A stretch of DNA of 32,000 nucleotides from Mycolicibacterium smegmatis (GTDB lineage: Bacteria > Actinomycetota > Actinomycetes > Mycobacteriales > Mycobacteriaceae). The stretch covers positions 1,620,001-1,652,000 of the forward strand of contig NZ_LN831039.1 of assembly GCF_001457595.1 (NCBI RefSeq), written 5' to 3'. The position numbers and the translations under genes are program-made. How positions within the stretch are numbered: the stretch's first letter is position 1; each line of letters opens with the position of its first letter. Under the pieces are notes generated by a model that saw nothing but the letters and a program-made list of their open reading frames with translations, was not told the DNA's origin and ran no database searches. Positions 1-32,000 of the stretch are shown in pieces.

Positions 1-227
1 CGCAGCGCGGCCCATACCGACTGTTCTTCGCGCGGCGTGATCGTTGCAGAGGTCACCAAAACTCCGTTCGTACGAAAGGTATTGCCGCAACGAAGAATTG
101 GCCGTATCAATGAGCGACGATGCTCGCCGGCACCGTGCGTTCGGCAGCGCATCGAACTCTACCCCTGGGGGAGGGTTGCGCGCCAAATTGTCGGGTACCG
201 GTGTGCCCGAGCACACAGCGCGCCGCG

Positions 228-281
228 ATTTCTGCACCAGGGTCGTGGATCATCGGGTGAGCACAACCCTGGTGCAGAAAT
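228..281 (-). terminator. Perfect 16-bp inverted repeat; candidate tail-less intrinsic terminator of the fasciclin gene
   Basis: ATTTCTGCACCAGGGT (228-243) and ACCCTGGTGCAGAAAT (266-281) are exact reverse complements around a 22-nt loop. The repeat starts 12 nt beyond the TAG (296-294) of the minus-strand fasciclin reading frame. There is no U-tract, which is common for mycobacterial terminators. Confidence 0.45.
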
Positions 282-293
282 CGGCGGTTGGCG

Positions 294-896
294 CTATGCC
301 GGGGGCATCAGGACCGTGTCGACGAGATACACCGTGACGTTGGCCGTGCGCACACCACCGCACACCACGCATGCGTCGTTGACCTTGAGATCCTCACCCG
401 ATCCGGTCACCTGCACCGTGGCGCCCGCGACGGTCTGGTTGGTCACCGATCACGTCAGTTGGTGCGGCCTGGACCGGAACCACGTGGTAGGTAAGGATTT
501 TCGTCAACGTGGCGGAGTCGGTCTTGAGCGACTCGATGGTGGCCGGGTCGATCTTGGCAAACGCGTCGTCGGTGGGCGCGAACACCGTGAACTCACCGCT
601 GTCGAGCGTCTCGACGAGGTTCACCTGCGGATTCAGCTTGCCTGACAACGCCGAGGTCAATGTGGTGAGAAGCGGGTTGTTTGCGGCCGCCACCGTGACC
701 GGGTCCTGAGCCATGCCTGCATCCGATCCCGGGCCCGTGGGCACCTGCTCGGCATATCCCGCGCAGCCCGTCCGACCAGGTCAGCGGCGACAGGAACACT
801 GTTGGACATCGGCGTCGCGGCACTCGAACATGTGGACGGCCCGAGCACCGCCGCCGCCAGGCCTGCCACGACCGTGTACTGATTGCGCGTGACCAC
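294..896 (-). pseudogene. MPT83/MPT70-like fasciclin (FAS1) lipoprotein gene interrupted by two frameshifts
   Basis: Three minus-strand frame segments join into one MPT83-like protein. Segment 1 starts at GTG 896: VVTRNQYTVVAGLAAAVLGPSTCSS...AADLVGR (frame of ORF 657..1457). Segment 2 is [23 protein letters not shown]...[11 protein letters not shown]...[17 protein letters not shown] (ORF 394..744). Segment 3 is [49 protein letters not shown]-stop (TAG 296-294); it is absent from the ORF track because it has no start codon. The breaks lie at about 767-769 (a GGG run where GGGG would restore GRGCAGY) and about 444 (one extra G in GGT-G-ACC). Confidence 0.75.
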
Positions 897-1137
897 TGCC
901 TTGTGTCGCCGACGGCGGTCGCCGTGCTCTATCGGGCATTCGGAGTGGACGCTGTGCTGGATGGGTCGGATCGGAAAGTTCTTCGCAAACAGGTGACCGG
1001 TGTGTGTCGACCGCCGCTGGCCACCCCGCCGATGCGCGCGACATGGGCTTTCACTGTCGTCAGTTTCCCCGCAGCAACGCCCTCGCCGGTGTAGTCTCCG
1101 GGCGGATCTCCTTTGCGGAGACGGCACTTCGACGAGG

Positions 1138-3498
1138 ATGAGGGCGATGGCTGCGGAGTTCAACGGCAAGATCGAACTGGACATCAGGGATTCTGAGCCG
1201 GACTGGGGTCCGTTCGCGGCGCCGACCGCCGCCGAGGGTGCGCCGAACGTGCTGTATGTCGTGTGGGACGACATCGGCATCGCCACCTGGGACTGCTTCG
1301 GCGGTCTGGTCGAGATGCCTGCGATGAGCCGCATCGCCGAACACGGCGTGCGTCTGTCGCAGTTCCACACCACCGCGCTGTGCTCTCCGACGCGGGCCGC
1401 CCTGCTCACCGGCCGCAACCCCACCACGGTCGGCATGGCGACCATCGAGGAGTTCACCGACGGGTTCCCGAACTGCAGCGGACGTATCCCGTTCGAGACC
1501 GCACTGCTTCCCGAGGTGCTCGCCGAGAACGGCTACAACACCTACTGCATCGGCAAGTGGCACCTGACGCCTCTGGAGGAGTCCAATCTCGCGTCCACCA
1601 AACGCCACTGGCCGTGCTCGCGTGGCTTCGAACGGTTCTACGGATTCATGGGTGGCGAGACGGATCAGTGGTACCCCGACCTGACCTACGACAACCACCC
1701 CGTCGACCCGCCCGCGACGCCCGAAGAGGGCTACCACCTGTCAAAAGATCTGGCGGACAAGACCATCGAGTTCATCCGCGACGCAAAGGTGGTGGCGTCC
1801 GACAAGCCGTGGTTCACCTACCTGTGCCCGGGTGCGGGACACGCGCCGCACCACGTGTTCAAGGAATGGGCCGACCGCTACAAGGGCCGCTTCGACATGG
1901 GCTACGAGCGCTACCGCGAGATCGTCCTGGAGAACCAGAAGCGGATGGGACTGGTGCCGCCCGACACCGAACTGTCGCCGGTGAACCCCTACTCCGAGGT
2001 CACCGGACCGGACGGTCAGCCTTGGCCCGCGCAGGACACCGTGCGGCCGTGGGACAGCCTGTCCGATGACGAGAAGGCGCTGTTCTGCCGCATGGCCGAG
2101 GTGTTCGCGGGGTTCCTGTCCTACACCGACGCCCAGATCGGGCGGGTACTGGACTACCTGGAGGAATCCGGCCAGATCGACAACACCATCATCGTGGTGA
2201 TCTCCGACAACGGGGCCAGCGGCGAAGGCGGACCCAACGGTTCGGTCAACGAGACCAAGTTCTTCAACGGTTACATCGACACGGCCGAGGAAGGGCTGAA
2301 GTTCATCGACAAACTCGGTGGCCCGCAGACCTACAACCACTACCCGATCGGGTGGGCCATGGCGTTCAACACGCCCTACAAGTTGTTCAAGCGCTACGCC
2401 TCTCACGAGGGCGGTATCGCCGATCCGGCGATCATCTCCTGGCCCAAGGGAATCGCCGCCCGCGGTGAGGTCCGCGACAACTACGTCAACGTCTGCGACG
2501 TCACCCCGACGGTGTACGACATGCTGGGCATCACGCCACCGGCGACCGTGCGCGGCGTCCCGCAGAAACCCCTCGACGGCGTGAGTTTCAAAGCGGCACT
2601 GGCTGATCCTGATGCACCCACGGGCAAGGAGACCCAGTTCTACGCGATGCTGGGCACACGCGGCATCTGGCACAAGGGCTGGTTCGCCAACACCGTGCAC
2701 GCGGCAACCCCCTCGGGCTGGGGTCATTTCGCCGACGACCGCTGGGAGCTCTTCCACATCGACGCCGATCGCAGCCAGTGCCACGATCTGGCCGCCGAGC
2801 ACCCCGACAGGCTCGAGGAACTCAAGGCGTTGTGGTTCAGCGAGGCCGACAAGTACAACGGCCTGCCGCTCGGTGACCTGTCCATCCTGGAGACCACCAC
2901 GCGGTGGCGGCCCTACCTGACCGGTGAGCGCACCAGCTACACGTACTACCCGCACACCGCCGAGGTGGGCATGGGCGCGGTCGTCGAACTGCGCGGGCAG
3001 TCGTTCAAGGTGCTCGCCGAGGTCACCGTCGACAGCGCCGAGGCCCAGGGCGTGATCTTCAAGCACGGTGGCGCACACGGCGGCCACGTGCTGTTCATCG
3101 CCGACGGCCACCTGCATTACGTCTACAACTTCCTCGGTGAACGCGAGCAGGTGCTGTCCGCGCCGGACCCGGTTCCGTTGGGCCACCACATCTTCGGTGT
3201 GCGGTACGAGCGCACCGGAACCGTGCCGAACAGTCACACCCCGGTGGGTGTCGCGACGTTGTTCGTCGACGGTGGCGCGGTGGCCGACCTGGCCGACGTG
3301 CAGACGCACCCGGCCATCTTCGCGCTCGCCGGCGGCGGCATCGCCGTCGGACGCAACACCGGTTCGGGGGTGTCACGCAGCTATCGCGTGCCGTTCCCGT
3401 TCACCGGCGGTGAGATCGCCCAGGTCACGGTGGACCTGTCCGGCGAGCCGTACGAGGACCTCGTCACCAGGCGGGCCACGGCCTTCGCCAGGGATTGA
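1138..3498 (+). CDS. atsA: Type I arylsulfatase (AtsA-like)
   Basis: From ORF 1000..3498. Start placed at ATG 1138 (MRAMAAEFNGKIELDIRDSEPDW); ATG 1147 is equally possible. Sulfatase signature LCSPTRAALLTGRN (C-x-P-x-R formylglycine site) and GKWHL are present. Length is about 785 aa, like mycobacterial AtsA. Confidence 0.9.
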   Translation: MRAMAAEFNGKIELDIRDSEPDWGPFAAPTAAEGAPNVLYVVWDDIGIATWDCFGGLVEMPAMSRIAEHGVRLSQFHTTALCSPTRAALLTGRNPTTVGMATIEEFTDGFPNCSGRIPFETALLPEVLAENGYNTYCIGKWHLTPLEESNLASTKRHWPCSRGFERFYGFMGGETDQWYPDLTYDNHPVDPPATPEEGYHLSKDLADKTIEFIRDAKVVASDKPWFTYLCPGAGHAPHHVFKEWADRYKGRFDMGYERYREIVLENQKRMGLVPPDTELSPVNPYSEVTGPDGQPWPAQDTVRPWDSLSDDEKALFCRMAEVFAGFLSYTDAQIGRVLDYLEESGQIDNTIIVVISDNGASGEGGPNGSVNETKFFNGYIDTAEEGLKFIDKLGGPQTYNHYPIGWAMAFNTPYKLFKRYASHEGGIADPAIISWPKGIAARGEVRDNYVNVCDVTPTVYDMLGITPPATVRGVPQKPLDGVSFKAALADPDAPTGKETQFYAMLGTRGIWHKGWFANTVHAATPSGWGHFADDRWELFHIDADRSQCHDLAAEHPDRLEELKALWFSEADKYNGLPLGDLSILETTTRWRPYLTGERTSYTYYPHTAEVGMGAVVELRGQSFKVLAEVTVDSAEAQGVIFKHGGAHGGHVLFIADGHLHYVYNFLGEREQVLSAPDPVPLGHHIFGVRYERTGTVPNSHTPVGVATLFVDGGAVADLADVQTHPAIFALAGGGIAVGRNTGSGVSRSYRVPFPFTGGEIAQVTVDLSGEPYEDLVTRRATAFARD

Positions 3499-3540
3499 CG
3501 AACCTGAAGCGATGAACCCGGTCCCGCCTACCCTGAAGCC

Positions 3541-4431
3541 ATGCTGACGGAGCTTGTCGAGGTTCCCGGCGGCTCGTTCCGGATGGGGTCGACAAGCTTC
3601 TACCCCGAGGAAGCGCCGGTGCACACCGCGACGGTCGGGGATTTCGCGATCGAACGTCATCCGGTGACCAACGCGCAGTTCGCCGAGTTCGTCGAGGCCA
3701 CCGGGTATGTCACCGTGGCCGAACGGCCGTTGGATCCGAAGCTGTATCCCGGTGTGCCGGAAGCGGATCTGGTGCCGGGTTCCCTGGTGTTCCGGCCGAC
3801 GTCCGGGCCGGTGGACCTGCGGGACTGGCGGCAGTGGTGGGACTGGGCGCCGGGTGCGTGCTGGCATCACCCGTTCGGGCCGCGCCGCGAATTCTGCCGG
3901 CCCGATCATCCGGTGGTCCAGGTCGCCTACCCCGATGCGGTGGCCTACGCGACGTGGGCCGGACGCCGGTTGCCCACCGAGGCCGAGTGGGAGTACGCCG
4001 CACGTGGCGGACCGAAGGGCGGCGTGGGGTTCCTCTACGCCTGGGGCGACGAGGTGTGTCCGGACGGGCAACTCATGGCCAACACCTGGCAGGGAAAGTT
4101 CCCGTACCGCAACGACGGTGCACTCGGCTGGAAGGGGACGTCACCAGTCGGGACGTTCCCGCCGAACCGCCTCGGTCTGGTCGACATGATCGGCAACGTG
4201 TGGGAGTGGACGGCGACGAAGTTCTCGGCGCACCACCGACCGGGGGACGAATCTCACGTCACGTGCTGTCCGCCGCCGTCCGGTGGCGACCCCGGCGTCA
4301 ACCAGGTGCTCAAGGGTGGATCGCATCTGTGCGCGCCGGAGTACTGCCACCGATACCGCCCGGCGGCACGCTCACCGCAGTCGCAGGACAGCTCGACCAC
4401 CCACATCGGGTTCCGCTGCATCGTCTCCTGA
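3541..4431 (+). CDS. Formylglycine-generating enzyme (sulfatase-modifying factor family)
   Basis: Contains VPGGSFRMG, HPVTNAQFAEFVEATGY, WEYAARGG, NVWEWT and LKGGSHLCAPEYCHRYRPAARS, all typical FGE/SUMF1 motifs. It lies 42 nt downstream of the sulfatase whose CSPTR motif it would modify. Confidence 0.9.
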   Translation: MLTELVEVPGGSFRMGSTSFYPEEAPVHTATVGDFAIERHPVTNAQFAEFVEATGYVTVAERPLDPKLYPGVPEADLVPGSLVFRPTSGPVDLRDWRQWWDWAPGACWHHPFGPRREFCRPDHPVVQVAYPDAVAYATWAGRRLPTEAEWEYAARGGPKGGVGFLYAWGDEVCPDGQLMANTWQGKFPYRNDGALGWKGTSPVGTFPPNRLGLVDMIGNVWEWTATKFSAHHRPGDESHVTCCPPPSGGDPGVNQVLKGGSHLCAPEYCHRYRPAARSPQSQDSSTTHIGFRCIVS

Positions 4432-4454
4432 AAGAGTTCCCGCCGCAATCAGAT

Positions 4455-6083
4455 TCAGAAGATGATGATCGCGACCACGGTCGACAGGACCAGCCCTGCC
4501 ATCACCGGCAGGAAACACTTGCGGGCCAGGCTGAGCACCGGCACCCGGGCGAAGCCGGCGACGGCCACCAGCGACGACCACGCCACGAGCGTGCCGCCAC
4601 CCGACCAGATGTTGCCCATCTGACCGATCGCGGCCAGCGTCGACGGATCCATGTGCACCACCGGACCCAGCGCCCCGGACAGCGACCCGGTCAACGGCAG
4701 GCCACTGAAACCCGAGCCCTCCAGGCCGGCGATGAGTCCGACGAACAGCACCGCGAACGACGTGACGACGGGGTTCGGCGACAAATGCGACTGGGCGGCG
4801 GTGATCAGGTCGAACAGGAACGCCGGACCGGTGGCGTCGGCGGGCATGCCGAGGATGGCCGCCGAGAAGTCACCGTTGCCGATGAAGAAGAACCCTGCGA
4901 TGGGCAGCACGATGCCCATCGCCTTGAACGCGAACACCAGACCGTCGACGACGTGTTGCGACGAGGTCTCCAGGAAGTTGCGCTTGTCGTTGGTGGCCGC
5001 GGCGGCGAACAGCAGCATGGCGGCCAGGCCACCCACGATCGCCGCGGCGTCGCCGCCCTGGAGCGGGGGCACCACATTGGTGAACTTGCCGAGCAGCAGA
5101 TAGACGATGAACGCCAGGTACACCAGCGGGACCAGGAGTGCGAACACCTTCGCCGACAGTTTCTTCGGTTCCTGCTCACCGGTCTCGGCCCCGGTGTCCA
5201 CTATGGCCTCCACGATCACCGCGGCCTTCACTGCCTTCACGGTGGCCACGGCCGTGTCGCCGTCAGAGCGGGTGGGGCCGTCGGTGACCGTGGGTCCGGC
5301 GGGAGCGGGTTTGCGTCCGTTGGAGCCGGCCGTGGCGCTCGGACTGCCCGCCGGCCCGCCGCTCGGGGAATCCTCATCGTCGTCGCCGACACCTCGGCGC
5401 TCGGCCGCGTTCTCCCATTCGACAAGCAGTTCCGGTGACGGGTTGCGCCACGTGCGACGCTGCATGACGTAGGTGATCCCCAGCGCGGTCAACCCCACGA
5501 TGAGGGACAGCACCATGGCCTTGTCGGCAACCGAATCAGGGTCGACGCCAGCGGCTTTCGCGGAGATGCCGGGTGCGACCTTGATGATGTAATCCGACGA
5601 CAGGGCCATGCCCTGACCGGCGATCGCGATGACCATGCCCACCGACATCGGCGAGAGGCCCGCGCGGATCGCGACCGGGATGAGCACCGCGCCCACGAGC
5701 GGGACGGCAGGGGTGGGCCAGAAGAACAGCGAGATCACGTAGGTGACGATCGCGAGCACGATGAAACTGCTCGTCCCGGCGCGCATGACGCGGCGGAACG
5801 GGGTGACCATCATGCGGTCGGCGCCCATCTCGCGCAGCGCGCCCAGCATGGCCGTGACGATCGCGATGATCAGGAAGATGTTGAACAGTTCCTTGGCCGC
5901 GGTCAGGCTCGCGTTGAATATCGCCGACAGGCCGGTGATCAGGCTGCCCGAGAACGCCCAGGCAGTGAGCAGCGTTGCAGTTACCGCAGGCACGACGATG
6001 TTCTTGCGGACCGCCATCGTGAGCAGGATGACCACGATTCCGGCGAGGTATATCCAGTGCGCCGCGGTGAGTGGGGTGTCCAA
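4455..6083 (-). CDS. Polytopic permease, paralogue 1 (ion-transporter-superfamily-like, GntP/CitMHS-type architecture; family not securely assigned)
   Basis: 542 aa and hydrophobic throughout, with two multi-helix halves split by an acidic Pro/Gly-rich loop (GDDDEDSPSGGPAGSPSATAGSNGRKPAPAGP...). TTG start at 6083 is preceded by GAGAGG 7 nt upstream. About 40-50 percent identical by eye to the ORF at 16620..18140; shared strings include AAHW.YL, IAGQGMALSSDYI, APAFLFD, GLP.TGSL and GGGTLV.WSSL. Confidence 0.8.
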   Translation of the reverse strand: MDTPLTAAHWIYLAGIVVILLTMAVRKNIVVPAVTATLLTAWAFSGSLITGLSAIFNASLTAAKELFNIFLIIAIVTAMLGALREMGADRMMVTPFRRVMRAGTSSFIVLAIVTYVISLFFWPTPAVPLVGAVLIPVAIRAGLSPMSVGMVIAIAGQGMALSSDYIIKVAPGISAKAAGVDPDSVADKAMVLSLIVGLTALGITYVMQRRTWRNPSPELLVEWENAAERRGVGDDDEDSPSGGPAGSPSATAGSNGRKPAPAGPTVTDGPTRSDGDTAVATVKAVKAAVIVEAIVDTGAETGEQEPKKLSAKVFALLVPLVYLAFIVYLLLGKFTNVVPPLQGGDAAAIVGGLAAMLLFAAAATNDKRNFLETSSQHVVDGLVFAFKAMGIVLPIAGFFFIGNGDFSAAILGMPADATGPAFLFDLITAAQSHLSPNPVVTSFAVLFVGLIAGLEGSGFSGLPLTGSLSGALGPVVHMDPSTLAAIGQMGNIWSGGGTLVAWSSLVAVAGFARVPVLSLARKCFLPVMAGLVLSTVVAIIIF

Positions 6084-6167
6084 AGCGGGACCTCTCGTTG
6101 AACTGCTGGTGGGCTGTGCAGTCAGATGCTGGAATGTTCGGCGCGGTCACGGCCTGGGTCAACGACA

Positions 6168-6205
6168 ACAGTGCACAGCCGGAACTGTCAGGCCCTGTGC
6201 ACTGT
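6168..6205. promoter_or_regulatory. 11-bp perfect inverted repeat built on GTGCAC cores; candidate operator or 5-prime UTR hairpin
   Basis: ACAGTGCACAG (6168-6178) and CTGTGCACTGT (6195-6205) are exact reverse complements 16 nt apart. They lie in the divergent region between permease 1 and the MFS gene. A near copy, ACAGTGCACA, occurs at 16488-16497 upstream of permease 2. Confidence 0.4.
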
Positions 6206-6304
6206 GTTCCGATCTTGTCGATCGCATGGCGGGGCGTTACGGACCTGTAAAGGCTGTTACGTTTGACCGGGAGTCGCCGTGCACACCGCGACGACCGGGA
6301 TTTT

Positions 6305-6320
6305 TGTGCACTTTGACCCG
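6305..6320 (+). promoter_or_regulatory. Island box copy 1: TGTGCACTTTGACCCG
   Basis: Exact TGTGC-N3-TTGAC, 142 nt upstream of the MFS start at ATG 6455. It is one of four exact copies, all intergenic and all in the same orientation as the downstream gene. Confidence 0.55.
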
Positions 6321-6454
6321 AGCCCCGCGTAATGCGTTGTGCACCTTCACTTGACGGGAACCGCCAACACCGGGCCTCGCGGTGGGAGAGTGGCGGGCAG
6401 AGACATCCACGCGCACTCACCGATTCGTCAGCCAACAGGATGGTTACGCACAGC

Positions 6455-7831
6455 ATGACCGATGTTCGCCAGACGCCGACTCCCGACGCCGCGCCGCCCA
6501 CCGGCGCGGATACCGGTACGCCGCTGGGGCTCGCGGCGCTGCTCGCGGGCACGCTCGTGGGCACGGTCAGCAACAACGTCGTGAACGTCCCACTCGACGC
6601 GATCATCGGTGAGTTCGATGCTTCTTTGGGAAACGGCGTTTTCGTCGTGGTGGGCTTCCTGGTCTGTTTCGCCGCGACCATACCGTTGGCCGGATGGTTC
6701 GGCGACCGCTTCGGGCGCAGGCGGGTGTACTGCGCGGCGCTGCTCGCCACGGCGGTATGTGCTGTCGGCGCGGCGACCGCACCGTCGTTGCCGCTGCTGA
6801 TCGCATGGCGGTCGGTGGGTGGGGTTGCTGCGGCTGCGTTCGCTCCGGCCGTGATGGGACTGCTCGCGTGGATGTTCTCCGGTGCGCGCCGTGGCCGGGC
6901 CATGGGCGCGTGGGCATCGGTCAACGGTATCGGGCAGGCCGTGGGCCCGACCCTGGGCGGACTGGTGGCCGATCACTGGGGATGGCGCTGGATCTTCGTT
7001 CCCCTGGTCCCTGTCGCGCTCGCGGGTTTTGTCGGCACGCTGCGCTACGTACCGAAGTTCCCCGGCGCGAGGATGCGCTTCGACCTGGCCGGGGCGGCCG
7101 CGCTGACGTTCGGTTCGGCGCTGCTGATGCTCGGATTGGCCATCGTGCCGCAACCGAACGTGAGCGGCTGGGCCGCGGCGGGATCGGTCGCGCTCGGTGT
7201 CGTCGCACTGGTCTGGTTCTGCTTTCACTGTGCGCGCGTGCCCAATCCGTTCGTCAACGTTCGCCTGGTCACCGAATCGCGTTTTGCCAGAAGTGCTCTC
7301 GCGGCGTTTGCGCAGATGTTCTGCCTCGGGGCCACTCTGCTGGCCGTGCCGCTGTACCTCGTGGCGCATGCGGTTTCGATATCGACGGCCGGCCTGGTGC
7401 TGTTCACGGTGCCCGTCGCGATGGCCGTGCTGGGCCCGGTGGTCGGCCGCCGTCAGGACCGCCTGGGCCCCAGGCTCGTGCTGCGTGTCGGGCTCGTCGT
7501 GTTGCTGGCCGTGCAGATCGCCCTGGCCGTCACGGTTGCCCAGGACCGCCTGCTGCTCGGGGTGCTGATTGCTGCACTGGTGACGGCCGGGGTGGGGATC
7601 GCGCTGGTGCAGACGCCGGCGGCCACCGGGGCCACCCGCTCACCCGCGGGTGCGGAGGGGACCGGACTGGGGCTGTTCAACCTGGTGCGGTTTGCCGGAT
7701 CGGCCTGCGGTGCAGCGTGGGTCGCGGTCGCACTCTCGGGGCCCGCGTCGTTCCCCGGGGTGTTCATCGCGTCCGCGGTGATCGTGGCCCTCGGGCTGGC
7801 CGGGACGTTCTTCGGTCCCGACCCGGCCTGA
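6455..7831 (+). CDS. MFS transporter (drug:H+ antiporter-like)
   Basis: From ORF 6332..7831. Start placed at ATG 6455 (MTDVRQTP...); ATG 6440 is possible. MFS motif A is present as GWFGDRFGRRRVY, and the hydrophobic helices are spaced across the whole length. Confidence 0.85.
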   Translation: MTDVRQTPTPDAAPPTGADTGTPLGLAALLAGTLVGTVSNNVVNVPLDAIIGEFDASLGNGVFVVVGFLVCFAATIPLAGWFGDRFGRRRVYCAALLATAVCAVGAATAPSLPLLIAWRSVGGVAAAAFAPAVMGLLAWMFSGARRGRAMGAWASVNGIGQAVGPTLGGLVADHWGWRWIFVPLVPVALAGFVGTLRYVPKFPGARMRFDLAGAAALTFGSALLMLGLAIVPQPNVSGWAAAGSVALGVVALVWFCFHCARVPNPFVNVRLVTESRFARSALAAFAQMFCLGATLLAVPLYLVAHAVSISTAGLVLFTVPVAMAVLGPVVGRRQDRLGPRLVLRVGLVVLLAVQIALAVTVAQDRLLLGVLIAALVTAGVGIALVQTPAATGATRSPAGAEGTGLGLFNLVRFAGSACGAAWVAVALSGPASFPGVFIASAVIVALGLAGTFFGPDPA

Positions 7832-9517
7832 TCAGCGAAAGCTCGCCTCGCGTTCGACCGCGGAGTGCACCTCGTCGAGCAGATCGAGGCGGATGGCCAG
7901 CCACACCGTGAACTGGTGCTCCGGATCGCGGACATCCATGCCGAGCATGCGGGAGATCCGGTCGAGCTTGGCGAGCATGGTGTTGCGGTGCACGTTGAGC
8001 GTGCGCGCGGTGGCGTTGATGTTGCCGCCCTCGGACAGGTACGCCTCCAGCGTCTCCAGCAGATCGGGTGAGGAACGCAACGGCCCCAACACGTCTCGCA
8101 CCAGCTGGCGGCTGTCCTCGGTCTCGGCGACCTGGGCCAGCACCGTGAAACCCCGCAACTGTTGATACGACGTCGCACCCGTGCGGTGCAGGCGCCGCGC
8201 GATACCGAGCGCAACCCTGGCCTCCCGGTAGCTCTCCCGGACCTCCCCGGCGCCGAGCGCCGGGCGGCCGTAGGCGACGGGCGCGGGAAGGCCCCGTCGC
8301 CGCTGCAGCTCGCCGGACATGGCCTCGGCATACTCGGCCATCTCGCTGCGCATGGCCGCAGCGTCCTCGCCGCGCAACGTGCGGACCACGACGAGCACGT
8401 CGCCGATCACCGTGACGTAGGCATGCACCGACGGGTGCGCCGCCACCCCGGCCGCGTACCGCGCCAGCCGCACCATCGGCGTCGTAGGACTGTCGGAAAC
8501 CCTGGGCAGCACACCGGGCGCCACGAAAACACCGAACCGCGCGTCGAGTTCGATGTCGTGATGCTCGGCGCGGGCGCGCATGTCGTGCTCGCTGGAGAAG
8601 CTGCCGTGCACCAGGGCCTGGACGAAATCACCCCGCGCGCGTTCCTCGGCCTCGTCGACGCTGCGTTGCCGCAACATCTCCGACCCGATGATCGCGGTGG
8701 CCTGTTCGGTGAGCACCTCGTGCCGCGCCAGATCGTGCTTGCTCGGGCCGTCGGCGTGATCGGGAGCCAACGTCGGGACCAGGACGGCCACCCAGCCCTC
8801 GAACGACTTGCCCAGCCGGATCGCGCTCGCCACACACGTCCATCTGCTGTCCTCCGGACCGGTGACCTGCTGCGTGCGCGTGTCGTGGCCGTCGTGGCGC
8901 CGCTCCGACGCCGGGAGGTCGGCGGCCAGCATCCGGCTCACCGAATCGGCCAGGGCGGCCACGGCTTCGGGGGGCAGGCCGTGGTGGGCCACCACATGAC
9001 CGCGGGCATCGAGTGCCACGGCGGGATTGCGCGCCAGGTTGGACACCTCGCGCACCAAAATCTGCAGGCCCGCGCCACGGTGGAACAGGCCGGCCAGGGT
9101 GGCGTGCACGTGCGTCGAGTAGCGCATGACGTGCACCTCCTGGCTGAGCGCGCGCTCGGCCAGCAGCCGGTTGAGGGCCGCGAAACCCACCGGGATGCCG
9201 AGTTCCACGACCACCAGCCCGGCGGGCAGCCCGCCCAGGTCCGGTGGGGCGACACCGTCGACCAGCAGCGTGGTCGCGCCCCTGGCGGCGAGCGCCGAAA
9301 GCGTCGAAGCGCGGCCCGTCAACGATTCGGGGCGCGCGTACACCGCCACCGCGTCCAGCCGATCATGTTGTGACAGAACCTCGTTGAGTGGAAGCACCCA
9401 GGTGAGTTCCTCGTCGAGCAGGTCTTCGCCCGCGACGATCCGCGAACCAGCCATGAGGGACTCGTCCAGAAGCCCGCGCACCGTCATCCGGCCGCTGTCG
9501 ATCGGTGGTGCCGTCAT
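7832..9517 (-). CDS. PucR-family transcriptional regulator
   Basis: 561 aa. The C-terminal PucR-type HTH reads NINATARTLNVHRNTMLAKLDRISRMLGMDVRDPEHQFTVWLAIRL. ATG 9517 is preceded by a GGGGG Shine-Dalgarno sequence. It is divergent from the glcG-like/oxygenase operons. Confidence 0.85.
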   Translation of the reverse strand: MTAPPIDSGRMTVRGLLDESLMAGSRIVAGEDLLDEELTWVLPLNEVLSQHDRLDAVAVYARPESLTGRASTLSALAARGATTLLVDGVAPPDLGGLPAGLVVVELGIPVGFAALNRLLAERALSQEVHVMRYSTHVHATLAGLFHRGAGLQILVREVSNLARNPAVALDARGHVVAHHGLPPEAVAALADSVSRMLAADLPASERRHDGHDTRTQQVTGPEDSRWTCVASAIRLGKSFEGWVAVLVPTLAPDHADGPSKHDLARHEVLTEQATAIIGSEMLRQRSVDEAEERARGDFVQALVHGSFSSEHDMRARAEHHDIELDARFGVFVAPGVLPRVSDSPTTPMVRLARYAAGVAAHPSVHAYVTVIGDVLVVVRTLRGEDAAAMRSEMAEYAEAMSGELQRRRGLPAPVAYGRPALGAGEVRESYREARVALGIARRLHRTGATSYQQLRGFTVLAQVAETEDSRQLVRDVLGPLRSSPDLLETLEAYLSEGGNINATARTLNVHRNTMLAKLDRISRMLGMDVRDPEHQFTVWLAIRLDLLDEVHSAVEREASFR

Positions 9518-9551
9518 GTCAACCCCCGTGCTGTGTGCCTGGTGCGCCCTC

Positions 9552-9595
9552 TGGTGCCTGTTATTCGATTACCGGACCCCTCGTCACAGGCACCA
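9552..9595. promoter_or_regulatory. 10-bp inverted repeat in the pucR / glcG-like divergent region; candidate autoregulatory operator
   Basis: TGGTGCCTGT (9552-9561) and ACAGGCACCA (9586-9595) are exact reverse complements 24 nt apart. The repeat directly abuts island box copy 2. CTGGTGC also occurs twice in direct orientation (about 9538 and 9551). Confidence 0.4.
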
Positions 9596-9611
9596 TGTGC
9601 AACTTGACCCG
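9596..9611 (+). promoter_or_regulatory. Island box copy 2: TGTGCAACTTGACCCG
   Basis: Exact TGTGC-N3-TTGAC, 110 nt upstream of ATG 9714. It is followed at +23 by CCGGTCATATTAACCAT (9627-9643), which is 13/17 identical to the box at the same offset after copy 3. A degenerate extra copy, TGTGCCCGTTGAT, lies at 9655-9667. Confidence 0.55.
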
Positions 9612-9713
9612 TCGCGGCGCATTTTTCCGGTCATATTAACCATCACCTGGTCGGTGTGCCCGTTGATAGACATGGCTCCGTCAGCCCGAGCTGCGAGAGA
9701 GCGAGAGAGACCA

Positions 9714-10160
9714 ATGCACAGAATTCACCGCATCACCCTCGACGACGCGTTGCCATTGCTGGCCGCGGGCCGTGCCAAAGCCGAGGAGATCGGGGTCAAG
9801 CAGACCCTGTGCATAGTGGACGACGGCGGCAATGTCATTGCGCTGCACCGGTTGCCGGGAGCCCGTCTGACCGGTGTGGACATCGCGATCGCGAAGGCCT
9901 TCACCGCCGCAGGTCACGAACGTGCCACCCACCTGTTCAACGAACCGCCCAACGGGCCCGCATTGCCCGGCAACGAGGCGTTCGGCATCAGCCATATGCT
10001 GCCCGGCAAGTTCGCGATCTTCGTCGGCGGGTTCCCGTTGGTCTACGACGGGCAGATCGTCGGGGGAGTGGGCATCAGCGGCGGCAACGGCGAGCAGGAC
10101 AAGGCCGTGGGGGCGGCGATCCTCGCCGAGTTCGAGGCGCTCACCGCCGCCCAGGTGTGA
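9714..10160 (+). CDS. GlcG/HbpS-like (DUF336) haem-binding-family protein
   Basis: Start placed at ATG 9714 (MHRIHRITLDDALPLLAAGRAKAEEIGV), preceded by the purine-rich GAGAGAGCGAGAGAGA. The DUF336 hallmark GGFPLVYDGQIVGGVGISGGNGEQDKAVG is present. The upstream part of ORF 9126..10160 is antisense to pucR and was rejected. Confidence 0.8.
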   Translation: MHRIHRITLDDALPLLAAGRAKAEEIGVKQTLCIVDDGGNVIALHRLPGARLTGVDIAIAKAFTAAGHERATHLFNEPPNGPALPGNEAFGISHMLPGKFAIFVGGFPLVYDGQIVGGVGISGGNGEQDKAVGAAILAEFEALTAAQV

Positions 10161-10166
10161 CCCGGA

Positions 10167-10182
10167 TGTGCAGGTTGACCCC
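10167..10182 (+). promoter_or_regulatory. Island box copy 3: TGTGCAGGTTGACCCC
   Basis: Exact TGTGC-N3-TTGAC, 104 nt upstream of ATG 10279. It is followed at +23 by CCGGTGATTGTGACCAT (10198-10214). Confidence 0.55.
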
Positions 10183-10278
10183 GCCGCGGGCGCCGGCCCG
10201 GTGATTGTGACCATGGCCCGCACCCCGAGGCGTCACTAATCTCCCTGGAACCCAAGCATTTTCAGCGAAAGGAAACTC

Positions 10279-10998
10279 ATGACCGAGCTACTGGGACGCG
10301 ATGAATTCCGTGCCGAACTGGAGAACGCGATCAAGGGGCGTGAAGCCAAGAACGCCTCGTTCTCCAAGGCATGGGCCGAGGGCAAGCTGACCAAGGATCA
10401 CTTCGCCCGCTGGGCCGAGAACCACTACCACTACGTGGGCCCGTTCGCCGACTACCTGGCCAACATCTACTCCAACACCCCCGACGAGTTCACCGGCGCG
10501 AAAGACTTCACGCTGCAGAACATGTACGAGGAGGAGCTGGCCGACATCCGCCACACCGACCTGCTCATCAAGTTCGGTGAGGCGTGCGGGACCACGCGTG
10601 AGCGCATCGAGGACCCGTCGAACATGAACCCGATCACGCGCGGTCTGCAGGCGTGGTGCTATGCGGTCTCGCAGCGCGAGCACTTCGTGGTCGCCACCGC
10701 GGCGCTGGTGGTGGGCCTGGAATCCCAGGTGCCCAGCATCTACACCAAGCAGATCGTGCCCCTGCGCGAGGTGTACGGCTTCACCGAGGACGAGATCGAG
10801 TTCTTCGACCTGCACATCACGTCCGACGTCGTGCACGGCGAGCGCGGATACCAGATCGTGCTCGACCACGCCGACACCCCGCAGTTGCAGCAGCGCTGCC
10901 TGCAACTGGTGCGCTGGGGCGCCGAGATGCGCTTCTCCTACACCAAGGGCCTCTACGACTACTACGTCGCACCGGATCTCCAAGCCGCAGGCGTCTGA
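10279..10998 (+). CDS. Haem-oxygenase-fold (PqqC/TenA/CADD-like) protein with a complete putative diiron ligand set
   Basis: 239 aa and collinear with PqqC-like proteins (N-terminal LLGRDEFRAELE..., C-terminal tail LYDYYV). Candidate ligands are E85 (10531), H92 (10552), E148 (10720), H179 (10813), D183 (10825) and H186 (10834). This gives E-x6-H ... E ... H-x3-D-x2-H, the spacing I recall for the CADD diiron site. RBS AAAGGA lies before the ATG. Confidence 0.75.
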   Translation: MTELLGRDEFRAELENAIKGREAKNASFSKAWAEGKLTKDHFARWAENHYHYVGPFADYLANIYSNTPDEFTGAKDFTLQNMYEEELADIRHTDLLIKFGEACGTTRERIEDPSNMNPITRGLQAWCYAVSQREHFVVATAALVVGLESQVPSIYTKQIVPLREVYGFTEDEIEFFDLHITSDVVHGERGYQIVLDHADTPQLQQRCLQLVRWGAEMRFSYTKGLYDYYVAPDLQAAGV

Positions 10999-11043
10999 TC
11001 CCTGATCCCTGAAACCCCGCCGCCTCGACAGAAAGGTTGTGCT

Positions 11044-11394
11044 GTGACTGCGAACTGGGTTGCGGTGGCGAGCCGTAAAGAGCTCGCCCGCCGCCGCAAA
11101 CTCCGCGTGGAACTCGACGGTCTGGCCATCGCGCTGTTCGAGGCGGCGGGCCGGGTGTACGCATTCGCCGACGCATGCGTGCACCAGGACCGGTCGCTGG
11201 TCAAAGGCACCCTGCTGCACGGCAAGGTGATCTGCCCCGGCCACCAATGGCAGTTCGACCTGGAGACCGGATACGAGGAGAGCCAAGGCCGCTGCCAGCC
11301 CACCTACGCGGTGCGCGTCGACGACGACACCGTCTACGTGGACCCCACCGCGCGGATGTCACCCGTGACCGCAGGAGAGGAAGCCAACGCATGA
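11044..11394 (+). CDS. Rieske [2Fe-2S] ferredoxin 1 (small, NirD/HcaC-like)
   Basis: 116 aa. Rieske ligands are CVH (C-x-H) and CPGH (C-x-x-H) within CPGHQWQFDLETG. There is no catalytic oxygenase domain. GTG start with AAAGG upstream. The stop overlaps the next start (ATGA at 11391-11394). Confidence 0.85.
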   Translation: MTANWVAVASRKELARRRKLRVELDGLAIALFEAAGRVYAFADACVHQDRSLVKGTLLHGKVICPGHQWQFDLETGYEESQGRCQPTYAVRVDDDTVYVDPTARMSPVTAGEEANA

Positions 11395-12617
11395 CCGACC
11401 GCACCTTCGTGACCGTGGGGGCCGGACAGACCGCCGCGGTGGCAGCACGCACGCTGCGCCGCCGCGGGTTCGACGGCCGCATCATCCTGGTCGGTGACGA
11501 ACCGCACGCGCCGTACCAGCGGCCACCGCTGTCGAAGGAATTCCTCTGCGACACGGCCGCATCCGATGACCTGTGGATCCTGCCCGAGAAGTGGTGCGCC
11601 GACAACGGCGTCGAGATCCGCACCGGGGCCGAGGTCACCGGCGTCGATGCCGCCACGGGCACCGTCGAGATCGCCGGACAGGCACCGGTGCGCGCCGACG
11701 CGGTGCTGTTCGCCACGGGCGGGCGGCCCCGCCGCTTGCCGGTGCCCGGCCCCCGGCCAGAACTCGTGCACTACCTGCGCACTCTCGATGACGCACGACG
11801 CCTGCACGACGCCCTGGCATCCGGATGCCGTCTCGGTGTCATCGGCGCCGGCTTCGTCGGGCTCGAAATCGCCGCCACCGCAGTGGGTCTCGGCGCTTCG
11901 GTGACCGTGCTGGAAGCCGCGCCGATGCCGCTGGGCACCGTCGTCGGGTCACGCGTCGGCGCCGAGATCGTGCGCCTGCACCGCGGCAACGGGGTCGAAC
12001 TGCTCACCGGCGTGGCCGTGAACGGGGTACGCACCGACGCCGAGGGCGTCGTCGTCAGCACCGGCGCGCAGGACCTGCGCTTCGACGCCGTCGTGATCGG
12101 CATCGGCATCACCCCCAACACCGCTGTGGCCGAGGCCTCCGGGCTCGCGGTCGACGACGGCATCGTCGTCGACGCCCAGGGTCGCGCATCGATACCCAAC
12201 ATCTACGCCGCGGGCGACGTCGCGCGCCGCTACTCCGAACGCGCCGGAAAACACGTCCGCATCGAGCATTTCGACAACGCCAACCGGCAGGGCGCCGCGG
12301 TCGCCAACGCCATGCTGGGCCGCGACGCCGTCAACGACGACGCGCCGTGGTTCTGGTCCGACCAGTACGAGCACAACCTGCAACTGCTGGGCGAGGCCAC
12401 CGGCAACCTGGTGATCCGCGGCGACGTCGGCGAATTCGAGTTCACCGCGTTCTACGTCGACACCGACGACACGCTGCGCGGCGTGTTCACCGTCGACCGG
12501 GGTGAGGACGTCATGGTGGGCCGCGAACTGCTCGGCCGCCGCATCCCGCGCGCCGTCCTGGAAGACGACGACGCCGATTTGTGGGAACTCGTCGACACCG
12601 AGGAGGTGGCACAGTGA
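11391..12617 (+). CDS. FAD-dependent NAD(P)H:ferredoxin reductase (BphA4/putidaredoxin-reductase type)
   Basis: Begins MTDRTFVTVGAGQTAAVAARTLRRRGFDGRIILVGDEPHAPYQRPPLSK (FAD GxGxxA fold plus the RPPLSK motif). A second dinucleotide fold is GVIGAGFVGLEIAA, followed by AAGDVA. Start ATG 11391 was chosen within ORF 11175..12617 by translational coupling. Confidence 0.88.
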   Translation: MTDRTFVTVGAGQTAAVAARTLRRRGFDGRIILVGDEPHAPYQRPPLSKEFLCDTAASDDLWILPEKWCADNGVEIRTGAEVTGVDAATGTVEIAGQAPVRADAVLFATGGRPRRLPVPGPRPELVHYLRTLDDARRLHDALASGCRLGVIGAGFVGLEIAATAVGLGASVTVLEAAPMPLGTVVGSRVGAEIVRLHRGNGVELLTGVAVNGVRTDAEGVVVSTGAQDLRFDAVVIGIGITPNTAVAEASGLAVDDGIVVDAQGRASIPNIYAAGDVARRYSERAGKHVRIEHFDNANRQGAAVANAMLGRDAVNDDAPWFWSDQYEHNLQLLGEATGNLVIRGDVGEFEFTAFYVDTDDTLRGVFTVDRGEDVMVGRELLGRRIPRAVLEDDDADLWELVDTEEVAQ

Positions 12618-14056
12618 CTGTCGAGGGAGCCAACTTCATCGACGGGCAGTGGATCCCGGCCGCGTCGGGACGCACCTTCGCGCGTCACAACCCGGCCGAC
12701 CCCGACGATCTCGTCGGGGTCTTCCCGGCCTCCGACGGCGTCGACGTGCGCACCGCCGTCGACGCGCTCGACAAGGCCGCCCCCGAATGGGCCGCCACGC
12801 CGCCCGAACGCCGTGCGGCGATCCTGGAAGCCGCTGCCGTGCAACTGGAATCACGCGCAGCGGAGTTGATCGCCGAATTGATCCGCGAAGAGGGCAAGAC
12901 CACCGCCGAGGCCACCATGGAGGTGAGCCGGACCCCGGCGAACCTGCGCTTCTACGCCGGCGAGGCGCTGCGGTCCACGGGCACCACCTACCCCGCACCG
13001 GGGGAGGGTCTGGTCTACACGCTGCGTGAGCCCGTCGGCATCGTCGGCGCCATCACACCGTGGAACTTCCCGTTCAACATCCCGTCACGCAAACTCGGGC
13101 CGGCGCTCGCGGCAGGAAATCCGGTGCTGTACAAGCCCTCCGAACTCACCCCGCTGATGGGGCAGCGTCTGGTCGAGGCGTTGTTGGACGGTGGGCTGCC
13201 GCCCTCGGCGCTCGCGCTGGTCCAGGGCGACGGCGTGGCGGGTGCCGCGGTCGCCGCGGATCCACGCGTCGCAGCGGTCACCTTCACCGGGTCGACAGCC
13301 GTCGGCCGTGCGATCCACCAGCAGGTCGGACCCCAGCGCCGCGTCCAACTGGAGATGGGCGGCAAGAACCCCGTGGTGGTCGCCGGGGACGCCGACCTCG
13401 ACGCCGCGGCCGCCCTCATCGTCAAAGGCGCGTTCGGGCTCAGCGGACAGGCCTGCACCGGGACCAGCCGCGTGATCGCGGTCGACGAGATCCACGATGC
13501 GCTGCTCGACCGCGTGGTGGCCAAGGCCGACGCGCTGCAGGTCGGGCCCGGCAATCAGCCCGGTGTGCACATGGGTCCGCTGGCCAGCGCGGCCCAGAGG
13601 GAAAAGTTCCTGCACTACGTGCACGCCGGGATCACCGAGGGCGCCACCCTGCGCTGCGGCGGCACCACGGTGGGCGATCACGGATTCTTCGTCCGCCCGG
13701 CGGTTTTCGCCGACGCGCTGCCGACCATGCGCATCGTCACCGAGGAGGTGTTCGGGCCGCTGGTCGCGTTCCAGCGCGCGGCATCCCTCGACGAGGCCGT
13801 CGCGCTGGCCAACGCCACCGAGTACGGACTGGCGGCCTCGATCGTCACGTCGGACCTCGCCGCGGCGACACGGTTCGCCCGGCAGTCGAAGACCGGCCTG
13901 GTCAAGATCAACCAGCCGACCACGGGCATGGCGATGAACGCGCCCTTCGGCGGCTACAAGGCGTCGAGCACCCAGACCTTCAAGGAACAGGCCGGGCCGA
14001 CGCTCATGGAGTTCTACACGCTCGAGAAGACCGTCTACCTCACCCCGGCCCTCTGA
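12614..14056 (+). CDS. NAD(P)+-dependent aldehyde dehydrogenase
   Basis: GTG 12614 follows AGGAGG (12601-12606) and overlaps the reductase stop (GTGA). Contains FIDGQWIP, the ALDH glutamate box LEMGGKNP and the catalytic cysteine context GQACTGTSR. Confidence 0.9.
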   Translation: MTVEGANFIDGQWIPAASGRTFARHNPADPDDLVGVFPASDGVDVRTAVDALDKAAPEWAATPPERRAAILEAAAVQLESRAAELIAELIREEGKTTAEATMEVSRTPANLRFYAGEALRSTGTTYPAPGEGLVYTLREPVGIVGAITPWNFPFNIPSRKLGPALAAGNPVLYKPSELTPLMGQRLVEALLDGGLPPSALALVQGDGVAGAAVAADPRVAAVTFTGSTAVGRAIHQQVGPQRRVQLEMGGKNPVVVAGDADLDAAAALIVKGAFGLSGQACTGTSRVIAVDEIHDALLDRVVAKADALQVGPGNQPGVHMGPLASAAQREKFLHYVHAGITEGATLRCGGTTVGDHGFFVRPAVFADALPTMRIVTEEVFGPLVAFQRAASLDEAVALANATEYGLAASIVTSDLAAATRFARQSKTGLVKINQPTTGMAMNAPFGGYKASSTQTFKEQAGPTLMEFYTLEKTVYLTPAL

Positions 14057-14070
14057 ACACAGGAGCTGCA

Positions 14071-14424
14071 ATGGAATTCACCCGAGTCGCCAGATCCGGT
14101 CAGGTGCCCGAGGGCATCGTGCGACGGTTCTTCGCGGGCGAGTACGAGTTCGCCGTGGCCCGCCTCAACGGCAAGGCCTACGCGACGTCCAACTACTGCA
14201 CGCATCTGGACTGCATGCTCTCGTCGGGCAAGCTCGTCGACGACGGCATCGGATGCTCGTGCCACGGAAGTGCATTCGACCTCGAGACCGGTGAGCCCAT
14301 CTGCCCGCCCGCCACGGTCGCGATCAAGACCTACCCGGTCGAGGAACGCGACGGCGAGATCTTCGTCGGTGTCGAGCCGGGGGAGATGCCCGTCGGACCG
14401 CGGCGGCGACGCAAGGGGGCGTGA
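14071..14424 (+). CDS. Rieske [2Fe-2S] ferredoxin 2 (BphF/TodB-like)
   Basis: 117 aa. Ligands are CTH ... CSCH (CTHLDCMLSSG, CSCHGSAFDLETGE). AGGAG RBS is present. The stop overlaps the GGT-family gene start (GTGA at 14421-14424). Confidence 0.85.
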   Translation: MEFTRVARSGQVPEGIVRRFFAGEYEFAVARLNGKAYATSNYCTHLDCMLSSGKLVDDGIGCSCHGSAFDLETGEPICPPATVAIKTYPVEERDGEIFVGVEPGEMPVGPRRRRKGA

Positions 14425-16025
14425 GCCAGGTGCAGCGGCCGCCGACACTGTCCACCGGCGCGATGGTCAGCTCGAGCCATCCCGCCGCCAGCTTCGCCGG
14501 GGCGCGCGTACTCGCCGACGGCGGCAACGCGATCGACGCGACCCTGGCGATGGCCGCGGTCACGTGGCTGACGTTGCCCGGTCAATGCGGCATCGGCGGC
14601 GACGCGTTCGTCGTCGTGGCCGAACCCGACGGGCGGGTGTGGACGGTCAACGGGTCCGGCTTCGGCCCCGACGGCGGCACCACGGACTTCTATCGCGACA
14701 TTCAGGGCGAACGATCTGGTATTCCCCTGACCGGTGCGCTCGGTGTCGCGGTTCCCGGCGCCCCGGCGGCATTGGCCGCGTTGCACTCCCACGGCGCACG
14801 CATGTCGCTGGCGGAGCTGTGGGAACCGGCGGCGCGCATGGCCGAGAACGGACTGGCGTGCTCGGCCAAGACCGTCACCGACGTGCGGGAGACGTTCGAC
14901 GCGATCCGCGCCGACGACGGTCTGGCGGCCGTGTACACGCCCGACGGCGCCGTCCCCGCGGTGGGGCAGCGGTTGCCGCAACCCGACCTGGCCCGCACCA
15001 TCCGCCGGCTCGCCACCGCGCCCGGTGATTTCTACACCGGCGAGTTCGCCGAACGCGCCGTGGCGGTGCTGTGCGCGGCAGGCGCCCCGTTCAGCGGCGA
15101 CGAATGGGCCGCCGGTGCCGTCGTCGCTCCCGAGGCCCCGCTCACGGGCGGCTACGCCGGTGCGACGATTCACCAGACGCCACTACCCACCCCCGGCTGG
15201 ATGGTGTTGCAGCAGGCCGCGCTGTGCGACGGAACCCTCGGTGCGGCACCGTGGCTGGGCGCCGAGGCCATCGACCGCATGGCCCGGGCAGCTCGGCTGG
15301 CGTTCCAAGACCGGTTCGCGCTGTGCGGATCCGACGGCGCGGGTGTGCGAGAGGTGCTGGACGCCAACCGGATCGCCGAACAGCGGCGTGCTCTGGATGC
15401 GTCGGCGGAACAGCGGATGTCGTTCAGCGTCGCCGGCGGTGACACGACGTGCACGGTCGCCGTCGACGCCGACGGGCGTGCCGTGTCGTTCATCCATTCC
15501 CTGGGTTTCACGTTCGGGGCCAAGCTCACGGTGCCCGGAACCGGCGTCGTCCTCAACAACCGGTTGGGCCGCGGTGCCTACCTGATCCCCGGGCATCCCA
15601 ACGAGGTCGCGCCGCGCCGCAAACCACTGAACACCCTCAACGCCTGGATCGCCACCGGCGCCGATGGGGAACTGCTCGCCCTCGGCTCCATCCCCGGCGG
15701 CGATGGTCAGGTGCAGTGGAACATGCAGTTGCTCTCGCACCTGTTCGACCACGGGCTGGACCCGGCCGAGGCGGTCAGCGCACCGCGTTTCACGGTGTTC
15801 CCCGGATCCGACGCCGACGTCATCGGCAGGCCCGACGAATTGCGCGTCGAGGCAAGGATTCCCGACGACGTCCGGTCGGAGTTGCAGGACATGGGGCATC
15901 GCGTCGTGGTGCAACCGGATTTCGGCGCCGGCGGAAGCGCCCAGGTGATCCGCCGCGACGCGCGCGGTGTGCTCAGCGGCGCGGCCGACCCGCGTCAGGA
16001 AGGGATCGCGATCGGTGTCGAGTGA
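14421..16025 (+). CDS. Gamma-glutamyltransferase-family Ntn hydrolase
   Basis: 534 aa. The N-terminal region reads SSHPAASFAGARVLADGGNAIDATLA. The autoprocessing/nucleophile threonine context is GGDTTCTVAVDADGRAVSFIHSLG. Substrate cannot be read from sequence, because this family includes non-glutamyl amidohydrolases. Confidence 0.85.
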   Translation: MSQVQRPPTLSTGAMVSSSHPAASFAGARVLADGGNAIDATLAMAAVTWLTLPGQCGIGGDAFVVVAEPDGRVWTVNGSGFGPDGGTTDFYRDIQGERSGIPLTGALGVAVPGAPAALAALHSHGARMSLAELWEPAARMAENGLACSAKTVTDVRETFDAIRADDGLAAVYTPDGAVPAVGQRLPQPDLARTIRRLATAPGDFYTGEFAERAVAVLCAAGAPFSGDEWAAGAVVAPEAPLTGGYAGATIHQTPLPTPGWMVLQQAALCDGTLGAAPWLGAEAIDRMARAARLAFQDRFALCGSDGAGVREVLDANRIAEQRRALDASAEQRMSFSVAGGDTTCTVAVDADGRAVSFIHSLGFTFGAKLTVPGTGVVLNNRLGRGAYLIPGHPNEVAPRRKPLNTLNAWIATGADGELLALGSIPGGDGQVQWNMQLLSHLFDHGLDPAEAVSAPRFTVFPGSDADVIGRPDELRVEARIPDDVRSELQDMGHRVVVQPDFGAGGSAQVIRRDARGVLSGAADPRQEGIAIGVE

Positions 16026-16446
16026 GCAGACCGGCGCACCGGCGCCGCAGGGCGACTACCGGCCCGCGCTGTTGCATGACGGTGTCGTCTACACCGCGGG
16101 CATGACACCGCGCCGCGACGGTGAACTCGTGCTGCGCGGCGTCGTCGGGGTCACGGTGTCGGCCGGGCAGGCCTTCGACGCGGCCGGCATCGCCGCGGGC
16201 AACGCGCTGGCCGCGGCACGCTCGGTGCTGCCCGACGGTGCAACGGATGTCCGCTGCCTGCGCATGACCGTGTACATCGCGTGCGCTCAGTCGTTTCACG
16301 AGCTCTCCGCTGTGGCCGACGGTGCCTCGGCCGCGCTGGGCGCTGAGCTCGGCGGATCAGGCGTTCCGGTGCGCGCGGCCATCGGCGTGCAGACCCTGCC
16401 GTCGGGTGCGCCCGTCGAGGTGGATCTCATCGCTGCGGTGGTGTAG
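16015..16446 (+). CDS. RidA/YjgF/L-PSP-family protein (reactive enamine/imine deaminase family)
   Basis: Start placed at GTG 16015 (VSSEQTGAPAPQGDYRPALLHDGVVYTAGMTPR), with GAAGGGA 9 nt upstream and an 11-nt overlap with the GGT-family gene. Size of about 143 aa and the N-terminal Y..A...G.....G pattern fit the family. Confidence 0.7.
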   Translation: MSSEQTGAPAPQGDYRPALLHDGVVYTAGMTPRRDGELVLRGVVGVTVSAGQAFDAAGIAAGNALAAARSVLPDGATDVRCLRMTVYIACAQSFHELSAVADGASAALGAELGGSGVPVRAAIGVQTLPSGAPVEVDLIAAVV

Positions 16447-16514
16447 GTGCGGTTGTTCTGGTTGGCGGGTGTGAAAAGAAAAGGGGCACAGTGCACATGG
16501 ATCGGCAGCAACCA

Positions 16515-16530
16515 TGTGCGGTTTGACGCC
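16515..16530 (+). promoter_or_regulatory. Island box copy 4: TGTGCGGTTTGACGCC
   Basis: Exact TGTGC-N3-TTGAC, 97 nt upstream of the permease 2 start. It is preceded by ACAGTGCACA (16488-16497), which resembles the inverted-repeat arms at 6168-6205. Confidence 0.55.
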
Positions 16531-16619
16531 GGTGTCTTCCGGCAAATCGGTCGAATTGCGGAAAATGGTGAGCACCTTAGGGTTACATGAATTCAAGGTA
16601 GCCAGGCAGTTCTAGTCGA

Positions 16620-18140
16620 TTGGATGTGAACGCGGTGTCCGCAGCTCATTGGGTGTACCTGCTCGGTCTTGTGGTGTTGATCGGCACAGTGGTGGCCAAG
16701 AAGAACGTCATCGCGCCTGCGCTCATCGCCACATTCCTCACCGGATGGGTCTACCAGGGCAGCGTGACCACCGGGCTGGGAGCCATCTTCAACGCCGCGA
16801 TCGCCGGAACCCGCGAGTTACTGCCGATTTTCATCATCATCGCCCTCGTCACCGCGATGCTCGGTGCCATGCGTGCGCTGGGCTCCGACGCCATCATGAT
16901 CCGTCCGCTGCGCGGGTTGTTCCGCAACGGGCACATCTCCTACGTGTTGCTCGCTGTCGTGACGTTCCTTCTGTCGCTGGCGTTCTGGCCGACACCCGTG
17001 CTGCCGCTGATCGCGGCGATCCTGCTCCCGGCCGCCGTCCGCGCCGGCCTACCGCTGCTCGGCGCCGCACTCGCGATCGCCATCGCAGGCCAGGGCATGG
17101 CGCTGAGTTCGGACTACATCATGGGCGTGGCGCCTGCGCTCTCGGCCGAGGGCGCCGACGTTCCGGCCCGGTTGATCGCCGACCGTGCGACGGTCATCGC
17201 CCTGATCGCGGGCGCCGTGGCCTTGGCGATCGTGTATCTTCGCGACGTGCGCACCAAGGTGCGTGCCCCGGGCGATGGTGACGACATCGGTTCGGCTGCT
17301 TCGGGTTTCGCGCAGGATCCCGACTCGCCGGAGCCGAGTTCCGGCCCGATCGCCGGGCCTGGTGGTCAGGCAGACGGCGGCGCCTTGGCCACCCTCAGCG
17401 CGCCTGCGGCGACCGACGTCGAAGCGGCTCCGGGGCGCAAGGCCCTGCTGATCGCTGTCGCAGTGCCCGCACTGTTCGCCGGCCTGCTCGTCTTCATGCT
17501 CCTCGGGCGGTTCACCACGGTCATCCCCGACATCGACGAAGGTCTCGGCGCTCCGCTGGTTGGCGGCACCGCTGCTCTCGCGCTCGTGGCAATCGCTCTG
17601 ATCAGCAACCGCAAACGCTGGCTCGACGACGTCGGCGAGCACTTCACCGAAGGCATCGGCTTCTCGTTCCGCACCATGGGCATGGTCATCCCGGTCGCGG
17701 GATTCGTCTACATCGGCCTGGCCGACTACTCCGCGGGCATCCTGGGCCTGCCGGAAGGCGCCGAGGCGCCGGCCTTCTTGTTCGACGCCGTCGGCGCGGT
17801 ACAGGACCACATCCCGGCGGCCCCGGCCTTCGCGGCCTTCGCGATGTTGATCGTCGGCATGCTGATCGGGCTGGACGGCAACGGCTGGCCCGGTCTCCCG
17901 TTCACGGGTTCGCTGGCGTCGACTCTCGGGGACGGGACGTCCGACGTCGCCACCTTGGCGGCGATCGCGCAGAACGGTGCCAGCTGGACCGGGGGCGGCA
18001 CGCTGGTGATCTGGTCGTCACTGATCGTCGTCGCGGGTCTTACCGGGGTGTCGGTGATGGACCTGGCCCGACGCCTGTTCATCCCGGTCGTCACAGGACT
18101 TGTGGTGGCCACCGGCATCGCGACGGTGGTGCTGCTGTGA
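16620..18140 (+). CDS. Polytopic permease, paralogue 2 (same family as 4455..6083)
   Basis: 506 aa. TTG start at 16620; in-frame GTG 16626 is an alternative. It has the same two-half architecture as permease 1, with a divergent acidic/Pro-rich central loop (GDGDDIGSAASGFAQDPDSPEPSSGPIAGPGGQADGG). The stop overlaps the amidase start (GTGA at 18137-18140). Confidence 0.8.
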   Translation: MDVNAVSAAHWVYLLGLVVLIGTVVAKKNVIAPALIATFLTGWVYQGSVTTGLGAIFNAAIAGTRELLPIFIIIALVTAMLGAMRALGSDAIMIRPLRGLFRNGHISYVLLAVVTFLLSLAFWPTPVLPLIAAILLPAAVRAGLPLLGAALAIAIAGQGMALSSDYIMGVAPALSAEGADVPARLIADRATVIALIAGAVALAIVYLRDVRTKVRAPGDGDDIGSAASGFAQDPDSPEPSSGPIAGPGGQADGGALATLSAPAATDVEAAPGRKALLIAVAVPALFAGLLVFMLLGRFTTVIPDIDEGLGAPLVGGTAALALVAIALISNRKRWLDDVGEHFTEGIGFSFRTMGMVIPVAGFVYIGLADYSAGILGLPEGAEAPAFLFDAVGAVQDHIPAAPAFAAFAMLIVGMLIGLDGNGWPGLPFTGSLASTLGDGTSDVATLAAIAQNGASWTGGGTLVIWSSLIVVAGLTGVSVMDLARRLFIPVVTGLVVATGIATVVLL

Positions 18141-19636
18141 GCGAGGTGCACGCAGTGCCTGGTCGCACCGTCGCCGAGACGGCCGCCCTGGTGCGTTCGG
18201 GTGAGATGAGCGCCCACGCCGTCGTGCAGGAGGCCCTCGACCGGATCGAGGAGTGCGATGGTGCGCTCGGCGCGTTCGTCCACGTCGACGCCGAGGGCGC
18301 ACTGCAGCGGGCGAGCGCGGTCGACCGGCTGGTGGCAGACGGCATCGATCCCGGGCCGATGGCCGGAATCCCCTTGGGCGTCAAGGAACTTCATCCGGTG
18401 GACGGCTGGCCGTTCGCGATGGGCAGCACGCTGTACGCCGAGCGGATCGCCGACCACACCTGCACCCTGGTGCAACGTGCCGTCTCGGCGGGTGCGGTGC
18501 CCATCGGCGTGACGGCCTCACCGGAGTTCGGGCGGGCGTCTTTCACCGCGTCGGCCGTGCACGGCGTGACCCGCAATCCGTGGAATCTCGATCTCACCCC
18601 CGGCGGGTCGAGCGGGGGGTCGGCGGCCGCGGTGGCCGCGGGCATGGTGCCGATCGCTACGGGCACCGACGGTGCGGGCTCGTTGCGTATCCCGGCGTCG
18701 TACTGCGGTCTGGTGGGGTTCAAGGCCACATACGGCCTGGTCCCGCGCGGGCCCCGGCATGTCGGTGCGGCCGACAACGACCACTACGGCGTGCTCACAC
18801 GCACCGTGCGCGACACCGCCCGTTTTCTCGACTGCGTTTGTGGGATCGATCCGTTCGACCGGGCCTCACTGCCCGCGTCGACCCGGTTCGAAGACCACCT
18901 GACCGCCGATCTGCGTGGGCTTCGCGTCGCCTTCACACCCGATCTGGGCAATGCGCCCAGCGACACACAGGTCGTGGAGGTGGTGCGGACAGCGGCCGAG
19001 AAATTCGTCGCCGCCACCGGTGCCCAGTCGGTGCCCGCTCAAGTGTGCGTCGATCCGGACTGCGGCGCCGCCTACCGCACACTCTCGGCGCCCGACGTGC
19101 ACACACACCTACGTGATGCGCCGGCCGGGCGGAACATCCACCCGACGCTGCGCGGTTACCTGGACGCCGCGGGCGCCATGACCGCCGAGACGCTCGCCGA
19201 CGCCCACGAGGCACGCGCCCGTCTCGTCGCGACGATGGCCGAGGCATTCGAGCGTTTCGACCTGCTCCTGCTGCCCGCCACGCAGGTCCCGGCGTTCGCG
19301 GCCGAGGGTCCCATGCCCACCGAGATCGCGGGGCAGAAGGTGGACCACTGGGGTGCGTTGGCCGTGACCTTGCCGTTCAACCTGACCGGTCAGCCGGCCG
19401 TGTCGGTGCCGGCAGGCGTCGTCGGCGGTGCTCCGGTCGGCCTGCAGATCGTGGGCCGTCGTCACGCCGACGCACTGGTGCTCGCGGCCGCCTCGGCGGA
19501 TGCTGCGCTGACCTGCTGGTCGGACCGGTTCCGCGAATGTGAAACCGCTGCGAGAAAATGGCCGCTGGATCGCGCTGAGTTCACACTCGCGGCGCGGTTT
19601 CGCGTCAGGTTCACACTCGCGATCCCGGTCCGGTGA
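18137..19636 (+). CDS. Amidase-signature (AS) family amidase
   Basis: Contains the AS motif GGSSGGSAAAVAAGMVPIATGTDGAGSLRIPASYCGLVGFKATYG and the upstream lysine context IPLGVKE. The last 35 or so codons run through a repeat cluster (19532-19621), so the true C-terminus is uncertain. Confidence 0.88.
   Translation: MSEVHAVPGRTVAETAALVRSGEMSAHAVVQEALDRIEECDGALGAFVHVDAEGALQRASAVDRLVADGIDPGPMAGIPLGVKELHPVDGWPFAMGSTLYAERIADHTCTLVQRAVSAGAVPIGVTASPEFGRASFTASAVHGVTRNPWNLDLTPGGSSGGSAAAVAAGMVPIATGTDGAGSLRIPASYCGLVGFKATYGLVPRGPRHVGAADNDHYGVLTRTVRDTARFLDCVCGIDPFDRASLPASTRFEDHLTADLRGLRVAFTPDLGNAPSDTQVVEVVRTAAEKFVAATGAQSVPAQVCVDPDCGAAYRTLSAPDVHTHLRDAPAGRNIHPTLRGYLDAAGAMTAETLADAHEARARLVATMAEAFERFDLLLLPATQVPAFAAEGPMPTEIAGQKVDHWGALAVTLPFNLTGQPAVSVPAGVVGGAPVGLQIVGRRHADALVLAAASADAALTCWSDRFRECETAARKWPLDRAEFTLAARFRVRFTLAIPVR
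19532..19621. repeat. Nested direct and inverted 13-17 bp repeats at the island / ribosomal-operon junction
   Basis: GTTCACACTCGCG occurs twice in direct orientation (19579-19591 and 19609-19621, 30-bp period). CGCGAATGTGAAAC (19532-19545) is its near reverse complement. GAAACCGC (19541-19548) pairs with GCGGTTTC (19594-19601). Confidence 0.6.
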
Positions 19637-19655
19637 GGCCCGGTCGAGCAGCGAT

Positions 19656-19684
19656 TTGGAGCATTGGGCGAGCTCACCTAGTAT
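19656..19684 (+). promoter_or_regulatory. Candidate sigma-A-type promoter of the spc ribosomal operon
   Basis: TTGGAG (19656-19661), a 17-bp spacer, then TAGTAT (19679-19684). This would give a leader of about 135 nt before GTG 19826. Confidence 0.45.
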
Positions 19685-19825
19685 GTAGGGGTTGCCTTGG
19701 GCAGACCTTGGCTGGTTGATGCTGTTTTCGCAGACTCAGACAGCCTCGCGTGCCTTTAGGGGACAAAGACCGCGCACGTCCAGGTCGGTATCTGGCGTGC
19801 ATACAAAACCAGGTCAGGAGATCGA

Positions 19826-20194
19826 GTGATTCAGCAGGAATCGCGGTTGAAGGTCGCCGACAACACGGGCGCCAAGGAGATCTTGTGCATCCGCGTTCTC
19901 GGTGGCTCGTCGCGGCGCTACGCCGGAATCGGCGATGTCATCGTGGCGACCGTCAAGGACGCCATCCCGGGCGGCAACGTCAAGCGTGGCGATGTCGTCA
20001 AGGCCGTCGTGGTCCGCACCGTCAAGGAGCGGCGTCGTGCTGACGGCAGCTATATCAAGTTCGATGAGAACGCCGCCGTCATCATCAAGAACGACAACGA
20101 TCCGCGCGGCACGCGCATCTTCGGCCCCGTGGGCCGCGAACTGCGCGAGAAGAAGTTCATGAAGATCGTCTCGCTTGCCCCGGAGGTGCTGTAA
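19826..20194 (+). CDS. rplN: 50S ribosomal protein L14
   Basis: [27 protein letters not shown]... is the canonical L14 sequence. GTG start follows AGGAG. Confidence 0.98.
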
Positions 20195-20512
20195 ATGAAG
20201 GTGCACAAGGGTGACACCGTCCTGGTGATCTCTGGCAAGGACAAGGGCGCCAAGGGCAAGGTGCTGGTCGCCTACCCCGACCGCAACAAGGTCCTGGTCG
20301 AAGGCGTGAACCGGATCAAGAAGCACACCGCTGTCTCGGCCAACGAACGCGGCGCCTCGTCGGGTGGCATCGTCACCCAGGAAGCGCCCATCCACGTCTC
20401 GAACGTGATGGTGGTCGATTCCGACGGCAAGCCGACCCGTGTCGGATACCGCATTGACGACGAGACCGGCAAGAAGGTCCGCATCGCCAAGACCAACGGC
20501 AAGGACATCTGA
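20195..20512 (+). CDS. rplX: 50S ribosomal protein L24
   Basis: [24 protein letters not shown]... (KOW motif). The ATG directly follows the rplN TAA. Confidence 0.97.
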
Positions 20513-21075
20513 TGACTACCACTGAAAAGGCTCTGCCCCGGCTCAAGCAGCGCTACCGCGAAGAGATCCGCGAAGCGCTCCAGCAGGAGTTCAACTACGC
20601 CAACGTCATGCAGATCCCCGGCGTCGTCAAGGTCGTCGTCAACATGGGTGTCGGTGACGCCGCCCGCGACGCCAAGCTGATCAACGGTGCGATCAACGAC
20701 CTCGCGCTGATCACCGGCCAGAAGCCGGAGGTTCGCCGGGCCCGCAAGTCGATCGCGCAGTTCAAGCTGCGTGAAGGCATGCCGATCGGTGCGCGCGTCA
20801 CGCTGCGCGGCGACCGGATGTGGGAGTTCCTCGACCGGCTCATCTCGATCGCGCTGCCGCGTATCCGCGACTTCCGCGGTCTGTCGCCCAAGCAGTTCGA
20901 CGGCACGGGCAACTACACCTTCGGGCTGAACGAGCAGTCGATGTTCCACGAGATCGACGTGGACAGCATCGACCGGCCGCGCGGCATGGACATCACCGTC
21001 GTCACCACGGCGACGAACGACGCTGAAGGCCGCGCGCTGCTGCGGGCGCTGGGCTTCCCGTTCAAGGAGAACTGA
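20512..21075 (+). CDS. rplE: 50S ribosomal protein L5
   Basis: [38 protein letters not shown]... is L5. TGATG overlap with rplX. Confidence 0.97.
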
Positions 21076-21078
21076 GCT

Positions 21079-21264
21079 ATGGCAAAGAAGGCGCTGGTCC
21101 ACAAGGCCAACAAGAAGCCCAAGTTCGCGGTCCGCGCGTACACGCGGTGCAACAAGTGCGGTCGCCCGCACTCGGTCTACCGCAAGTTCGGGTTGTGCCG
21201 CATCTGCCTGCGCGAGATGGCGCACGCGGGTGAGCTCCCCGGCGTGCAGAAGTCCAGCTGGTAA
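21079..21264 (+). CDS. rpsN: 30S ribosomal protein S14, short zinc-binding type Z
   Basis: 61 aa with CNKC ... CRIC, i.e. two CxxC pairs, the zinc-ribbon form of S14. Confidence 0.96.
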
Positions 21265-21362
21265 CAGCTGCGCGGCGCGCACAACCCCATACAGACCCAA
21301 CCAAACAGATTGCGGCAGGCCCCTTATGAGGGAACCGTCGCGAGGAAGGTGAGCCGGTTGTC

Positions 21363-21761
21363 ATGACGATGACTGACCCGATCGCAGACTTCTTGACACG
21401 TCTGCGCAACGCCAATTCGGCGTATCACGATGAGGTGACTCTGCCCCACTCGAAGCTCAAGGCGAACATCGCCGAGATCTTGAAGCGTGAGGGCTACATC
21501 TCCGATTACCGCACCGAGGATGCTCGGGTCGGAAAGTCGCTGGTGGTGCAGCTCAAGTACGGCCCCAGCCGTGAGCGCAGCATCGCCGGCCTGCGACGGG
21601 TTTCCAAGCCCGGTCTGCGGGTCTACGCGAAATCCACCAACCTGCCCCGTGTGCTCGGCGGCCTCGGCGTGGCGATCATCTCCACGTCCTCCGGCCTGCT
21701 CACCGATCGCCAGGCAGCACGACAGGGCGTGGGCGGCGAAGTCCTCGCGTACGTGTGGTGA
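21363..21761 (+). CDS. rpsH: 30S ribosomal protein S8
   Basis: [25 protein letters not shown]... is canonical S8. Confidence 0.97.
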
Positions 21762-21775
21762 GAGGTAGATAAGAC

Positions 21776-22315
21776 ATGTCGCGTATTGGAAAGCAGCCGG
21801 TTCCGGTTCCCTCCGGGGTCGATGTGACCATCAACGGTCAGAATCTGTCGGTCAAGGGCCCCAAGGGCACCCTGACCCTGGACGTCGCAGAGCCCATCTC
21901 GGTCTCGCGTGCCGAGGACGGCGCCATCGTGGTGACCCGTCCCGACGATGAGCGGCGCAGCCGCAGCCTTCACGGGCTGTCGCGCACGCTGATCGCCAAC
22001 CTGGTGACCGGTGTCACCGAGGGGTACACGCAGAAGATGGAGATCTTCGGCGTCGGTTACCGCGTGCAGCTCAAGGGCCAGAACCTGGAGTTCGCGCTGG
22101 GCTACAGCCATCCCGTCCTGATCGAGGCGCCCGAGGGCATCACCTTCGCGGTGGAGTCGCCGACGAAGTTCTCGGTGTCGGGCATCGACAAGCAGAAAGT
22201 CGGACAGATCTCGGCGGTCATCCGTCGCCTGCGCCGTCCCGACCCGTACAAGGGCAAGGGCGTGCGTTACGAGGGTGAGCAGATCCGCCGCAAGGTCGGA
22301 AAGACAGGTAAGTAA
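21776..22315 (+). CDS. rplF: 50S ribosomal protein L6
   Basis: [33 protein letters not shown]... is canonical L6. Confidence 0.97.
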
Positions 22316-22318
22316 GCA

Positions 22319-22726
22319 ATGGCTACCAAGACTGAAGGCACCGTGGCTCACAAGCCGGTCGGCCAGAACATCTCCGAGGTTCGCCGCAACGCACGGCTGC
22401 GTCGCCACGCACGCCTGCGCAAGAAGGTCGCCGGCACCGCCGAGGTGCCCCGCCTGGTGGTGAACCGGTCGGCTCGCCACATCCACGTCCAGCTGGTCAA
22501 CGACCTCAACGGCACCACCTTGGCCGCGGCGTCGTCGATCGAGGCCGATGTGCGCGCCATCGATGGCGACAAGAAGGCCCACAGCGTTCGGGTCGGTCAG
22601 CTGATCGCCGAGCGTGCCAAGGCAGCCGGGGTCGAGACCGTCGTGTTCGACCGCGGTGGCTACACCTACGGCGGCCGCATCGCTGCGCTGGCAGACGCCG
22701 CGCGTGAGGCAGGGCTGAAATTCTGA
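22319..22726 (+). CDS. rplR: 50S ribosomal protein L18
   Basis: [35 protein letters not shown]...[26 protein letters not shown] is canonical L18. Confidence 0.97.
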
Positions 22727-22748
22727 TGACCGGCAACGAGAGGACTGC

Positions 22749-23396
22749 ATGATGGCCGAGCAGGCTGGCGCCGGTTCGGCGCAGGACAATCGCGGTGGCC
22801 GTGGCCGCCGTGACGACCGTGGCGGCCGTGGCCGCGACGGTGGTGACAAGAGCAACTACATCGAACGCGTGGTGTCGATCAACCGGGTTTCCAAGGTCGT
22901 CAAGGGCGGCCGCCGGTTCAGCTTCACCGCGCTGGTGATCGTCGGCGACGGCAAAGGCATGGTCGGCGTCGGTTACGGCAAGGCCAAGGAAGTTCCGGCC
23001 GCCATCGCCAAGGGTGTCGAAGAAGCTCGTAAGAACTTCTTCCGGGTGCCGCTCATCGGCAGCACCATCACCCACCCGGTTCAGGGCGAGGCCGCTGCCG
23101 GTGTCGTGATGCTGCGCCCGGCCAGCCCGGGTACCGGTGTGATCGCCGGCGGTGCCGCTCGTGCGGTGCTGGAGTGCGCGGGCGTGCACGACATCCTGGC
23201 CAAGTCGCTGGGCAGCGACAACGCGATCAACGTGGTTCACGCCACCGTTGCCGCGCTGAAGCTGCTGCAGCGGCCCGAGGAAGTGGCGGCCCGTCGCGGT
23301 CTGCCCATCGAGGACGTTGCGCCGGCCGGCATGCTGAAGGCCCGGCGCGAGAGCGAAGCGCTGGCCGCCGCGGCTGCGCGTGAGGGATCGGCATAA
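22749..23396 (+). CDS. rpsE: 30S ribosomal protein S5 with an Arg/Gly-rich N-terminal extension
   Basis: The S5 core reads [44 protein letters not shown]. The N-terminus is [24 protein letters not shown] 22749 or 22752. Confidence 0.96.
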
Positions 23397-23398
23397 CC

Positions 23399-23584
23399 AT
23401 GGCAGAGCTGAAGATCACCCAGGTGCGTAGCACCATCGGGGCGCGCTGGAAGCAGCGTGAGAGCCTGCGGACCCTGGGCCTCAAGAAGATCCGCCAGTCG
23501 GTGGTGCGTGAGGACAACGCCCAGACCCGTGGCCTCATCAATACCGTTCACCACCTCGTTGAAGTAGAGGAGGTTGGCAAGTGA
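23399..23584 (+). CDS. rpmD: 50S ribosomal protein L30
   Basis: [36 protein letters not shown]... is canonical L30. Confidence 0.96.
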
Positions 23585-24024
23585 GCGTCATCAAGCTGCA
23601 CGACCTGAGGCCGGCTCCCGGAGAGAAGAAGGCCAAGACCCGCGTCGGTCGTGGTGAGGGCTCGAAGGGTAAGACCGCAGGCCGTGGTACCAAGGGCACG
23701 AAGGCCCGCAAGAACGTCCCCGTGATGTTCGAGGGCGGCCAGATGCCGATCCACATGCGGCTCCCGAAGCTCAAGGGCTTCAAGAACCGCTTCCGCACCG
23801 AGTACGAGGTCGTCAACGTCGGCGACATCAACAAGGCCTTCCCGCAGGGTGGCACGGTTGGTGTCGACGAGCTGGTGGCCAAGGGCCTGGTTCGCAAGAA
23901 CAGCCTGGTCAAGGTTCTCGGCGACGGCAAGCTGACCGTCAAGGTCGACGTGACCGCCAACAAGTTCAGCGGTAGCGCCCGCGAGGCGATCACCGCGGCC
24001 GGCGGTTCGGCCACCGAACTCTGA
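23581..24024 (+). CDS. rplO: 50S ribosomal protein L15
   Basis: [35 protein letters not shown]... is canonical L15. GTGA overlap with rpmD. Confidence 0.97.
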
Positions 24025-24048
24025 GTTCGCTGCACAAGCACCAAGGAC

Positions 24049-24086
24049 TGCCCCTTCTCTTCGGAAAGGGGCAGTTCTCTTTTTTC
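24049..24086 (+). terminator. Intrinsic terminator after rplO
   Basis: CTGCCCCTT (24049-24057) pairs with AAGGGGCAG (24067-24075) across a 9-nt loop, followed by TTCTCTTTTTT. It lies between the convergent rplO and the minus-strand LLM gene. Confidence 0.8.
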
Positions 24087-24093
24087 TGGCCAG

Positions 24094-25020
24094 CTAGGCG
24101 AGCTGGGGGATGACCTCGGCGGCGAGGCGCTCCATCTGCTCGCGATCCTCGGCGACGTCGGCACCTGTCGGGTTGAGCAGGACCGTCTGCGCACCGGCTT
24201 CGATCACCTCGCGTAGCCCGCGCACCACCTCGCCGGGTGTGCCCGCGACGGCCACGTCCGCGTAATCGGCCTTCGGCCCGTAGATCCGGCGCAGACCCTC
24301 GGCCACGCGCTCGCGTGCACGTGCGCCGTCGTCGTCGACGATGAGATAGACGCGCTTGCCGATCCGGAAGCTCTGCGGATCCTTGCCCTGCTTGTCGAGT
24401 TCTTCCCGCACGATGCGCACAGCCTCGGCGAAGTGCGCGGTGGTCGACGAGCCGGCACCCAGGAACGCGTCGCCGAGGCGTACGGCCCGCGCGAGCGCCT
24501 TGGGGGCGTTGGCGCCGAACCAGATCGGCGGGTGCGGACGCTGGACGGGCGTCGGTGTGATGGGCAGACCATCCACGTCGCGGAAGCGTCCGTGGAATGT
24601 CACGCGGGGCTCGTCGGACCACGCGGCCTTCATGAGAGCCAGACCCTCGGTGAAGTTGGCGATGAACGTCGACGGGTCGACACCGAACGCGCGGAACTGA
24701 CGCGACCCGCCACCGGGGGCGACACCGACATCCAGCCGCCCGTGGCTCAGCCGATCGACGGCAGTGATCGACGATGCCAGCTGCAGAGGGTCGTGCAGCG
24801 AGGTCACCAGGACCGCGACGCCCAGGCGCAGCCGCGTGGTGACCGCCGCCGCGTACGACAGCAATTCCAGGGGCGCGATGAGCGGCGCGTGGCCGACGGT
24901 CTGCTCCAGGGTCCACCCGCCTTCGAACCCGAGCTCCTCGGCGCGGGTCAGGTAGTTCTTGACGCCGGAGGCGTCGAACCGGCCGGTGTCGAGCTGCGGT
25001 ATCGAGATCGAGAAGGTCAC
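24094..25020 (-). CDS. Luciferase-like monooxygenase (LLM) family oxidoreductase, possibly F420-dependent
   Basis: From ORF 24094..25524. Start placed at GTG 25020 (VTFSISIPQLD...), with GGGACGG upstream; ATG 25062 or 25074 are possible. The TIM-barrel LLM pattern includes FEGGWTLEQ, RLRLGVAVLV, RLDVGVAPGG, PPIWFGANAP and the C-terminal LLNP. The cofactor cannot be read from sequence. Confidence 0.8.
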   Translation of the reverse strand: MTFSISIPQLDTGRFDASGVKNYLTRAEELGFEGGWTLEQTVGHAPLIAPLELLSYAAAVTTRLRLGVAVLVTSLHDPLQLASSITAVDRLSHGRLDVGVAPGGGSRQFRAFGVDPSTFIANFTEGLALMKAAWSDEPRVTFHGRFRDVDGLPITPTPVQRPHPPIWFGANAPKALARAVRLGDAFLGAGSSTTAHFAEAVRIVREELDKQGKDPQSFRIGKRVYLIVDDDGARARERVAEGLRRIYGPKADYADVAVAGTPGEVVRGLREVIEAGAQTVLLNPTGADVAEDREQMERLAAEVIPQLA

Positions 25021-25192
25021 CCGTCCCACGGTACGACGCGATGCTGTGAGTGTGGCACGCATGTGAAAAGTCATGGCAGCGTGTGTGTTCCGGCGGTGGC
25101 ATTCGCGGCTGTGCCGCGAGGCTGTAGTTGCCGTGGTGCGTTCTCGCACTTCTTCACGGCAACCACAGCCTCGGCGTCGGTAGGCTCGGGCC

Positions 25193-26977
25193 ATGTTCGG
25201 TTTTCTCCCAGGAATCCCCGGCCAGGACGACCTGCGGGCGCTGGTGCGCCGCGTCGACACCGCACGGCACAACGGCGTGCCCGACGGCTGTGTGCTCGAA
25301 CTCGACCTCATGTCGATCCCGCCCGAGACCACTGGCTTCGATCCGCTGGCGATGATCGCCGGCGGCGGGCGGCCGCTGGTGCTGCGCCAGGCCGTCGCGG
25401 CGATCCACCGTGCCGCCGAGGACGACCGTGTGGCCGGCCTGATCGCGCGCGTGCAACTGCCCGCGGCCGCGCCTGGGCCCGTGCAGGAGTTGCGGGACGC
25501 GATCGTGGCGTTCGGCGAGAGCAAGCCGACGGTGGCCTGGGCCGAGACCTATCCCGGCACCATGTCCTACTACCTGGCCTCGGCGTTCCGCGAGATCTGG
25601 ATGCAACCGGCCGGATCGGTGGGGCTCGTCGGGTTCGCGACGAACGCGACGTTCCTGCGTGATGCGCTCGACAAAGCCGGCATCGAGGCGCAGTTCATCG
25701 CACGCGGTGAATACAAGTCCGCGGCAAACGTTTTCACCGAGGGCTCCTACACCGAACCCCATCGTGAGGCCGACGCCCGGCTGATCGAGAGCCTGCAGGA
25801 GCAGGTGTGGCAGGGCATCGCGCAGTCGCGCGGTCTCGACCAGGGCACCATCAACACACTCGCCGACCAGGCGCCGTTGTTGCGTGAGGCCGCGGTCACC
25901 GCAGGACTGGTGGACCGCATCGGATTCCGCGACGAGGCCTACAAGCGGATCGGCGAACTCGCCGGTGGACCCGAGAACACCGACGCCGACGACGATGACG
26001 CACCACCGCGACTGTTCCTGTCGCGCTACGCGAAAGCCACCGCACCCAAACCCGCCCCGCAGCTTCCTTCGCTGCCCGGGCGCAAGAGCAAGCCGACGAT
26101 CGCGGTGGTGACCCTGCACGGCGCGATCGTCAGCGGTCGCGGTGGTCCGCAACCGCTGCCGTTCGGCCGCTCCAGCGCCGGGGGCGACACCATCGCCGCG
26201 GCCCTGCGCGAAGCCGCCGCCAACGACGACGTGGCCGCGGTGGTTCTCCGGGTGGACAGTCCGGGAGGATCGGTGACCGGATCGGAAACCGTGTGGCGCG
26301 AGGTCATCCGGACTCGGGACGCGGGCAAACCCGTGGTGGCGTCCATGGGCGCCGTCGCGGCATCAGGCGGATACTACGTGTCGATGGCGGCCGACGAGAT
26401 CGTCGCCAATGCGGGCACGATCACCGGATCAATCGGTGTGCTGACCGGGAAATTCGTGTCGCGCGAGCTGAAAGACAAGCTCGGTGTGGGATCAGATGCG
26501 GTGCGCACCAACGCAAATGCCGATGCGTGGTCGACCAATGCACCGTTCACCGACGAGCAGCACGCACGAGTCGCGGCCGAGGCCGATCTGCTGTACCGCG
26601 ATTTCGTCGAACGCGCGGCCGATGGGCGGAAGTTGCCGATCGAGGAGATGGAATCGCTTGCGCGAGGCCGTGTCTGGACCGGTTCGGACGCCAAGGAGCG
26701 AGGTCTGGTCGACCATCTCGGTGGGCTGCGTGCGGCGGTGACGCGCGCCAAGGTGCTCGCCGGTTTCGACGAGGACGCCGACGCGCGCGTGGTGGCGTAT
26801 CCGGGCTCGTCGTGGTTGGACATGTTGCGGCCCAAGCCGTCTTCGCAACCGGCGGCCGCGTCGCTGCCGGAGGCTCTCGCCGCGTTGCTCGGCAAATCGG
26901 TGATCGGTGTGCTCGATCAGGCGGAACGATCCATGACGGGTGCGAGTGCATTGTGGCTGGGGGAGTACCGCTTCTGA
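25193..26977 (+). CDS. sppA: Signal peptide peptidase SppA, 67K (two S49 domains)
   Basis: 594 aa with two ClpP/S49-like repeats. Motifs include VAGLIARV, the second-domain VAAVVLRVDSPGGSV, MGAVAASGGYYVSMAADEIVANAGTITGSIGV and GRVWTGSDAKERGLVD. Confidence 0.9.
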   Translation: MFGFLPGIPGQDDLRALVRRVDTARHNGVPDGCVLELDLMSIPPETTGFDPLAMIAGGGRPLVLRQAVAAIHRAAEDDRVAGLIARVQLPAAAPGPVQELRDAIVAFGESKPTVAWAETYPGTMSYYLASAFREIWMQPAGSVGLVGFATNATFLRDALDKAGIEAQFIARGEYKSAANVFTEGSYTEPHREADARLIESLQEQVWQGIAQSRGLDQGTINTLADQAPLLREAAVTAGLVDRIGFRDEAYKRIGELAGGPENTDADDDDAPPRLFLSRYAKATAPKPAPQLPSLPGRKSKPTIAVVTLHGAIVSGRGGPQPLPFGRSSAGGDTIAAALREAAANDDVAAVVLRVDSPGGSVTGSETVWREVIRTRDAGKPVVASMGAVAASGGYYVSMAADEIVANAGTITGSIGVLTGKFVSRELKDKLGVGSDAVRTNANADAWSTNAPFTDEQHARVAAEADLLYRDFVERAADGRKLPIEEMESLARGRVWTGSDAKERGLVDHLGGLRAAVTRAKVLAGFDEDADARVVAYPGSSWLDMLRPKPSSQPAAASLPEALAALLGKSVIGVLDQAERSMTGASALWLGEYRF

Positions 26978-27203
26978 TGAGATTTCTGACGAGATCCTGA
27001 GAATTTTCCCGGTACGGTCCACGCGGGAGTGCATCAACGAAGGTGGCACTCCATGTGTAATTTCATCCGTCAAGGGGTAACCTCACCCCCGCACGAGATG
27101 GAAAGCCAACAACTACGGTCTCGTCCTACTGGGCTGATCTTGAATCGGCTTGGCGCCCTGTTATTTACGGGGGCGCAAGGGCGTCAGACACGAGGAGGGG
27201 CCC

Positions 27204-28631
27204 GTGGACTCGAAGGAAACGGACGCGTCGAAGCCTTCACAGGCGGACGCAGGCCAGCAGGCGCCGACGGCGCATGCGGAAGAAGTGAAAGCACCGCCTG
27301 AGGTGGTCAAACGCGCTGTCGCGGCGTCGGCCGTCGGCAACTTCACGGAGTGGTTCGACTACGGCATATACGCCTACGGCGTCAGCTACATCTCCGCCGC
27401 GATCTTCCCAGGTGACGGCAAGAGCGCGACGCTGCTGGCACTGATGACGTTCGCCGTGTCGTTCCTGGTACGGCCTCTCGGTGGCCTCGTGTGGGGGCCG
27501 CTCGGAGACCGCATCGGGCGTAAACAGGTGTTGGCCATCACAATTCTGCTGATGGCGGGCGCCACATTGTGCGTCGGACTCGTGCCGCCGTACGCCACGA
27601 TCGGGGTGGCGGCGCCGATCCTTATGGTCGTGCTGCGCATGATCCAGGGCTTCTCCACCGGCGGCGAATACGGCGGTGCGGCAACCTTCATGGCCGAGTA
27701 CTCACCGTCGCGCCGACGCGGACTCTTCGGCAGTTTCCTCGAATTCGGCACGCTCGCAGGCTTTTCGTTCGGCGCCCTGCTCATGCTGGGCTTTTCCCTG
27801 CTGCTGTCCGACGACCAGATGGGGTCGTGGGGTTGGCGATTGCCGTTCCTGGTGGCCGCACCGCTCGGCCTGATCGGCGTGTACCTGCGCTCGCGGCTCG
27901 AAGACACCCCGATCTACCGCGAGCTGGAAGAGTCCGGCGAGTCCGAGGAGCACCCGACGGGCGAGTTCAAGGCCCTGGTGGTCGACTACTGGAGCCCGAT
28001 CCTGCGACTCGGCGGCCTGGTGGTGGCGCTCAACGTCGTCAACTACACGCTGCTCACGTACATGCCGACCTACCTGGAGAGTGCCATCGGCCTGTCCACC
28101 GATCAGTCGCTGGTGGTGCCGATCATCGGCATGCTGTCGATGATGGTGTTCCTGCCGTTCGCCGGGCGCATCTCGGATCGCGTTGGGCGAAAACCGATGT
28201 GGTGGTTCTCGGTGGTCGGCCTGTTCGTGGCGGGCGTGCCGATGTTCATGCTCATGAGCACCAACCTCGTCGGCGCGATCATCGGTTTCGCGGTGCTGGG
28301 CCTGCTCTACGTACCGCAGTTGGCGACCATTTCCGCCACCTTCCCGGCGATGTTCCCCACGCAGGTGCGTTTCGCGGGATTCGCGATCGCCTACAACGTG
28401 TCGACATCGATATTCGGCGGTACCGCGCCCGCGATCAACGACTGGCTGGTCAACCTCACGGGCGACAACCTGGTGCCGGCCTACTACATGATGGTGGCCT
28501 GTGTCATCGGCGCGATCTCGCTGGTGCGGATGCCCGAGACCGCGCGTTGCCCGATCAACGGCACCGAGATCCCGGGGACACCGGAGGCGCCACCGCAACT
28601 GGATTACAAGGAACCTGCCCACGCATCCTGA
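27204..28631 (+). CDS. MFS transporter, metabolite:H+ symporter (MHS, ProP/KgtP-like) family
   Basis: GTG 27204 follows GAGGAGGGG, within ORF 27150..28631. The MHS signature is GNFTEWFDYGIYAY, with motif A as GPLGDRIGRKQVL and a 12-helix hydrophobicity pattern. Confidence 0.85.
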   Translation: MDSKETDASKPSQADAGQQAPTAHAEEVKAPPEVVKRAVAASAVGNFTEWFDYGIYAYGVSYISAAIFPGDGKSATLLALMTFAVSFLVRPLGGLVWGPLGDRIGRKQVLAITILLMAGATLCVGLVPPYATIGVAAPILMVVLRMIQGFSTGGEYGGAATFMAEYSPSRRRGLFGSFLEFGTLAGFSFGALLMLGFSLLLSDDQMGSWGWRLPFLVAAPLGLIGVYLRSRLEDTPIYRELEESGESEEHPTGEFKALVVDYWSPILRLGGLVVALNVVNYTLLTYMPTYLESAIGLSTDQSLVVPIIGMLSMMVFLPFAGRISDRVGRKPMWWFSVVGLFVAGVPMFMLMSTNLVGAIIGFAVLGLLYVPQLATISATFPAMFPTQVRFAGFAIAYNVSTSIFGGTAPAINDWLVNLTGDNLVPAYYMMVACVIGAISLVRMPETARCPINGTEIPGTPEAPPQLDYKEPAHAS

Positions 28632-28663
28632 ACGAATTTTTCCCGGTGCGCGTTTGATCGGGT

Positions 28664-29314
28664 GTGGCAGTTCACTCGATCATCGGCGACTGGAAGCTCT
28701 GGCTGGGCTTTCTCCTGGTGGCGATACCCGTGTGCCTCTCGCCGGGGGCAGGCGCGATCCAGTCGATGTCGTCGGGTCTGACCCACGGCCTGGTGCGCTC
28801 CTACTGGAGCATCGCAGGTCAGGAACTCGGGCTCATCGCCCAACTGACCGTGGTTGCAGTCGGTTTGGGTGCCGTGGTCGCCGGATCGGCAGCGGCGTTC
28901 GCCGTCATCAAGGTGATCGGGGTGGTGTACCTGCTGTATCTCGCTGTGCGCCAATGGCGTTCGGCGGGAACAGATGTTCGTGACACCGTGGGGCGTCCGG
29001 CGGCGAGAGCCGGCATCCCGTTGCTGGCGCGCGGATTCCTGGTCAACGCCACCAACCCGAAGGCGCTGGTGTTCTACCTGGCAGTCCTGCCGCAGTTCCT
29101 GCAGCCGAAATCCCCGCTACTGCCACAGTATGTGGCGATCGGTGCGACGTTCGTGCTGGTCGACATCGTGGTGATGAGCATGTACGCGGGTCTGGCCGCG
29201 CGCCTGCTCAGCGCGCTGGGCGCGCGGCAGCAGCGAATCCTCAACCGGTCCTTCTCCGGCCTGTTCGCGACCGCGGCGGTGCTTGTCGCACTGGTGCGCC
29301 GCGGCGCGGCCTGA
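28664..29314 (+). CDS. LysE/RhtB-family amino-acid or small-metabolite exporter
   Basis: 216 aa with about 6 helices. The N-terminal LGFLLVAIPVCLSPGAG matches the family's PGP-type motif, and NATNPKALVFYLAVLPQF is a typical LysE/RhtB mid-motif. Confidence 0.8.
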   Translation: MAVHSIIGDWKLWLGFLLVAIPVCLSPGAGAIQSMSSGLTHGLVRSYWSIAGQELGLIAQLTVVAVGLGAVVAGSAAAFAVIKVIGVVYLLYLAVRQWRSAGTDVRDTVGRPAARAGIPLLARGFLVNATNPKALVFYLAVLPQFLQPKSPLLPQYVAIGATFVLVDIVVMSMYAGLAARLLSALGARQQRILNRSFSGLFATAAVLVALVRRGAA

Positions 29315-29318
29315 CAGG

Positions 29319-30230
29319 TCAGCGCAGAGTGCCGCTGATGTAGATGATCTCGCCGAGCGGATCGTCGTCGTCGTGCCCCGGCGCGGGCAGCCCGTACCGG
29401 GTGAACAGCGTCGCGCGGGCGGCACTGTCCATCTGCCAGCCCTTGGTTTCGAGATAGTCTGACGCAGAATGTCTTTCACCGTGGTAGATCAGTGACGGCA
29501 TGTCGATGTCGACGCCCATGCGGGTGAGTGTCTCGGTGGCCTGGCGCGCCTTCTCCGGGTCGAAATCCTTGAGGGCGGGCACGAACTCGGTGGCCACGGT
29601 GCTGCCCGGGGCGCTGAGGTGGTGGATGTCGTCGAACAGTTTGTCCTGCGCCTCGGGCGGCAGATAGATCAACAGACCCTCGGCGCACCAGGCCGTCGGC
29701 GCGGACGGGTCGAATCCGGCGGCCCGCAGTGCGGCCGGCCAGTCGTCGCGCAGATCGATCGACACGGTGCGCCGTTCGCAGGTGGGTTCGGCACCCAGGT
29801 CGGCGAGGGTGCGGGTCTTGAACTCGATGACATCGGGTTGGTCGATCTCGTAGACGACCGTGCCGTCGGGCCACGGCAGCCGGTAGGCGCGTGAATCCAG
29901 ACCGGACGCGAGGATCACCGCCTGCCCGACACCTCGGCCGGTCGCGTCCATGAAGTAGTCGTCGAAGAACTTGGTCCGCACAGCCATCTCGTCGATGTTG
30001 GCGCGCACCCGGGCGGCCGACTCCGGGAGGACCTTTTCGATGTCAAACTTGCCGTCTGCCAGCATCGTCAACGCCTCGATACCGACCGCCCGCACCAGCG
30101 GTGCCGCGAACGGATCGTTGATCAGGCCGTCGGGATCCTGGCTGACGACCGCACGCCCGGCCGCCACCATCGTCGCCGTCGCCCCCACACTCGACGCCAG
30201 ATCCCACGTGTCGTTGTCGCTGCGCACCAT
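29319..30230 (-). CDS. Class I SAM-dependent methyltransferase, mycobacterial LCMT-like/O-methyltransferase family, copy 1
   Basis: Start placed at ATG 30230 ([20 protein letters not shown]), with GAGGA upstream. SAM motif I reads [16 protein letters not shown]. It is paralogous to the next two genes. Confidence 0.85.
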
Positions 30231-30238
30231 GGACGTCC

Positions 30239-31135
30239 TCACTTCAGATGTGCCGAAAGGTAACCCGAGTCGCCCGAGAGTTCGGCCATCTCCTCGGGGA
30301 GTTCGAAACCATGATCAGCGTAGGCCTCTTTCGACGGCCGCACCGTGACCTGCCAGCCCAGCCCGCGCAGGTAGTCGCCCGCGGTGTTGCGCTCACCGGT
30401 GTAGAAGAGGTCGGCGATGTCCAGCGAGCTGCCCACACGTCGCGACCATTCACCGATTCGCTTGCCGGCACCTTCGGCGAGAATGCGGTGGTCCATGTGC
30501 TCGGTGGCCAGCCTGCTGCCCGGAGCCGACAGCGCGGTGATGTTGTCCAGCAGGCGATCCTGGGCCTCGGCAGGCAGATAGATCAGCAGGCCTTCGGCGA
30601 TCCATGCGGTCGGCTCGGCCGGATCGAATCCGGCGTCGCGCAGGGCCGCGGGCCAGTCGTCACGAAGATCGACGGCCACCGTGCGGCGTTCTGCGGTGGG
30701 CTGGGCGCCCAGATCGGCCAGGGTGCGGGTCTTGAACTCGATCACCTGCGGTTGGTCGACCTCGAACAACACGGTCCCGGCGGGCCAGTCCAGCCGGTAG
30801 GCGCGGGTGTCCAGACCCGAGGCCAGGATCACGGCCTGGCGTACCCCGTCGGCACCGGCGGCGATGAAGAGCTCGTCGAAATACCGTGTGCGCACGGCGA
30901 TCTGCTCGCACATCCGGTTCAGGTCGAGCATCGGGTCGCCCTCGACGCATGTCTCGCCGTCGGCGAGTGCGATGCAGTGCTCGAGGCCGACGGCCTTGAC
31001 GAGCGCGTCGGCGTACGGGTCGTCGATCAGTGGGTCGGGCTGTTTGGTCGCAAGCGCCCGCATCGCCGCGACGCCGGTCGCGGTGGACCCGACGCTGGTC
31101 GCCAGATCCCAGGTGTCGCCGTCGGTTCGTGTCAT
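30239..31135 (-). CDS. Class I SAM-dependent methyltransferase, same family, copy 2
   Basis: Start placed at ATG 31135 ([20 protein letters not shown]), with AGGAG 6 nt upstream. Contains [19 protein letters not shown] at 30239-30241 lies 8 nt before the copy 1 start. Confidence 0.85.
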
Positions 31136-31144
31136 CGTCAACTC

Positions 31145-32000
31145 CTAACTGCGTGTCGCGGTGATGGCCACCGACTGCCGCATCGCAGCGTTGTCGTCAC
31201 CGGTGAGCGTGAGGTCGGGGAAGGTGCGGCCATATGCGGCGAACACCTCGGGTCGGGGGCGGGTGCTGACCTGCCAGCCGTGGCCGGCGAGATATTCGTC
31301 GGCGGCGTTGCGGTCGCCGCCGTACCAGAGGTCGGACAGGTCGACGTCGAATCCGTGGTCGCGCCACCGCTCGCTCATCGCCTGCCCGCGGCCACGCAGG
31401 GTCGAGGTGATGTCGGGGTGGTACTCGGTGGCCAATCGGCTACCGCGCGCGGACAGCGCGGTGATGTTGTCGAACAAGCGGTCCTGCGCCTCGGGCGGCA
31501 GGTAGACCAGAAGGCCCTCGGCGATCCACGCCGTCGGCGTCGCCGCGTCGAAGCCTGCGGCGTGCAGCGCGGCGGGCCAGTCGTCACGCAGATCCACCGC
31601 GACCGTGCGGCGCTCGGCGGTCGGTGACGCGCCGATCTCGGCCATGGCCGCGGTCTTCGCCTCGATGACGCGAGGTTGGTCGATCTCGTAGACGACGGTG
31701 CCCGCAGGCCAGCCCAGCCGGTAGGCCCGCGAATCGAGCCCCGCGGCGAGGATCACCGCCTGCCGGATGCCCGCGCCTGCCGCGTCGCAGAAGAAGTCGT
31801 CGAAGAACCGTGTCCGCACGGCCATCATCGAGACCATCAACCCGGCGGCGGCCGCGTCGTCGCCGTCCAGTGCGATGTCCCCGTCGACCAACTTGGTGAA
31901 GAACTCCAGGCCGACCTTGCGCACCAGATCGGCGGCGTAGGGATCGTCGATCAGCGCGTTGGGTTCGGTGCTGGCGATCGCGCGGGCGGCGGCCACCATG
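31145..32000 (-). CDS. Class I SAM-dependent methyltransferase, same family, copy 3 (5-prime end outside the window)
   Basis: Contains [16 protein letters not shown] and [30 protein letters not shown]. The reading frame runs to the window edge, so about 25 N-terminal residues are missing. TAG at 31145-31147. Confidence 0.85.

Follow-up and report, generated by a model that had tools for sequence, protein, structure and literature searches.

How a 15-kb block of genes came to lie between the gene for formylglycine-generating enzyme (FGE) and rplN in Mycolicibacterium smegmatis, and what it does there, are the questions raised by this locus. The original prediction, made for the 32,000-nucleotide stretch of DNA that we refer to as the window, was that the block is lineage-specific cargo, acquired in a slot that is normally nearly empty. 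GC3-guided ORF calling, Pfam and NCBIfam searches, and gene calls at orthologous loci placed exactly the 13 genes predicted between FGE (3541-4431) and rplN (19826-20194). The edges, at 4432 and ~19644, were set by alignment against four empty sites (loci L086, L087, L038, and L023) in which the 3' end of FGE joins directly onto sequence beginning at window position 19645-19654. The block occupies 4432-19644 (15.2 kb), from the FGE stop codon to the conserved spc promoter, whose promoter/leader sequence is the same in filled and empty slots. A published study assigns MSMEG_1445 to S17, MSMEG_1452 to FGE (sulfatase-modifying factor 1), and MSMEG_1465 to L14 (PMC5445863); we found no literature on MSMEG_1453-1464. 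The genes of the block and its flanks are as follows.

1000..3498, plus strand: atsA, arylsulfatase, left flank (Pfam Sulfatase, 6.7e-67; orthologues in other mycobacteria 76-81% identical); coordinates are those of the longest ORF, and the actual start probably lies close to 1150, because orthologues are ~783 aa
3541..4431, plus strand: FGE, MSMEG_1452, left flank (Pfam FGE-sulfatase, 1.1e-81)
4455..6083, minus strand: permA, 542-aa predicted IT-superfamily (elevator-type) permease (AF2 model; no Pfam/NCBIfam family)
6440..7831, plus strand: MFS transporter, DHA2/EmrB-like (Pfam MFS_1, 4.9e-50; TIGR00711, 8e-51, under cut-off)
7832..9517, minus strand: PucR/CdaR-family transcriptional regulator (Pfam HTH_30, 5e-22; GGDEF_2, 1e-12)
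9714..10160, plus strand: HbpS-like/GlcG (DUF336) protein (Pfam HbpS-like, 1.4e-32)
10279..10998, plus strand: HDO, heme-oxygenase-like diiron oxidase/oxygenase, CADD-related (Pfam Haem_oxygenas_2, PF14518, 2e-34)
11044..11394, plus strand: Rieske [2Fe-2S] ferredoxin 1 (Pfam Rieske, 2e-14; CxH and CxxH motifs)
11391..12617, plus strand: FAD/NAD(P)H ferredoxin reductase, HcaD/AndAa-like (Pfam Pyr_redox_2, 1.7e-60; Reductase_C)
12614..14056, plus strand: aldehyde dehydrogenase, ALDH (Pfam Aldedh, 1.5e-144)
14071..14424, plus strand: Rieske [2Fe-2S] protein 2 (Pfam Rieske, 4.8e-18; CxH/CxxH motif check)
14421..16025, plus strand: gamma-glutamyltranspeptidase-family (Ntn) hydrolase, GGT-like (Pfam G_glu_transpept, 7.8e-91)
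16015..16446, plus strand: RidA/YjgF-family imine deaminase (Pfam Ribonuc_L-PSP, 9e-13)
16620..18140, plus strand: permB, permA paralogue (BLASTP, 45% identical, E 9e-133)
18137..19636, plus strand: amidase-signature amidase (Pfam Amidase, 1.1e-94)
19645..19825, plus strand: spc-operon promoter/leader (CGATTTGGAGC ... CACCTAGTATGTAGGGGTTGCC ...; alignment with the four empty sites; 0 Rfam families)
19826..20194, plus strand: rplN (L14), MSMEG_1465, first gene of the spc operon, right flank (Pfam Ribosomal_L14, 1.7e-55)

Among the 600 pattern matches listed, 25 mycobacterial loci anchored on FGE were informative, and 23 of them, including all of the slow-grower-like ones, lacked the block; these frequencies are indicative only. 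The block was also absent from L086 and L087, two fast-growers that share an identical RplN with M. smegmatis. Where the block was absent, rplN followed FGE by 0.14-8 kb, and 13 loci were clean empty sites with a gap of 0.14-0.36 kb. Slow-grower loci, those of M. asiaticum and M. numidiamassiliense among them, carry one to three DUF4436 membrane-protein genes between FGE and rplN, and elsewhere the slot holds cargo such as DUF4436 genes, DapB-like genes, P450/PPDK, or DUF222-HNH. Rather than being normally nearly empty, the slot is a hypervariable site, with cargo that differs by species.

At least eight other fast-growing lineages carry the block itself, with site and orientation unchanged. 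It adjoins rplN in M. goodii (L092), the CP092364 genome (L093), M. parafortuitum-type loci (L094/L095), M. litorale (L083), and M. peregrinum (L098), and adjoins atsA/FGE in M. phlei (L081) and M. neoaurum (L085); two MAGs (L007 and L031) carry it as well. In a neighbor-joining (NJ) tree of ribosomal proteins, which was weakly resolved and midpoint-rooted with no outgroup locus, empty-slot fast-growers were interleaved with block-bearing ones, and 14 of 14 slow-grower-like loci had unrelated cargo or a clean junction in place of the block. The original interpretation holds in part: the block can be dispensed with and is patchy in its distribution, but it is not specific to this lineage and occurs well beyond M. 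smegmatis. Its presence in most mycobacteria, which would make it ancestral, holds for much of the fast-growing group but not for the whole family, as represented by a genome sample that left out Mycobacteroides, Mycolicibacter, and Mycolicibacillus.

The claim that the block was acquired fared less well, as neither composition nor phylogeny revealed a recognizable acquisition. Compared with its flanks, the block looked native: its GC3 was 0.867 versus 0.849-0.875, and its tetranucleotide distance to the right flank (0.149) was smaller than that between its own two halves (0.178). In a small, purely distance-based NJ tree of the concatenated HDO, Rieske, ferredoxin reductase, and ALDH proteins, mycobacteria were monophyletic, with Rhodococcus as sister and Actinomadura outside. 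Because the gene tree follows taxonomy and the composition is native, the block appears to be old and vertically inherited, with losses. We consider it probable that it is a long-resident, dispensable catabolic cluster that was in place before the sampled fast-growers diverged, and that has since been passed on vertically and repeatedly lost, wholly or in part. Counting against this best explanation, an empty slot as the derived state would demand precise deletions at the many clean empty sites. An old transfer may also have taken place, since the comparison with Rhodococcus Z13 (70-73%) lies only marginally beyond the deepest comparisons within mycobacteria (72-75%).

A possible alternative, which we hold tentatively, is a single insertion in the ancestor of the fast-growing (Fortuitum-Vaccae) group after the slow-growers had split off, such that slow-growers never had the block and a few fast-growers later lost it. 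The clean empty junctions kept across many lineages speak for it, as do the monophyly of the mycobacterial island genes and the ease of insertion evident from the many different cargos in the slot; it nevertheless needs a monophyletic Mycolicibacterium, a disputed point, and still calls for several later precise losses within the fast-growers. We regard it as rather unlikely that the block was ancestral to all Mycobacteriaceae at this locus and was deleted from the slow-growers (M. tuberculosis among them) and from certain fast-growers. Neither Rhodococcus nor Aldersonia has the cluster at the FGE-rplN locus, none of the 14 slow-grower-like loci carries it, and the sample lacks the earliest-branching genus, Mycobacteroides. 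The appeal of family-wide ancestry lies in the wide occurrence of the block among fast-growers, which established phylogenies place at or below the point where the slow-growers arose, in the interleaving of filled and empty fast-growers, in a partial deletion within the single species M. smegmatis (see below), and in the presence of the cluster in the sister family Nocardiaceae.

Recent horizontal acquisition, as a genomic island entering the M. smegmatis lineage, is very improbable. It would accommodate the absence of the block from M. tuberculosis-type slow-growers and many other mycobacteria, and the unit is evidently able to relocate, since Rhodococcus and Actinomadura have it at unrelated loci; however, orthologous loci sharing site and orientation already contradict it, and both the congruent gene tree and the native composition argue against it. 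As originally noted, nothing at the edges marks a mobile element: the searches gave 0 tRNA genes and 0 Rfam matches, no ORF had an integrase, transposase, or IS domain in Pfam or NCBIfam, and the intergenic gaps are too short to conceal a mobility gene. The left and right edges had no common repeat above shuffle level and no flanking target duplication. Of the features used to recognize genomic islands, then, the block has the sporadic distribution, but not the atypical composition, the mobility genes, tRNA or edge repeats, or the discordant phylogeny.

The long-resident cluster that we favor also behaves as a unit outside this slot. Rhodococcus sp. Z13 (in identical order), Actinomadura rugatobispora, Janibacter terrae, and Pseudonocardia have the same gene set at unrelated loci, an answer to the original question of whether the genes travel together, and a four-gene core (permease, HDO, ALDH, and HbpS-like protein) occurs in the Proteobacteria Skermanella and Cupriavidus metallidurans. 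Within the block, the sequence TGTGCNNNTTGAC had four exact matches, all of them plus-strand copies in promoter regions of the island, where 0.02 were expected by chance; their positions are kept in orthologous loci.

6305..6317, plus strand: TGTGCNNNTTGAC copy upstream of the MFS gene (exact match)
9596..9608, plus strand: TGTGCNNNTTGAC copy upstream of the HbpS-like gene, between it and the divergent PucR gene (exact match)
10167..10179, plus strand: TGTGCNNNTTGAC copy upstream of the HDO operon (exact match)
16515..16527, plus strand: TGTGCNNNTTGAC copy upstream of permB-amidase (exact match)
6168..6205, no strand: palindrome ACAGTGCACA-N18-TGTGCACTGT in the permA/MFS divergent region (exact-match scan)

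Four such promoters against a chance expectation of 0.02 therefore indicate one predicted regulon. The same scan located a third half-site of the palindrome at 16488-16497. From HDO to RidA, neighboring genes overlap by at least 4 bp or are separated by short gaps. That the 13 genes are mere unrelated neighbors with no single functional system is scarcely credible: they run in three transcription directions, and the right-hand permease-amidase pair varies independently, but the set occurs together in five actinobacterial families in shuffled orders, has a promoter motif in common, and shows start/stop codon overlaps in its main operon.

At the right end, two further features were delimited.

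16457..19492, no strand: permB and most of the amidase, missing in other M. smegmatis assemblies (blastn)
19521..19632, no strand: repeat cluster, long imperfect hairpin (CGCGAATGTGAAAC ... GTTCACACTCGCG twice; repeat search)

Comparison of the window by blastn with L088, L089, and L091 (~99% identical) and L090 (100% identical) showed that most M. smegmatis assemblies lack part of the block, with 63 bp of unrelated sequence replacing 16457..19492. The 3-kb permB-amidase deletion that sets M. smegmatis strains apart is one loss. In L094/L095, the corresponding genes are another permease (52% identical to permB) and another amidase (31% identical), and in Janibacter an isochorismatase-family gene adjoins the permease-family gene, with no AS-amidase within the stretch covered. 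We infer that the permease-amidase pair may serve as an exchangeable front-end module. The dense repeats noted originally at this edge proved to be a 33-nt imperfect inverted repeat (19521-19553/19600-19632) and a 29-nt tandem direct repeat (19563-19621); the hairpin folds at -76.9 kcal/mol (z = -2.66), and no copy was present at the left edge. The repeats lie where the amidase ORF is extended at its 3' end, by ~35-40 C-terminal codons that read through them; M. goodii, M. litorale, and M. peregrinum have a 460-aa orthologue. The repeat cluster is kept in place across the smegmatis-goodii clade (L088, L092, L093), even in strains without permB-amidase.

The two permease paralogues do lie near the ends in opposite orientation, as first described. 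PermA is 100% identical to the M. smegmatis protein P0001 and had no sequence-level match in Pfam, NCBIfam, or PDB. Its AF2 model, of moderate quality (pLDDT 67), resembled MleN/NhaC, TRAP DctM subunits, VcINDY, and YdaH in Foldseek, with probabilities of 0.8-1.0 (MleN, SiaQM, IseQM, VcINDY, YdaH) but TM-scores of only 0.3-0.5. The permA family is small, comprising 496 clusters at the 50% identity level out of 1.84 billion representatives, and a few of the homologues carry the annotation GntP or DctM; permB orthologues from mycobacteria and Actinomadura are 65-88% identical. For the MFS gene we chose the start at 6440 over that of the longest ORF (6332), orthologue gene calls being 458-463 aa. 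The regulator gene is divergent from the main operon, and every named NCBIfam equivalog matched its product far under cut-off.

The HbpS-like protein is 93-100% and Rieske protein 2 83-100% identical across Mycobacteriales, and HDO is 78-92% identical across actinobacterial orders. The closest solved structures to HDO are CADD-type 4-aminobenzoate (pABA) synthases (3e-19 to 1e-15), and its E..H, E, and H..D..H motifs align with those of CADD (CT610) and the pABA synthase 9pj4; from the CADD structure, we take these residues to be diiron ligands. CADD also has a sacrificial tyrosine near its N-terminus, in the 'FY' of 'TFYVKW'. At this position HDO reads 'SFSKAW' and 9pj4 'PFYIAW'. HDO differs from CADD/TIGR04305 pABA synthases in this serine in place of the tyrosine and in a TIGR04305 score of 92.9 bits, far below the cut-off of 200. 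The best NCBIfam models for the ferredoxin reductase were HcaD and AndAa (NF042949, 8e-102, under cut-off), and those nearest to the ALDH were 2,5-dioxovalerate and alpha-ketoglutarate-semialdehyde dehydrogenases, both under cut-off. No ORF in the block encodes a Rieske/mononuclear-iron alpha subunit, both Rieske proteins being just 116-117 aa. By eye, no N-terminal signal peptide was noted on the GGT-like hydrolase.

The block is real and is probably a co-regulated nutrient-breakdown cluster, ordinary save for its uncharacterised enzymes. Its likely role, with every biochemical step and substrate class deduced from family membership, is the uptake and oxidative breakdown of a nitrogen-containing organic acid or amide. 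The PucR-family regulator would activate the four promoters through the TGTGCA-N2-TTGAC element, and the organic acid or amide would be imported by the putative IT-type permeases, perhaps together with the MFS protein. Amide or gamma-glutamyl groups could then be removed by the amidase and the GGT-like Ntn hydrolase, and the substrate oxidized by a multi-component oxygenase in which electrons would pass from NAD(P)H via the FAD reductase and Rieske ferredoxin to the diiron HDO, with the HbpS-like protein and second Rieske protein as putative, tightly co-evolving partners. RidA would hydrolyze the resulting imine, and the aldehyde product would be converted to an acid by the ALDH and enter central metabolism.

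Several known systems come close to the block or to parts of it. Like classical genomic islands and integrative elements, the block is a multi-gene accessory unit, patchy among relatives, inserted at a single defined site of a conserved neighborhood; unlike them, it lacks a tRNA, an integrase, direct repeats, and any deviation in composition, and appears old and vertically inherited. PermA may share its fold with IT-superfamily elevator transporters (NhaC/MleN, TRAP DctM, DASS/VcINDY, AbgT/YdaH), but differs in its long disordered central loop and lack of a sequence-level family match. PucR/CdaR nitrogen-compound regulons, such as those of B. subtilis PucR and PmfR of pAO1, have the same GGDEF_2 and HTH_30 domains, a divergent regulator gene, and an upstream element common to several promoters, whereas the target genes in the block are different. 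Three-component Rieske oxygenases (HcaA-D, Bph, AndA) also pair an FAD reductase with an adjacent small Rieske-type ferredoxin; the block, in contrast, lacks the alpha subunit, and its putative terminal oxidase is the heme-oxygenase-like diiron protein. That protein shares family PF14518 with CADD/4-aminobenzoate synthase and other HDOs (UndA, BesC, SznF, RohS), but it stands in a catabolic gene context, not a folate-related or biosynthetic one, and dedicated electron-transfer partners are encoded beside it. Finally, the block may be analogous to Puu-type gamma-glutamyl amine catabolism in combining an oxidizing step, an ALDH (PuuC), and a gamma-glutamyl-bond hydrolase, although it does so with neither a glutamine-synthetase-like ligase nor a PuuB-type flavin oxidase.

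The thirteen genes that lie between the FGE gene (3541-4431) and rplN (19826-20194) constitute a dispensable, old, vertically inherited, putative catabolic regulon. The slot that they occupy, between the S10 and spc operons, is hypervariable. The GC content of the window is high (0.62-0.73), making raw ORF lists noisy, and the gene set was therefore defined by combining GC3 filtering, Pfam, NCBIfam and gene calls at orthologous loci. By this combination, the interval contains exactly 13 genes, and the original prediction had described it accurately:

4455-6083, minus strand, permease permA
6440-7831, plus strand, MFS transporter (DHA2-like)
7832-9517, minus strand, PucR/CdaR-type regulator
9714-10160, plus strand, HbpS-like protein
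10279-10998, plus strand, CADD-like diiron protein (heme-oxygenase-like diiron oxidase, HDO)
11044-11394, plus strand, Rieske ferredoxin 1
11391-12617, plus strand, FAD reductase (FdR)
12614-14056, plus strand, aldehyde dehydrogenase (ALDH)
14071-14424, plus strand, Rieske protein 2
14421-16025, plus strand, GGT-like hydrolase
16015-16446, plus strand, RidA
16620-18140, plus strand, permease permB
18137-19636, plus strand, amidase

As predicted, permA and permB are paralogs (45% identical) on opposite strands. PermA is 100% identical to M. smegmatis protein P0001, and positions 9826-30194 of the window are 100% identical to M. smegmatis CP082846.1. A published gene listing in which MSMEG_1445 is S17, MSMEG_1452 is sulfatase-modifying factor 1 and MSMEG_1465 is L14 (PMC5445863) places the block in the MSMEG_1453-1464 region. 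Our literature search for MSMEG_1453-1464, for an HDO paired with Rieske proteins, or for insertions in the mycobacterial S10/spc region found no relevant paper.

The edges of the block were set by aligning four empty sites (L086, L087, L038 and L023) to the window. Homology reaches the last codons of the FGE gene, resumes at approximately 19645-19654 and continues to the start of rplN, which delimits the block to 4432-19644. The expectation that no integrase, IS element or tRNA would mark these edges was borne out: there are no tRNA genes and no Rfam matches in the window, and no mobility domains among the ORFs of the block. A search for target-site duplications or att sites gave a local alignment score of 17 between the left (4340-4470) and right (19500-19670) edges, versus a mean of 16 for shuffled sequence. 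The right edge also seemed to match the 3' end of the L038 FGE gene, but this is not repeated within the window and was taken as chance.

An FGE-anchored scan of species-representative genomes placed at least 38 mycobacterial loci among the matches listed. Of the FGE loci listed, 23 have rplN 0.18-7.9 kb after FGE and contain zero island genes, and only two, both from metagenome-assembled genomes (L007 and L031), have permA, MFS, PucR, HDO and FdR genes after FGE. The remaining listed loci are truncated or have FGE located elsewhere; five (L025, L027, L028, L029 and L033), with neither rplN nor island genes in reach of FGE, were counted as uninformative. The original prediction held that this slot is normally nearly empty, but it is instead hypervariable, with diverse inserts across loci. 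In slow-growers it holds one to three genes for DUF4436 membrane proteins, sometimes together with a PBP-like gene or a BBE oxidase. Other non-island cargo includes DapB-like dehydrogenases, a DUF222-HNH gene, DUF1275, and a Cons_hypoth698 membrane protein with or without TetR, P450 or PPDK-like genes. Two fast-growers whose RplN is identical to that of M. smegmatis (L086 and L087) have the order rpsQ-atsA-hypothetical-FGE-rplN, and in them FGE and rplN are a mere 140 bp apart. Cargo recurs in Mycobacteriaceae in the gap between the S10 and spc operons.

The DUF222-HNH gene occupies the FGE-rplN slot of Mycobacterium sp. 852002-51971 (L017, 10986-12503); this is the protein type of REP13E12 repeats, so a mobile-type element uses the slot. 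A DUF1275 membrane-protein gene directly adjoins permA in M. phlei (L081, 11639-12352), M. neoaurum (L085, 11560-12228), a metagenome-assembled genome (L031, 11288-11998) and Aldersonia (L099, 1801-2526), and is absent from the M. smegmatis window.

Among fast-growers, targeted look-ups showed the same block, with site and orientation unchanged, in M. phlei and M. neoaurum (where its left side was seen adjoining atsA/FGE), in M. litorale and M. peregrinum (where its right side was seen, rplN coming after the amidase), and in M. goodii, the CP092364 genome and two M. parafortuitum-type genomes. In a tree of eight ribosomal proteins, midpoint-rooted and weakly resolved, slow-grower-like loci group in a single clade in which every slot is empty, and island-bearing and empty lineages are interleaved among the fast-growers. 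In a concatenated tree of HDO, Rieske 1, FdR, ALDH and Rieske 2, all mycobacteria fall in a single clade whose sister is Rhodococcus sp. Z13, and Actinomadura branches outside it. In the compositional comparison that had been proposed as a check, the block was indistinguishable from its flanks in GC3 and tetranucleotide composition. On the simplest reading, the block was inserted once long ago or was present ancestrally, and was then passed down vertically and lost several times. Of the earlier view of the block as lineage-specific acquired cargo, dispensability stands, but the block is old and vertically inherited rather than a recent island.

The genes do travel together elsewhere, as anticipated. 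Rhodococcus sp. Z13 has the identical order permA-MFS-PucR-HbpS-HDO-Rieske-FdR-ALDH-Rieske-GGT at an unrelated locus, while Actinomadura rugatobispora, Pseudonocardia and Janibacter terrae carry the same gene set in shuffled orders. Skermanella (on a plasmid) and Cupriavidus metallidurans CH34 (on its chromid) also have a core of permease, HDO, ALDH and HbpS-like genes, with the permease 50% and HDO 66-70% identical. A tblastn search of PLSDB with HDO matched proteobacterial chromids and plasmids only, with no match on an actinobacterial plasmid, and so gives no sign that the genes reached mycobacteria by plasmid.

In three other M. smegmatis genomes that are ~99% identical (L088, L089 and L091), window positions 16457-19492, comprising permB and most of the amidase gene, are missing and 63 bp of unrelated filler stand in their place (9605-9667 in each); this filler does not significantly resemble the deleted segment or any other part of the window. 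Judged from similar places (not shown), most contigs are of the deletion type, 11 versus 3. Since the permB-amidase pair is present in M. goodii, M. litorale and M. peregrinum, its presence is ancestral for M. smegmatis, and the polymorphism is a loss caught in progress. At the same position, the M. parafortuitum-type genomes (L094 and L095, 6953-9825) carry another permease, 52% identical to permB, and an amidase that is not an ortholog (31% identical). In Janibacter (L100, 16361-18462), an isochorismatase-family hydrolase gene adjoins a permease-family gene, and AS-amidase is absent from the stretch seen. Together, the M. smegmatis deletion and these replacements indicate that the right end is an exchangeable module. 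The 3-kb permease-amidase deletion separates laboratory and wild M. smegmatis, and may cause unnoticed differences in nitrogen-source use.

The dense repeat cluster noted at the right edge was confirmed at 19521-19632, where it forms a long imperfect hairpin (z = -2.66). This hairpin is kept at the same position in both types of M. smegmatis, in M. goodii and in the CP092364 genome. It lies outside the 460-aa amidase ORF of M. goodii, whereas the M. smegmatis amidase ORF reads through it. It is not an integration scar; lying between the cluster and the spc promoter, it most plausibly acts as a terminator or insulator or is a palindrome that binds a protein. No canonical terminator or sigma-70 promoter was found at the right edge. 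A dispersed element was also considered and dismissed, with GTTCACACTCGCG having 4 matches (≤2 mismatches) in the window versus 2.2 expected. Beyond the hairpin, positions 19645-19825 upstream of rplN contain a strongly conserved sequence (CGATTTGGAGC ... CACCTAGTATGTAGGGGTTGCC..GGGCAGACC ... GACAAAGACCGCGCACG) that is the same in mycobacteria with filled or empty slots, belongs to no Rfam family, and is probably the spc promoter and leader element. The clean junction just upstream of this conserved element makes the slot a convenient marker of genes gained and lost, and might also make it a safe place for integration.

The 32 kb contain exactly four copies of TGTGCNNNTTGAC, always on the plus strand and within the block, versus 0.02 expected by chance: at 6305 (upstream of MFS), 9596 (HbpS), 10167 (HDO) and 16515 (permB). 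Copies with one or two mismatches recur at the corresponding places of the mycobacterial orthologous loci sampled, and of Rhodococcus, but some promoters have none. In its TTGAC part the motif resembles a -35 element, abutted by a candidate activator site, and this layout would fit control by the neighboring PucR-type regulator. A palindrome, ACAGTGCACA-N18-TGTGCACTGT, is located in the divergent region between permA and MFS.

Elsewhere in the window, a fasciclin-domain gene (294-744, minus strand) is split across two reading frames, with ORF 394-744 spanning positions 4-71 of Pfam Fasciclin and ORF 294-446 spanning positions 78-123, which indicates a frameshifted pseudogene or a sequencing error. 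The rpsQ-atsA interval in which it lies (window 1-1000; L081 16318-21635; L086 5435-5864) is variable too, with fasciclin as the extra gene in M. smegmatis and DUF2306, TetR and glycosyltransferase genes in M. phlei; in L086 and L087, rpsQ abuts atsA. At 29319-31999 (minus strand) are three tandem ORFs, the first of which is a leucine carboxyl methyltransferase (LCM) by Pfam; runs of LCM genes at the same position in orthologous loci imply that the other two are as well. LCM copy number downstream of SppA differs between species.

As an island, the block is ordinary: soil mycobacteria with large genomes differ from M. tuberculosis by many such catabolic clusters. Inside it is a moderately interesting, uncharacterized enzyme and transporter system. 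PermA and PermB (~500 aa each) gave nothing meaningful in searches of Pfam (E up to 10), NCBIfam or PDB profiles, and belong to a small family without a Pfam or NCBIfam model (496 clusters at 50% identity among 1.84 billion representatives). An AF2 model of PermA (pLDDT 67) resembles MleN/NhaC, TRAP DctM subunits, VcINDY and YdaH, and so points to a possible elevator transporter of the IT superfamily.

HbpS-like, HDO and Rieske 2 share 83-100% identity across Mycobacteriales, and 62-88% with Actinomadura. Against 86-89% for RplX in the same comparison, HDO and HbpS-like are more conserved than most neighboring ribosomal proteins, RplX, RplF and RplR included, and Rieske 2 is about equal to them. 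FdR, though encoded between these conserved genes, is only 48-64% identical, and 55-64% outside the smegmatis-goodii group. This striking conservation suggests that HbpS-like, HDO and Rieske 2 may act in a tight complex. The nearest models to ALDH are 2,5-dioxovalerate dehydrogenases, with scores below their cut-offs. Given the GGT-like hydrolase, RidA and amidase as well, the likeliest role of the cluster would be to import a nitrogen-containing organic acid or amide and to break it down by oxidation and deamidation. Ldh_2 or ornithine-cyclodeaminase-family genes adjoin the module in Janibacter and Skermanella, a hint, though a speculative one, at cyclic imino acids.

It is quite possible, if a little short of probable, that the block encodes an uncharacterized catabolic pathway conserved across phyla, with an HDO core, its own FdR and Rieske ferredoxin chain, HbpS-like and Rieske 2 as obligate partners, a hitherto unclassified family of IT-type permeases as feed, and swappable permease/amide-hydrolase front ends that apparently set substrate range. 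If so, natural M. smegmatis strains that differ only in the permB-amidase module offer a ready-made genetic test. More broadly, an unstudied diiron-oxidase pathway is indicated here, as is a transporter family without a Pfam model; both are conserved widely among Actinobacteria and also occur in some Proteobacteria.

Aligned with CADD, HDO has kept the E..H / E / H..D..H motifs but lacks the tyrosine, and it scores far below the CADD family cut-off. Both Rieske proteins keep their CxH and CxxH cluster motifs. The location of the HDO gene beside those for a Rieske ferredoxin and an HcaD-like reductase suggests a three-component oxygenase. The usual three-component oxygenase has a Rieske alpha subunit, whereas here the putative counterpart in its place would be the diiron HDO.

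Follow-up and report, generated by a model that had tools for sequence, protein, structure and literature searches.

Paired 13-bp elements at the promoters of a Mycolicibacterium smegmatis gene island and a PucR-family regulator as their probable binder

Within a 32,000-nucleotide stretch of the M. smegmatis chromosome (hereafter the window), a group of short boxes forms a specific, conserved cis-element at the promoters of one catabolic gene island. We consider it likely that an island-specific factor uses these boxes as its operators; the most probable candidate is the PucR-family protein encoded at 7832-9517, which would act as an activator through paired sites. The base of this model was observed directly, namely the sites, their conservation, their fixed spacing, their enrichment at island promoters and their co-occurrence with the regulator gene. 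The assignment of PucR as the binder draws on co-localisation and family precedent, while whether the regulator activates or represses, where the −10 elements and start sites lie and how the protein oligomerises are predictions.

The island and its regulator

The regulator and its proposed targets are as follows.

4455..6083, minus strand: permease 1, a membrane protein with no Pfam family
6455..7831, plus strand: MFS transporter (DHA2/EmrB-like), 458-aa gene call confirmed
7832..9517, minus strand: PucR/CdaR-family regulator, 561 aa, proposed binder, with Pfam HTH_30 and GGDEF_2
9714..10160, plus strand: GlcG/HbpS-like protein
10279..16446, plus strand: HO-like operon, encoding a haem-oxygenase-like iron enzyme, Rieske ferredoxin, ferredoxin reductase, aldehyde dehydrogenase, second Rieske protein, GGT-family hydrolase and RidA-like protein
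16620..19636, plus strand: permease 2 and amidase operon

The regulator carries HTH_30 (PF13556, E 5.1e-22, residues 486-543) and GGDEF_2 (E 1.2e-12) domains, and it scored below the cut-offs of the AdeR, CdaR, Rv1453 and PmfR equivalogs (for AdeR, 52.6 bits against 700). Its gene is divergent from glcG and has the MFS gene on its other flank. We fetched 58 loci (1.17 Mb), 57 of which were orthologous islands from Mycolicibacterium, Rhodococcus and Gordonia, the remaining one (L058) matching the HTH region at no more than 35%. Orthologues of the regulator were found in the 57 loci, with the same gene order around pucR in all three genera; the recognition helix VHRNTML was invariant in 53 orthologues, and PucR is the sole DNA-binding protein in the conserved island gene set. 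The two first enzymes of the island are 90-97% identical across the three genera. A sequence-only reading of the window had proposed one regulon, covering the enzyme operon, the glcG-like and MFS genes and the two permeases, and the boxes do join these genes into a unit, which accompanies the PucR-family gene in the 57 loci.

From an exact box to a 13-bp element

That reading had started from four copies of TGTGCNNNTTGAC (TGTGC-N3-TTGAC), and our exhaustive both-strand scan of the window returned exactly these, at 6305, 9596, 10167 and 16515. On the gene map derived in this analysis, all four were intergenic and on the plus strand, approximately 105-150 nt upstream of the next plus-strand start (MFS 6455, glcG-like 9714, HO-like operon 10279 and permease 2 16620), and the preceding base was A in three of them. 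The rarity claimed for the pattern also held, since the chance expectation was a mean of 0.02 per window and none of 100 dinucleotide-preserving shuffles reached four copies. Across the 58 loci, the exact box occurred 30 times. Every copy was on the island coding strand, and the promoter positions concerned were exclusively those of glcG, the HO-like operon and MFS.

Phylogenetic footprinting over the 57 loci revealed footprints at the same promoter positions in orthologous islands. In ungapped alignments (~105 bp), GTGCA was kept at the glcG promoter in 55 of 56 orthologues (the exception, L044, having ATGCA) and at the HO-like promoter in 52 of 52, whereas the TTGAC half was kept in just 18/56 and 6/52, respectively, and degenerated in other lineages to TAACC, TGTAC or TAGTC. 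Apart from that one exception, column identity across the three genera was 100% for GTGCA, compared with 44-57% for the spacers, and GTGCA was kept in all but one of the 108 aligned sites. The boxes are real, as had been claimed, and conserved, but their recognition core is GTGCA and not TGTGC...TTGAC.

These data bear on two alternative readings. The copies could be imagined to match by chance, or to be functionless remnants of duplicated promoters, because permeases 1 and 2 are paralogues that share 45% identity and resemble each other in their upstream layout; we strongly disfavour this reading in view of the expected count of 0.02 and the near-invariance of GTGCA in flanks that had diverged to ~45-55% identity across three genera. 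It is also very improbable that the box is a core promoter element, with TTGAC serving as the −35 of a housekeeping or alternative sigma factor together with an upstream extension. TTGAC does fit the −35 consensus, and permease 1 has an invariant TTGACC placed 18 nt from AACATT, just downstream of its operator. However, TTGAC is the poorly kept half, none of the four boxes had a −10 placed 16-18 nt away, a consensus promoter scan of the four boxes found no canonical sigma-70 pair using the box TTGAC, and the element has palindromic symmetry and comes in pairs 32-33 bp apart. Nor did the box behave as a general element of promoters across the flanking 0.48 Mb, being absent from other promoters there (483 kb), ribosomal-protein operons included.

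By its sequence, the box is a 13-bp pseudo-palindrome, GTGCA-N3-TGACC, and it proved to belong to phased pairs or triplets of such sites, the GGTCA-N3-TGACC partners having been missed in the earlier reading. At a distance of 32-33 bp from each box there is a second 13-bp site, either GGTCA-N3-TGACC or GTGCA-type, and this centre-to-centre spacing was observed at all five promoters. In the aligned glcG and HO-like promoters of the three genera, the partner site showed 72-79% identity at a fixed +32 bp. The predicted operators (the distal sites being termed B and the proximal sites C at glcG and the HO-like operon) and promoter elements are listed below, with weight-matrix (PWM) scores where given.

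6116..6128, plus strand: GTGCA-GTC-AGATG element in the permease-1 leader, conserved, around the putative start; possible extra operator
6133..6162, minus strand: putative permease-1 core promoter, −35 TTGACC (6157-6162), 18-nt spacer, −10 AACATT (6133-6138)
6164..6176, minus strand: permease-1 proximal operator GTGCA-CTG-TTGTC, conserved in three genera
6197..6209, plus strand: permease-1 distal operator, reading GTGCA-CTG-TGTTC on the plus strand, 33 bp from the proximal; 15.4 bits
6306..6318, plus strand: MFS distal operator GTGCA-CTT-TGACC (first exact box, 6305-6317); 23.8 bits; GTGCA box at the same place in orthologues
6339..6351, plus strand: MFS proximal operator GTGCA-CCT-TCACT, 33 bp from the distal; 15.8 bits
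6386..6391, plus strand: putative MFS −10 GAGAGT (orthologues GACAGT), with conserved block GGTGAGACAGTG in orthologues
9563..9576, plus strand: conserved block ATTCGATTACCGGA, 33 bp upstream of the glcG B site
9597..9609, plus strand: glcG distal operator B GTGCA-ACT-TGACC (second exact box, 9596-9608); 21.5 bits
9629..9641, plus strand: glcG proximal operator C GGTCA-TAT-TAACC, 32 bp from B; 20.1 bits
9667..9672, plus strand: putative glcG −10 TAGACA (other genera TAGAAA or TTACAT), a conserved block at fixed distance from the operators
10168..10180, plus strand: HO-like operon distal operator B GTGCA-GGT-TGACC (third exact box, 10167-10179); 20.1 bits
10200..10212, plus strand: HO-like operon proximal operator C GGTGA-TTG-TGACC, 32 bp from B; 21.3 bits
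10237..10242, plus strand: putative HO-like −10 TAATCT (orthologues TAACGT, TAGGCT, TAGTCT), TANNNT at fixed distance
16484..16496, plus strand: permease-2 upstream operator GGGCA-CAG-TGCAC; 16.7 bits on the minus strand
16516..16528, plus strand: permease-2 middle operator GTGCG-GTT-TGACG (fourth exact box, 16515-16527), 32 bp from the upstream site
16549..16561, plus strand: candidate third permease-2 site GGTCG-AAT-TGCGG, 33 bp downstream of the middle; weak, low confidence

The operators are 5-3-5 inverted repeats. The glcG C site is a perfect GGTCA-N3-TGACC palindrome in many orthologues, as C sites often are, and at the HO-like promoter some Rhodococcus have GGCCA-N3-TGGCC with both arms symmetric; B sites show matching bases at 3-4 of the 5 positions compared for symmetry. 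On the minus strand, the operator pair recurs at permease 1. Three variants of the box had been listed and all were present, but they are not equivalent to one another. The N8-spaced variant (6338-6355) is conserved in orthologues and has as its core the putative second operator of the MFS promoter, and the N10-spaced variant on the minus strand (6177-6156), also conserved, combines the predicted permease-1 proximal operator, with which it starts, and the −35 hexamer. The variant at 9655-9667 is not a site, as its TGTGC is not conserved in orthologues; the conserved part is GTTGATAGACAT only, a probable −10 region. The exact copy at 16515 has GTGCG in place of the otherwise invariant GTGCA, a deviation itself conserved in permease-2 orthologues, and it scored <10 bits because of this A to G change. 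These orthologues have GTGCA-CCA-GAATC near the 16549-16561 position.

The matrix was trained on the glcG and HO-like promoters only, and in the untrained permease-1/MFS region it detected 2-3 sites per locus. At ≥14 bits, 221 matches fell in islands, 213 of them within defined promoter intervals. The commonest distances between sites were 32 bp, seen for 115 pairs, and 33 bp, seen for 36, with a secondary peak at 48 bp that bears on the permease-1 leader element (6116-6128); note that the 32-bp peak derives largely from the matrix-training promoters, so that the 33-bp pairs alone are independent. Outside the islands (483 kb), there were 10 matches, four of which were island promoters beyond misplaced interval limits and approximately six unexplained, in a sample of ~8 kb per genome that is compatible with a few dozen regulator sites per genome.

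These six matches, and the fact that the boxes start with TGTG like a CRP half-site, are what could be said for binding by a regulator encoded elsewhere, such as a CRP/GlxR-like global regulator, PucR then having a different target. We regard this as improbable, given that island promoters carry sites at ~300 times the density of the flanking 0.48 Mb and that the sites follow the island into different Rhodococcus and Gordonia chromosomal contexts. In addition, each box has four mismatches to TGTGA-N6-TCACA, no site with two or fewer mismatches occurs in any island promoter, and the half-site spacing differs (GTG-N7-CAC versus GTG-N8-CAC).

Promoter geometry and the sign of regulation

The promoter-proximal operator would lie ~44 bp upstream of the predicted start (~53 bp for MFS), so that its distance varies among promoters, and the distal one ~76 bp upstream, all positions relative to +1 depending on −10 assignments of which some (TAGACA, GAGAGT) are weak. 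The 32-33 bp spacing corresponds to approximately three helical turns, which would place the operators on the same side of the helix. The island promoters have poor canonical −35 hexamers or none, and the operators lie upstream of putative conserved −10-like blocks where the consensus promoter scan found nothing. The permease-1 hexamers and their spacing are conserved in Mycolicibacterium and Rhodococcus, the pair being too weak for that scan.

In the mechanism that we propose, the operator would be a 13-bp pseudo-palindrome with half-sites GTGCA or GGTCA, 3 bp apart, and five promoters (permease 1, MFS, glcG-like, HO-like operon and permease 2/amidase) would carry two operators each, sometimes three. 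An oligomer of the regulator would occupy both operators of a promoter and activate RNA polymerase when the island substrate is present, in a manner likened to that of the PucR-type activator GabR at gabTDP.

The same protein on the same sites might instead chiefly repress, or have a dual role with relief by the inducer, which we think unlikely, though less so than the other alternatives. B. subtilis PucR both activates and represses (PMC7652997), the pucR-glcG operators could overlap the pucR promoter, and a conserved GTGCA-type element at approximately +1 to +11 of the predicted permease-1 start, where no RNA structure signal was found, would suit repression rather than activation. On the other hand, at four promoters conserved −10-like blocks follow downstream of the sites and the canonical −35 is missing, which is the usual activator-dependent layout, and other characterised PucR-family members are activators (PMC7652997). 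Activation through paired sites is the reading that we retain. The ATTCGATTACCGGA block may represent a third operator or, alternatively, the −10 region of pucR.

A more far-reaching version, which we offer only tentatively, is that the regulator, rather than sitting on one box as a simple dimer, forms a large oligomer on two to three 13-bp operators phased rigidly at 32-33 bp over ~100 bp, driving both divergent promoters from the single array between pucR and glcG, and that the regulon is an undescribed catabolic pathway. Such a pathway may be built around the haem-oxygenase-like iron enzyme, served by a Rieske ferredoxin and a reductase of its own, together with the GGT-family hydrolase, the amidase and the Pfam-less transporter family.

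Relation to known PucR-family systems and significance

PucR-family members are mostly activators, and GabR of Corynebacterium glutamicum, the octameric PucR-type activator of gabTDP, binds two inverted repeats between −87 and −23, both being needed for strong binding (PMC7652997). As with GabR, the regulator gene is divergent from a target, the PucR C-terminal HTH is present, and two inverted-repeat sites per promoter cover ~60-65 bp upstream of the promoter, which is putative in the island. However, GabR sites are 21-bp repeats of other sequence compared with the 13-bp 5-3-5 pseudo-palindromes predicted here, GabR is without the GGDEF-like domain of the island regulator, and GabR controls one promoter with demonstrated binding, as opposed to five that the island regulator is predicted to bind and control.

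MabR (Rv2242), a PucR-family fasII regulator of Mycobacterium tuberculosis and Rhodococcus, in the same order (Mycobacteriales), binds a palindrome upstream of the −35 and was proposed to be a class I activator. It shares with the island regulator the GGDEF-like plus HTH_30 architecture and the position of a palindromic site, here putative, upstream of the −35 region. Its structure (PDB 9f80) was matched by the island regulator with similarity limited to the HTH (E 1e-8); MabR differs in having a single site and another regulon, and no site of its motif TTTTGT-N9-ACAAAT was found here. PucR of Bacillus subtilis, the family founder for purine catabolism, likewise serves several catabolic and transport operons through one motif, but its box WWWCNTTGGTTAA is not palindromic and had no match in the window at ≤1 mismatch, and the protein is a dual activator/repressor. 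PutR and AdeR of B. subtilis are PucR-family proteins with 17-bp and 24-bp inverted repeats, as cited in PMC7652997; they resemble the present case as pathway-specific activators with inverted repeats upstream of target promoters and differ in their motifs and single targets.

The result is solidly a regulon prediction of a familiar kind and not a new type of system, and it leaves general concepts of gene regulation unchanged. The PucR family is abundant in Actinobacteria and few binding sites are known for it, and the present analysis provides a testable operator model for one member in terms of sequence, symmetry, spacing and position. Within the predicted five-promoter regulon, an unusual enzyme set would share one function with a GlcG-like protein, an MFS exporter-like protein and two transporters that are so far uncharacterised. 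This offers a practical starting point in the search for inducer and substrate, for instance by reporter fusions, and a possible base for an inducible expression or biosensor system in mycobacteria.

Box copies and gene map of the island

The sequence TGTGCNNNTTGAC was found exactly four times in the window, at 6305, 9596, 10167 and 16515, as examined by a both-strand scan. The mean in dinucleotide-preserving shuffles was 0.02 copies, and none of 100 shuffles reached four. All copies are on the plus strand and outside the genes of a map derived from third-position GC content and Pfam/NCBIfam searches (4/4), so that the sequence-only reading was borne out in the number, places, strand and intergenic location of its TGTGC-N3-TTGAC box.

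Gene map of the window
1000-3498, sulfatase
3541-4431, sulfatase maturation enzyme
4455-6083, minus strand, permease 1
6455-7831, MFS transporter
7832-9517, minus strand, PucR-family regulator (pucR) with GGDEF_2 and HTH_30 domains (Pfam)
9714-10160, GlcG/HbpS-like protein (glcG)
10279-16446, operon of haem-oxygenase-like (HO-like) iron enzyme, Rieske ferredoxin, ferredoxin reductase, aldehyde dehydrogenase, second Rieske protein, GGT-family hydrolase and RidA-like protein
16620-18140, plus strand, permease 2
18137-19636, amidase
from 19826, rplN

The Rieske ferredoxin and ferredoxin reductase are separate genes in different frames and do not form a fused protein. No protein of the island reached an equivalog cut-off in the NCBIfam search; the aldehyde dehydrogenase came closest to the 2,5-dioxovalerate dehydrogenase model and the iron enzyme to CADD/PqqC. 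Permeases 1 (4455-6083, minus) and 2 (16620-18140, plus) are polytopic membrane proteins, 45% identical, and in each a Pro/Gly/Asp-rich linker connects two hydrophobic halves. No Pfam or NCBIfam model matched them even at E up to 5, and they may represent an undescribed transporter family.

Conservation and specificity of the putative operator element

A protein-guided scan of one genome per species found a regulator orthologue encoded at 57 loci; a further locus, L058, was rejected since it matches the HTH region only, at 35%. Identity to the window protein was 68-85% in Mycolicibacterium, ~62% in Rhodococcus and ~54% in Gordonia. The gene order permease 1, usually MFS, pucR, glcG and HO-like operon was common to all loci, and permease 2 with the amidase was present only in some mycobacteria, as examined by tblastn with the window proteins. 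Mycobacterial islands lie between the sulfatase genes and rplN, those of Rhodococcus and Gordonia are located elsewhere, and the chromosomal contexts differ among the three genera. The GlcG-like protein and the HO-like enzyme (window 9714-10998) are 82-97% and 90-97% identical, respectively, across these genera, whereas the adjoining regulator is just 52-85% identical across loci L001-L057; on these sequence comparisons, the difference suggests that constraint is unusually strong or that horizontal spread was recent. The window MFS gene (6455-7831) is just 37-52% identical to those at the equivalent position elsewhere. Because this identity is low and the upstream operators are kept, the comparison suggests that the transporter was replaced beneath a conserved promoter.

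The exact box occurs 30 times in 1.17 Mb of fetched loci, always on the island coding strand and confined to the promoter positions of glcG, the HO-like operon and MFS. The proposed phylogenetic footprinting of orthologous intergenic regions was run, and the box position proved conserved across the three genera: with the box as anchor, ~105 bp of the pucR-glcG and glcG-HO-like regions could be aligned gap-free. GTGCA stands at the aligned position in 55/56 (glcG) and 52/52 (HO-like) orthologues, the sole exception being ATGCA in L044; its columns average an identity that rounds to 1.00, compared with 0.44-0.57 in the neighbouring spacers. The TTGAC half is retained in just 18/56 and 6/52 orthologues and the exact pattern in 18/56 and 5/52; elsewhere the half reads TAACC, GTAACC, TGTAC (Rhodococcus) or TAGTC (Gordonia). 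The HO-like promoters of Rhodococcus and Gordonia have C in place of the first T of TGTGC. The orthologue alignments thus uphold a conserved element with the core GTGCA, but neither the TTGAC half nor the full pattern. The most fitting description of the box is a 13-bp 5-3-5 element, GTGCA-N3-TGACC.

The reading of the box TTGAC as a -35 hexamer was rejected for all four boxes, as a consensus promoter scan found no -10 element at 16-18 nt; the poor conservation of this half also counters it. A separate invariant TTGACC resembling a real -35 was found only at permease 1. A CRP site was rejected as well, with four mismatches to the consensus in every box and a different half-site spacing. Neither the MabR palindrome nor the B. 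subtilis PucR box was found in the window, and no Rfam riboswitch or leader family matched the window or any of three loci scanned with it.

The 859 bp of island promoters contain 9 copies of TGTGCA, versus 11 in the other 31 kb of the window. A weight matrix trained only on the glcG and HO-like distal operators (B sites) and scored on all fetched sequence gave, at 14 bits or more, 213 matches within the island promoter intervals (52.8 kb in total) versus 18 in all other sequence. It gave 2-3 matches per locus in the permease-1/MFS region, which is outside the training set. By island boundaries, 10 matches lay in 483 kb outside, a sample of just ~8 kb per genome, in which a regulator with a few dozen genomic sites could go unnoticed. 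Four of the 10 are island promoters at L041 and L054, where the interval definition failed, leaving ~6 without explanation. A metagenome scan with a 20-base bipartite pattern, weakly informative on specificity, gave 10 matches, two of them orthologous glcG promoters; the other eight contigs had no homologue of any island gene by tblastn. In the window, one isolated partner-type site with a high score, CGGTGATGTTGTCCA (~30535-30549, plus, 18.6 bits), was found within coding sequence, well away from the island. It matches exactly the HO-like proximal operator (C site) seen in another group of mycobacteria; it has no partner and probably arose by chance.

Paired sites at the island promoters

A second conserved 13-mer, absent from the sequence-only reading, lies exactly 32 bp 3' of the box at the glcG and HO-like promoters. 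In many orthologues it is a perfect palindrome, GGTCA-N3-TGACC, and in some Rhodococcus it is GGCCA-N3-TGGCC, with both arms altered symmetrically. Distances between neighbouring promoter sites peak sharply at 32 bp (115 pairs, largely from training promoters) and 33 bp (36 pairs, independent of them).

Predicted operator and promoter elements in the window
6197-6209, permease-1 distal site, ending TGCAC, read on the minus strand
6164-6176, minus, permease-1 proximal site GTGCA-CTG-TTGTC, 33 bp beyond the distal site
6157-6162, minus, permease-1 invariant TTGACC, directly after the proximal site
6133-6138, minus, permease-1 AACATT, 18 nt after TTGACC
6306-6318, MFS distal site GTGCA-CTT-TGACC
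6339-6351, MFS second site GTGCA-CCT-TCACT, 33 bp after the first
9629-9641, glcG second site GGTCA-TAT-TAACC (footprint alignment)
10200-10212, HO-like second site GGTGA-TTG-TGACC (footprint alignment)
16484-16496, permease-2 upstream site GGGCA-CAG-TGCAC, 32 bp 5' of the fourth box
16516-16528, permease-2 middle site GTGCG-GTT-TGACG, the fourth box itself
33 bp after the fourth box, permease-2 weak third site

A conserved -10-like block follows another 31-32 bp 3' of the second site, reading TAGACA, TAGAAA or TTACAT at glcG and TAATCT, TAACGT, TAGGCT or TAGTCT at the HO-like operon. The proposed variant copy at 9655-9667 overlaps the glcG block and its TGTGC is not conserved, and it was dropped as a site. 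The N8-spaced variant (6338-6355) has the second MFS site as its core. The N10-spaced minus-strand variant (6177-6156) combines the permease-1 proximal operator with the putative -35 hexamer; TTGACC and AACATT make a plausible -35/-10 pair by sequence. Judged from the inferred -10 elements, the centre of the proximal operator would fall at about -44 for permease 1, glcG and the HO-like operon but at about -53 for MFS, and that of the distal operator at about -76 or -77.

Several further elements were observed around these promoters. Located 33 bp 5' of the glcG B site is a conserved block, ATTCGATTACCGGA (9563-9576), reading TACCAGAG in Rhodococcus and ATACCAAGG in Gordonia. This block may be either a third operator or, as TAATCG on the reverse complement, the -10 region of the divergent pucR promoter; in the second case, pucR would be autoregulated through this same array of operators. 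A conserved GTGCA-GTC-AGATG in the permease-1 leader (6116-6128), at ~+1 to +11 relative to the inferred start and 48 bp away from the proximal operator, has an operator-level score and a repressor-like position; the leader RNA fold was no more stable than shuffled sequence (z = 0.88). Between the permease-1 and MFS promoters (6210-6300), short blocks TTGTCG, GGTTTC and GTAACG are conserved in most loci, partly rearranged in the window, and fall outside what the operator model explains. HO-like leaders in many orthologues (L019-L057) are 150-200 nt with conserved segments, e.g., CGAAAC...TTTCG, and could be an undescribed leader element; the window leader is short. In L041 (Rhodococcus artemisiae, ~12300-12380 reverse-complemented), ~4 tandem copies of a ~16-nt unit, CTGCACACCACTGACT, each containing TGCACAC and one with an extra C, lie just 5' of the HO-like operon box, and this looks like an operator-like element amplified in tandem. 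In L043 and L044 (Rhodococcus), the glcG to HO-like gap is ~50 nt without a box, and transcription of the enzyme operon presumably relies solely on the promoter of glcG.

The regulator and its predicted regulon

No DNA-binding protein other than the PucR-family one is encoded by the conserved genes. The predicted recognition helix of this protein, VHRNTML, does not vary among 53 orthologues at overall identities down to 52%, in agreement with the invariant DNA core GTGCA. C. glutamicum GabR is a PucR-type activator whose gene is divergent from its target; the two inverted repeats to which it binds lie between -87 and -23, both are needed for strong binding, and the protein runs as an octamer (PMC7652997). 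According to the same paper, PucR-family members are activators except for the dual B. subtilis PucR (PMC7652997). MabR binds a palindrome 5' of the -35. The inverted-repeat or palindromic sites of these characterised relatives, 5' of the promoter, are comparable to the island operators. Taking together the sole conserved DNA-binding protein, its invariant helix and the GabR/MabR precedent, we consider it most likely that an oligomer of the island regulator would occupy the phased operator pairs and thereby activate the five promoters.

Our literature search found PucR-family precedents and no work on this gene cluster. The predicted operator motif and regulon are new, and the mode of action of the regulator family is already known. 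The refined model, with its GTGCA core, 5-3-5 symmetry, 32-33 bp phasing, partner GGTCA sites and inclusion of permease 1, is more informative than the original box, and the regulon prediction is solid, can be tested and provides a handle on an uncharacterised pathway.

Follow-up and report, generated by a model that had tools for sequence, protein, structure and literature searches.

Conserved linkage of a predicted haem-oxygenase-like diiron protein to Rieske ferredoxins and a ferredoxin reductase points to a multi-protein oxidase system in soil bacteria

A gene cluster in Mycolicibacterium smegmatis encodes two Rieske ferredoxins and a ferredoxin reductase beside a haem-oxygenase-like protein, and raises the question of which protein consumes the electrons. 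The window analysed is the whole stretch of 32,000 nucleotides (GCF_001457595.1, NZ_LN831039.1:1620001-1652000). A sequence-only reading had delimited a transcription unit at 10279..14424 and had stated that no conventional terminal oxygenase lies in the block. This was borne out for the 32-kb window when the candidate ORFs tested there were scanned against Pfam: a few gave no match, and none was identified as an oxygenase, whether a Rieske alpha subunit, a P450 or another type.

The candidate haem-oxygenase-like diiron (dimetal) oxidase/oxygenase (HDO) is encoded on the plus strand at 10279..10998 (239 aa), with an ATG start and the sequence AAGGAAA 5 nt upstream. It is preceded by an HbpS-like/DUF336 protein (9714..10160, plus strand, 148 aa; PF03928, E 1e-32). 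The genes that follow, all on the plus strand, encode a BphF-type Rieske [2Fe-2S] ferredoxin, Rieske-1 (11044..11394, 116 aa), a glutathione-reductase (GR)-type, FAD-dependent NAD(P)H:ferredoxin reductase, FdR (11391..12617, 408 aa), an ALDH (12614..14056, 480 aa; PF00171, GTG start), a BphF/CarAc/TodB-type Rieske ferredoxin, Rieske-2 (14071..14424, 117 aa), a cytoplasmic GGT-family (Ntn) hydrolase (14421..16025, 534 aa; PF01019, E 8e-91) and a RidA/YjgF-family imine/enamine deaminase (16015..16446; PF01042), whose GTG start at 15967 or 16015 is uncertain. Further downstream, also on the plus strand, lie the membrane protein TM2 (16620..18140) and an amidase-signature amidase coupled to it (18137..19636; PF01425, E 1e-94). 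TM2 had no Pfam match and is a paralogue of TM1 (4455..6083, minus strand), a polytopic membrane protein of the same unclassified family that is conserved across loci. A PucR/CdaR-family transcriptional regulator (7832..9517, minus strand; HTH_30 and GGDEF_2) is divergent from the HbpS-HDO operon, and an MFS transporter (MFS_1, PF07690) was placed at 6455..7831 on the plus strand, with the start position that the public gene call gives.

Frame analysis reproduced the ATGA overlap between the Rieske-1 stop and the FdR start that had been described. The FdR stop and the ALDH start share a 4-nt GTGA overlap; the ALDH start was therefore set at 12614, which matches the public gene call. Rieske-2 and GGT (at 14421) and TM2 and the amidase (at 18137) are joined by 4-nt GTGA overlaps, and the RidA gene start overlaps the end of the GGT gene. 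No terminator-like site was found between 9714 and 19636. All that the sequence-only reading had stated about the sequence was reproduced, but the transcription unit and the functional set extend beyond 10279..14424. The 4-nt overlaps other than ATGA, and the HbpS-like protein, were missing from that reading.

The HDO translation matched PF14518 (Haem_oxygenas_2) at E 2e-34; the score of 119.3 bits exceeds the cut-off of 28.9, and the match spans positions 2-176 of the 177 in the profile. A weaker, partial and overlapping clan-level match to TENA_THI-4 (Pfam; residues 28-163, 39 bits) was also obtained. The operon contains no thiamin genes. Direct counting reproduced residues E85, H92, E148, H179, D183 and H186 in the reported arrangement (E85-x6-H92 ... 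E148 ... H179-x3-D183-x2-H186). In phmmer alignments these fall on CADD ligands E81, H88, E142, H174, D178 and H181, as their spacing had suggested, with E 1e-15 for CtCADD (1rcw/8va9) and 3e-19 for the Nitrosomonas pABA synthase (NePabS, 9pj4). All six were invariant in 91/91 homologous hits, and 101 of the 239 positions were invariant from Mycobacterium to Paraburkholderia. The AF2 model (pLDDT 95.2, pTM 0.90) was closest in Foldseek to CtCADD (TM 0.83/0.92, rmsd 1.7 A), followed by PqqC, UndA, HrmI, BesC, FlcD and PolF, each at probability 1.00. Profile-HMM search and superposition on CtCADD, both proposed in the sequence-only reading, gave the family and fold that it had expected. With a score above the PF14518 cut-off, a 3-His/3-carboxylate set and a predicted seven-helix haem-oxygenase-like fold, the protein is assigned to the HDO class, and a dimetal centre is predicted from its residues.

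PqqC was rejected as an assignment: the TIGR02111 score, 48.2 bits, falls well short of the cut-off of 240, and pqqA, B, D and E were absent from the Pfam- or tblastn-identified genes of the window and related loci. Since CtCADD and NePabS are the closest solved relatives by sequence and fold, share the six ligand positions, and represent the family of the best NCBIfam match (TIGR04305), the protein might be read as a CADD-type self-sacrificing p-aminobenzoate synthase of folate biosynthesis, with unrelated neighbours. This is most improbable. The TIGR04305 score of 92.9 bits lies below the cut-off of 200, and identity is only 22-30%. At the positions of the sacrificial Tyr27 and the amino-donor Lys152 in CADD, 63/63 orthologues carry Ser29 and Gln158, whereas Tyr and Lys are retained in 30/30 PabS-like proteins. 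The genomic context also differs, the gene being embedded in an operon with transporter, ALDH and regulator genes.

The adjacent proteins form a recognisable electron-transfer set. Both small proteins matched PF00355, as expected of the two Rieske ferredoxins first described (116 aa with CVH/CPGH; 117 aa with CTH/CSCH, after the ALDH). The ligand motifs are C45-V-H47 and C64-P-G-H67 in Rieske-1, with Cys/His invariant in 78/78, and C43-T-H45 and C62-S-C-H65 in Rieske-2, invariant in 80/80; judged from these alignments, the invariance of the HDO and Rieske ligands is far beyond chance. The two ferredoxins are 34% identical. The closest PDB entries to Rieske-1 were BphF (1fqt) and the NDO ferredoxin, and Rieske-2 was related to BphF/CarAc/TodB-type Rieske ferredoxins. 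The FAD/NAD(P)H reductase assignment was borne out by Pyr_redox_2 and Reductase_C domains; FdR is HcaD/AndAa-like, with putidaredoxin reductase, BphA4 and TodA as closest PDB entries. The HcaD/AndAa-like FdR and the HcaC/AndAb-like ferredoxins score below equivalog cut-offs. The pairing of a GR-type ferredoxin reductase with a Rieske ferredoxin that marks three-component Rieske oxygenase systems is present, and BphA4/BphF, TodA/TodB and HcaD/HcaC are clear homologues of FdR and both ferredoxins, but the Rieske/mononuclear-iron alpha subunit that defines those systems was found neither among the window ORFs tested nor as a conserved gene of the related loci.

Members of the HDO family were found in 580 or more species genomes. 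The best 80 of more than 580 genome loci were surveyed among Actinobacteria, representing Mycobacteriales, Streptosporangiales, Streptomyces, Pseudonocardiales, Micromonosporales, Geodermatophilales and Nocardioidaceae (at least six orders). The order HDO-Rieske1-FdR-(ALDH)-Rieske2 was kept in 75/75 of those loci with enough downstream sequence, and Rieske-1 always lay directly 3' of HDO. The GGT, RidA, ALDH, HbpS-like, PucR, MFS and permease genes were rearranged around the HDO-Rieske-FdR core. No conserved Rieske alpha subunit or P450 was found near HDO in the 80 loci. The sequence-only reading had allowed that in relatives the ferredoxins and reductase might consistently sit beside a conventional oxygenase; in this set they did not. 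Because of the 75/75 linkage and the lack of a conserved alpha subunit or P450, that objection to the proposal fails in the loci surveyed.

Proteobacterial orthologues (14 loci in 12 organisms) were 64-70% identical to the window HDO. Their clusters retain the HbpS-like protein, the permease and, except in two minimal clusters, the ALDH (48% identity), and the operon is conserved in Cupriavidus, Achromobacter and Bordetella as it is in Rhodococcus, Gordonia and Mycolicibacterium. The redox chain is different. Two plant-type 2Fe-2S ferredoxins flanking a small protein X (Fer2a-X-Fer2b) were present in 14/14 loci and a BenC/MmoC-type reductase (FNR/BenC; Fer2-FAD-NAD) in 9/14; homologues of these four proteins were absent from the actinobacterial loci. 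A genetically linked NAD(P)H-dependent Fe-S/flavin donor accompanies HDO in 75/75 actinobacterial loci, while the 14/14 proteobacterial loci carry another linked chain. The minimal clusters (L093 and L095) lack the reductase gene and comprise only a GntR regulator, permease, HDO, Fer2a, X, Fer2b and HbpS-like protein, so that HDO and the HbpS-like protein are their sole candidate redox enzymes. No conventional oxygenase was conserved in the 14 loci. As one non-orthologous redox chain replaces the other beside an orthologous HDO, the role of HDO as electron acceptor is strongly supported.

The chain could instead serve the HbpS-like protein or a distant P450 or Rieske oxygenase, the haem-oxygenase-like protein being a cofactor-free PqqC/TenA-type enzyme or a regulator. 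Database annotations of HDO as 'TenA family transcriptional regulator' or 'pyrroloquinoline-quinone synthase', the TENA_THI-4 match, the haem-binding annotation of PF03928 proteins and the many orphan P450s of Actinobacteria speak for such an acceptor. It is nevertheless quite improbable: six metal ligands invariant in 91/91 would be needless in a cofactor-free enzyme, the PqqC model falls at 48 bits against 240, none of the 80 + 14 loci conserves a conventional oxygenase, and HDO is, besides the HbpS-like protein, the only candidate in the minimal clusters.

Alternatively, the ferredoxins and reductase might only assemble, activate or repair the HDO dimetal cofactor, with HDO performing a four-electron oxidation without external electrons. 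The 2Fe-2S ferredoxin YfaE, which maintains the cofactor of class Ia ribonucleotide reductase, offers a parallel, and the Fer2 domain of the proteobacterial reductase matched YfaE weakly. HDOs have labile cofactors, and in terms of external electrons some of their reactions are redox-neutral (PMC13108848); MboA needs its partner MboB for the second turnover only (PMC13185094). Against these points, a complete reductase and two-ferredoxin chain, kept everywhere and replaced whole between phyla, would be a heavy investment for maintenance, and the tight translational coupling implies near-stoichiometric expression. A pure maintenance role is accordingly rated unlikely. Electron supply for catalysis, as proposed in the sequence-only reading (NAD(P)H to reductase to Rieske ferredoxin(s) to HDO), is the direction favoured by synteny and by the proteobacterial chain replacement. 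From these sequence comparisons, HDO is probably the O2-activating terminal component of a catabolic operon, fed by its dedicated FdR/Rieske chain.

Several known systems resemble this arrangement in part. The toluene monooxygenase T4MO comprises a diiron hydroxylase, the Rieske ferredoxin T4moC, the effector T4moD and the reductase T4moF. Such four-component toluene/alkene monooxygenases share the route from NADH through a flavoprotein reductase and a Rieske ferredoxin to a carboxylate/His-bridged diiron site, with a small accessory protein. The T4MO hydroxylase is a ferritin-like four-helix-bundle (alpha-beta-gamma)2 protein, whereas the window HDO has a predicted haem-oxygenase-like fold; no component of the window system is a T4moD homologue, and its reductase type differs. 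The alpha-aminoisobutyrate hydroxylase component AibH1H2 reportedly works with a Rieske ferredoxin and a reductase without being a Rieske oxygenase, and its catalytic fold is said to be amidohydrolase-related and not HO-like. AibH1H2/AibG/AibF from Rhodococcus wratislaviensis is described as a three-component monooxygenase with a non-haem diiron catalytic component (PMC7782822). Both this system and that of HDO are actinobacterial and catabolic, with a diiron component that in HDO is predicted, but the proteins are unrelated.

A functional precedent is MboA/MboB, published in April 2026, in which the mangotoxin acetylenase HDO requires the reductase MboB (PMC13185094). Like the window HDO, MboA carries the canonical 3-His/3-carboxylate set; it depends on a partner encoded in genetic linkage with it, an NADH-dependent Fe-S flavoprotein. 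The MboAB system has two components, belongs to a biosynthetic cluster and acts on a tripeptide (PMC13185094), whereas the window encodes a GR-type FdR and an HbpS-like protein together with two separate Rieske ferredoxins in a catabolic operon; the MboB reductase class (Fer2-FAD-NAD, BenC/MmoC-like) is that of the proteobacterial orthologous clusters only. The PDB sequence matches of HDO did not include MboA; the nearest solved relatives of HDO by sequence are CADD-type. The statement that dedicated HDO redox partners were essentially undescribed has thus been overtaken by MboA/MboB (PMC13185094). Of the multicomponent arrangement called new, the variant is new but, because MboB is already known, it is not the first HDO with a dedicated partner.

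The other conserved genes suggest a pathway around HDO. The HbpS-like protein is conserved as tightly as HDO, with 71-97% identity among actinobacterial loci and 58% to the Skermanella counterpart, and was present in every proteobacterial cluster examined. Its PDB relatives include EfgA (6bws) and NahX (9jth), and it is a candidate accessory, effector or aldehyde-binding component. The nearest named families of the ALDH were alpha-ketoglutarate-semialdehyde and 2,5-dioxovalerate dehydrogenases, below cut-offs (NCBIfam scores of 490 and 444 bits against 750 and 770). A GGT-family hydrolase occurs in most actinobacterial loci, and enzymes of this family (approximately 30% identity) were recruited independently in four proteobacterial clusters. 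RidA and PucR/CdaR-family regulator genes are conserved among loci. TM1, which matched nothing in Pfam, NCBIfam or the PDB, is 50% identical to a 'hypothetical protein' adjoining HDO in Skermanella and is a probable substrate permease. The MFS transporter, conserved with the cluster, is possibly an exporter. TM2 and the amidase occur jointly in a subset of actinobacterial loci.

In the proposed mechanism, the novel permease would import the substrate, and NAD(P)H would reduce the FAD of the putidaredoxin-reductase-type FdR. FdR would hand electrons on singly, by way of one or both BphF-type ferredoxins, to the 3-His/3-carboxylate dimetal site, where O2 would bind once the site is reduced. A small substrate would be oxidised by two electrons, and two external electrons would therefore be used per turnover. 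The HbpS-like protein may be a further obligatory accessory, as an effector or in aldehyde handling. The product would be an aldehyde or its source and would be oxidised by the co-conserved ALDH; the GGT-family hydrolase may handle an amide bond and RidA an imine intermediate, with the operon set controlled by the PucR-type regulator. Two ferredoxins per system are unexplained by this proposal and count against it, as do the missing reductase gene of the two minimal proteobacterial clusters and the HbpS-like protein, which comes from a family with a haem-binding annotation and could itself accept electrons. Most characterised HDOs, moreover, turn over with chemical reductants and without a protein effector (2026 review), which likewise weighs against it.

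As a tentative guess, possible though not favoured, the substrate may be an amino-sulfonate or its gamma-glutamyl or N-acyl conjugate. Hydroxylation beside the sulfonate would yield sulfite and an amino- or oxo-acid semialdehyde. TauE lies within the cluster in 6/12 proteobacterial organisms, and in Achromobacter SorA and SorB, both above NCBIfam cut-offs, are encoded divergently from HDO; these genes hint at sulfite release. None of the actinobacterial loci contains TauE or SorAB, and organosulfonates are also moved by the TauE family, which leaves the sulfite idea weak for the window. More speculatively, and doubtful as a whole, the locus may encode a five- to six-component HDO oxygenase (HDO, two ferredoxins, reductase and HbpS-like effector, plus protein X in Proteobacteria), the first HDO whose primary role is catabolic and a convergent counterpart of the ferritin-like bacterial multicomponent monooxygenases. 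Its reaction would be an oxygenolytic cleavage of the C-S (or C-N) bond in an amino-sulfonate-type compound, giving sulfite and a semialdehyde, followed by ALDH oxidation and an imine step.

HDOs are a fast-growing class so far known almost wholly from natural-product biosynthesis. Their re-reduction in vivo is an acknowledged gap, with MboB described as the first dedicated partner only in 2026. That a tightly conserved HDO is accompanied by dedicated electron-supply proteins in hundreds of soil bacteria suggests a multi-protein form of these enzymes that is new, and this HDO would be the first in a catabolic pathway. The locus is predicted to supply an HDO with a physiological reductase system that is already complete and genetically defined, and the cross-phylum chain swap is a natural experiment in partner specificity between Rieske and plant-type ferredoxins. 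The HbpS-like protein is a candidate protein effector in a class thought to lack one. Once identified, the substrate would give a function to the conserved operon and to an unclassified family of permeases; amino-sulfonate cleavage, if it proved true, would add a new aerobic route of desulfonation, present in hundreds of soil and marine species.

The window is a Mycolicibacterium-type chromosome segment with a GC content of approximately 68%, and the loci nearest to it are from Mycobacterium/Mycolicibacterium. Genes were mapped using an ORF table, Pfam and NCBIfam scans, and junction sequences. A gene island of roughly 15 kb was delimited by atsA/FGE (1000..4431) and rplN (19826). It opens with the membrane protein TM1 (4455..6083, minus strand), followed by an MFS protein (6455..7831, plus) and a PucR-type regulator (7832..9517, minus). 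The remaining genes are all on the plus strand and comprise an HbpS-like/DUF336 protein (9714..10160), the proposed haem-oxygenase-like diiron oxidase/oxygenase (HDO, 239 aa; 10279..10998), a Rieske ferredoxin (Rieske-1; 11044..11394), an FAD-dependent ferredoxin reductase (FdR; 11391..12617), an aldehyde dehydrogenase (ALDH; 12614..14056), a second Rieske ferredoxin (Rieske-2; 14071..14424), a GGT-family hydrolase (14421..16025), RidA (about 16015..16446), the TM1 paralogue TM2 (16620..18140) and an amidase-signature amidase (18137..19636). Gene boundaries agreed with those called publicly for the identical protein.

All features given in the sequence-only reading were confirmed at their coordinates. 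In the junction sequences, Rieske-1 and FdR share the ATGA overlap described there, and the Rieske motifs CVH/CPGH and CTH/CSCH were likewise present in Rieske-1 and Rieske-2. GTGA overlaps were additionally seen at the FdR-ALDH, Rieske-2-GGT and TM2-amidase junctions, so coupling is tighter than previously noted. A promoter/terminator scan, otherwise uninformative, gave no terminator-like sites within 9714-19636. A ribosomal-protein gene cluster adjoins the island; this placement recurs in many Mycobacteriaceae loci, and in other genera the HDO cluster is found elsewhere. On the 3' side of the ribosomal-protein cluster are two tandem leucine-carboxyl-methyltransferase-family genes of approximately 300 aa each (29319-31141, minus), which are unrelated to the HDO finding.

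Pfam placed the HDO protein in PF14518 (119 bits, cut-off 28.9). By sequence, the solved proteins nearest to it were CADD-type 4-aminobenzoate (pABA) synthases (9pj4, E 3e-19; 1rcw and 8va9, E 1e-15). E85, H92, E148, H179, D183 and H186, proposed earlier as a diiron ligand set, were all present and in the same alignments matched CADD E81, H88, E142, H174, D178 and H181 exactly. An AlphaFold model was built from an alignment of 93 sequences (36 actinobacterial and 27 proteobacterial orthologues plus 30 PabS-like proteins) and scored pLDDT 95.2 and pTM 0.90. Foldseek comparison of this model with the PDB returned the Chlamydia pABA synthase CtCADD first (TM 0.83/0.92, rmsd 1.7 A), followed by PqqC, UndA, HrmI, BesC, FlcD and PolF, in line with the fold proposed from sequence.

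A CADD-type pABA synthase was nevertheless rejected, as TIGR04305 gave 92.9 bits where its cut-off is 200, and the sacrificed residues Tyr27 and Lys152 of CADD are Ser29 and Gln158 in 63/63 orthologues, compared with Tyr and Lys in 30/30 PabS-like sequences. PqqC was rejected too, with a score of 48 bits where the cut-off is 240. A "TenA transcriptional regulator" was also considered and set aside. With the CADD-type and PqqC identities excluded, the labels "TenA family transcriptional regulator" and "pyrroloquinoline-quinone synthase" that the protein carries in databases are probably misannotations.

The HDO was present in at least 580 of the 185,579 species genomes searched. Identity to the window HDO was 76-97% for actinobacterial and 62-70% for proteobacterial members, with 101 of 239 positions invariant across both phyla. 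Invariant residues specific to the orthogroup include arginines such as R91 and R189. A library clustered at 50% identity contained essentially one full-length representative for the entire orthogroup, and the next full-length relatives beyond it were at 47%, 39%, 38% identity and lower, with sister clades at 35-47%. By these comparisons the family is unusually tight. Aminobacter carries two paralogues approximately 9 kb apart (L084:10001-10759 and L084:19215-19943, in the HDO locus L084), one with a Fer2-X-Fer2-ALDH-TauE-OCD set and the other with an HbpS-like protein and an FNR-type reductase.

Proteins of the window were mapped onto the best 80 of the at least 580 genome loci. HDO, Rieske-1, FdR and Rieske-2 formed a block in 75/75 loci with sufficient downstream sequence, with ALDH inside or just outside it. 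GGT, RidA, ALDH, HbpS-like, PucR, MFS and permease genes were placed around the block in at least four different arrangements, covering Mycobacteriales, Streptosporangiales, Streptomyces, Pseudonocardiales, Micromonosporales, Geodermatophilales and Nocardioidaceae.

An alternative raised at the outset was that the ferredoxins and reductase ordinarily serve a conventional oxygenase encoded beside them. Candidate ORFs from all parts of the window were tested with Pfam and no other oxygenase was identified; the sequence-only reading had maintained this for the gene block. The remaining high-GC3 ORFs of the best 80 loci were clustered to find conserved extra genes. These included neither a conserved Rieske oxygenase alpha subunit nor a conserved P450 or other oxygenase, and the sole widespread extra gene encoded a small membrane protein. 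The alternative thus found no support in these loci.

HDO orthologues were also located in Cupriavidus metallidurans CH34, Caballeronia, Skermanella, Aminobacter, Paraburkholderia, Billgrantia, Achromobacter, Poseidonocella, Bordetella, Roseococcus, Corticibacter and one metagenomic contig. These clusters retain HDO (64-70% identity), permease (50%), ALDH (48%) and the HbpS-like protein (58%). The redox genes are different. Two plant-type Fer2 ferredoxins flanking a small protein, X, were present in 14/14 proteobacterial loci, and 9/14 also had a BenC/MmoC-class reductase of the Fer2-FAD-NAD type. In the proteobacterial clusters, neither annotation nor Pfam scanning of genes brought up a Rieske-domain ferredoxin, and no homologue of the Fer2 ferredoxins, X or the BenC/MmoC-class reductase was detected in any actinobacterial locus examined. 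The smallest proteobacterial clusters comprise only a GntR regulator, permease, HDO, the ferredoxins Fer2a and Fer2b, X and the HbpS-like protein.

Exchange of the entire redox chain for a non-orthologous one, with HDO itself kept, would be hard to explain unless HDO were the acceptor. The earlier proposal that HDO terminates the ferredoxin chain therefore gained strong comparative support from actinobacterial synteny and the proteobacterial chain swap, and we regard HDO as probably the terminal acceptor. The HbpS-like protein, which is as constant as HDO, is a less likely acceptor. FdR is of the putidaredoxin-reductase/BphA4/TodA type, and Rieske-1 and Rieske-2 are BphF/CarAc/TodB-like soluble ferredoxins sharing 34% identity; two ferredoxins are found in every system. 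With HDO as acceptor, electrons would likely pass from NAD(P)H via FAD and the Rieske [2Fe-2S] cluster to the dimetal site. Two external electrons would be supplied per O2 for a two-electron substrate oxidation, either hydroxylation or desaturation.

The HbpS-like/DUF336 gene (9714-10160, plus), which did not feature in the sequence-only reading, lies just 5' of HDO, and in Proteobacteria between the ALDH and reductase genes. Its product equals HDO in conservation (71-97% identity within Actinobacteria, 58% to Skermanella), and its solved relatives in the PDB include the formaldehyde sensor EfgA and NahX. A protein effector has been thought unnecessary for HDOs (PMC13108848). The HbpS-like protein may be an effector or, alternatively, a handler of the aldehyde product. 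Protein X (approximately 100-116 aa, Cys-poor; L082:11157-11480, L083:9078-9428 on the minus strand and L090:11105-11434, in three of the proteobacterial loci) was found in 14/14 of these loci, with Fer2 genes on both sides in those examined. It has no Pfam, NCBIfam or PDB relative and is a candidate extra component or effector.

TM1 (4455-6083, minus) and TM2 (16620-18140, plus) are paralogous polytopic membrane proteins of approximately 510-540 aa with no Pfam, NCBIfam or PDB relative. Orthologues at 50% identity travel with proteobacterial HDO clusters (L082:8287-9873; L096:8938-10425), so this is an unclassified permease family that probably imports the substrate. Some loci, but not all, carry the GTGA-coupled TM2-amidase pair as a unit, which suggests a side entry for an amide form of the substrate. 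A permease homologue (43% identity) was found on an Arthrobacter sulfonylureivorans plasmid, adjoining genes for an LLM monooxygenase, a flavin reductase, an amidase, an ALDH and a Rid protein; the LLM protein fell into no assignable subfamily, and this neighbourhood yielded no substrate. A partial Brevibacillus match was uninformative.

The conserved permease, ALDH, hydrolase, imine-handling enzyme, exporter and regulator point to catabolism of a small nitrogenous compound via an aldehyde and an imine. The hydrolase is a GGT-family enzyme or, in some Proteobacteria, an Abhydrolase_3 enzyme; proteobacterial and actinobacterial GGT proteins share only approximately 30% identity, suggesting independent recruitment. 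For the imine step, Actinobacteria have RidA and Proteobacteria an OCD-family or aspartate-dehydrogenase-type protein. The best matches of the OCD-family protein, Pyr2C/Pip2C reductase and the iminosuccinate reductase BhcD, were sub-threshold. The exporter is an MFS protein, TauE or TerC. No riboswitch or other RNA family able to name a ligand was found in the window using Rfam. Purine catabolism (PucR regulator, HpxW-like GGT), hydroxyproline catabolism (KGSADH-like ALDH, OCD family) and Puu-like gamma-glutamyl-amine pathways were considered as candidates, and the evidence neither favoured nor dismissed any of them. The conserved genes identified in the loci included no glutamine-synthetase-like ligase.

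TauE lies within the cluster in 6/12 proteobacterial organisms (L082, L084, L090, L091, L092 and L094), and a SorA/SorB sulfite dehydrogenase is divergent from HDO in Achromobacter (L090:7798-9355, minus; NCBIfam 697 vs 600 bits and 98 vs 93). Together these suggest that the pathway releases sulfite or a sulfonate. Neither TauE nor SorA was found in the actinobacterial loci examined. Under an amino-sulfonate desulfonation scheme, HDO would hydroxylate the carbon adjacent to the sulfonate group, giving sulfite and an amino- or oxo-acid semialdehyde. ALDH would then oxidise the semialdehyde, and an amino-acid dehydrogenase with RidA would finish the sequence. The scheme is attractive but unproven, and we consider it rather unlikely.

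The openly accessible full-text literature searched contained no report of this HDO family, of an HDO with a Rieske ferredoxin, or of an HDO acting on a sulfonate. The mangotoxin HDO MboA already has a dedicated partner, MboB, which consists of one FNR-type reductase and belongs to a biosynthetic cluster (PMC13185094). The earlier suggestion that dedicated HDO redox partners are essentially undescribed was narrowed accordingly, as this is not the first HDO with one. Functionally the system resembles two others whose catalytic folds are unrelated to that of HDO. The first is the four-component toluene monooxygenase type, made up of a diiron hydroxylase, a Rieske ferredoxin, an effector and a reductase; the second is the three-component AibH1H2/AibG/AibF of Rhodococcus (PMC7782822). 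The present system differs from MboAB in its separate ferredoxins (Rieske in Actinobacteria, plant-type in Proteobacteria), the GR-type reductase of the window, the additional conserved HbpS-like protein and a catabolic context.

Follow-up and report, generated by a model that had tools for sequence, protein, structure and literature searches.

A PucR-linked actinobacterial operon with a GGT-like hydrolase and a Rid protein as a probable counterpart of the dipicolinic acid cluster

In the Rut pathway (RutA–G) and the vitamin B6 route (MHPC oxygenase and 2-(acetamidomethylene)succinate hydrolase), an oxygenase acts on an N-heterocycle and a hydrolase then acts on the fission product. The enamine or imine is passed to a Rid-type protein (RutC), and the semialdehyde is then oxidised or reduced. 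Bacterial spores have dipicolinic acid as their main small molecule. The gene for DipD, a monooxygenase component of Alcaligenes faecalis JQ135, was reportedly found in 2022 to be essential for the conversion of dipicolinate to 3-hydroxydipicolinate, and oxalate is said to have been described in 1962 as an end product of dipicolinate breakdown. Alpha-ketoglutarate was identified in 1962 as an intermediate of dipicolinate oxidation (cited in PMC11472048). GTATAC is the operator of the repressor DipR, and the dipicolinate degraders listed in the same paper are strains of Mycobacterium frederiksbergense, Rhodococcus sp. and Cupriavidus campinensis, which are not the sequenced genomes (PMC11472048). 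Ant6 and LmbA2991 are actinobacterial GGT homologues that cleave a C–C bond, release oxalic acid via an oxalyl-Thr and leave an enamine diene (PMC5519988). The hpxW gene lies in one operon with hpxZ (hpxWXYZ) (PMC3560190).

The window analysed here was the whole stretch of 32,000 nucleotides from Mycolicibacterium smegmatis, and its block 12614–19636 was composed of two units in which all named genes were present and intact. The core operon (10279–16446) contained seven genes, all on the forward strand. The first encoded a DipD-type heme-oxygenase-like diiron oxygenase (HDO; 10279–10998, PF14518), followed by Rieske ferredoxin 1 (11044–11394, identified as an open reading frame), which overlapped the start of an FAD/NAD(P)H ferredoxin reductase (11391–12617; PF07992, PF14759; best NCBIfam models, HcaD and AndAa reductases). 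The last four genes encoded an aldehyde dehydrogenase (ALDH; 12614–14056; PF00171, E 1.5e-144), the start of which overlapped the reductase stop by 4 nt, Rieske ferredoxin 2 (14071–14424; 117 aa; PF00355; ATG start, RBS caggag, CTH...CSCHG), a cytoplasmic GGT-family Ntn hydrolase (14421–16025; PF01019, E 7.8e-91) and a Rid-family protein (16015–16446; PF01042; GTG start). The Rieske ferredoxin 2 gene, located between the ALDH and GGT genes and translationally coupled to the latter, was missing from the gene list of the preliminary description. The other genes listed there were all located as described: the ALDH, the GGT-family hydrolase with its DTT motif, the Rid gene overlapping it by 11 nt, and an amidase coupled to a permease. 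The block had been regarded as a single hydrolase and detoxification module. It proved to be the tail of the core operon together with a separate permease 2–amidase unit, set off by a 174-nt gap and preceded by its own box, and there was no indication of a role in detoxification.

Upstream of the core operon were a GlcG/HbpS-like (DUF336) gene (9656–10160, forward; PF03928; conserved part from about 9714), a PucR-family regulator (7832–9517, reverse; PF13556, PF17853), a DHA2-type MFS transporter (6332–7831, forward; PF07690, TIGR00711; start codon uncertain) and permease 1 (4455–6083, reverse; 542 aa), a candidate dipicolinate importer with relatives in dip-type clusters. The box TGTGC-N3-TTGAC occurred in four exact copies in the window, at 6305 near the MFS transporter, at 9596 near the GlcG-like gene, at 10167 near the HDO and at 16515. 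When one mismatch was allowed, seven matches were obtained compared with 2.1 expected. No GTATAC was present in the window. The profile search gave no Pfam or NCBIfam match for permease 1. As a lead only, its language-model features resembled those of DcuC/GntP-type carboxylate transporters.

Conservation was evaluated in 80 related loci retrieved with the GGT protein. The core operon with the GlcG-like gene, the PucR regulator and the two transporters recurred in about 72 of them. The HDO, ALDH, Rid and PucR genes were each found in 72 loci, Rieske ferredoxin 1 in 73, the MFS transporter in 69 and permease 1 in 62; Rieske ferredoxin 2, which was conserved to a very high degree, was found in 78, with identities of 60–97% (median 85%). 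The missing genes were mostly at contig ends. The gene order was that of the window for most loci, whereas a few distant loci were rearranged, and the Rid alignment started −10 to +105 nt from the end of the GGT match in 72 of the 80. This arrangement was far beyond chance. Genomes carrying the cluster included two of M. frederiksbergense and about 25 of Rhodococcus.

HDO identity was 79–97% over 72 actinobacterial loci; with the proteins from Cupriavidus campinensis, C. metallidurans, Caballeronia and Skermanella it was 66–70%. A search of 1.84 billion representatives gave one full-length relative at 67%; the next full-length relatives were at 47% and 39%. In the tree, the actinobacterial and proteobacterial proteins formed one clade (support 100/99) with a long stem (1.01). 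The Caballeronia locus carried a GntR gene, and four of its five GTATAC boxes were in promoter or intergenic regions. The GntR regulator and the GTATAC boxes were the basis for matching the proteobacterial HDO clusters to the published dip cluster, and we infer from cluster content and operon layout that the DipD of that cluster is the HDO. These GntR/GTATAC-controlled clusters encoded orthologues or close relatives of the window's oxygenase, permease, ALDH and GlcG-like protein. In Caballeronia and Cupriavidus, the dip-type clusters had a 537-aa membrane protein, annotated as “hypothetical”, that was 46–48% identical to permease 1, and a “heme-binding protein” of the Caballeronia cluster was 58% identical to the GlcG-like protein. 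The nearest models of the window ALDH were those of 2,5-dioxovalerate (alpha-ketoglutarate semialdehyde) dehydrogenase, at 490 bits for NF052305 and 444 bits for NF042993, whereas the next family gave 361 bits; none of these scores reached its cut-off. The window ALDH was 47% identical to that of dip-type clusters, and the Caballeronia ALDH likewise scored best on this pair of models (560 and 550 bits versus 427).

Dipicolinate was the best-supported substrate, the evidence being that orthologues of the oxygenase, the permease, the ALDH and the GlcG-like protein are found in dip-type clusters. On sequence grounds, the dip cluster probably has a PucR-linked counterpart in actinobacteria, of which the ALDH, Rieske ferredoxin 2, GGT-like hydrolase and Rid protein make up the lower half. 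The HDO identity of 66–70% does not prove that the substrate is the same, and the specificity of HDO enzymes can change with few substitutions. The same operon architecture might serve an anionic N-heterocycle other than dipicolinate, for instance chelidamate or a different pyridine mono- or dicarboxylate. The HDO would hydroxylate this ring, and its fission product would be processed in the steps of the hydrolase, the Rid protein and the ALDH. The regulator, electron carriers and hydrolase type, all unlike those of the published dip cluster, would agree with such a substrate. However, the HDO identity is maintained across phyla in a clade sharply apart from all other relatives, the unusual permease recurs together with the same ALDH and GlcG-like protein, and an ALDH resembling alpha-ketoglutarate semialdehyde dehydrogenase is in keeping with the known C5 product of dipicolinate. 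Another substrate is therefore considered unlikely, though it is the most serious competitor of dipicolinate. The preliminary description had proposed an imported amide, ureide or N-heterocycle. The imported N-heterocycle agrees with an oxygenase-initiated catabolic operon, but nothing pointed to a purine, a ureide or a simple amide as the substrate, and other hpx or puc genes were absent.

The GGT-like protein retained G340-D341-T342-T343 with an intact Asp-Thr nucleophile, and the predicted structure confirmed a GGT-family fold (pTM 0.86). D341-T342, G426-G427 and N379-N380-R381-x-G383-R384-G385 were invariant in its family. The matches to PF01019 and TIGR00066 might suggest a canonical GGT for the salvage of glutathione or gamma-glutamyl peptides, placed in the operon by chance. 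Nevertheless, the TIGR00066 score was 247 bits against a cut-off of 358. The residues R114, N411, Q430, D433 and S462/S463, which bind the gamma-glutamyl alpha-amino and alpha-carboxylate groups in E. coli GGT, were replaced, with Arg or Gly in the D433 region. In the alignment with the solved E. coli GGT structure, residue 10 of the window protein fell on chain residue 21, which leaves no room for a signal peptide, and none was present. Moreover, translational coupling linked the gene to both of its neighbours, and synteny was kept in more than 70 loci. The canonical role is close to refuted, in agreement with the initial view that the protein does not recycle glutathione.

The loss of the glutamyl-holding residues also bears on a gamma-glutamylation pathway of the Puu/Ipu/Pip type, in which a remote GS-like ligase would gamma-glutamylate an amine, the HDO and ALDH would oxidise the alkyl part, and the GGT-like enzyme would remove glutamate. 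The combination of oxygenase, ALDH and hydrolase is like that of ipu/puu operons, and the genome has 10 GS-family (PF00120) genes. However, the oxygenase is orthologous to that of a pyridine hydroxylase cluster, and the preliminary description correctly stated that the block has no GS-like ligase: the nearest PF00120 gene was about 460 kb off, and none of the 80 loci had one within 10 kb of the GGT orthologue. Such a pathway is very improbable.

The small (catalytic) subunit had HpxW as its best solved-structure match, by a small preference (90.9 versus 83 bits). This match could point to a purine or ureide branch like hpxWXYZ, with the GGT-like protein as oxamate amidohydrolase, a PucR-type purine regulator, and the Rid protein as counterpart of HpxZ, the operon partner of HpxW that we take to be Rid-like. 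PucR is named after purine catabolism. On the other hand, the other hpx or puc genes are lacking, and the first gene of the operon encodes a DipD-type oxygenase that has an electron chain of its own, which makes a purine branch equally hard to accept. Oxamate is also a possible hydrolase substrate within the dipicolinate route, so that the purine explanation would differ only in the source of oxamate.

In every cluster variant, the oxygenase was accompanied by a hydrolase and an imine-handling enzyme: an alpha/beta hydrolase and an OCD protein in proteobacteria, a distant GGT-family protein and an OCD protein in a second actinobacterial variant, and the GGT-like and Rid proteins in the window. 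OCD-family ketimine reductases hold the place of Rid in the other variants. In two actinobacterial clusters of the GntR/GTATAC type, the immediate neighbour of the HDO belonged to this second GGT-family lineage, which was about 30% identical. The lineage shared the NR-x-GRG motif with the window protein, and this motif was absent in HpxW, 2nlz and the genome's own paralogue. The best solved relatives of the Rid protein were the Rid family proteins PA0814 and ACIAD3089, its catalytic Arg was conserved in “RAA(I/V)GV”, and it is proposed as a candidate 2-imino-acid deaminase. The aldehyde and imine steps envisaged at the outset are both plausible in an oxygenase-led operon.

For dipicolinate, ring hydroxylation by the HDO would be followed by ring opening at N1=C2. 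The GGT-like Ntn hydrolase would take C2 and its carboxylate off ring-opened 3-hydroxydipicolinate as oxalate via an oxalyl-Thr342, for which the oxalyl-Thr chemistry of Ant6/LmbA is the model; the removal could be a C–C cleavage, as in Ant6/LmbA, or a C–N cleavage, as in HpxW. The product, 2-amino-5-hydroxypenta-2,4-dienoate, would tautomerise to 2-imino-5-oxopentanoate, which the translationally coupled Rid protein may convert into 2,5-dioxopentanoate and ammonia. The ALDH would then form 2-oxoglutarate. The proposed mass balance is 3-hydroxydipicolinate + 3 H2O + NAD+ = oxalate + NH3 + 2-oxoglutarate + NADH, and a ring-cleaving dioxygenase would not be needed. The ALDH, GGT-like and Rid proteins are testable candidates for hitherto unassigned steps of the dipicolinate pathway.

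In the second unit, an exact box copy (16515–16527, forward) lay 5' of permease 2 (16620–18140, forward), a paralogue of permease 1. The identity of permease 2 was about 45% with the orthologues of permease 1 and 40–42% with the proteobacterial permease. Its gene overlapped by 4 nt that of an amidase-signature enzyme (18137–19636, forward; PF01425, E 1.1e-94). The best NCBIfam model of the amidase was PRK06169, below the cut-off, and its best solved relative was an aryl acylamidase (209 bits); about 40 residues at the end of the reading frame had no match in most orthologues. Permease 2 orthologues occurred in only 11 of the 80 loci, always with the amidase, and 5 of the 150 genomes of the genus had the amidase, which in each case lay 2–3.6 kb downstream of the GGT orthologue. 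The amidase, previously counted as a module member, is an optional addition with its own permease. The unit probably belongs to the same regulon as the core operon and may import an amide that feeds the pathway.

The closest known system is the A. faecalis JQ135 dip cluster (Jiang et al. 2024 NAR, PMC11472048) with its Cupriavidus/Caballeronia counterparts. The window shares with these clusters the DipD-type oxygenase (66–70%), the adjacent ALDH (47%), the GlcG-like protein (58%), the permease family (46–48%), an MFS transporter and dedicated [2Fe-2S] electron carriers. In contrast, PucR with the TGTGC-N3-TTGAC box replaces GntR/DipR with GTATAC, two Rieske ferredoxins and an FdR-type reductase replace plant-type ferredoxins and a BenC/MmoC-type reductase, and a GGT-family Ntn hydrolase with Rid stands in place of the alpha/beta hydrolase with OCD. 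The window has no porin, unlike dip-type clusters, and some actinobacterial genomes carry the extra permease–amidase unit. Ant6/LmbA are, like the window enzyme, GGT-fold Ntn hydrolases without a glutathione role and with the Asp-Thr processing motif; however, they are biosynthetic (4-alkyl-proline units), about 620 aa long and only about 30% identical, whereas the context in the window is catabolic. HpxW, the Klebsiella oxamate amidohydrolase (PDB 5HFT), likewise belongs to the GGT family and has an oxalyl amide as its substrate, although it works in purine catabolism, unlike the window operon. Both HpxW and the window enzyme lack the canonical insertion after the NNQMDDF-type motif and share “GGDGQ-Q” and “P-x-(H/N)-T-L-N”, but HpxW has “QNRGAAF” where the window family has the invariant “NNRLGRGAY”, and its match is only marginally above those of other GGT-like proteins. 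The Rut and vitamin B6 routes follow the same logic as the window, with unrelated oxygenase and hydrolase families and other substrates.

The source genome was a single contig of 6.98 Mb with the high GC content of the Mycolicibacterium type, and the region of interest was flanked by an arylsulfatase/FGE pair and by rplN-rplX-rplE of the ribosomal spc operon. A cluster of approximately 15 kb was inserted between the former (1000–4431) and rplN of the latter (19826–23396), at a point which we take to match the atsA-Rv0712-Rv0713/rplN junction of M. tuberculosis. Permease 1 (4455–6083, minus strand), which matched no Pfam or NCBIfam family, was followed by an MFS transporter (6332–7831, plus strand) and a PucR-family regulator (7832–9517, minus strand). 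The remaining genes all lay on the plus strand and encoded a GlcG/HbpS-like protein (about 9656–10160), a heme-oxygenase-like diiron protein (HDO, 10279–10998, PF14518), Rieske ferredoxin 1 (11044–11394), a ferredoxin reductase (11391–12617), an aldehyde dehydrogenase (ALDH, 12614–14056), Rieske ferredoxin 2 (14071–14424), a GGT-family protein (14421–16025), a Rid protein (16015–16446), permease 2 (16620–18140) and an amidase (18137–19636). The genes from HDO to Rid overlapped or were tightly spaced. Rieske ferredoxin 2 was translationally coupled to the GGT-like gene, which overlapped the Rid gene by 11 nt, in agreement with the preliminary description. The ALDH, GGT-family, Rid and amidase genes that had been described as a single module were all present, and the coupling of permease 2 to the amidase was borne out by a 4-nt overlap. 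The single module did not stand, since the genes formed two units separated by a 174-nt gap between Rid and permease 2, and Rieske ferredoxin 2 had been omitted.

The conservation of the cluster was evaluated at 80 loci, which were drawn from species-representative genomes with the GGT-like protein as the query and onto which all window proteins were mapped. Rieske ferredoxin 2 was found at 78 loci, the ferredoxin reductase at 74 and Rieske ferredoxin 1 at 73, followed by HDO, ALDH, Rid and PucR (72 each), the MFS transporter (69), GlcG (63) and permease 1 (62); most of the missing genes fell at contig ends. The gene order was that of the window at most loci and was rearranged in a few distant ones. 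The taxa carrying the cluster included Mycolicibacterium, Rhodococcus, Nocardia, Gordonia, Dietzia, Halopolyspora, Nocardioidaceae, Intrasporangiaceae and Jatrophihabitantaceae. Its occurrence was sporadic: one draw of 36 genus genomes yielded two with the cluster, and an even sample of 400 genomes from the phylum yielded two with HDO, both additional carriers. The identity of HDO across loci was 79–97% (median 92%), and the median for Rieske ferredoxin 2 was 85%. This exceptional conservation suggests that the two proteins form a tight complex or are constrained over much of their surfaces. The operon neighbours of these two proteins were conserved at only 58–74% across genera. In the loci compared, no gene past Rid was conserved outside close relatives, and hence the cluster ends at Rid.

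The slot downstream of Rid was variable (loci L026, L027, L039, L044 and L063). Some Mycolicibacterium loci held another permease (51% identity) and another amidase (about 31%) at this position, and some Rhodococcus loci held a third permease paralogue (48%) without a partner. Permease 2 is itself a paralogue of permease 1. Orthologues of permease 2 and the amidase occurred at 11 of the 80 loci only, all from Mycolicibacterium or Mycobacterium, and core membership of the amidase, as formerly proposed, was not supported. Among 150 genus genomes the amidase was present in five, each time 2–3.6 kb downstream of a GGT-like orthologue and beside permease 2. The amidase signature was intact (PF01425 over positions 2–445 of 445), with the Ser-cisSer-Lys motifs GGSSGGSAAAV and GVKE, and the nearest solved relative was an aryl acylamidase. 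Four exact TGTGC-N3-TTGAC boxes were located at 6305, 9596, 10167 and 16515, upstream of the MFS transporter, GlcG, HDO and permease 2, respectively, and this element may be an operator for PucR or part of a promoter. The fourth box indicates that the permease 2–amidase unit is probably co-regulated with the cluster, and the unit may allow an amide to be used as a further substrate. Exact copies of the box also stood at corresponding positions in many Mycolicibacterium loci and not in those of Rhodococcus or Gordonia. The 3′ end of the amidase reading frame (19500–19636) extended approximately 40 residues beyond the alignment end of most orthologues (residues about 454–461), and the sequence matching this tail in G560, the closest genome (85% identity), contained a TGA. 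The extension may be a read-through into the junction between island and core, where short repeats had been seen earlier.

HDO is labelled in databases as a "TenA family regulator", "PQQ synthase" or "iron-containing redox enzyme", and the relatives with solved structures are CADD-type pABA synthases and PqqC. When plasmid and chromid records were searched in translation, HDOs with 66–70% identity were identified in Cupriavidus campinensis, C. metallidurans CH34, Caballeronia and Skermanella, and among 1.84 billion representatives the full-length relatives comprised one at 67%, followed by others at 47% and 39%. In the maximum-likelihood tree, the actinobacterial and proteobacterial HDOs formed one clade on a long stem (support 100/99). 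A biosynthetic role like that of pABA synthases or CADD was rejected. One arm of the Caballeronia locus encoded, in order, an unannotated 537-aa membrane protein, a porin and a GntR regulator, then an alpha/beta hydrolase, a ferredoxin, a 116-aa protein and a second ferredoxin. The divergent arm comprised HDO, ALDH, a "heme-binding" (GlcG-like) protein, a BenC/MmoC-type reductase, an OCD-family protein and an MFS transporter. Of the five GTATAC hexamers at this locus, four were in promoter or intergenic regions. The 116-aa protein (L091, 11078–11428, minus strand), located between the two ferredoxins, had no NCBIfam match and no counterpart in the window.

The GntR/FadR repressor DipR, which has GTATAC as its operator, controls the dipicolinate catabolic (dip) cluster of Alcaligenes faecalis JQ135, a cluster also present in Cupriavidus and Bordetella (PMC11472048). 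In that paper, dipD is given as the monooxygenase component required for the conversion of dipicolinate to 3-hydroxydipicolinate, and it is said of the other dip genes that their roles "still remain unclear" (PMC11472048). DipD of JQ135 is, we infer, a protein of the HDO type, and the window HDO, at 66–70% identity to the HDO of GntR/GTATAC clusters, belongs with the DipD-type components. Published dipicolinate degraders include Mycobacterium frederiksbergense 23ON, Rhodococcus sp. 23C1 and Cupriavidus campinensis 23K8 (PMC11472048); sequenced genomes of M. frederiksbergense, Rhodococcus and C. campinensis carry the HDO cluster, a match which is a correlation at the species or genus level. The operon probably acts on dipicolinate. 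The earlier proposal that an imported N-heterocycle is oxidised to yield an imine and an aldehyde was right in outline, and its leanings towards purines, ureides and simple amides found no support. A literature search for the combination of HDO, Rieske ferredoxin, GGT, amidase and PucR returned no report, a 2026 review of HDOs mentioned no ferredoxin-fed catabolic member, and a nitrogen-limitation transcriptome paper on M. smegmatis gave no link to the operon. Permease 1, permease 2 and a protein of the Caballeronia locus (L091, 5947–7560) represented a transporter family of about 510–545 aa without a Pfam or NCBIfam model, common to actinobacterial and proteobacterial dip-type clusters at 46–48% identity. 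Its language-model features resembled DcuC/GntP carboxylate carriers, and it is a candidate dipicolinate transporter family.

The DTT motif noted earlier in the GGT-like protein was located at D341-T342-T343. Residues D341-T342 aligned with Q390-T391 of E. coli GGT, and G426-G427 aligned with the Gly-Gly oxyanion hole (G483-G484); both pairs were invariant in 21 orthologues. Judged from this alignment, the protein keeps the Thr predicted to be the autoprocessing nucleophile, T342 preceded by D341. In the alignment to 2e0w, the residues that hold the gamma-glutamyl substrate by its alpha-amino and alpha-carboxylate groups were replaced (R114 to S, N411 to G, Q430 to R, D432/D433 to G/R, S462 to N and S463 to T), and the insertion that follows the glutamyl-binding motif of E. 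coli GGT was absent. The N-terminus, MSQVQRPPTLSTGAMV, had no hydrophobic stretch as read from the sequence rather than by a dedicated signal-peptide predictor, and residue 10 already stood opposite residue 21 of the chain in the solved E. coli GGT structure. The protein is accordingly predicted from its N-terminus to be cytoplasmic. Glutathione salvage was rejected because the glutamyl-binding residues were replaced and no secretion signal was read, and the preliminary description had likewise argued against it. Gamma-glutamylation pathways (Puu, Ipu and Pip) also include a hydrolase, and they were rejected because a GS-like ligase was absent, as had been noted: the genome held 10 PF00120 genes, none in the window and the closest about 460 kb away, and no PF00120 gene lay within 10 kb of the GGT-like orthologue at any of the 80 loci.

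The placement of the GGT-like protein was judged by bit scores and motif comparison. The best solved relatives over the full length were the "GGT-related" proteins 2nlz and 2i3o, and the best match for the catalytic small subunit was, by a slight margin, 5HFT, the oxamate amidohydrolase HpxW. The predicted model (pTM 0.86) confirmed the fold; Foldseek did not separate the subfamilies, and single-chain precursors led by length. An hpx-like purine branch, which the HpxW match might recall, was rejected. The stretch N379-N380-R381-x-G383-R384-G385 was invariant in the 21 orthologues, and the NR-x-GRG motif was missing from HpxW, from 2nlz and from the GGT paralogue of the source genome itself. 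The actinobacterial GGT homologues Ant6 and LmbA2991 are processed at an Asp-Thr bond and hydrolyse a C-C bond beside an alpha-keto acid, with oxalic acid freed via an oxalyl-Thr intermediate (PMC5519988). Together with HpxW, which acts on oxamate, both well-studied non-glutamyl members of the fold thus act on an oxalyl group. The D-T motif, the slight preference for HpxW, the extra conserved Arg residues and the logic of the pathway are consistent with a release of oxalate via the N-terminal Thr.

The Rid protein kept the catalytic Arg (R105 of RidA), with PVRAAIGV against HARAAVGV of PA0814 (9bk9), and its best solved relatives were PA0814 and ACIAD3089. The ALDH scored best on two 2,5-dioxovalerate dehydrogenase equivalog models (490 and 444 bits, below the cut-offs of 750 and 770), with the next family at 361 bits. 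The Caballeronia ALDH was also best on these alpha-ketoglutarate-semialdehyde (2,5-dioxovalerate) dehydrogenase models and below the cut-offs; the margin over the next family was more than 80 bits for the window (444 vs. 361) and more than 120 bits for Caballeronia. Solved structures gave no specific assignment for the ALDH or the amidase. Two other actinobacteria (G122 and G150) carried a hybrid cluster with GntR and GTATAC, HDO, Fer2 and Rieske ferredoxins, ALDH, GlcG and OCD, in which a GGT-family gene directly adjoined HDO; this gene was approximately 30% identical to that of the window, yet shared the NR-x-GRG motif. The G122 cluster also held SDR, MFS and DUF1330 genes. This DipR-type locus (L095, G122:C1:670500-690400), from a 2.0-Mb genome with 51% GC, further included a family-5 solute-binding protein and had GTATAC in three divergent promoter regions. 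HDO, ALDH, GlcG and [2Fe-2S] carriers were constant across the three variants, and every variant had a hydrolase (alpha/beta or GGT-like) and a 2-imino-acid enzyme (an OCD-type ketimine reductase or Rid).

A lower pathway can be proposed on this basis. C2 of 3-hydroxydipicolinate and its carboxylate may be regarded as an oxalyl unit on N1 and C3. Ring opening at N1=C2 would give 2-amino-5-hydroxy-6-oxohepta-2,4-dienedioate; Thr342 would then attack the alpha-keto carbon, the dienamine would leave as in Ant6, and hydrolysis of the oxalyl-enzyme would yield oxalate. Alternatively, C2-C3 would break first and the GGT-like enzyme would hydrolyse an N-oxalyl enamine, as HpxW does oxamate. The C5 product would tautomerise to 2-imino-5-oxopentanoate, which Rid would convert to 2,5-dioxopentanoate and ammonia, and the ALDH would oxidise 2,5-dioxopentanoate to 2-oxoglutarate. 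The mass balance of the proposed route closes (3-hydroxydipicolinate + 3 H2O + NAD+ = oxalate + NH3 + 2-oxoglutarate + NADH), and a ring-cleaving dioxygenase would not be needed. Oxalate was reportedly an end product of dipicolinate oxidation in work of 1962. Alpha-ketoglutarate and 3-hydroxydipicolinate were identified in dipicolinate oxidation in 1962, as cited in the reference list of PMC11472048. The assignments of the individual steps are tentative, each having perhaps one chance in three. It is a slightly longer shot that the GGT-like protein represents a third, catabolic class of oxalyl-transferring Ntn hydrolase, which with Rid and the KGSA-type ALDH would complete a fully hydrolytic route from 3-hydroxydipicolinate to oxalate, ammonia and 2-oxoglutarate.

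Bacterial spores consist in large part of dipicolinate, whose stock in soil and sediment has been put at gigatonnes of carbon (PMC11472048). For the aerobic breakdown of dipicolinate, a gene has been assigned to the first step only. The operon is an independent, widespread actinobacterial version, and a comparison with the other variants singles out particular enzymes as candidates for the missing steps. If the proposed route is true, the fate of the most abundant spore metabolite would be settled, and the alpha/beta hydrolase with OCD and the GGT-like protein with Rid would be interchangeable solutions for the same two steps. Moreover, one of the many uncharacterised actinobacterial GGT homologues would gain a physiological role, and a catabolic example would join the rare cases of oxalyl-Thr chemistry in the GGT fold.

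The window and the dip-type clusters have in common HDO, a permease (46–48% identity), ALDH (47%) and GlcG (58%), with a weak similarity of the MFS transporter. The alpha/beta hydrolase, OCD, the 116-aa protein and the plant-type ferredoxins of the proteobacterial clusters have no counterpart in the window. Furthermore, the dip cluster is governed by DipR (GntR/FadR) and GTATAC, whereas the window encodes PucR and contains no GTATAC. The system is a variant of the published dip cluster with another regulator, another electron chain and other lower-pathway enzymes.
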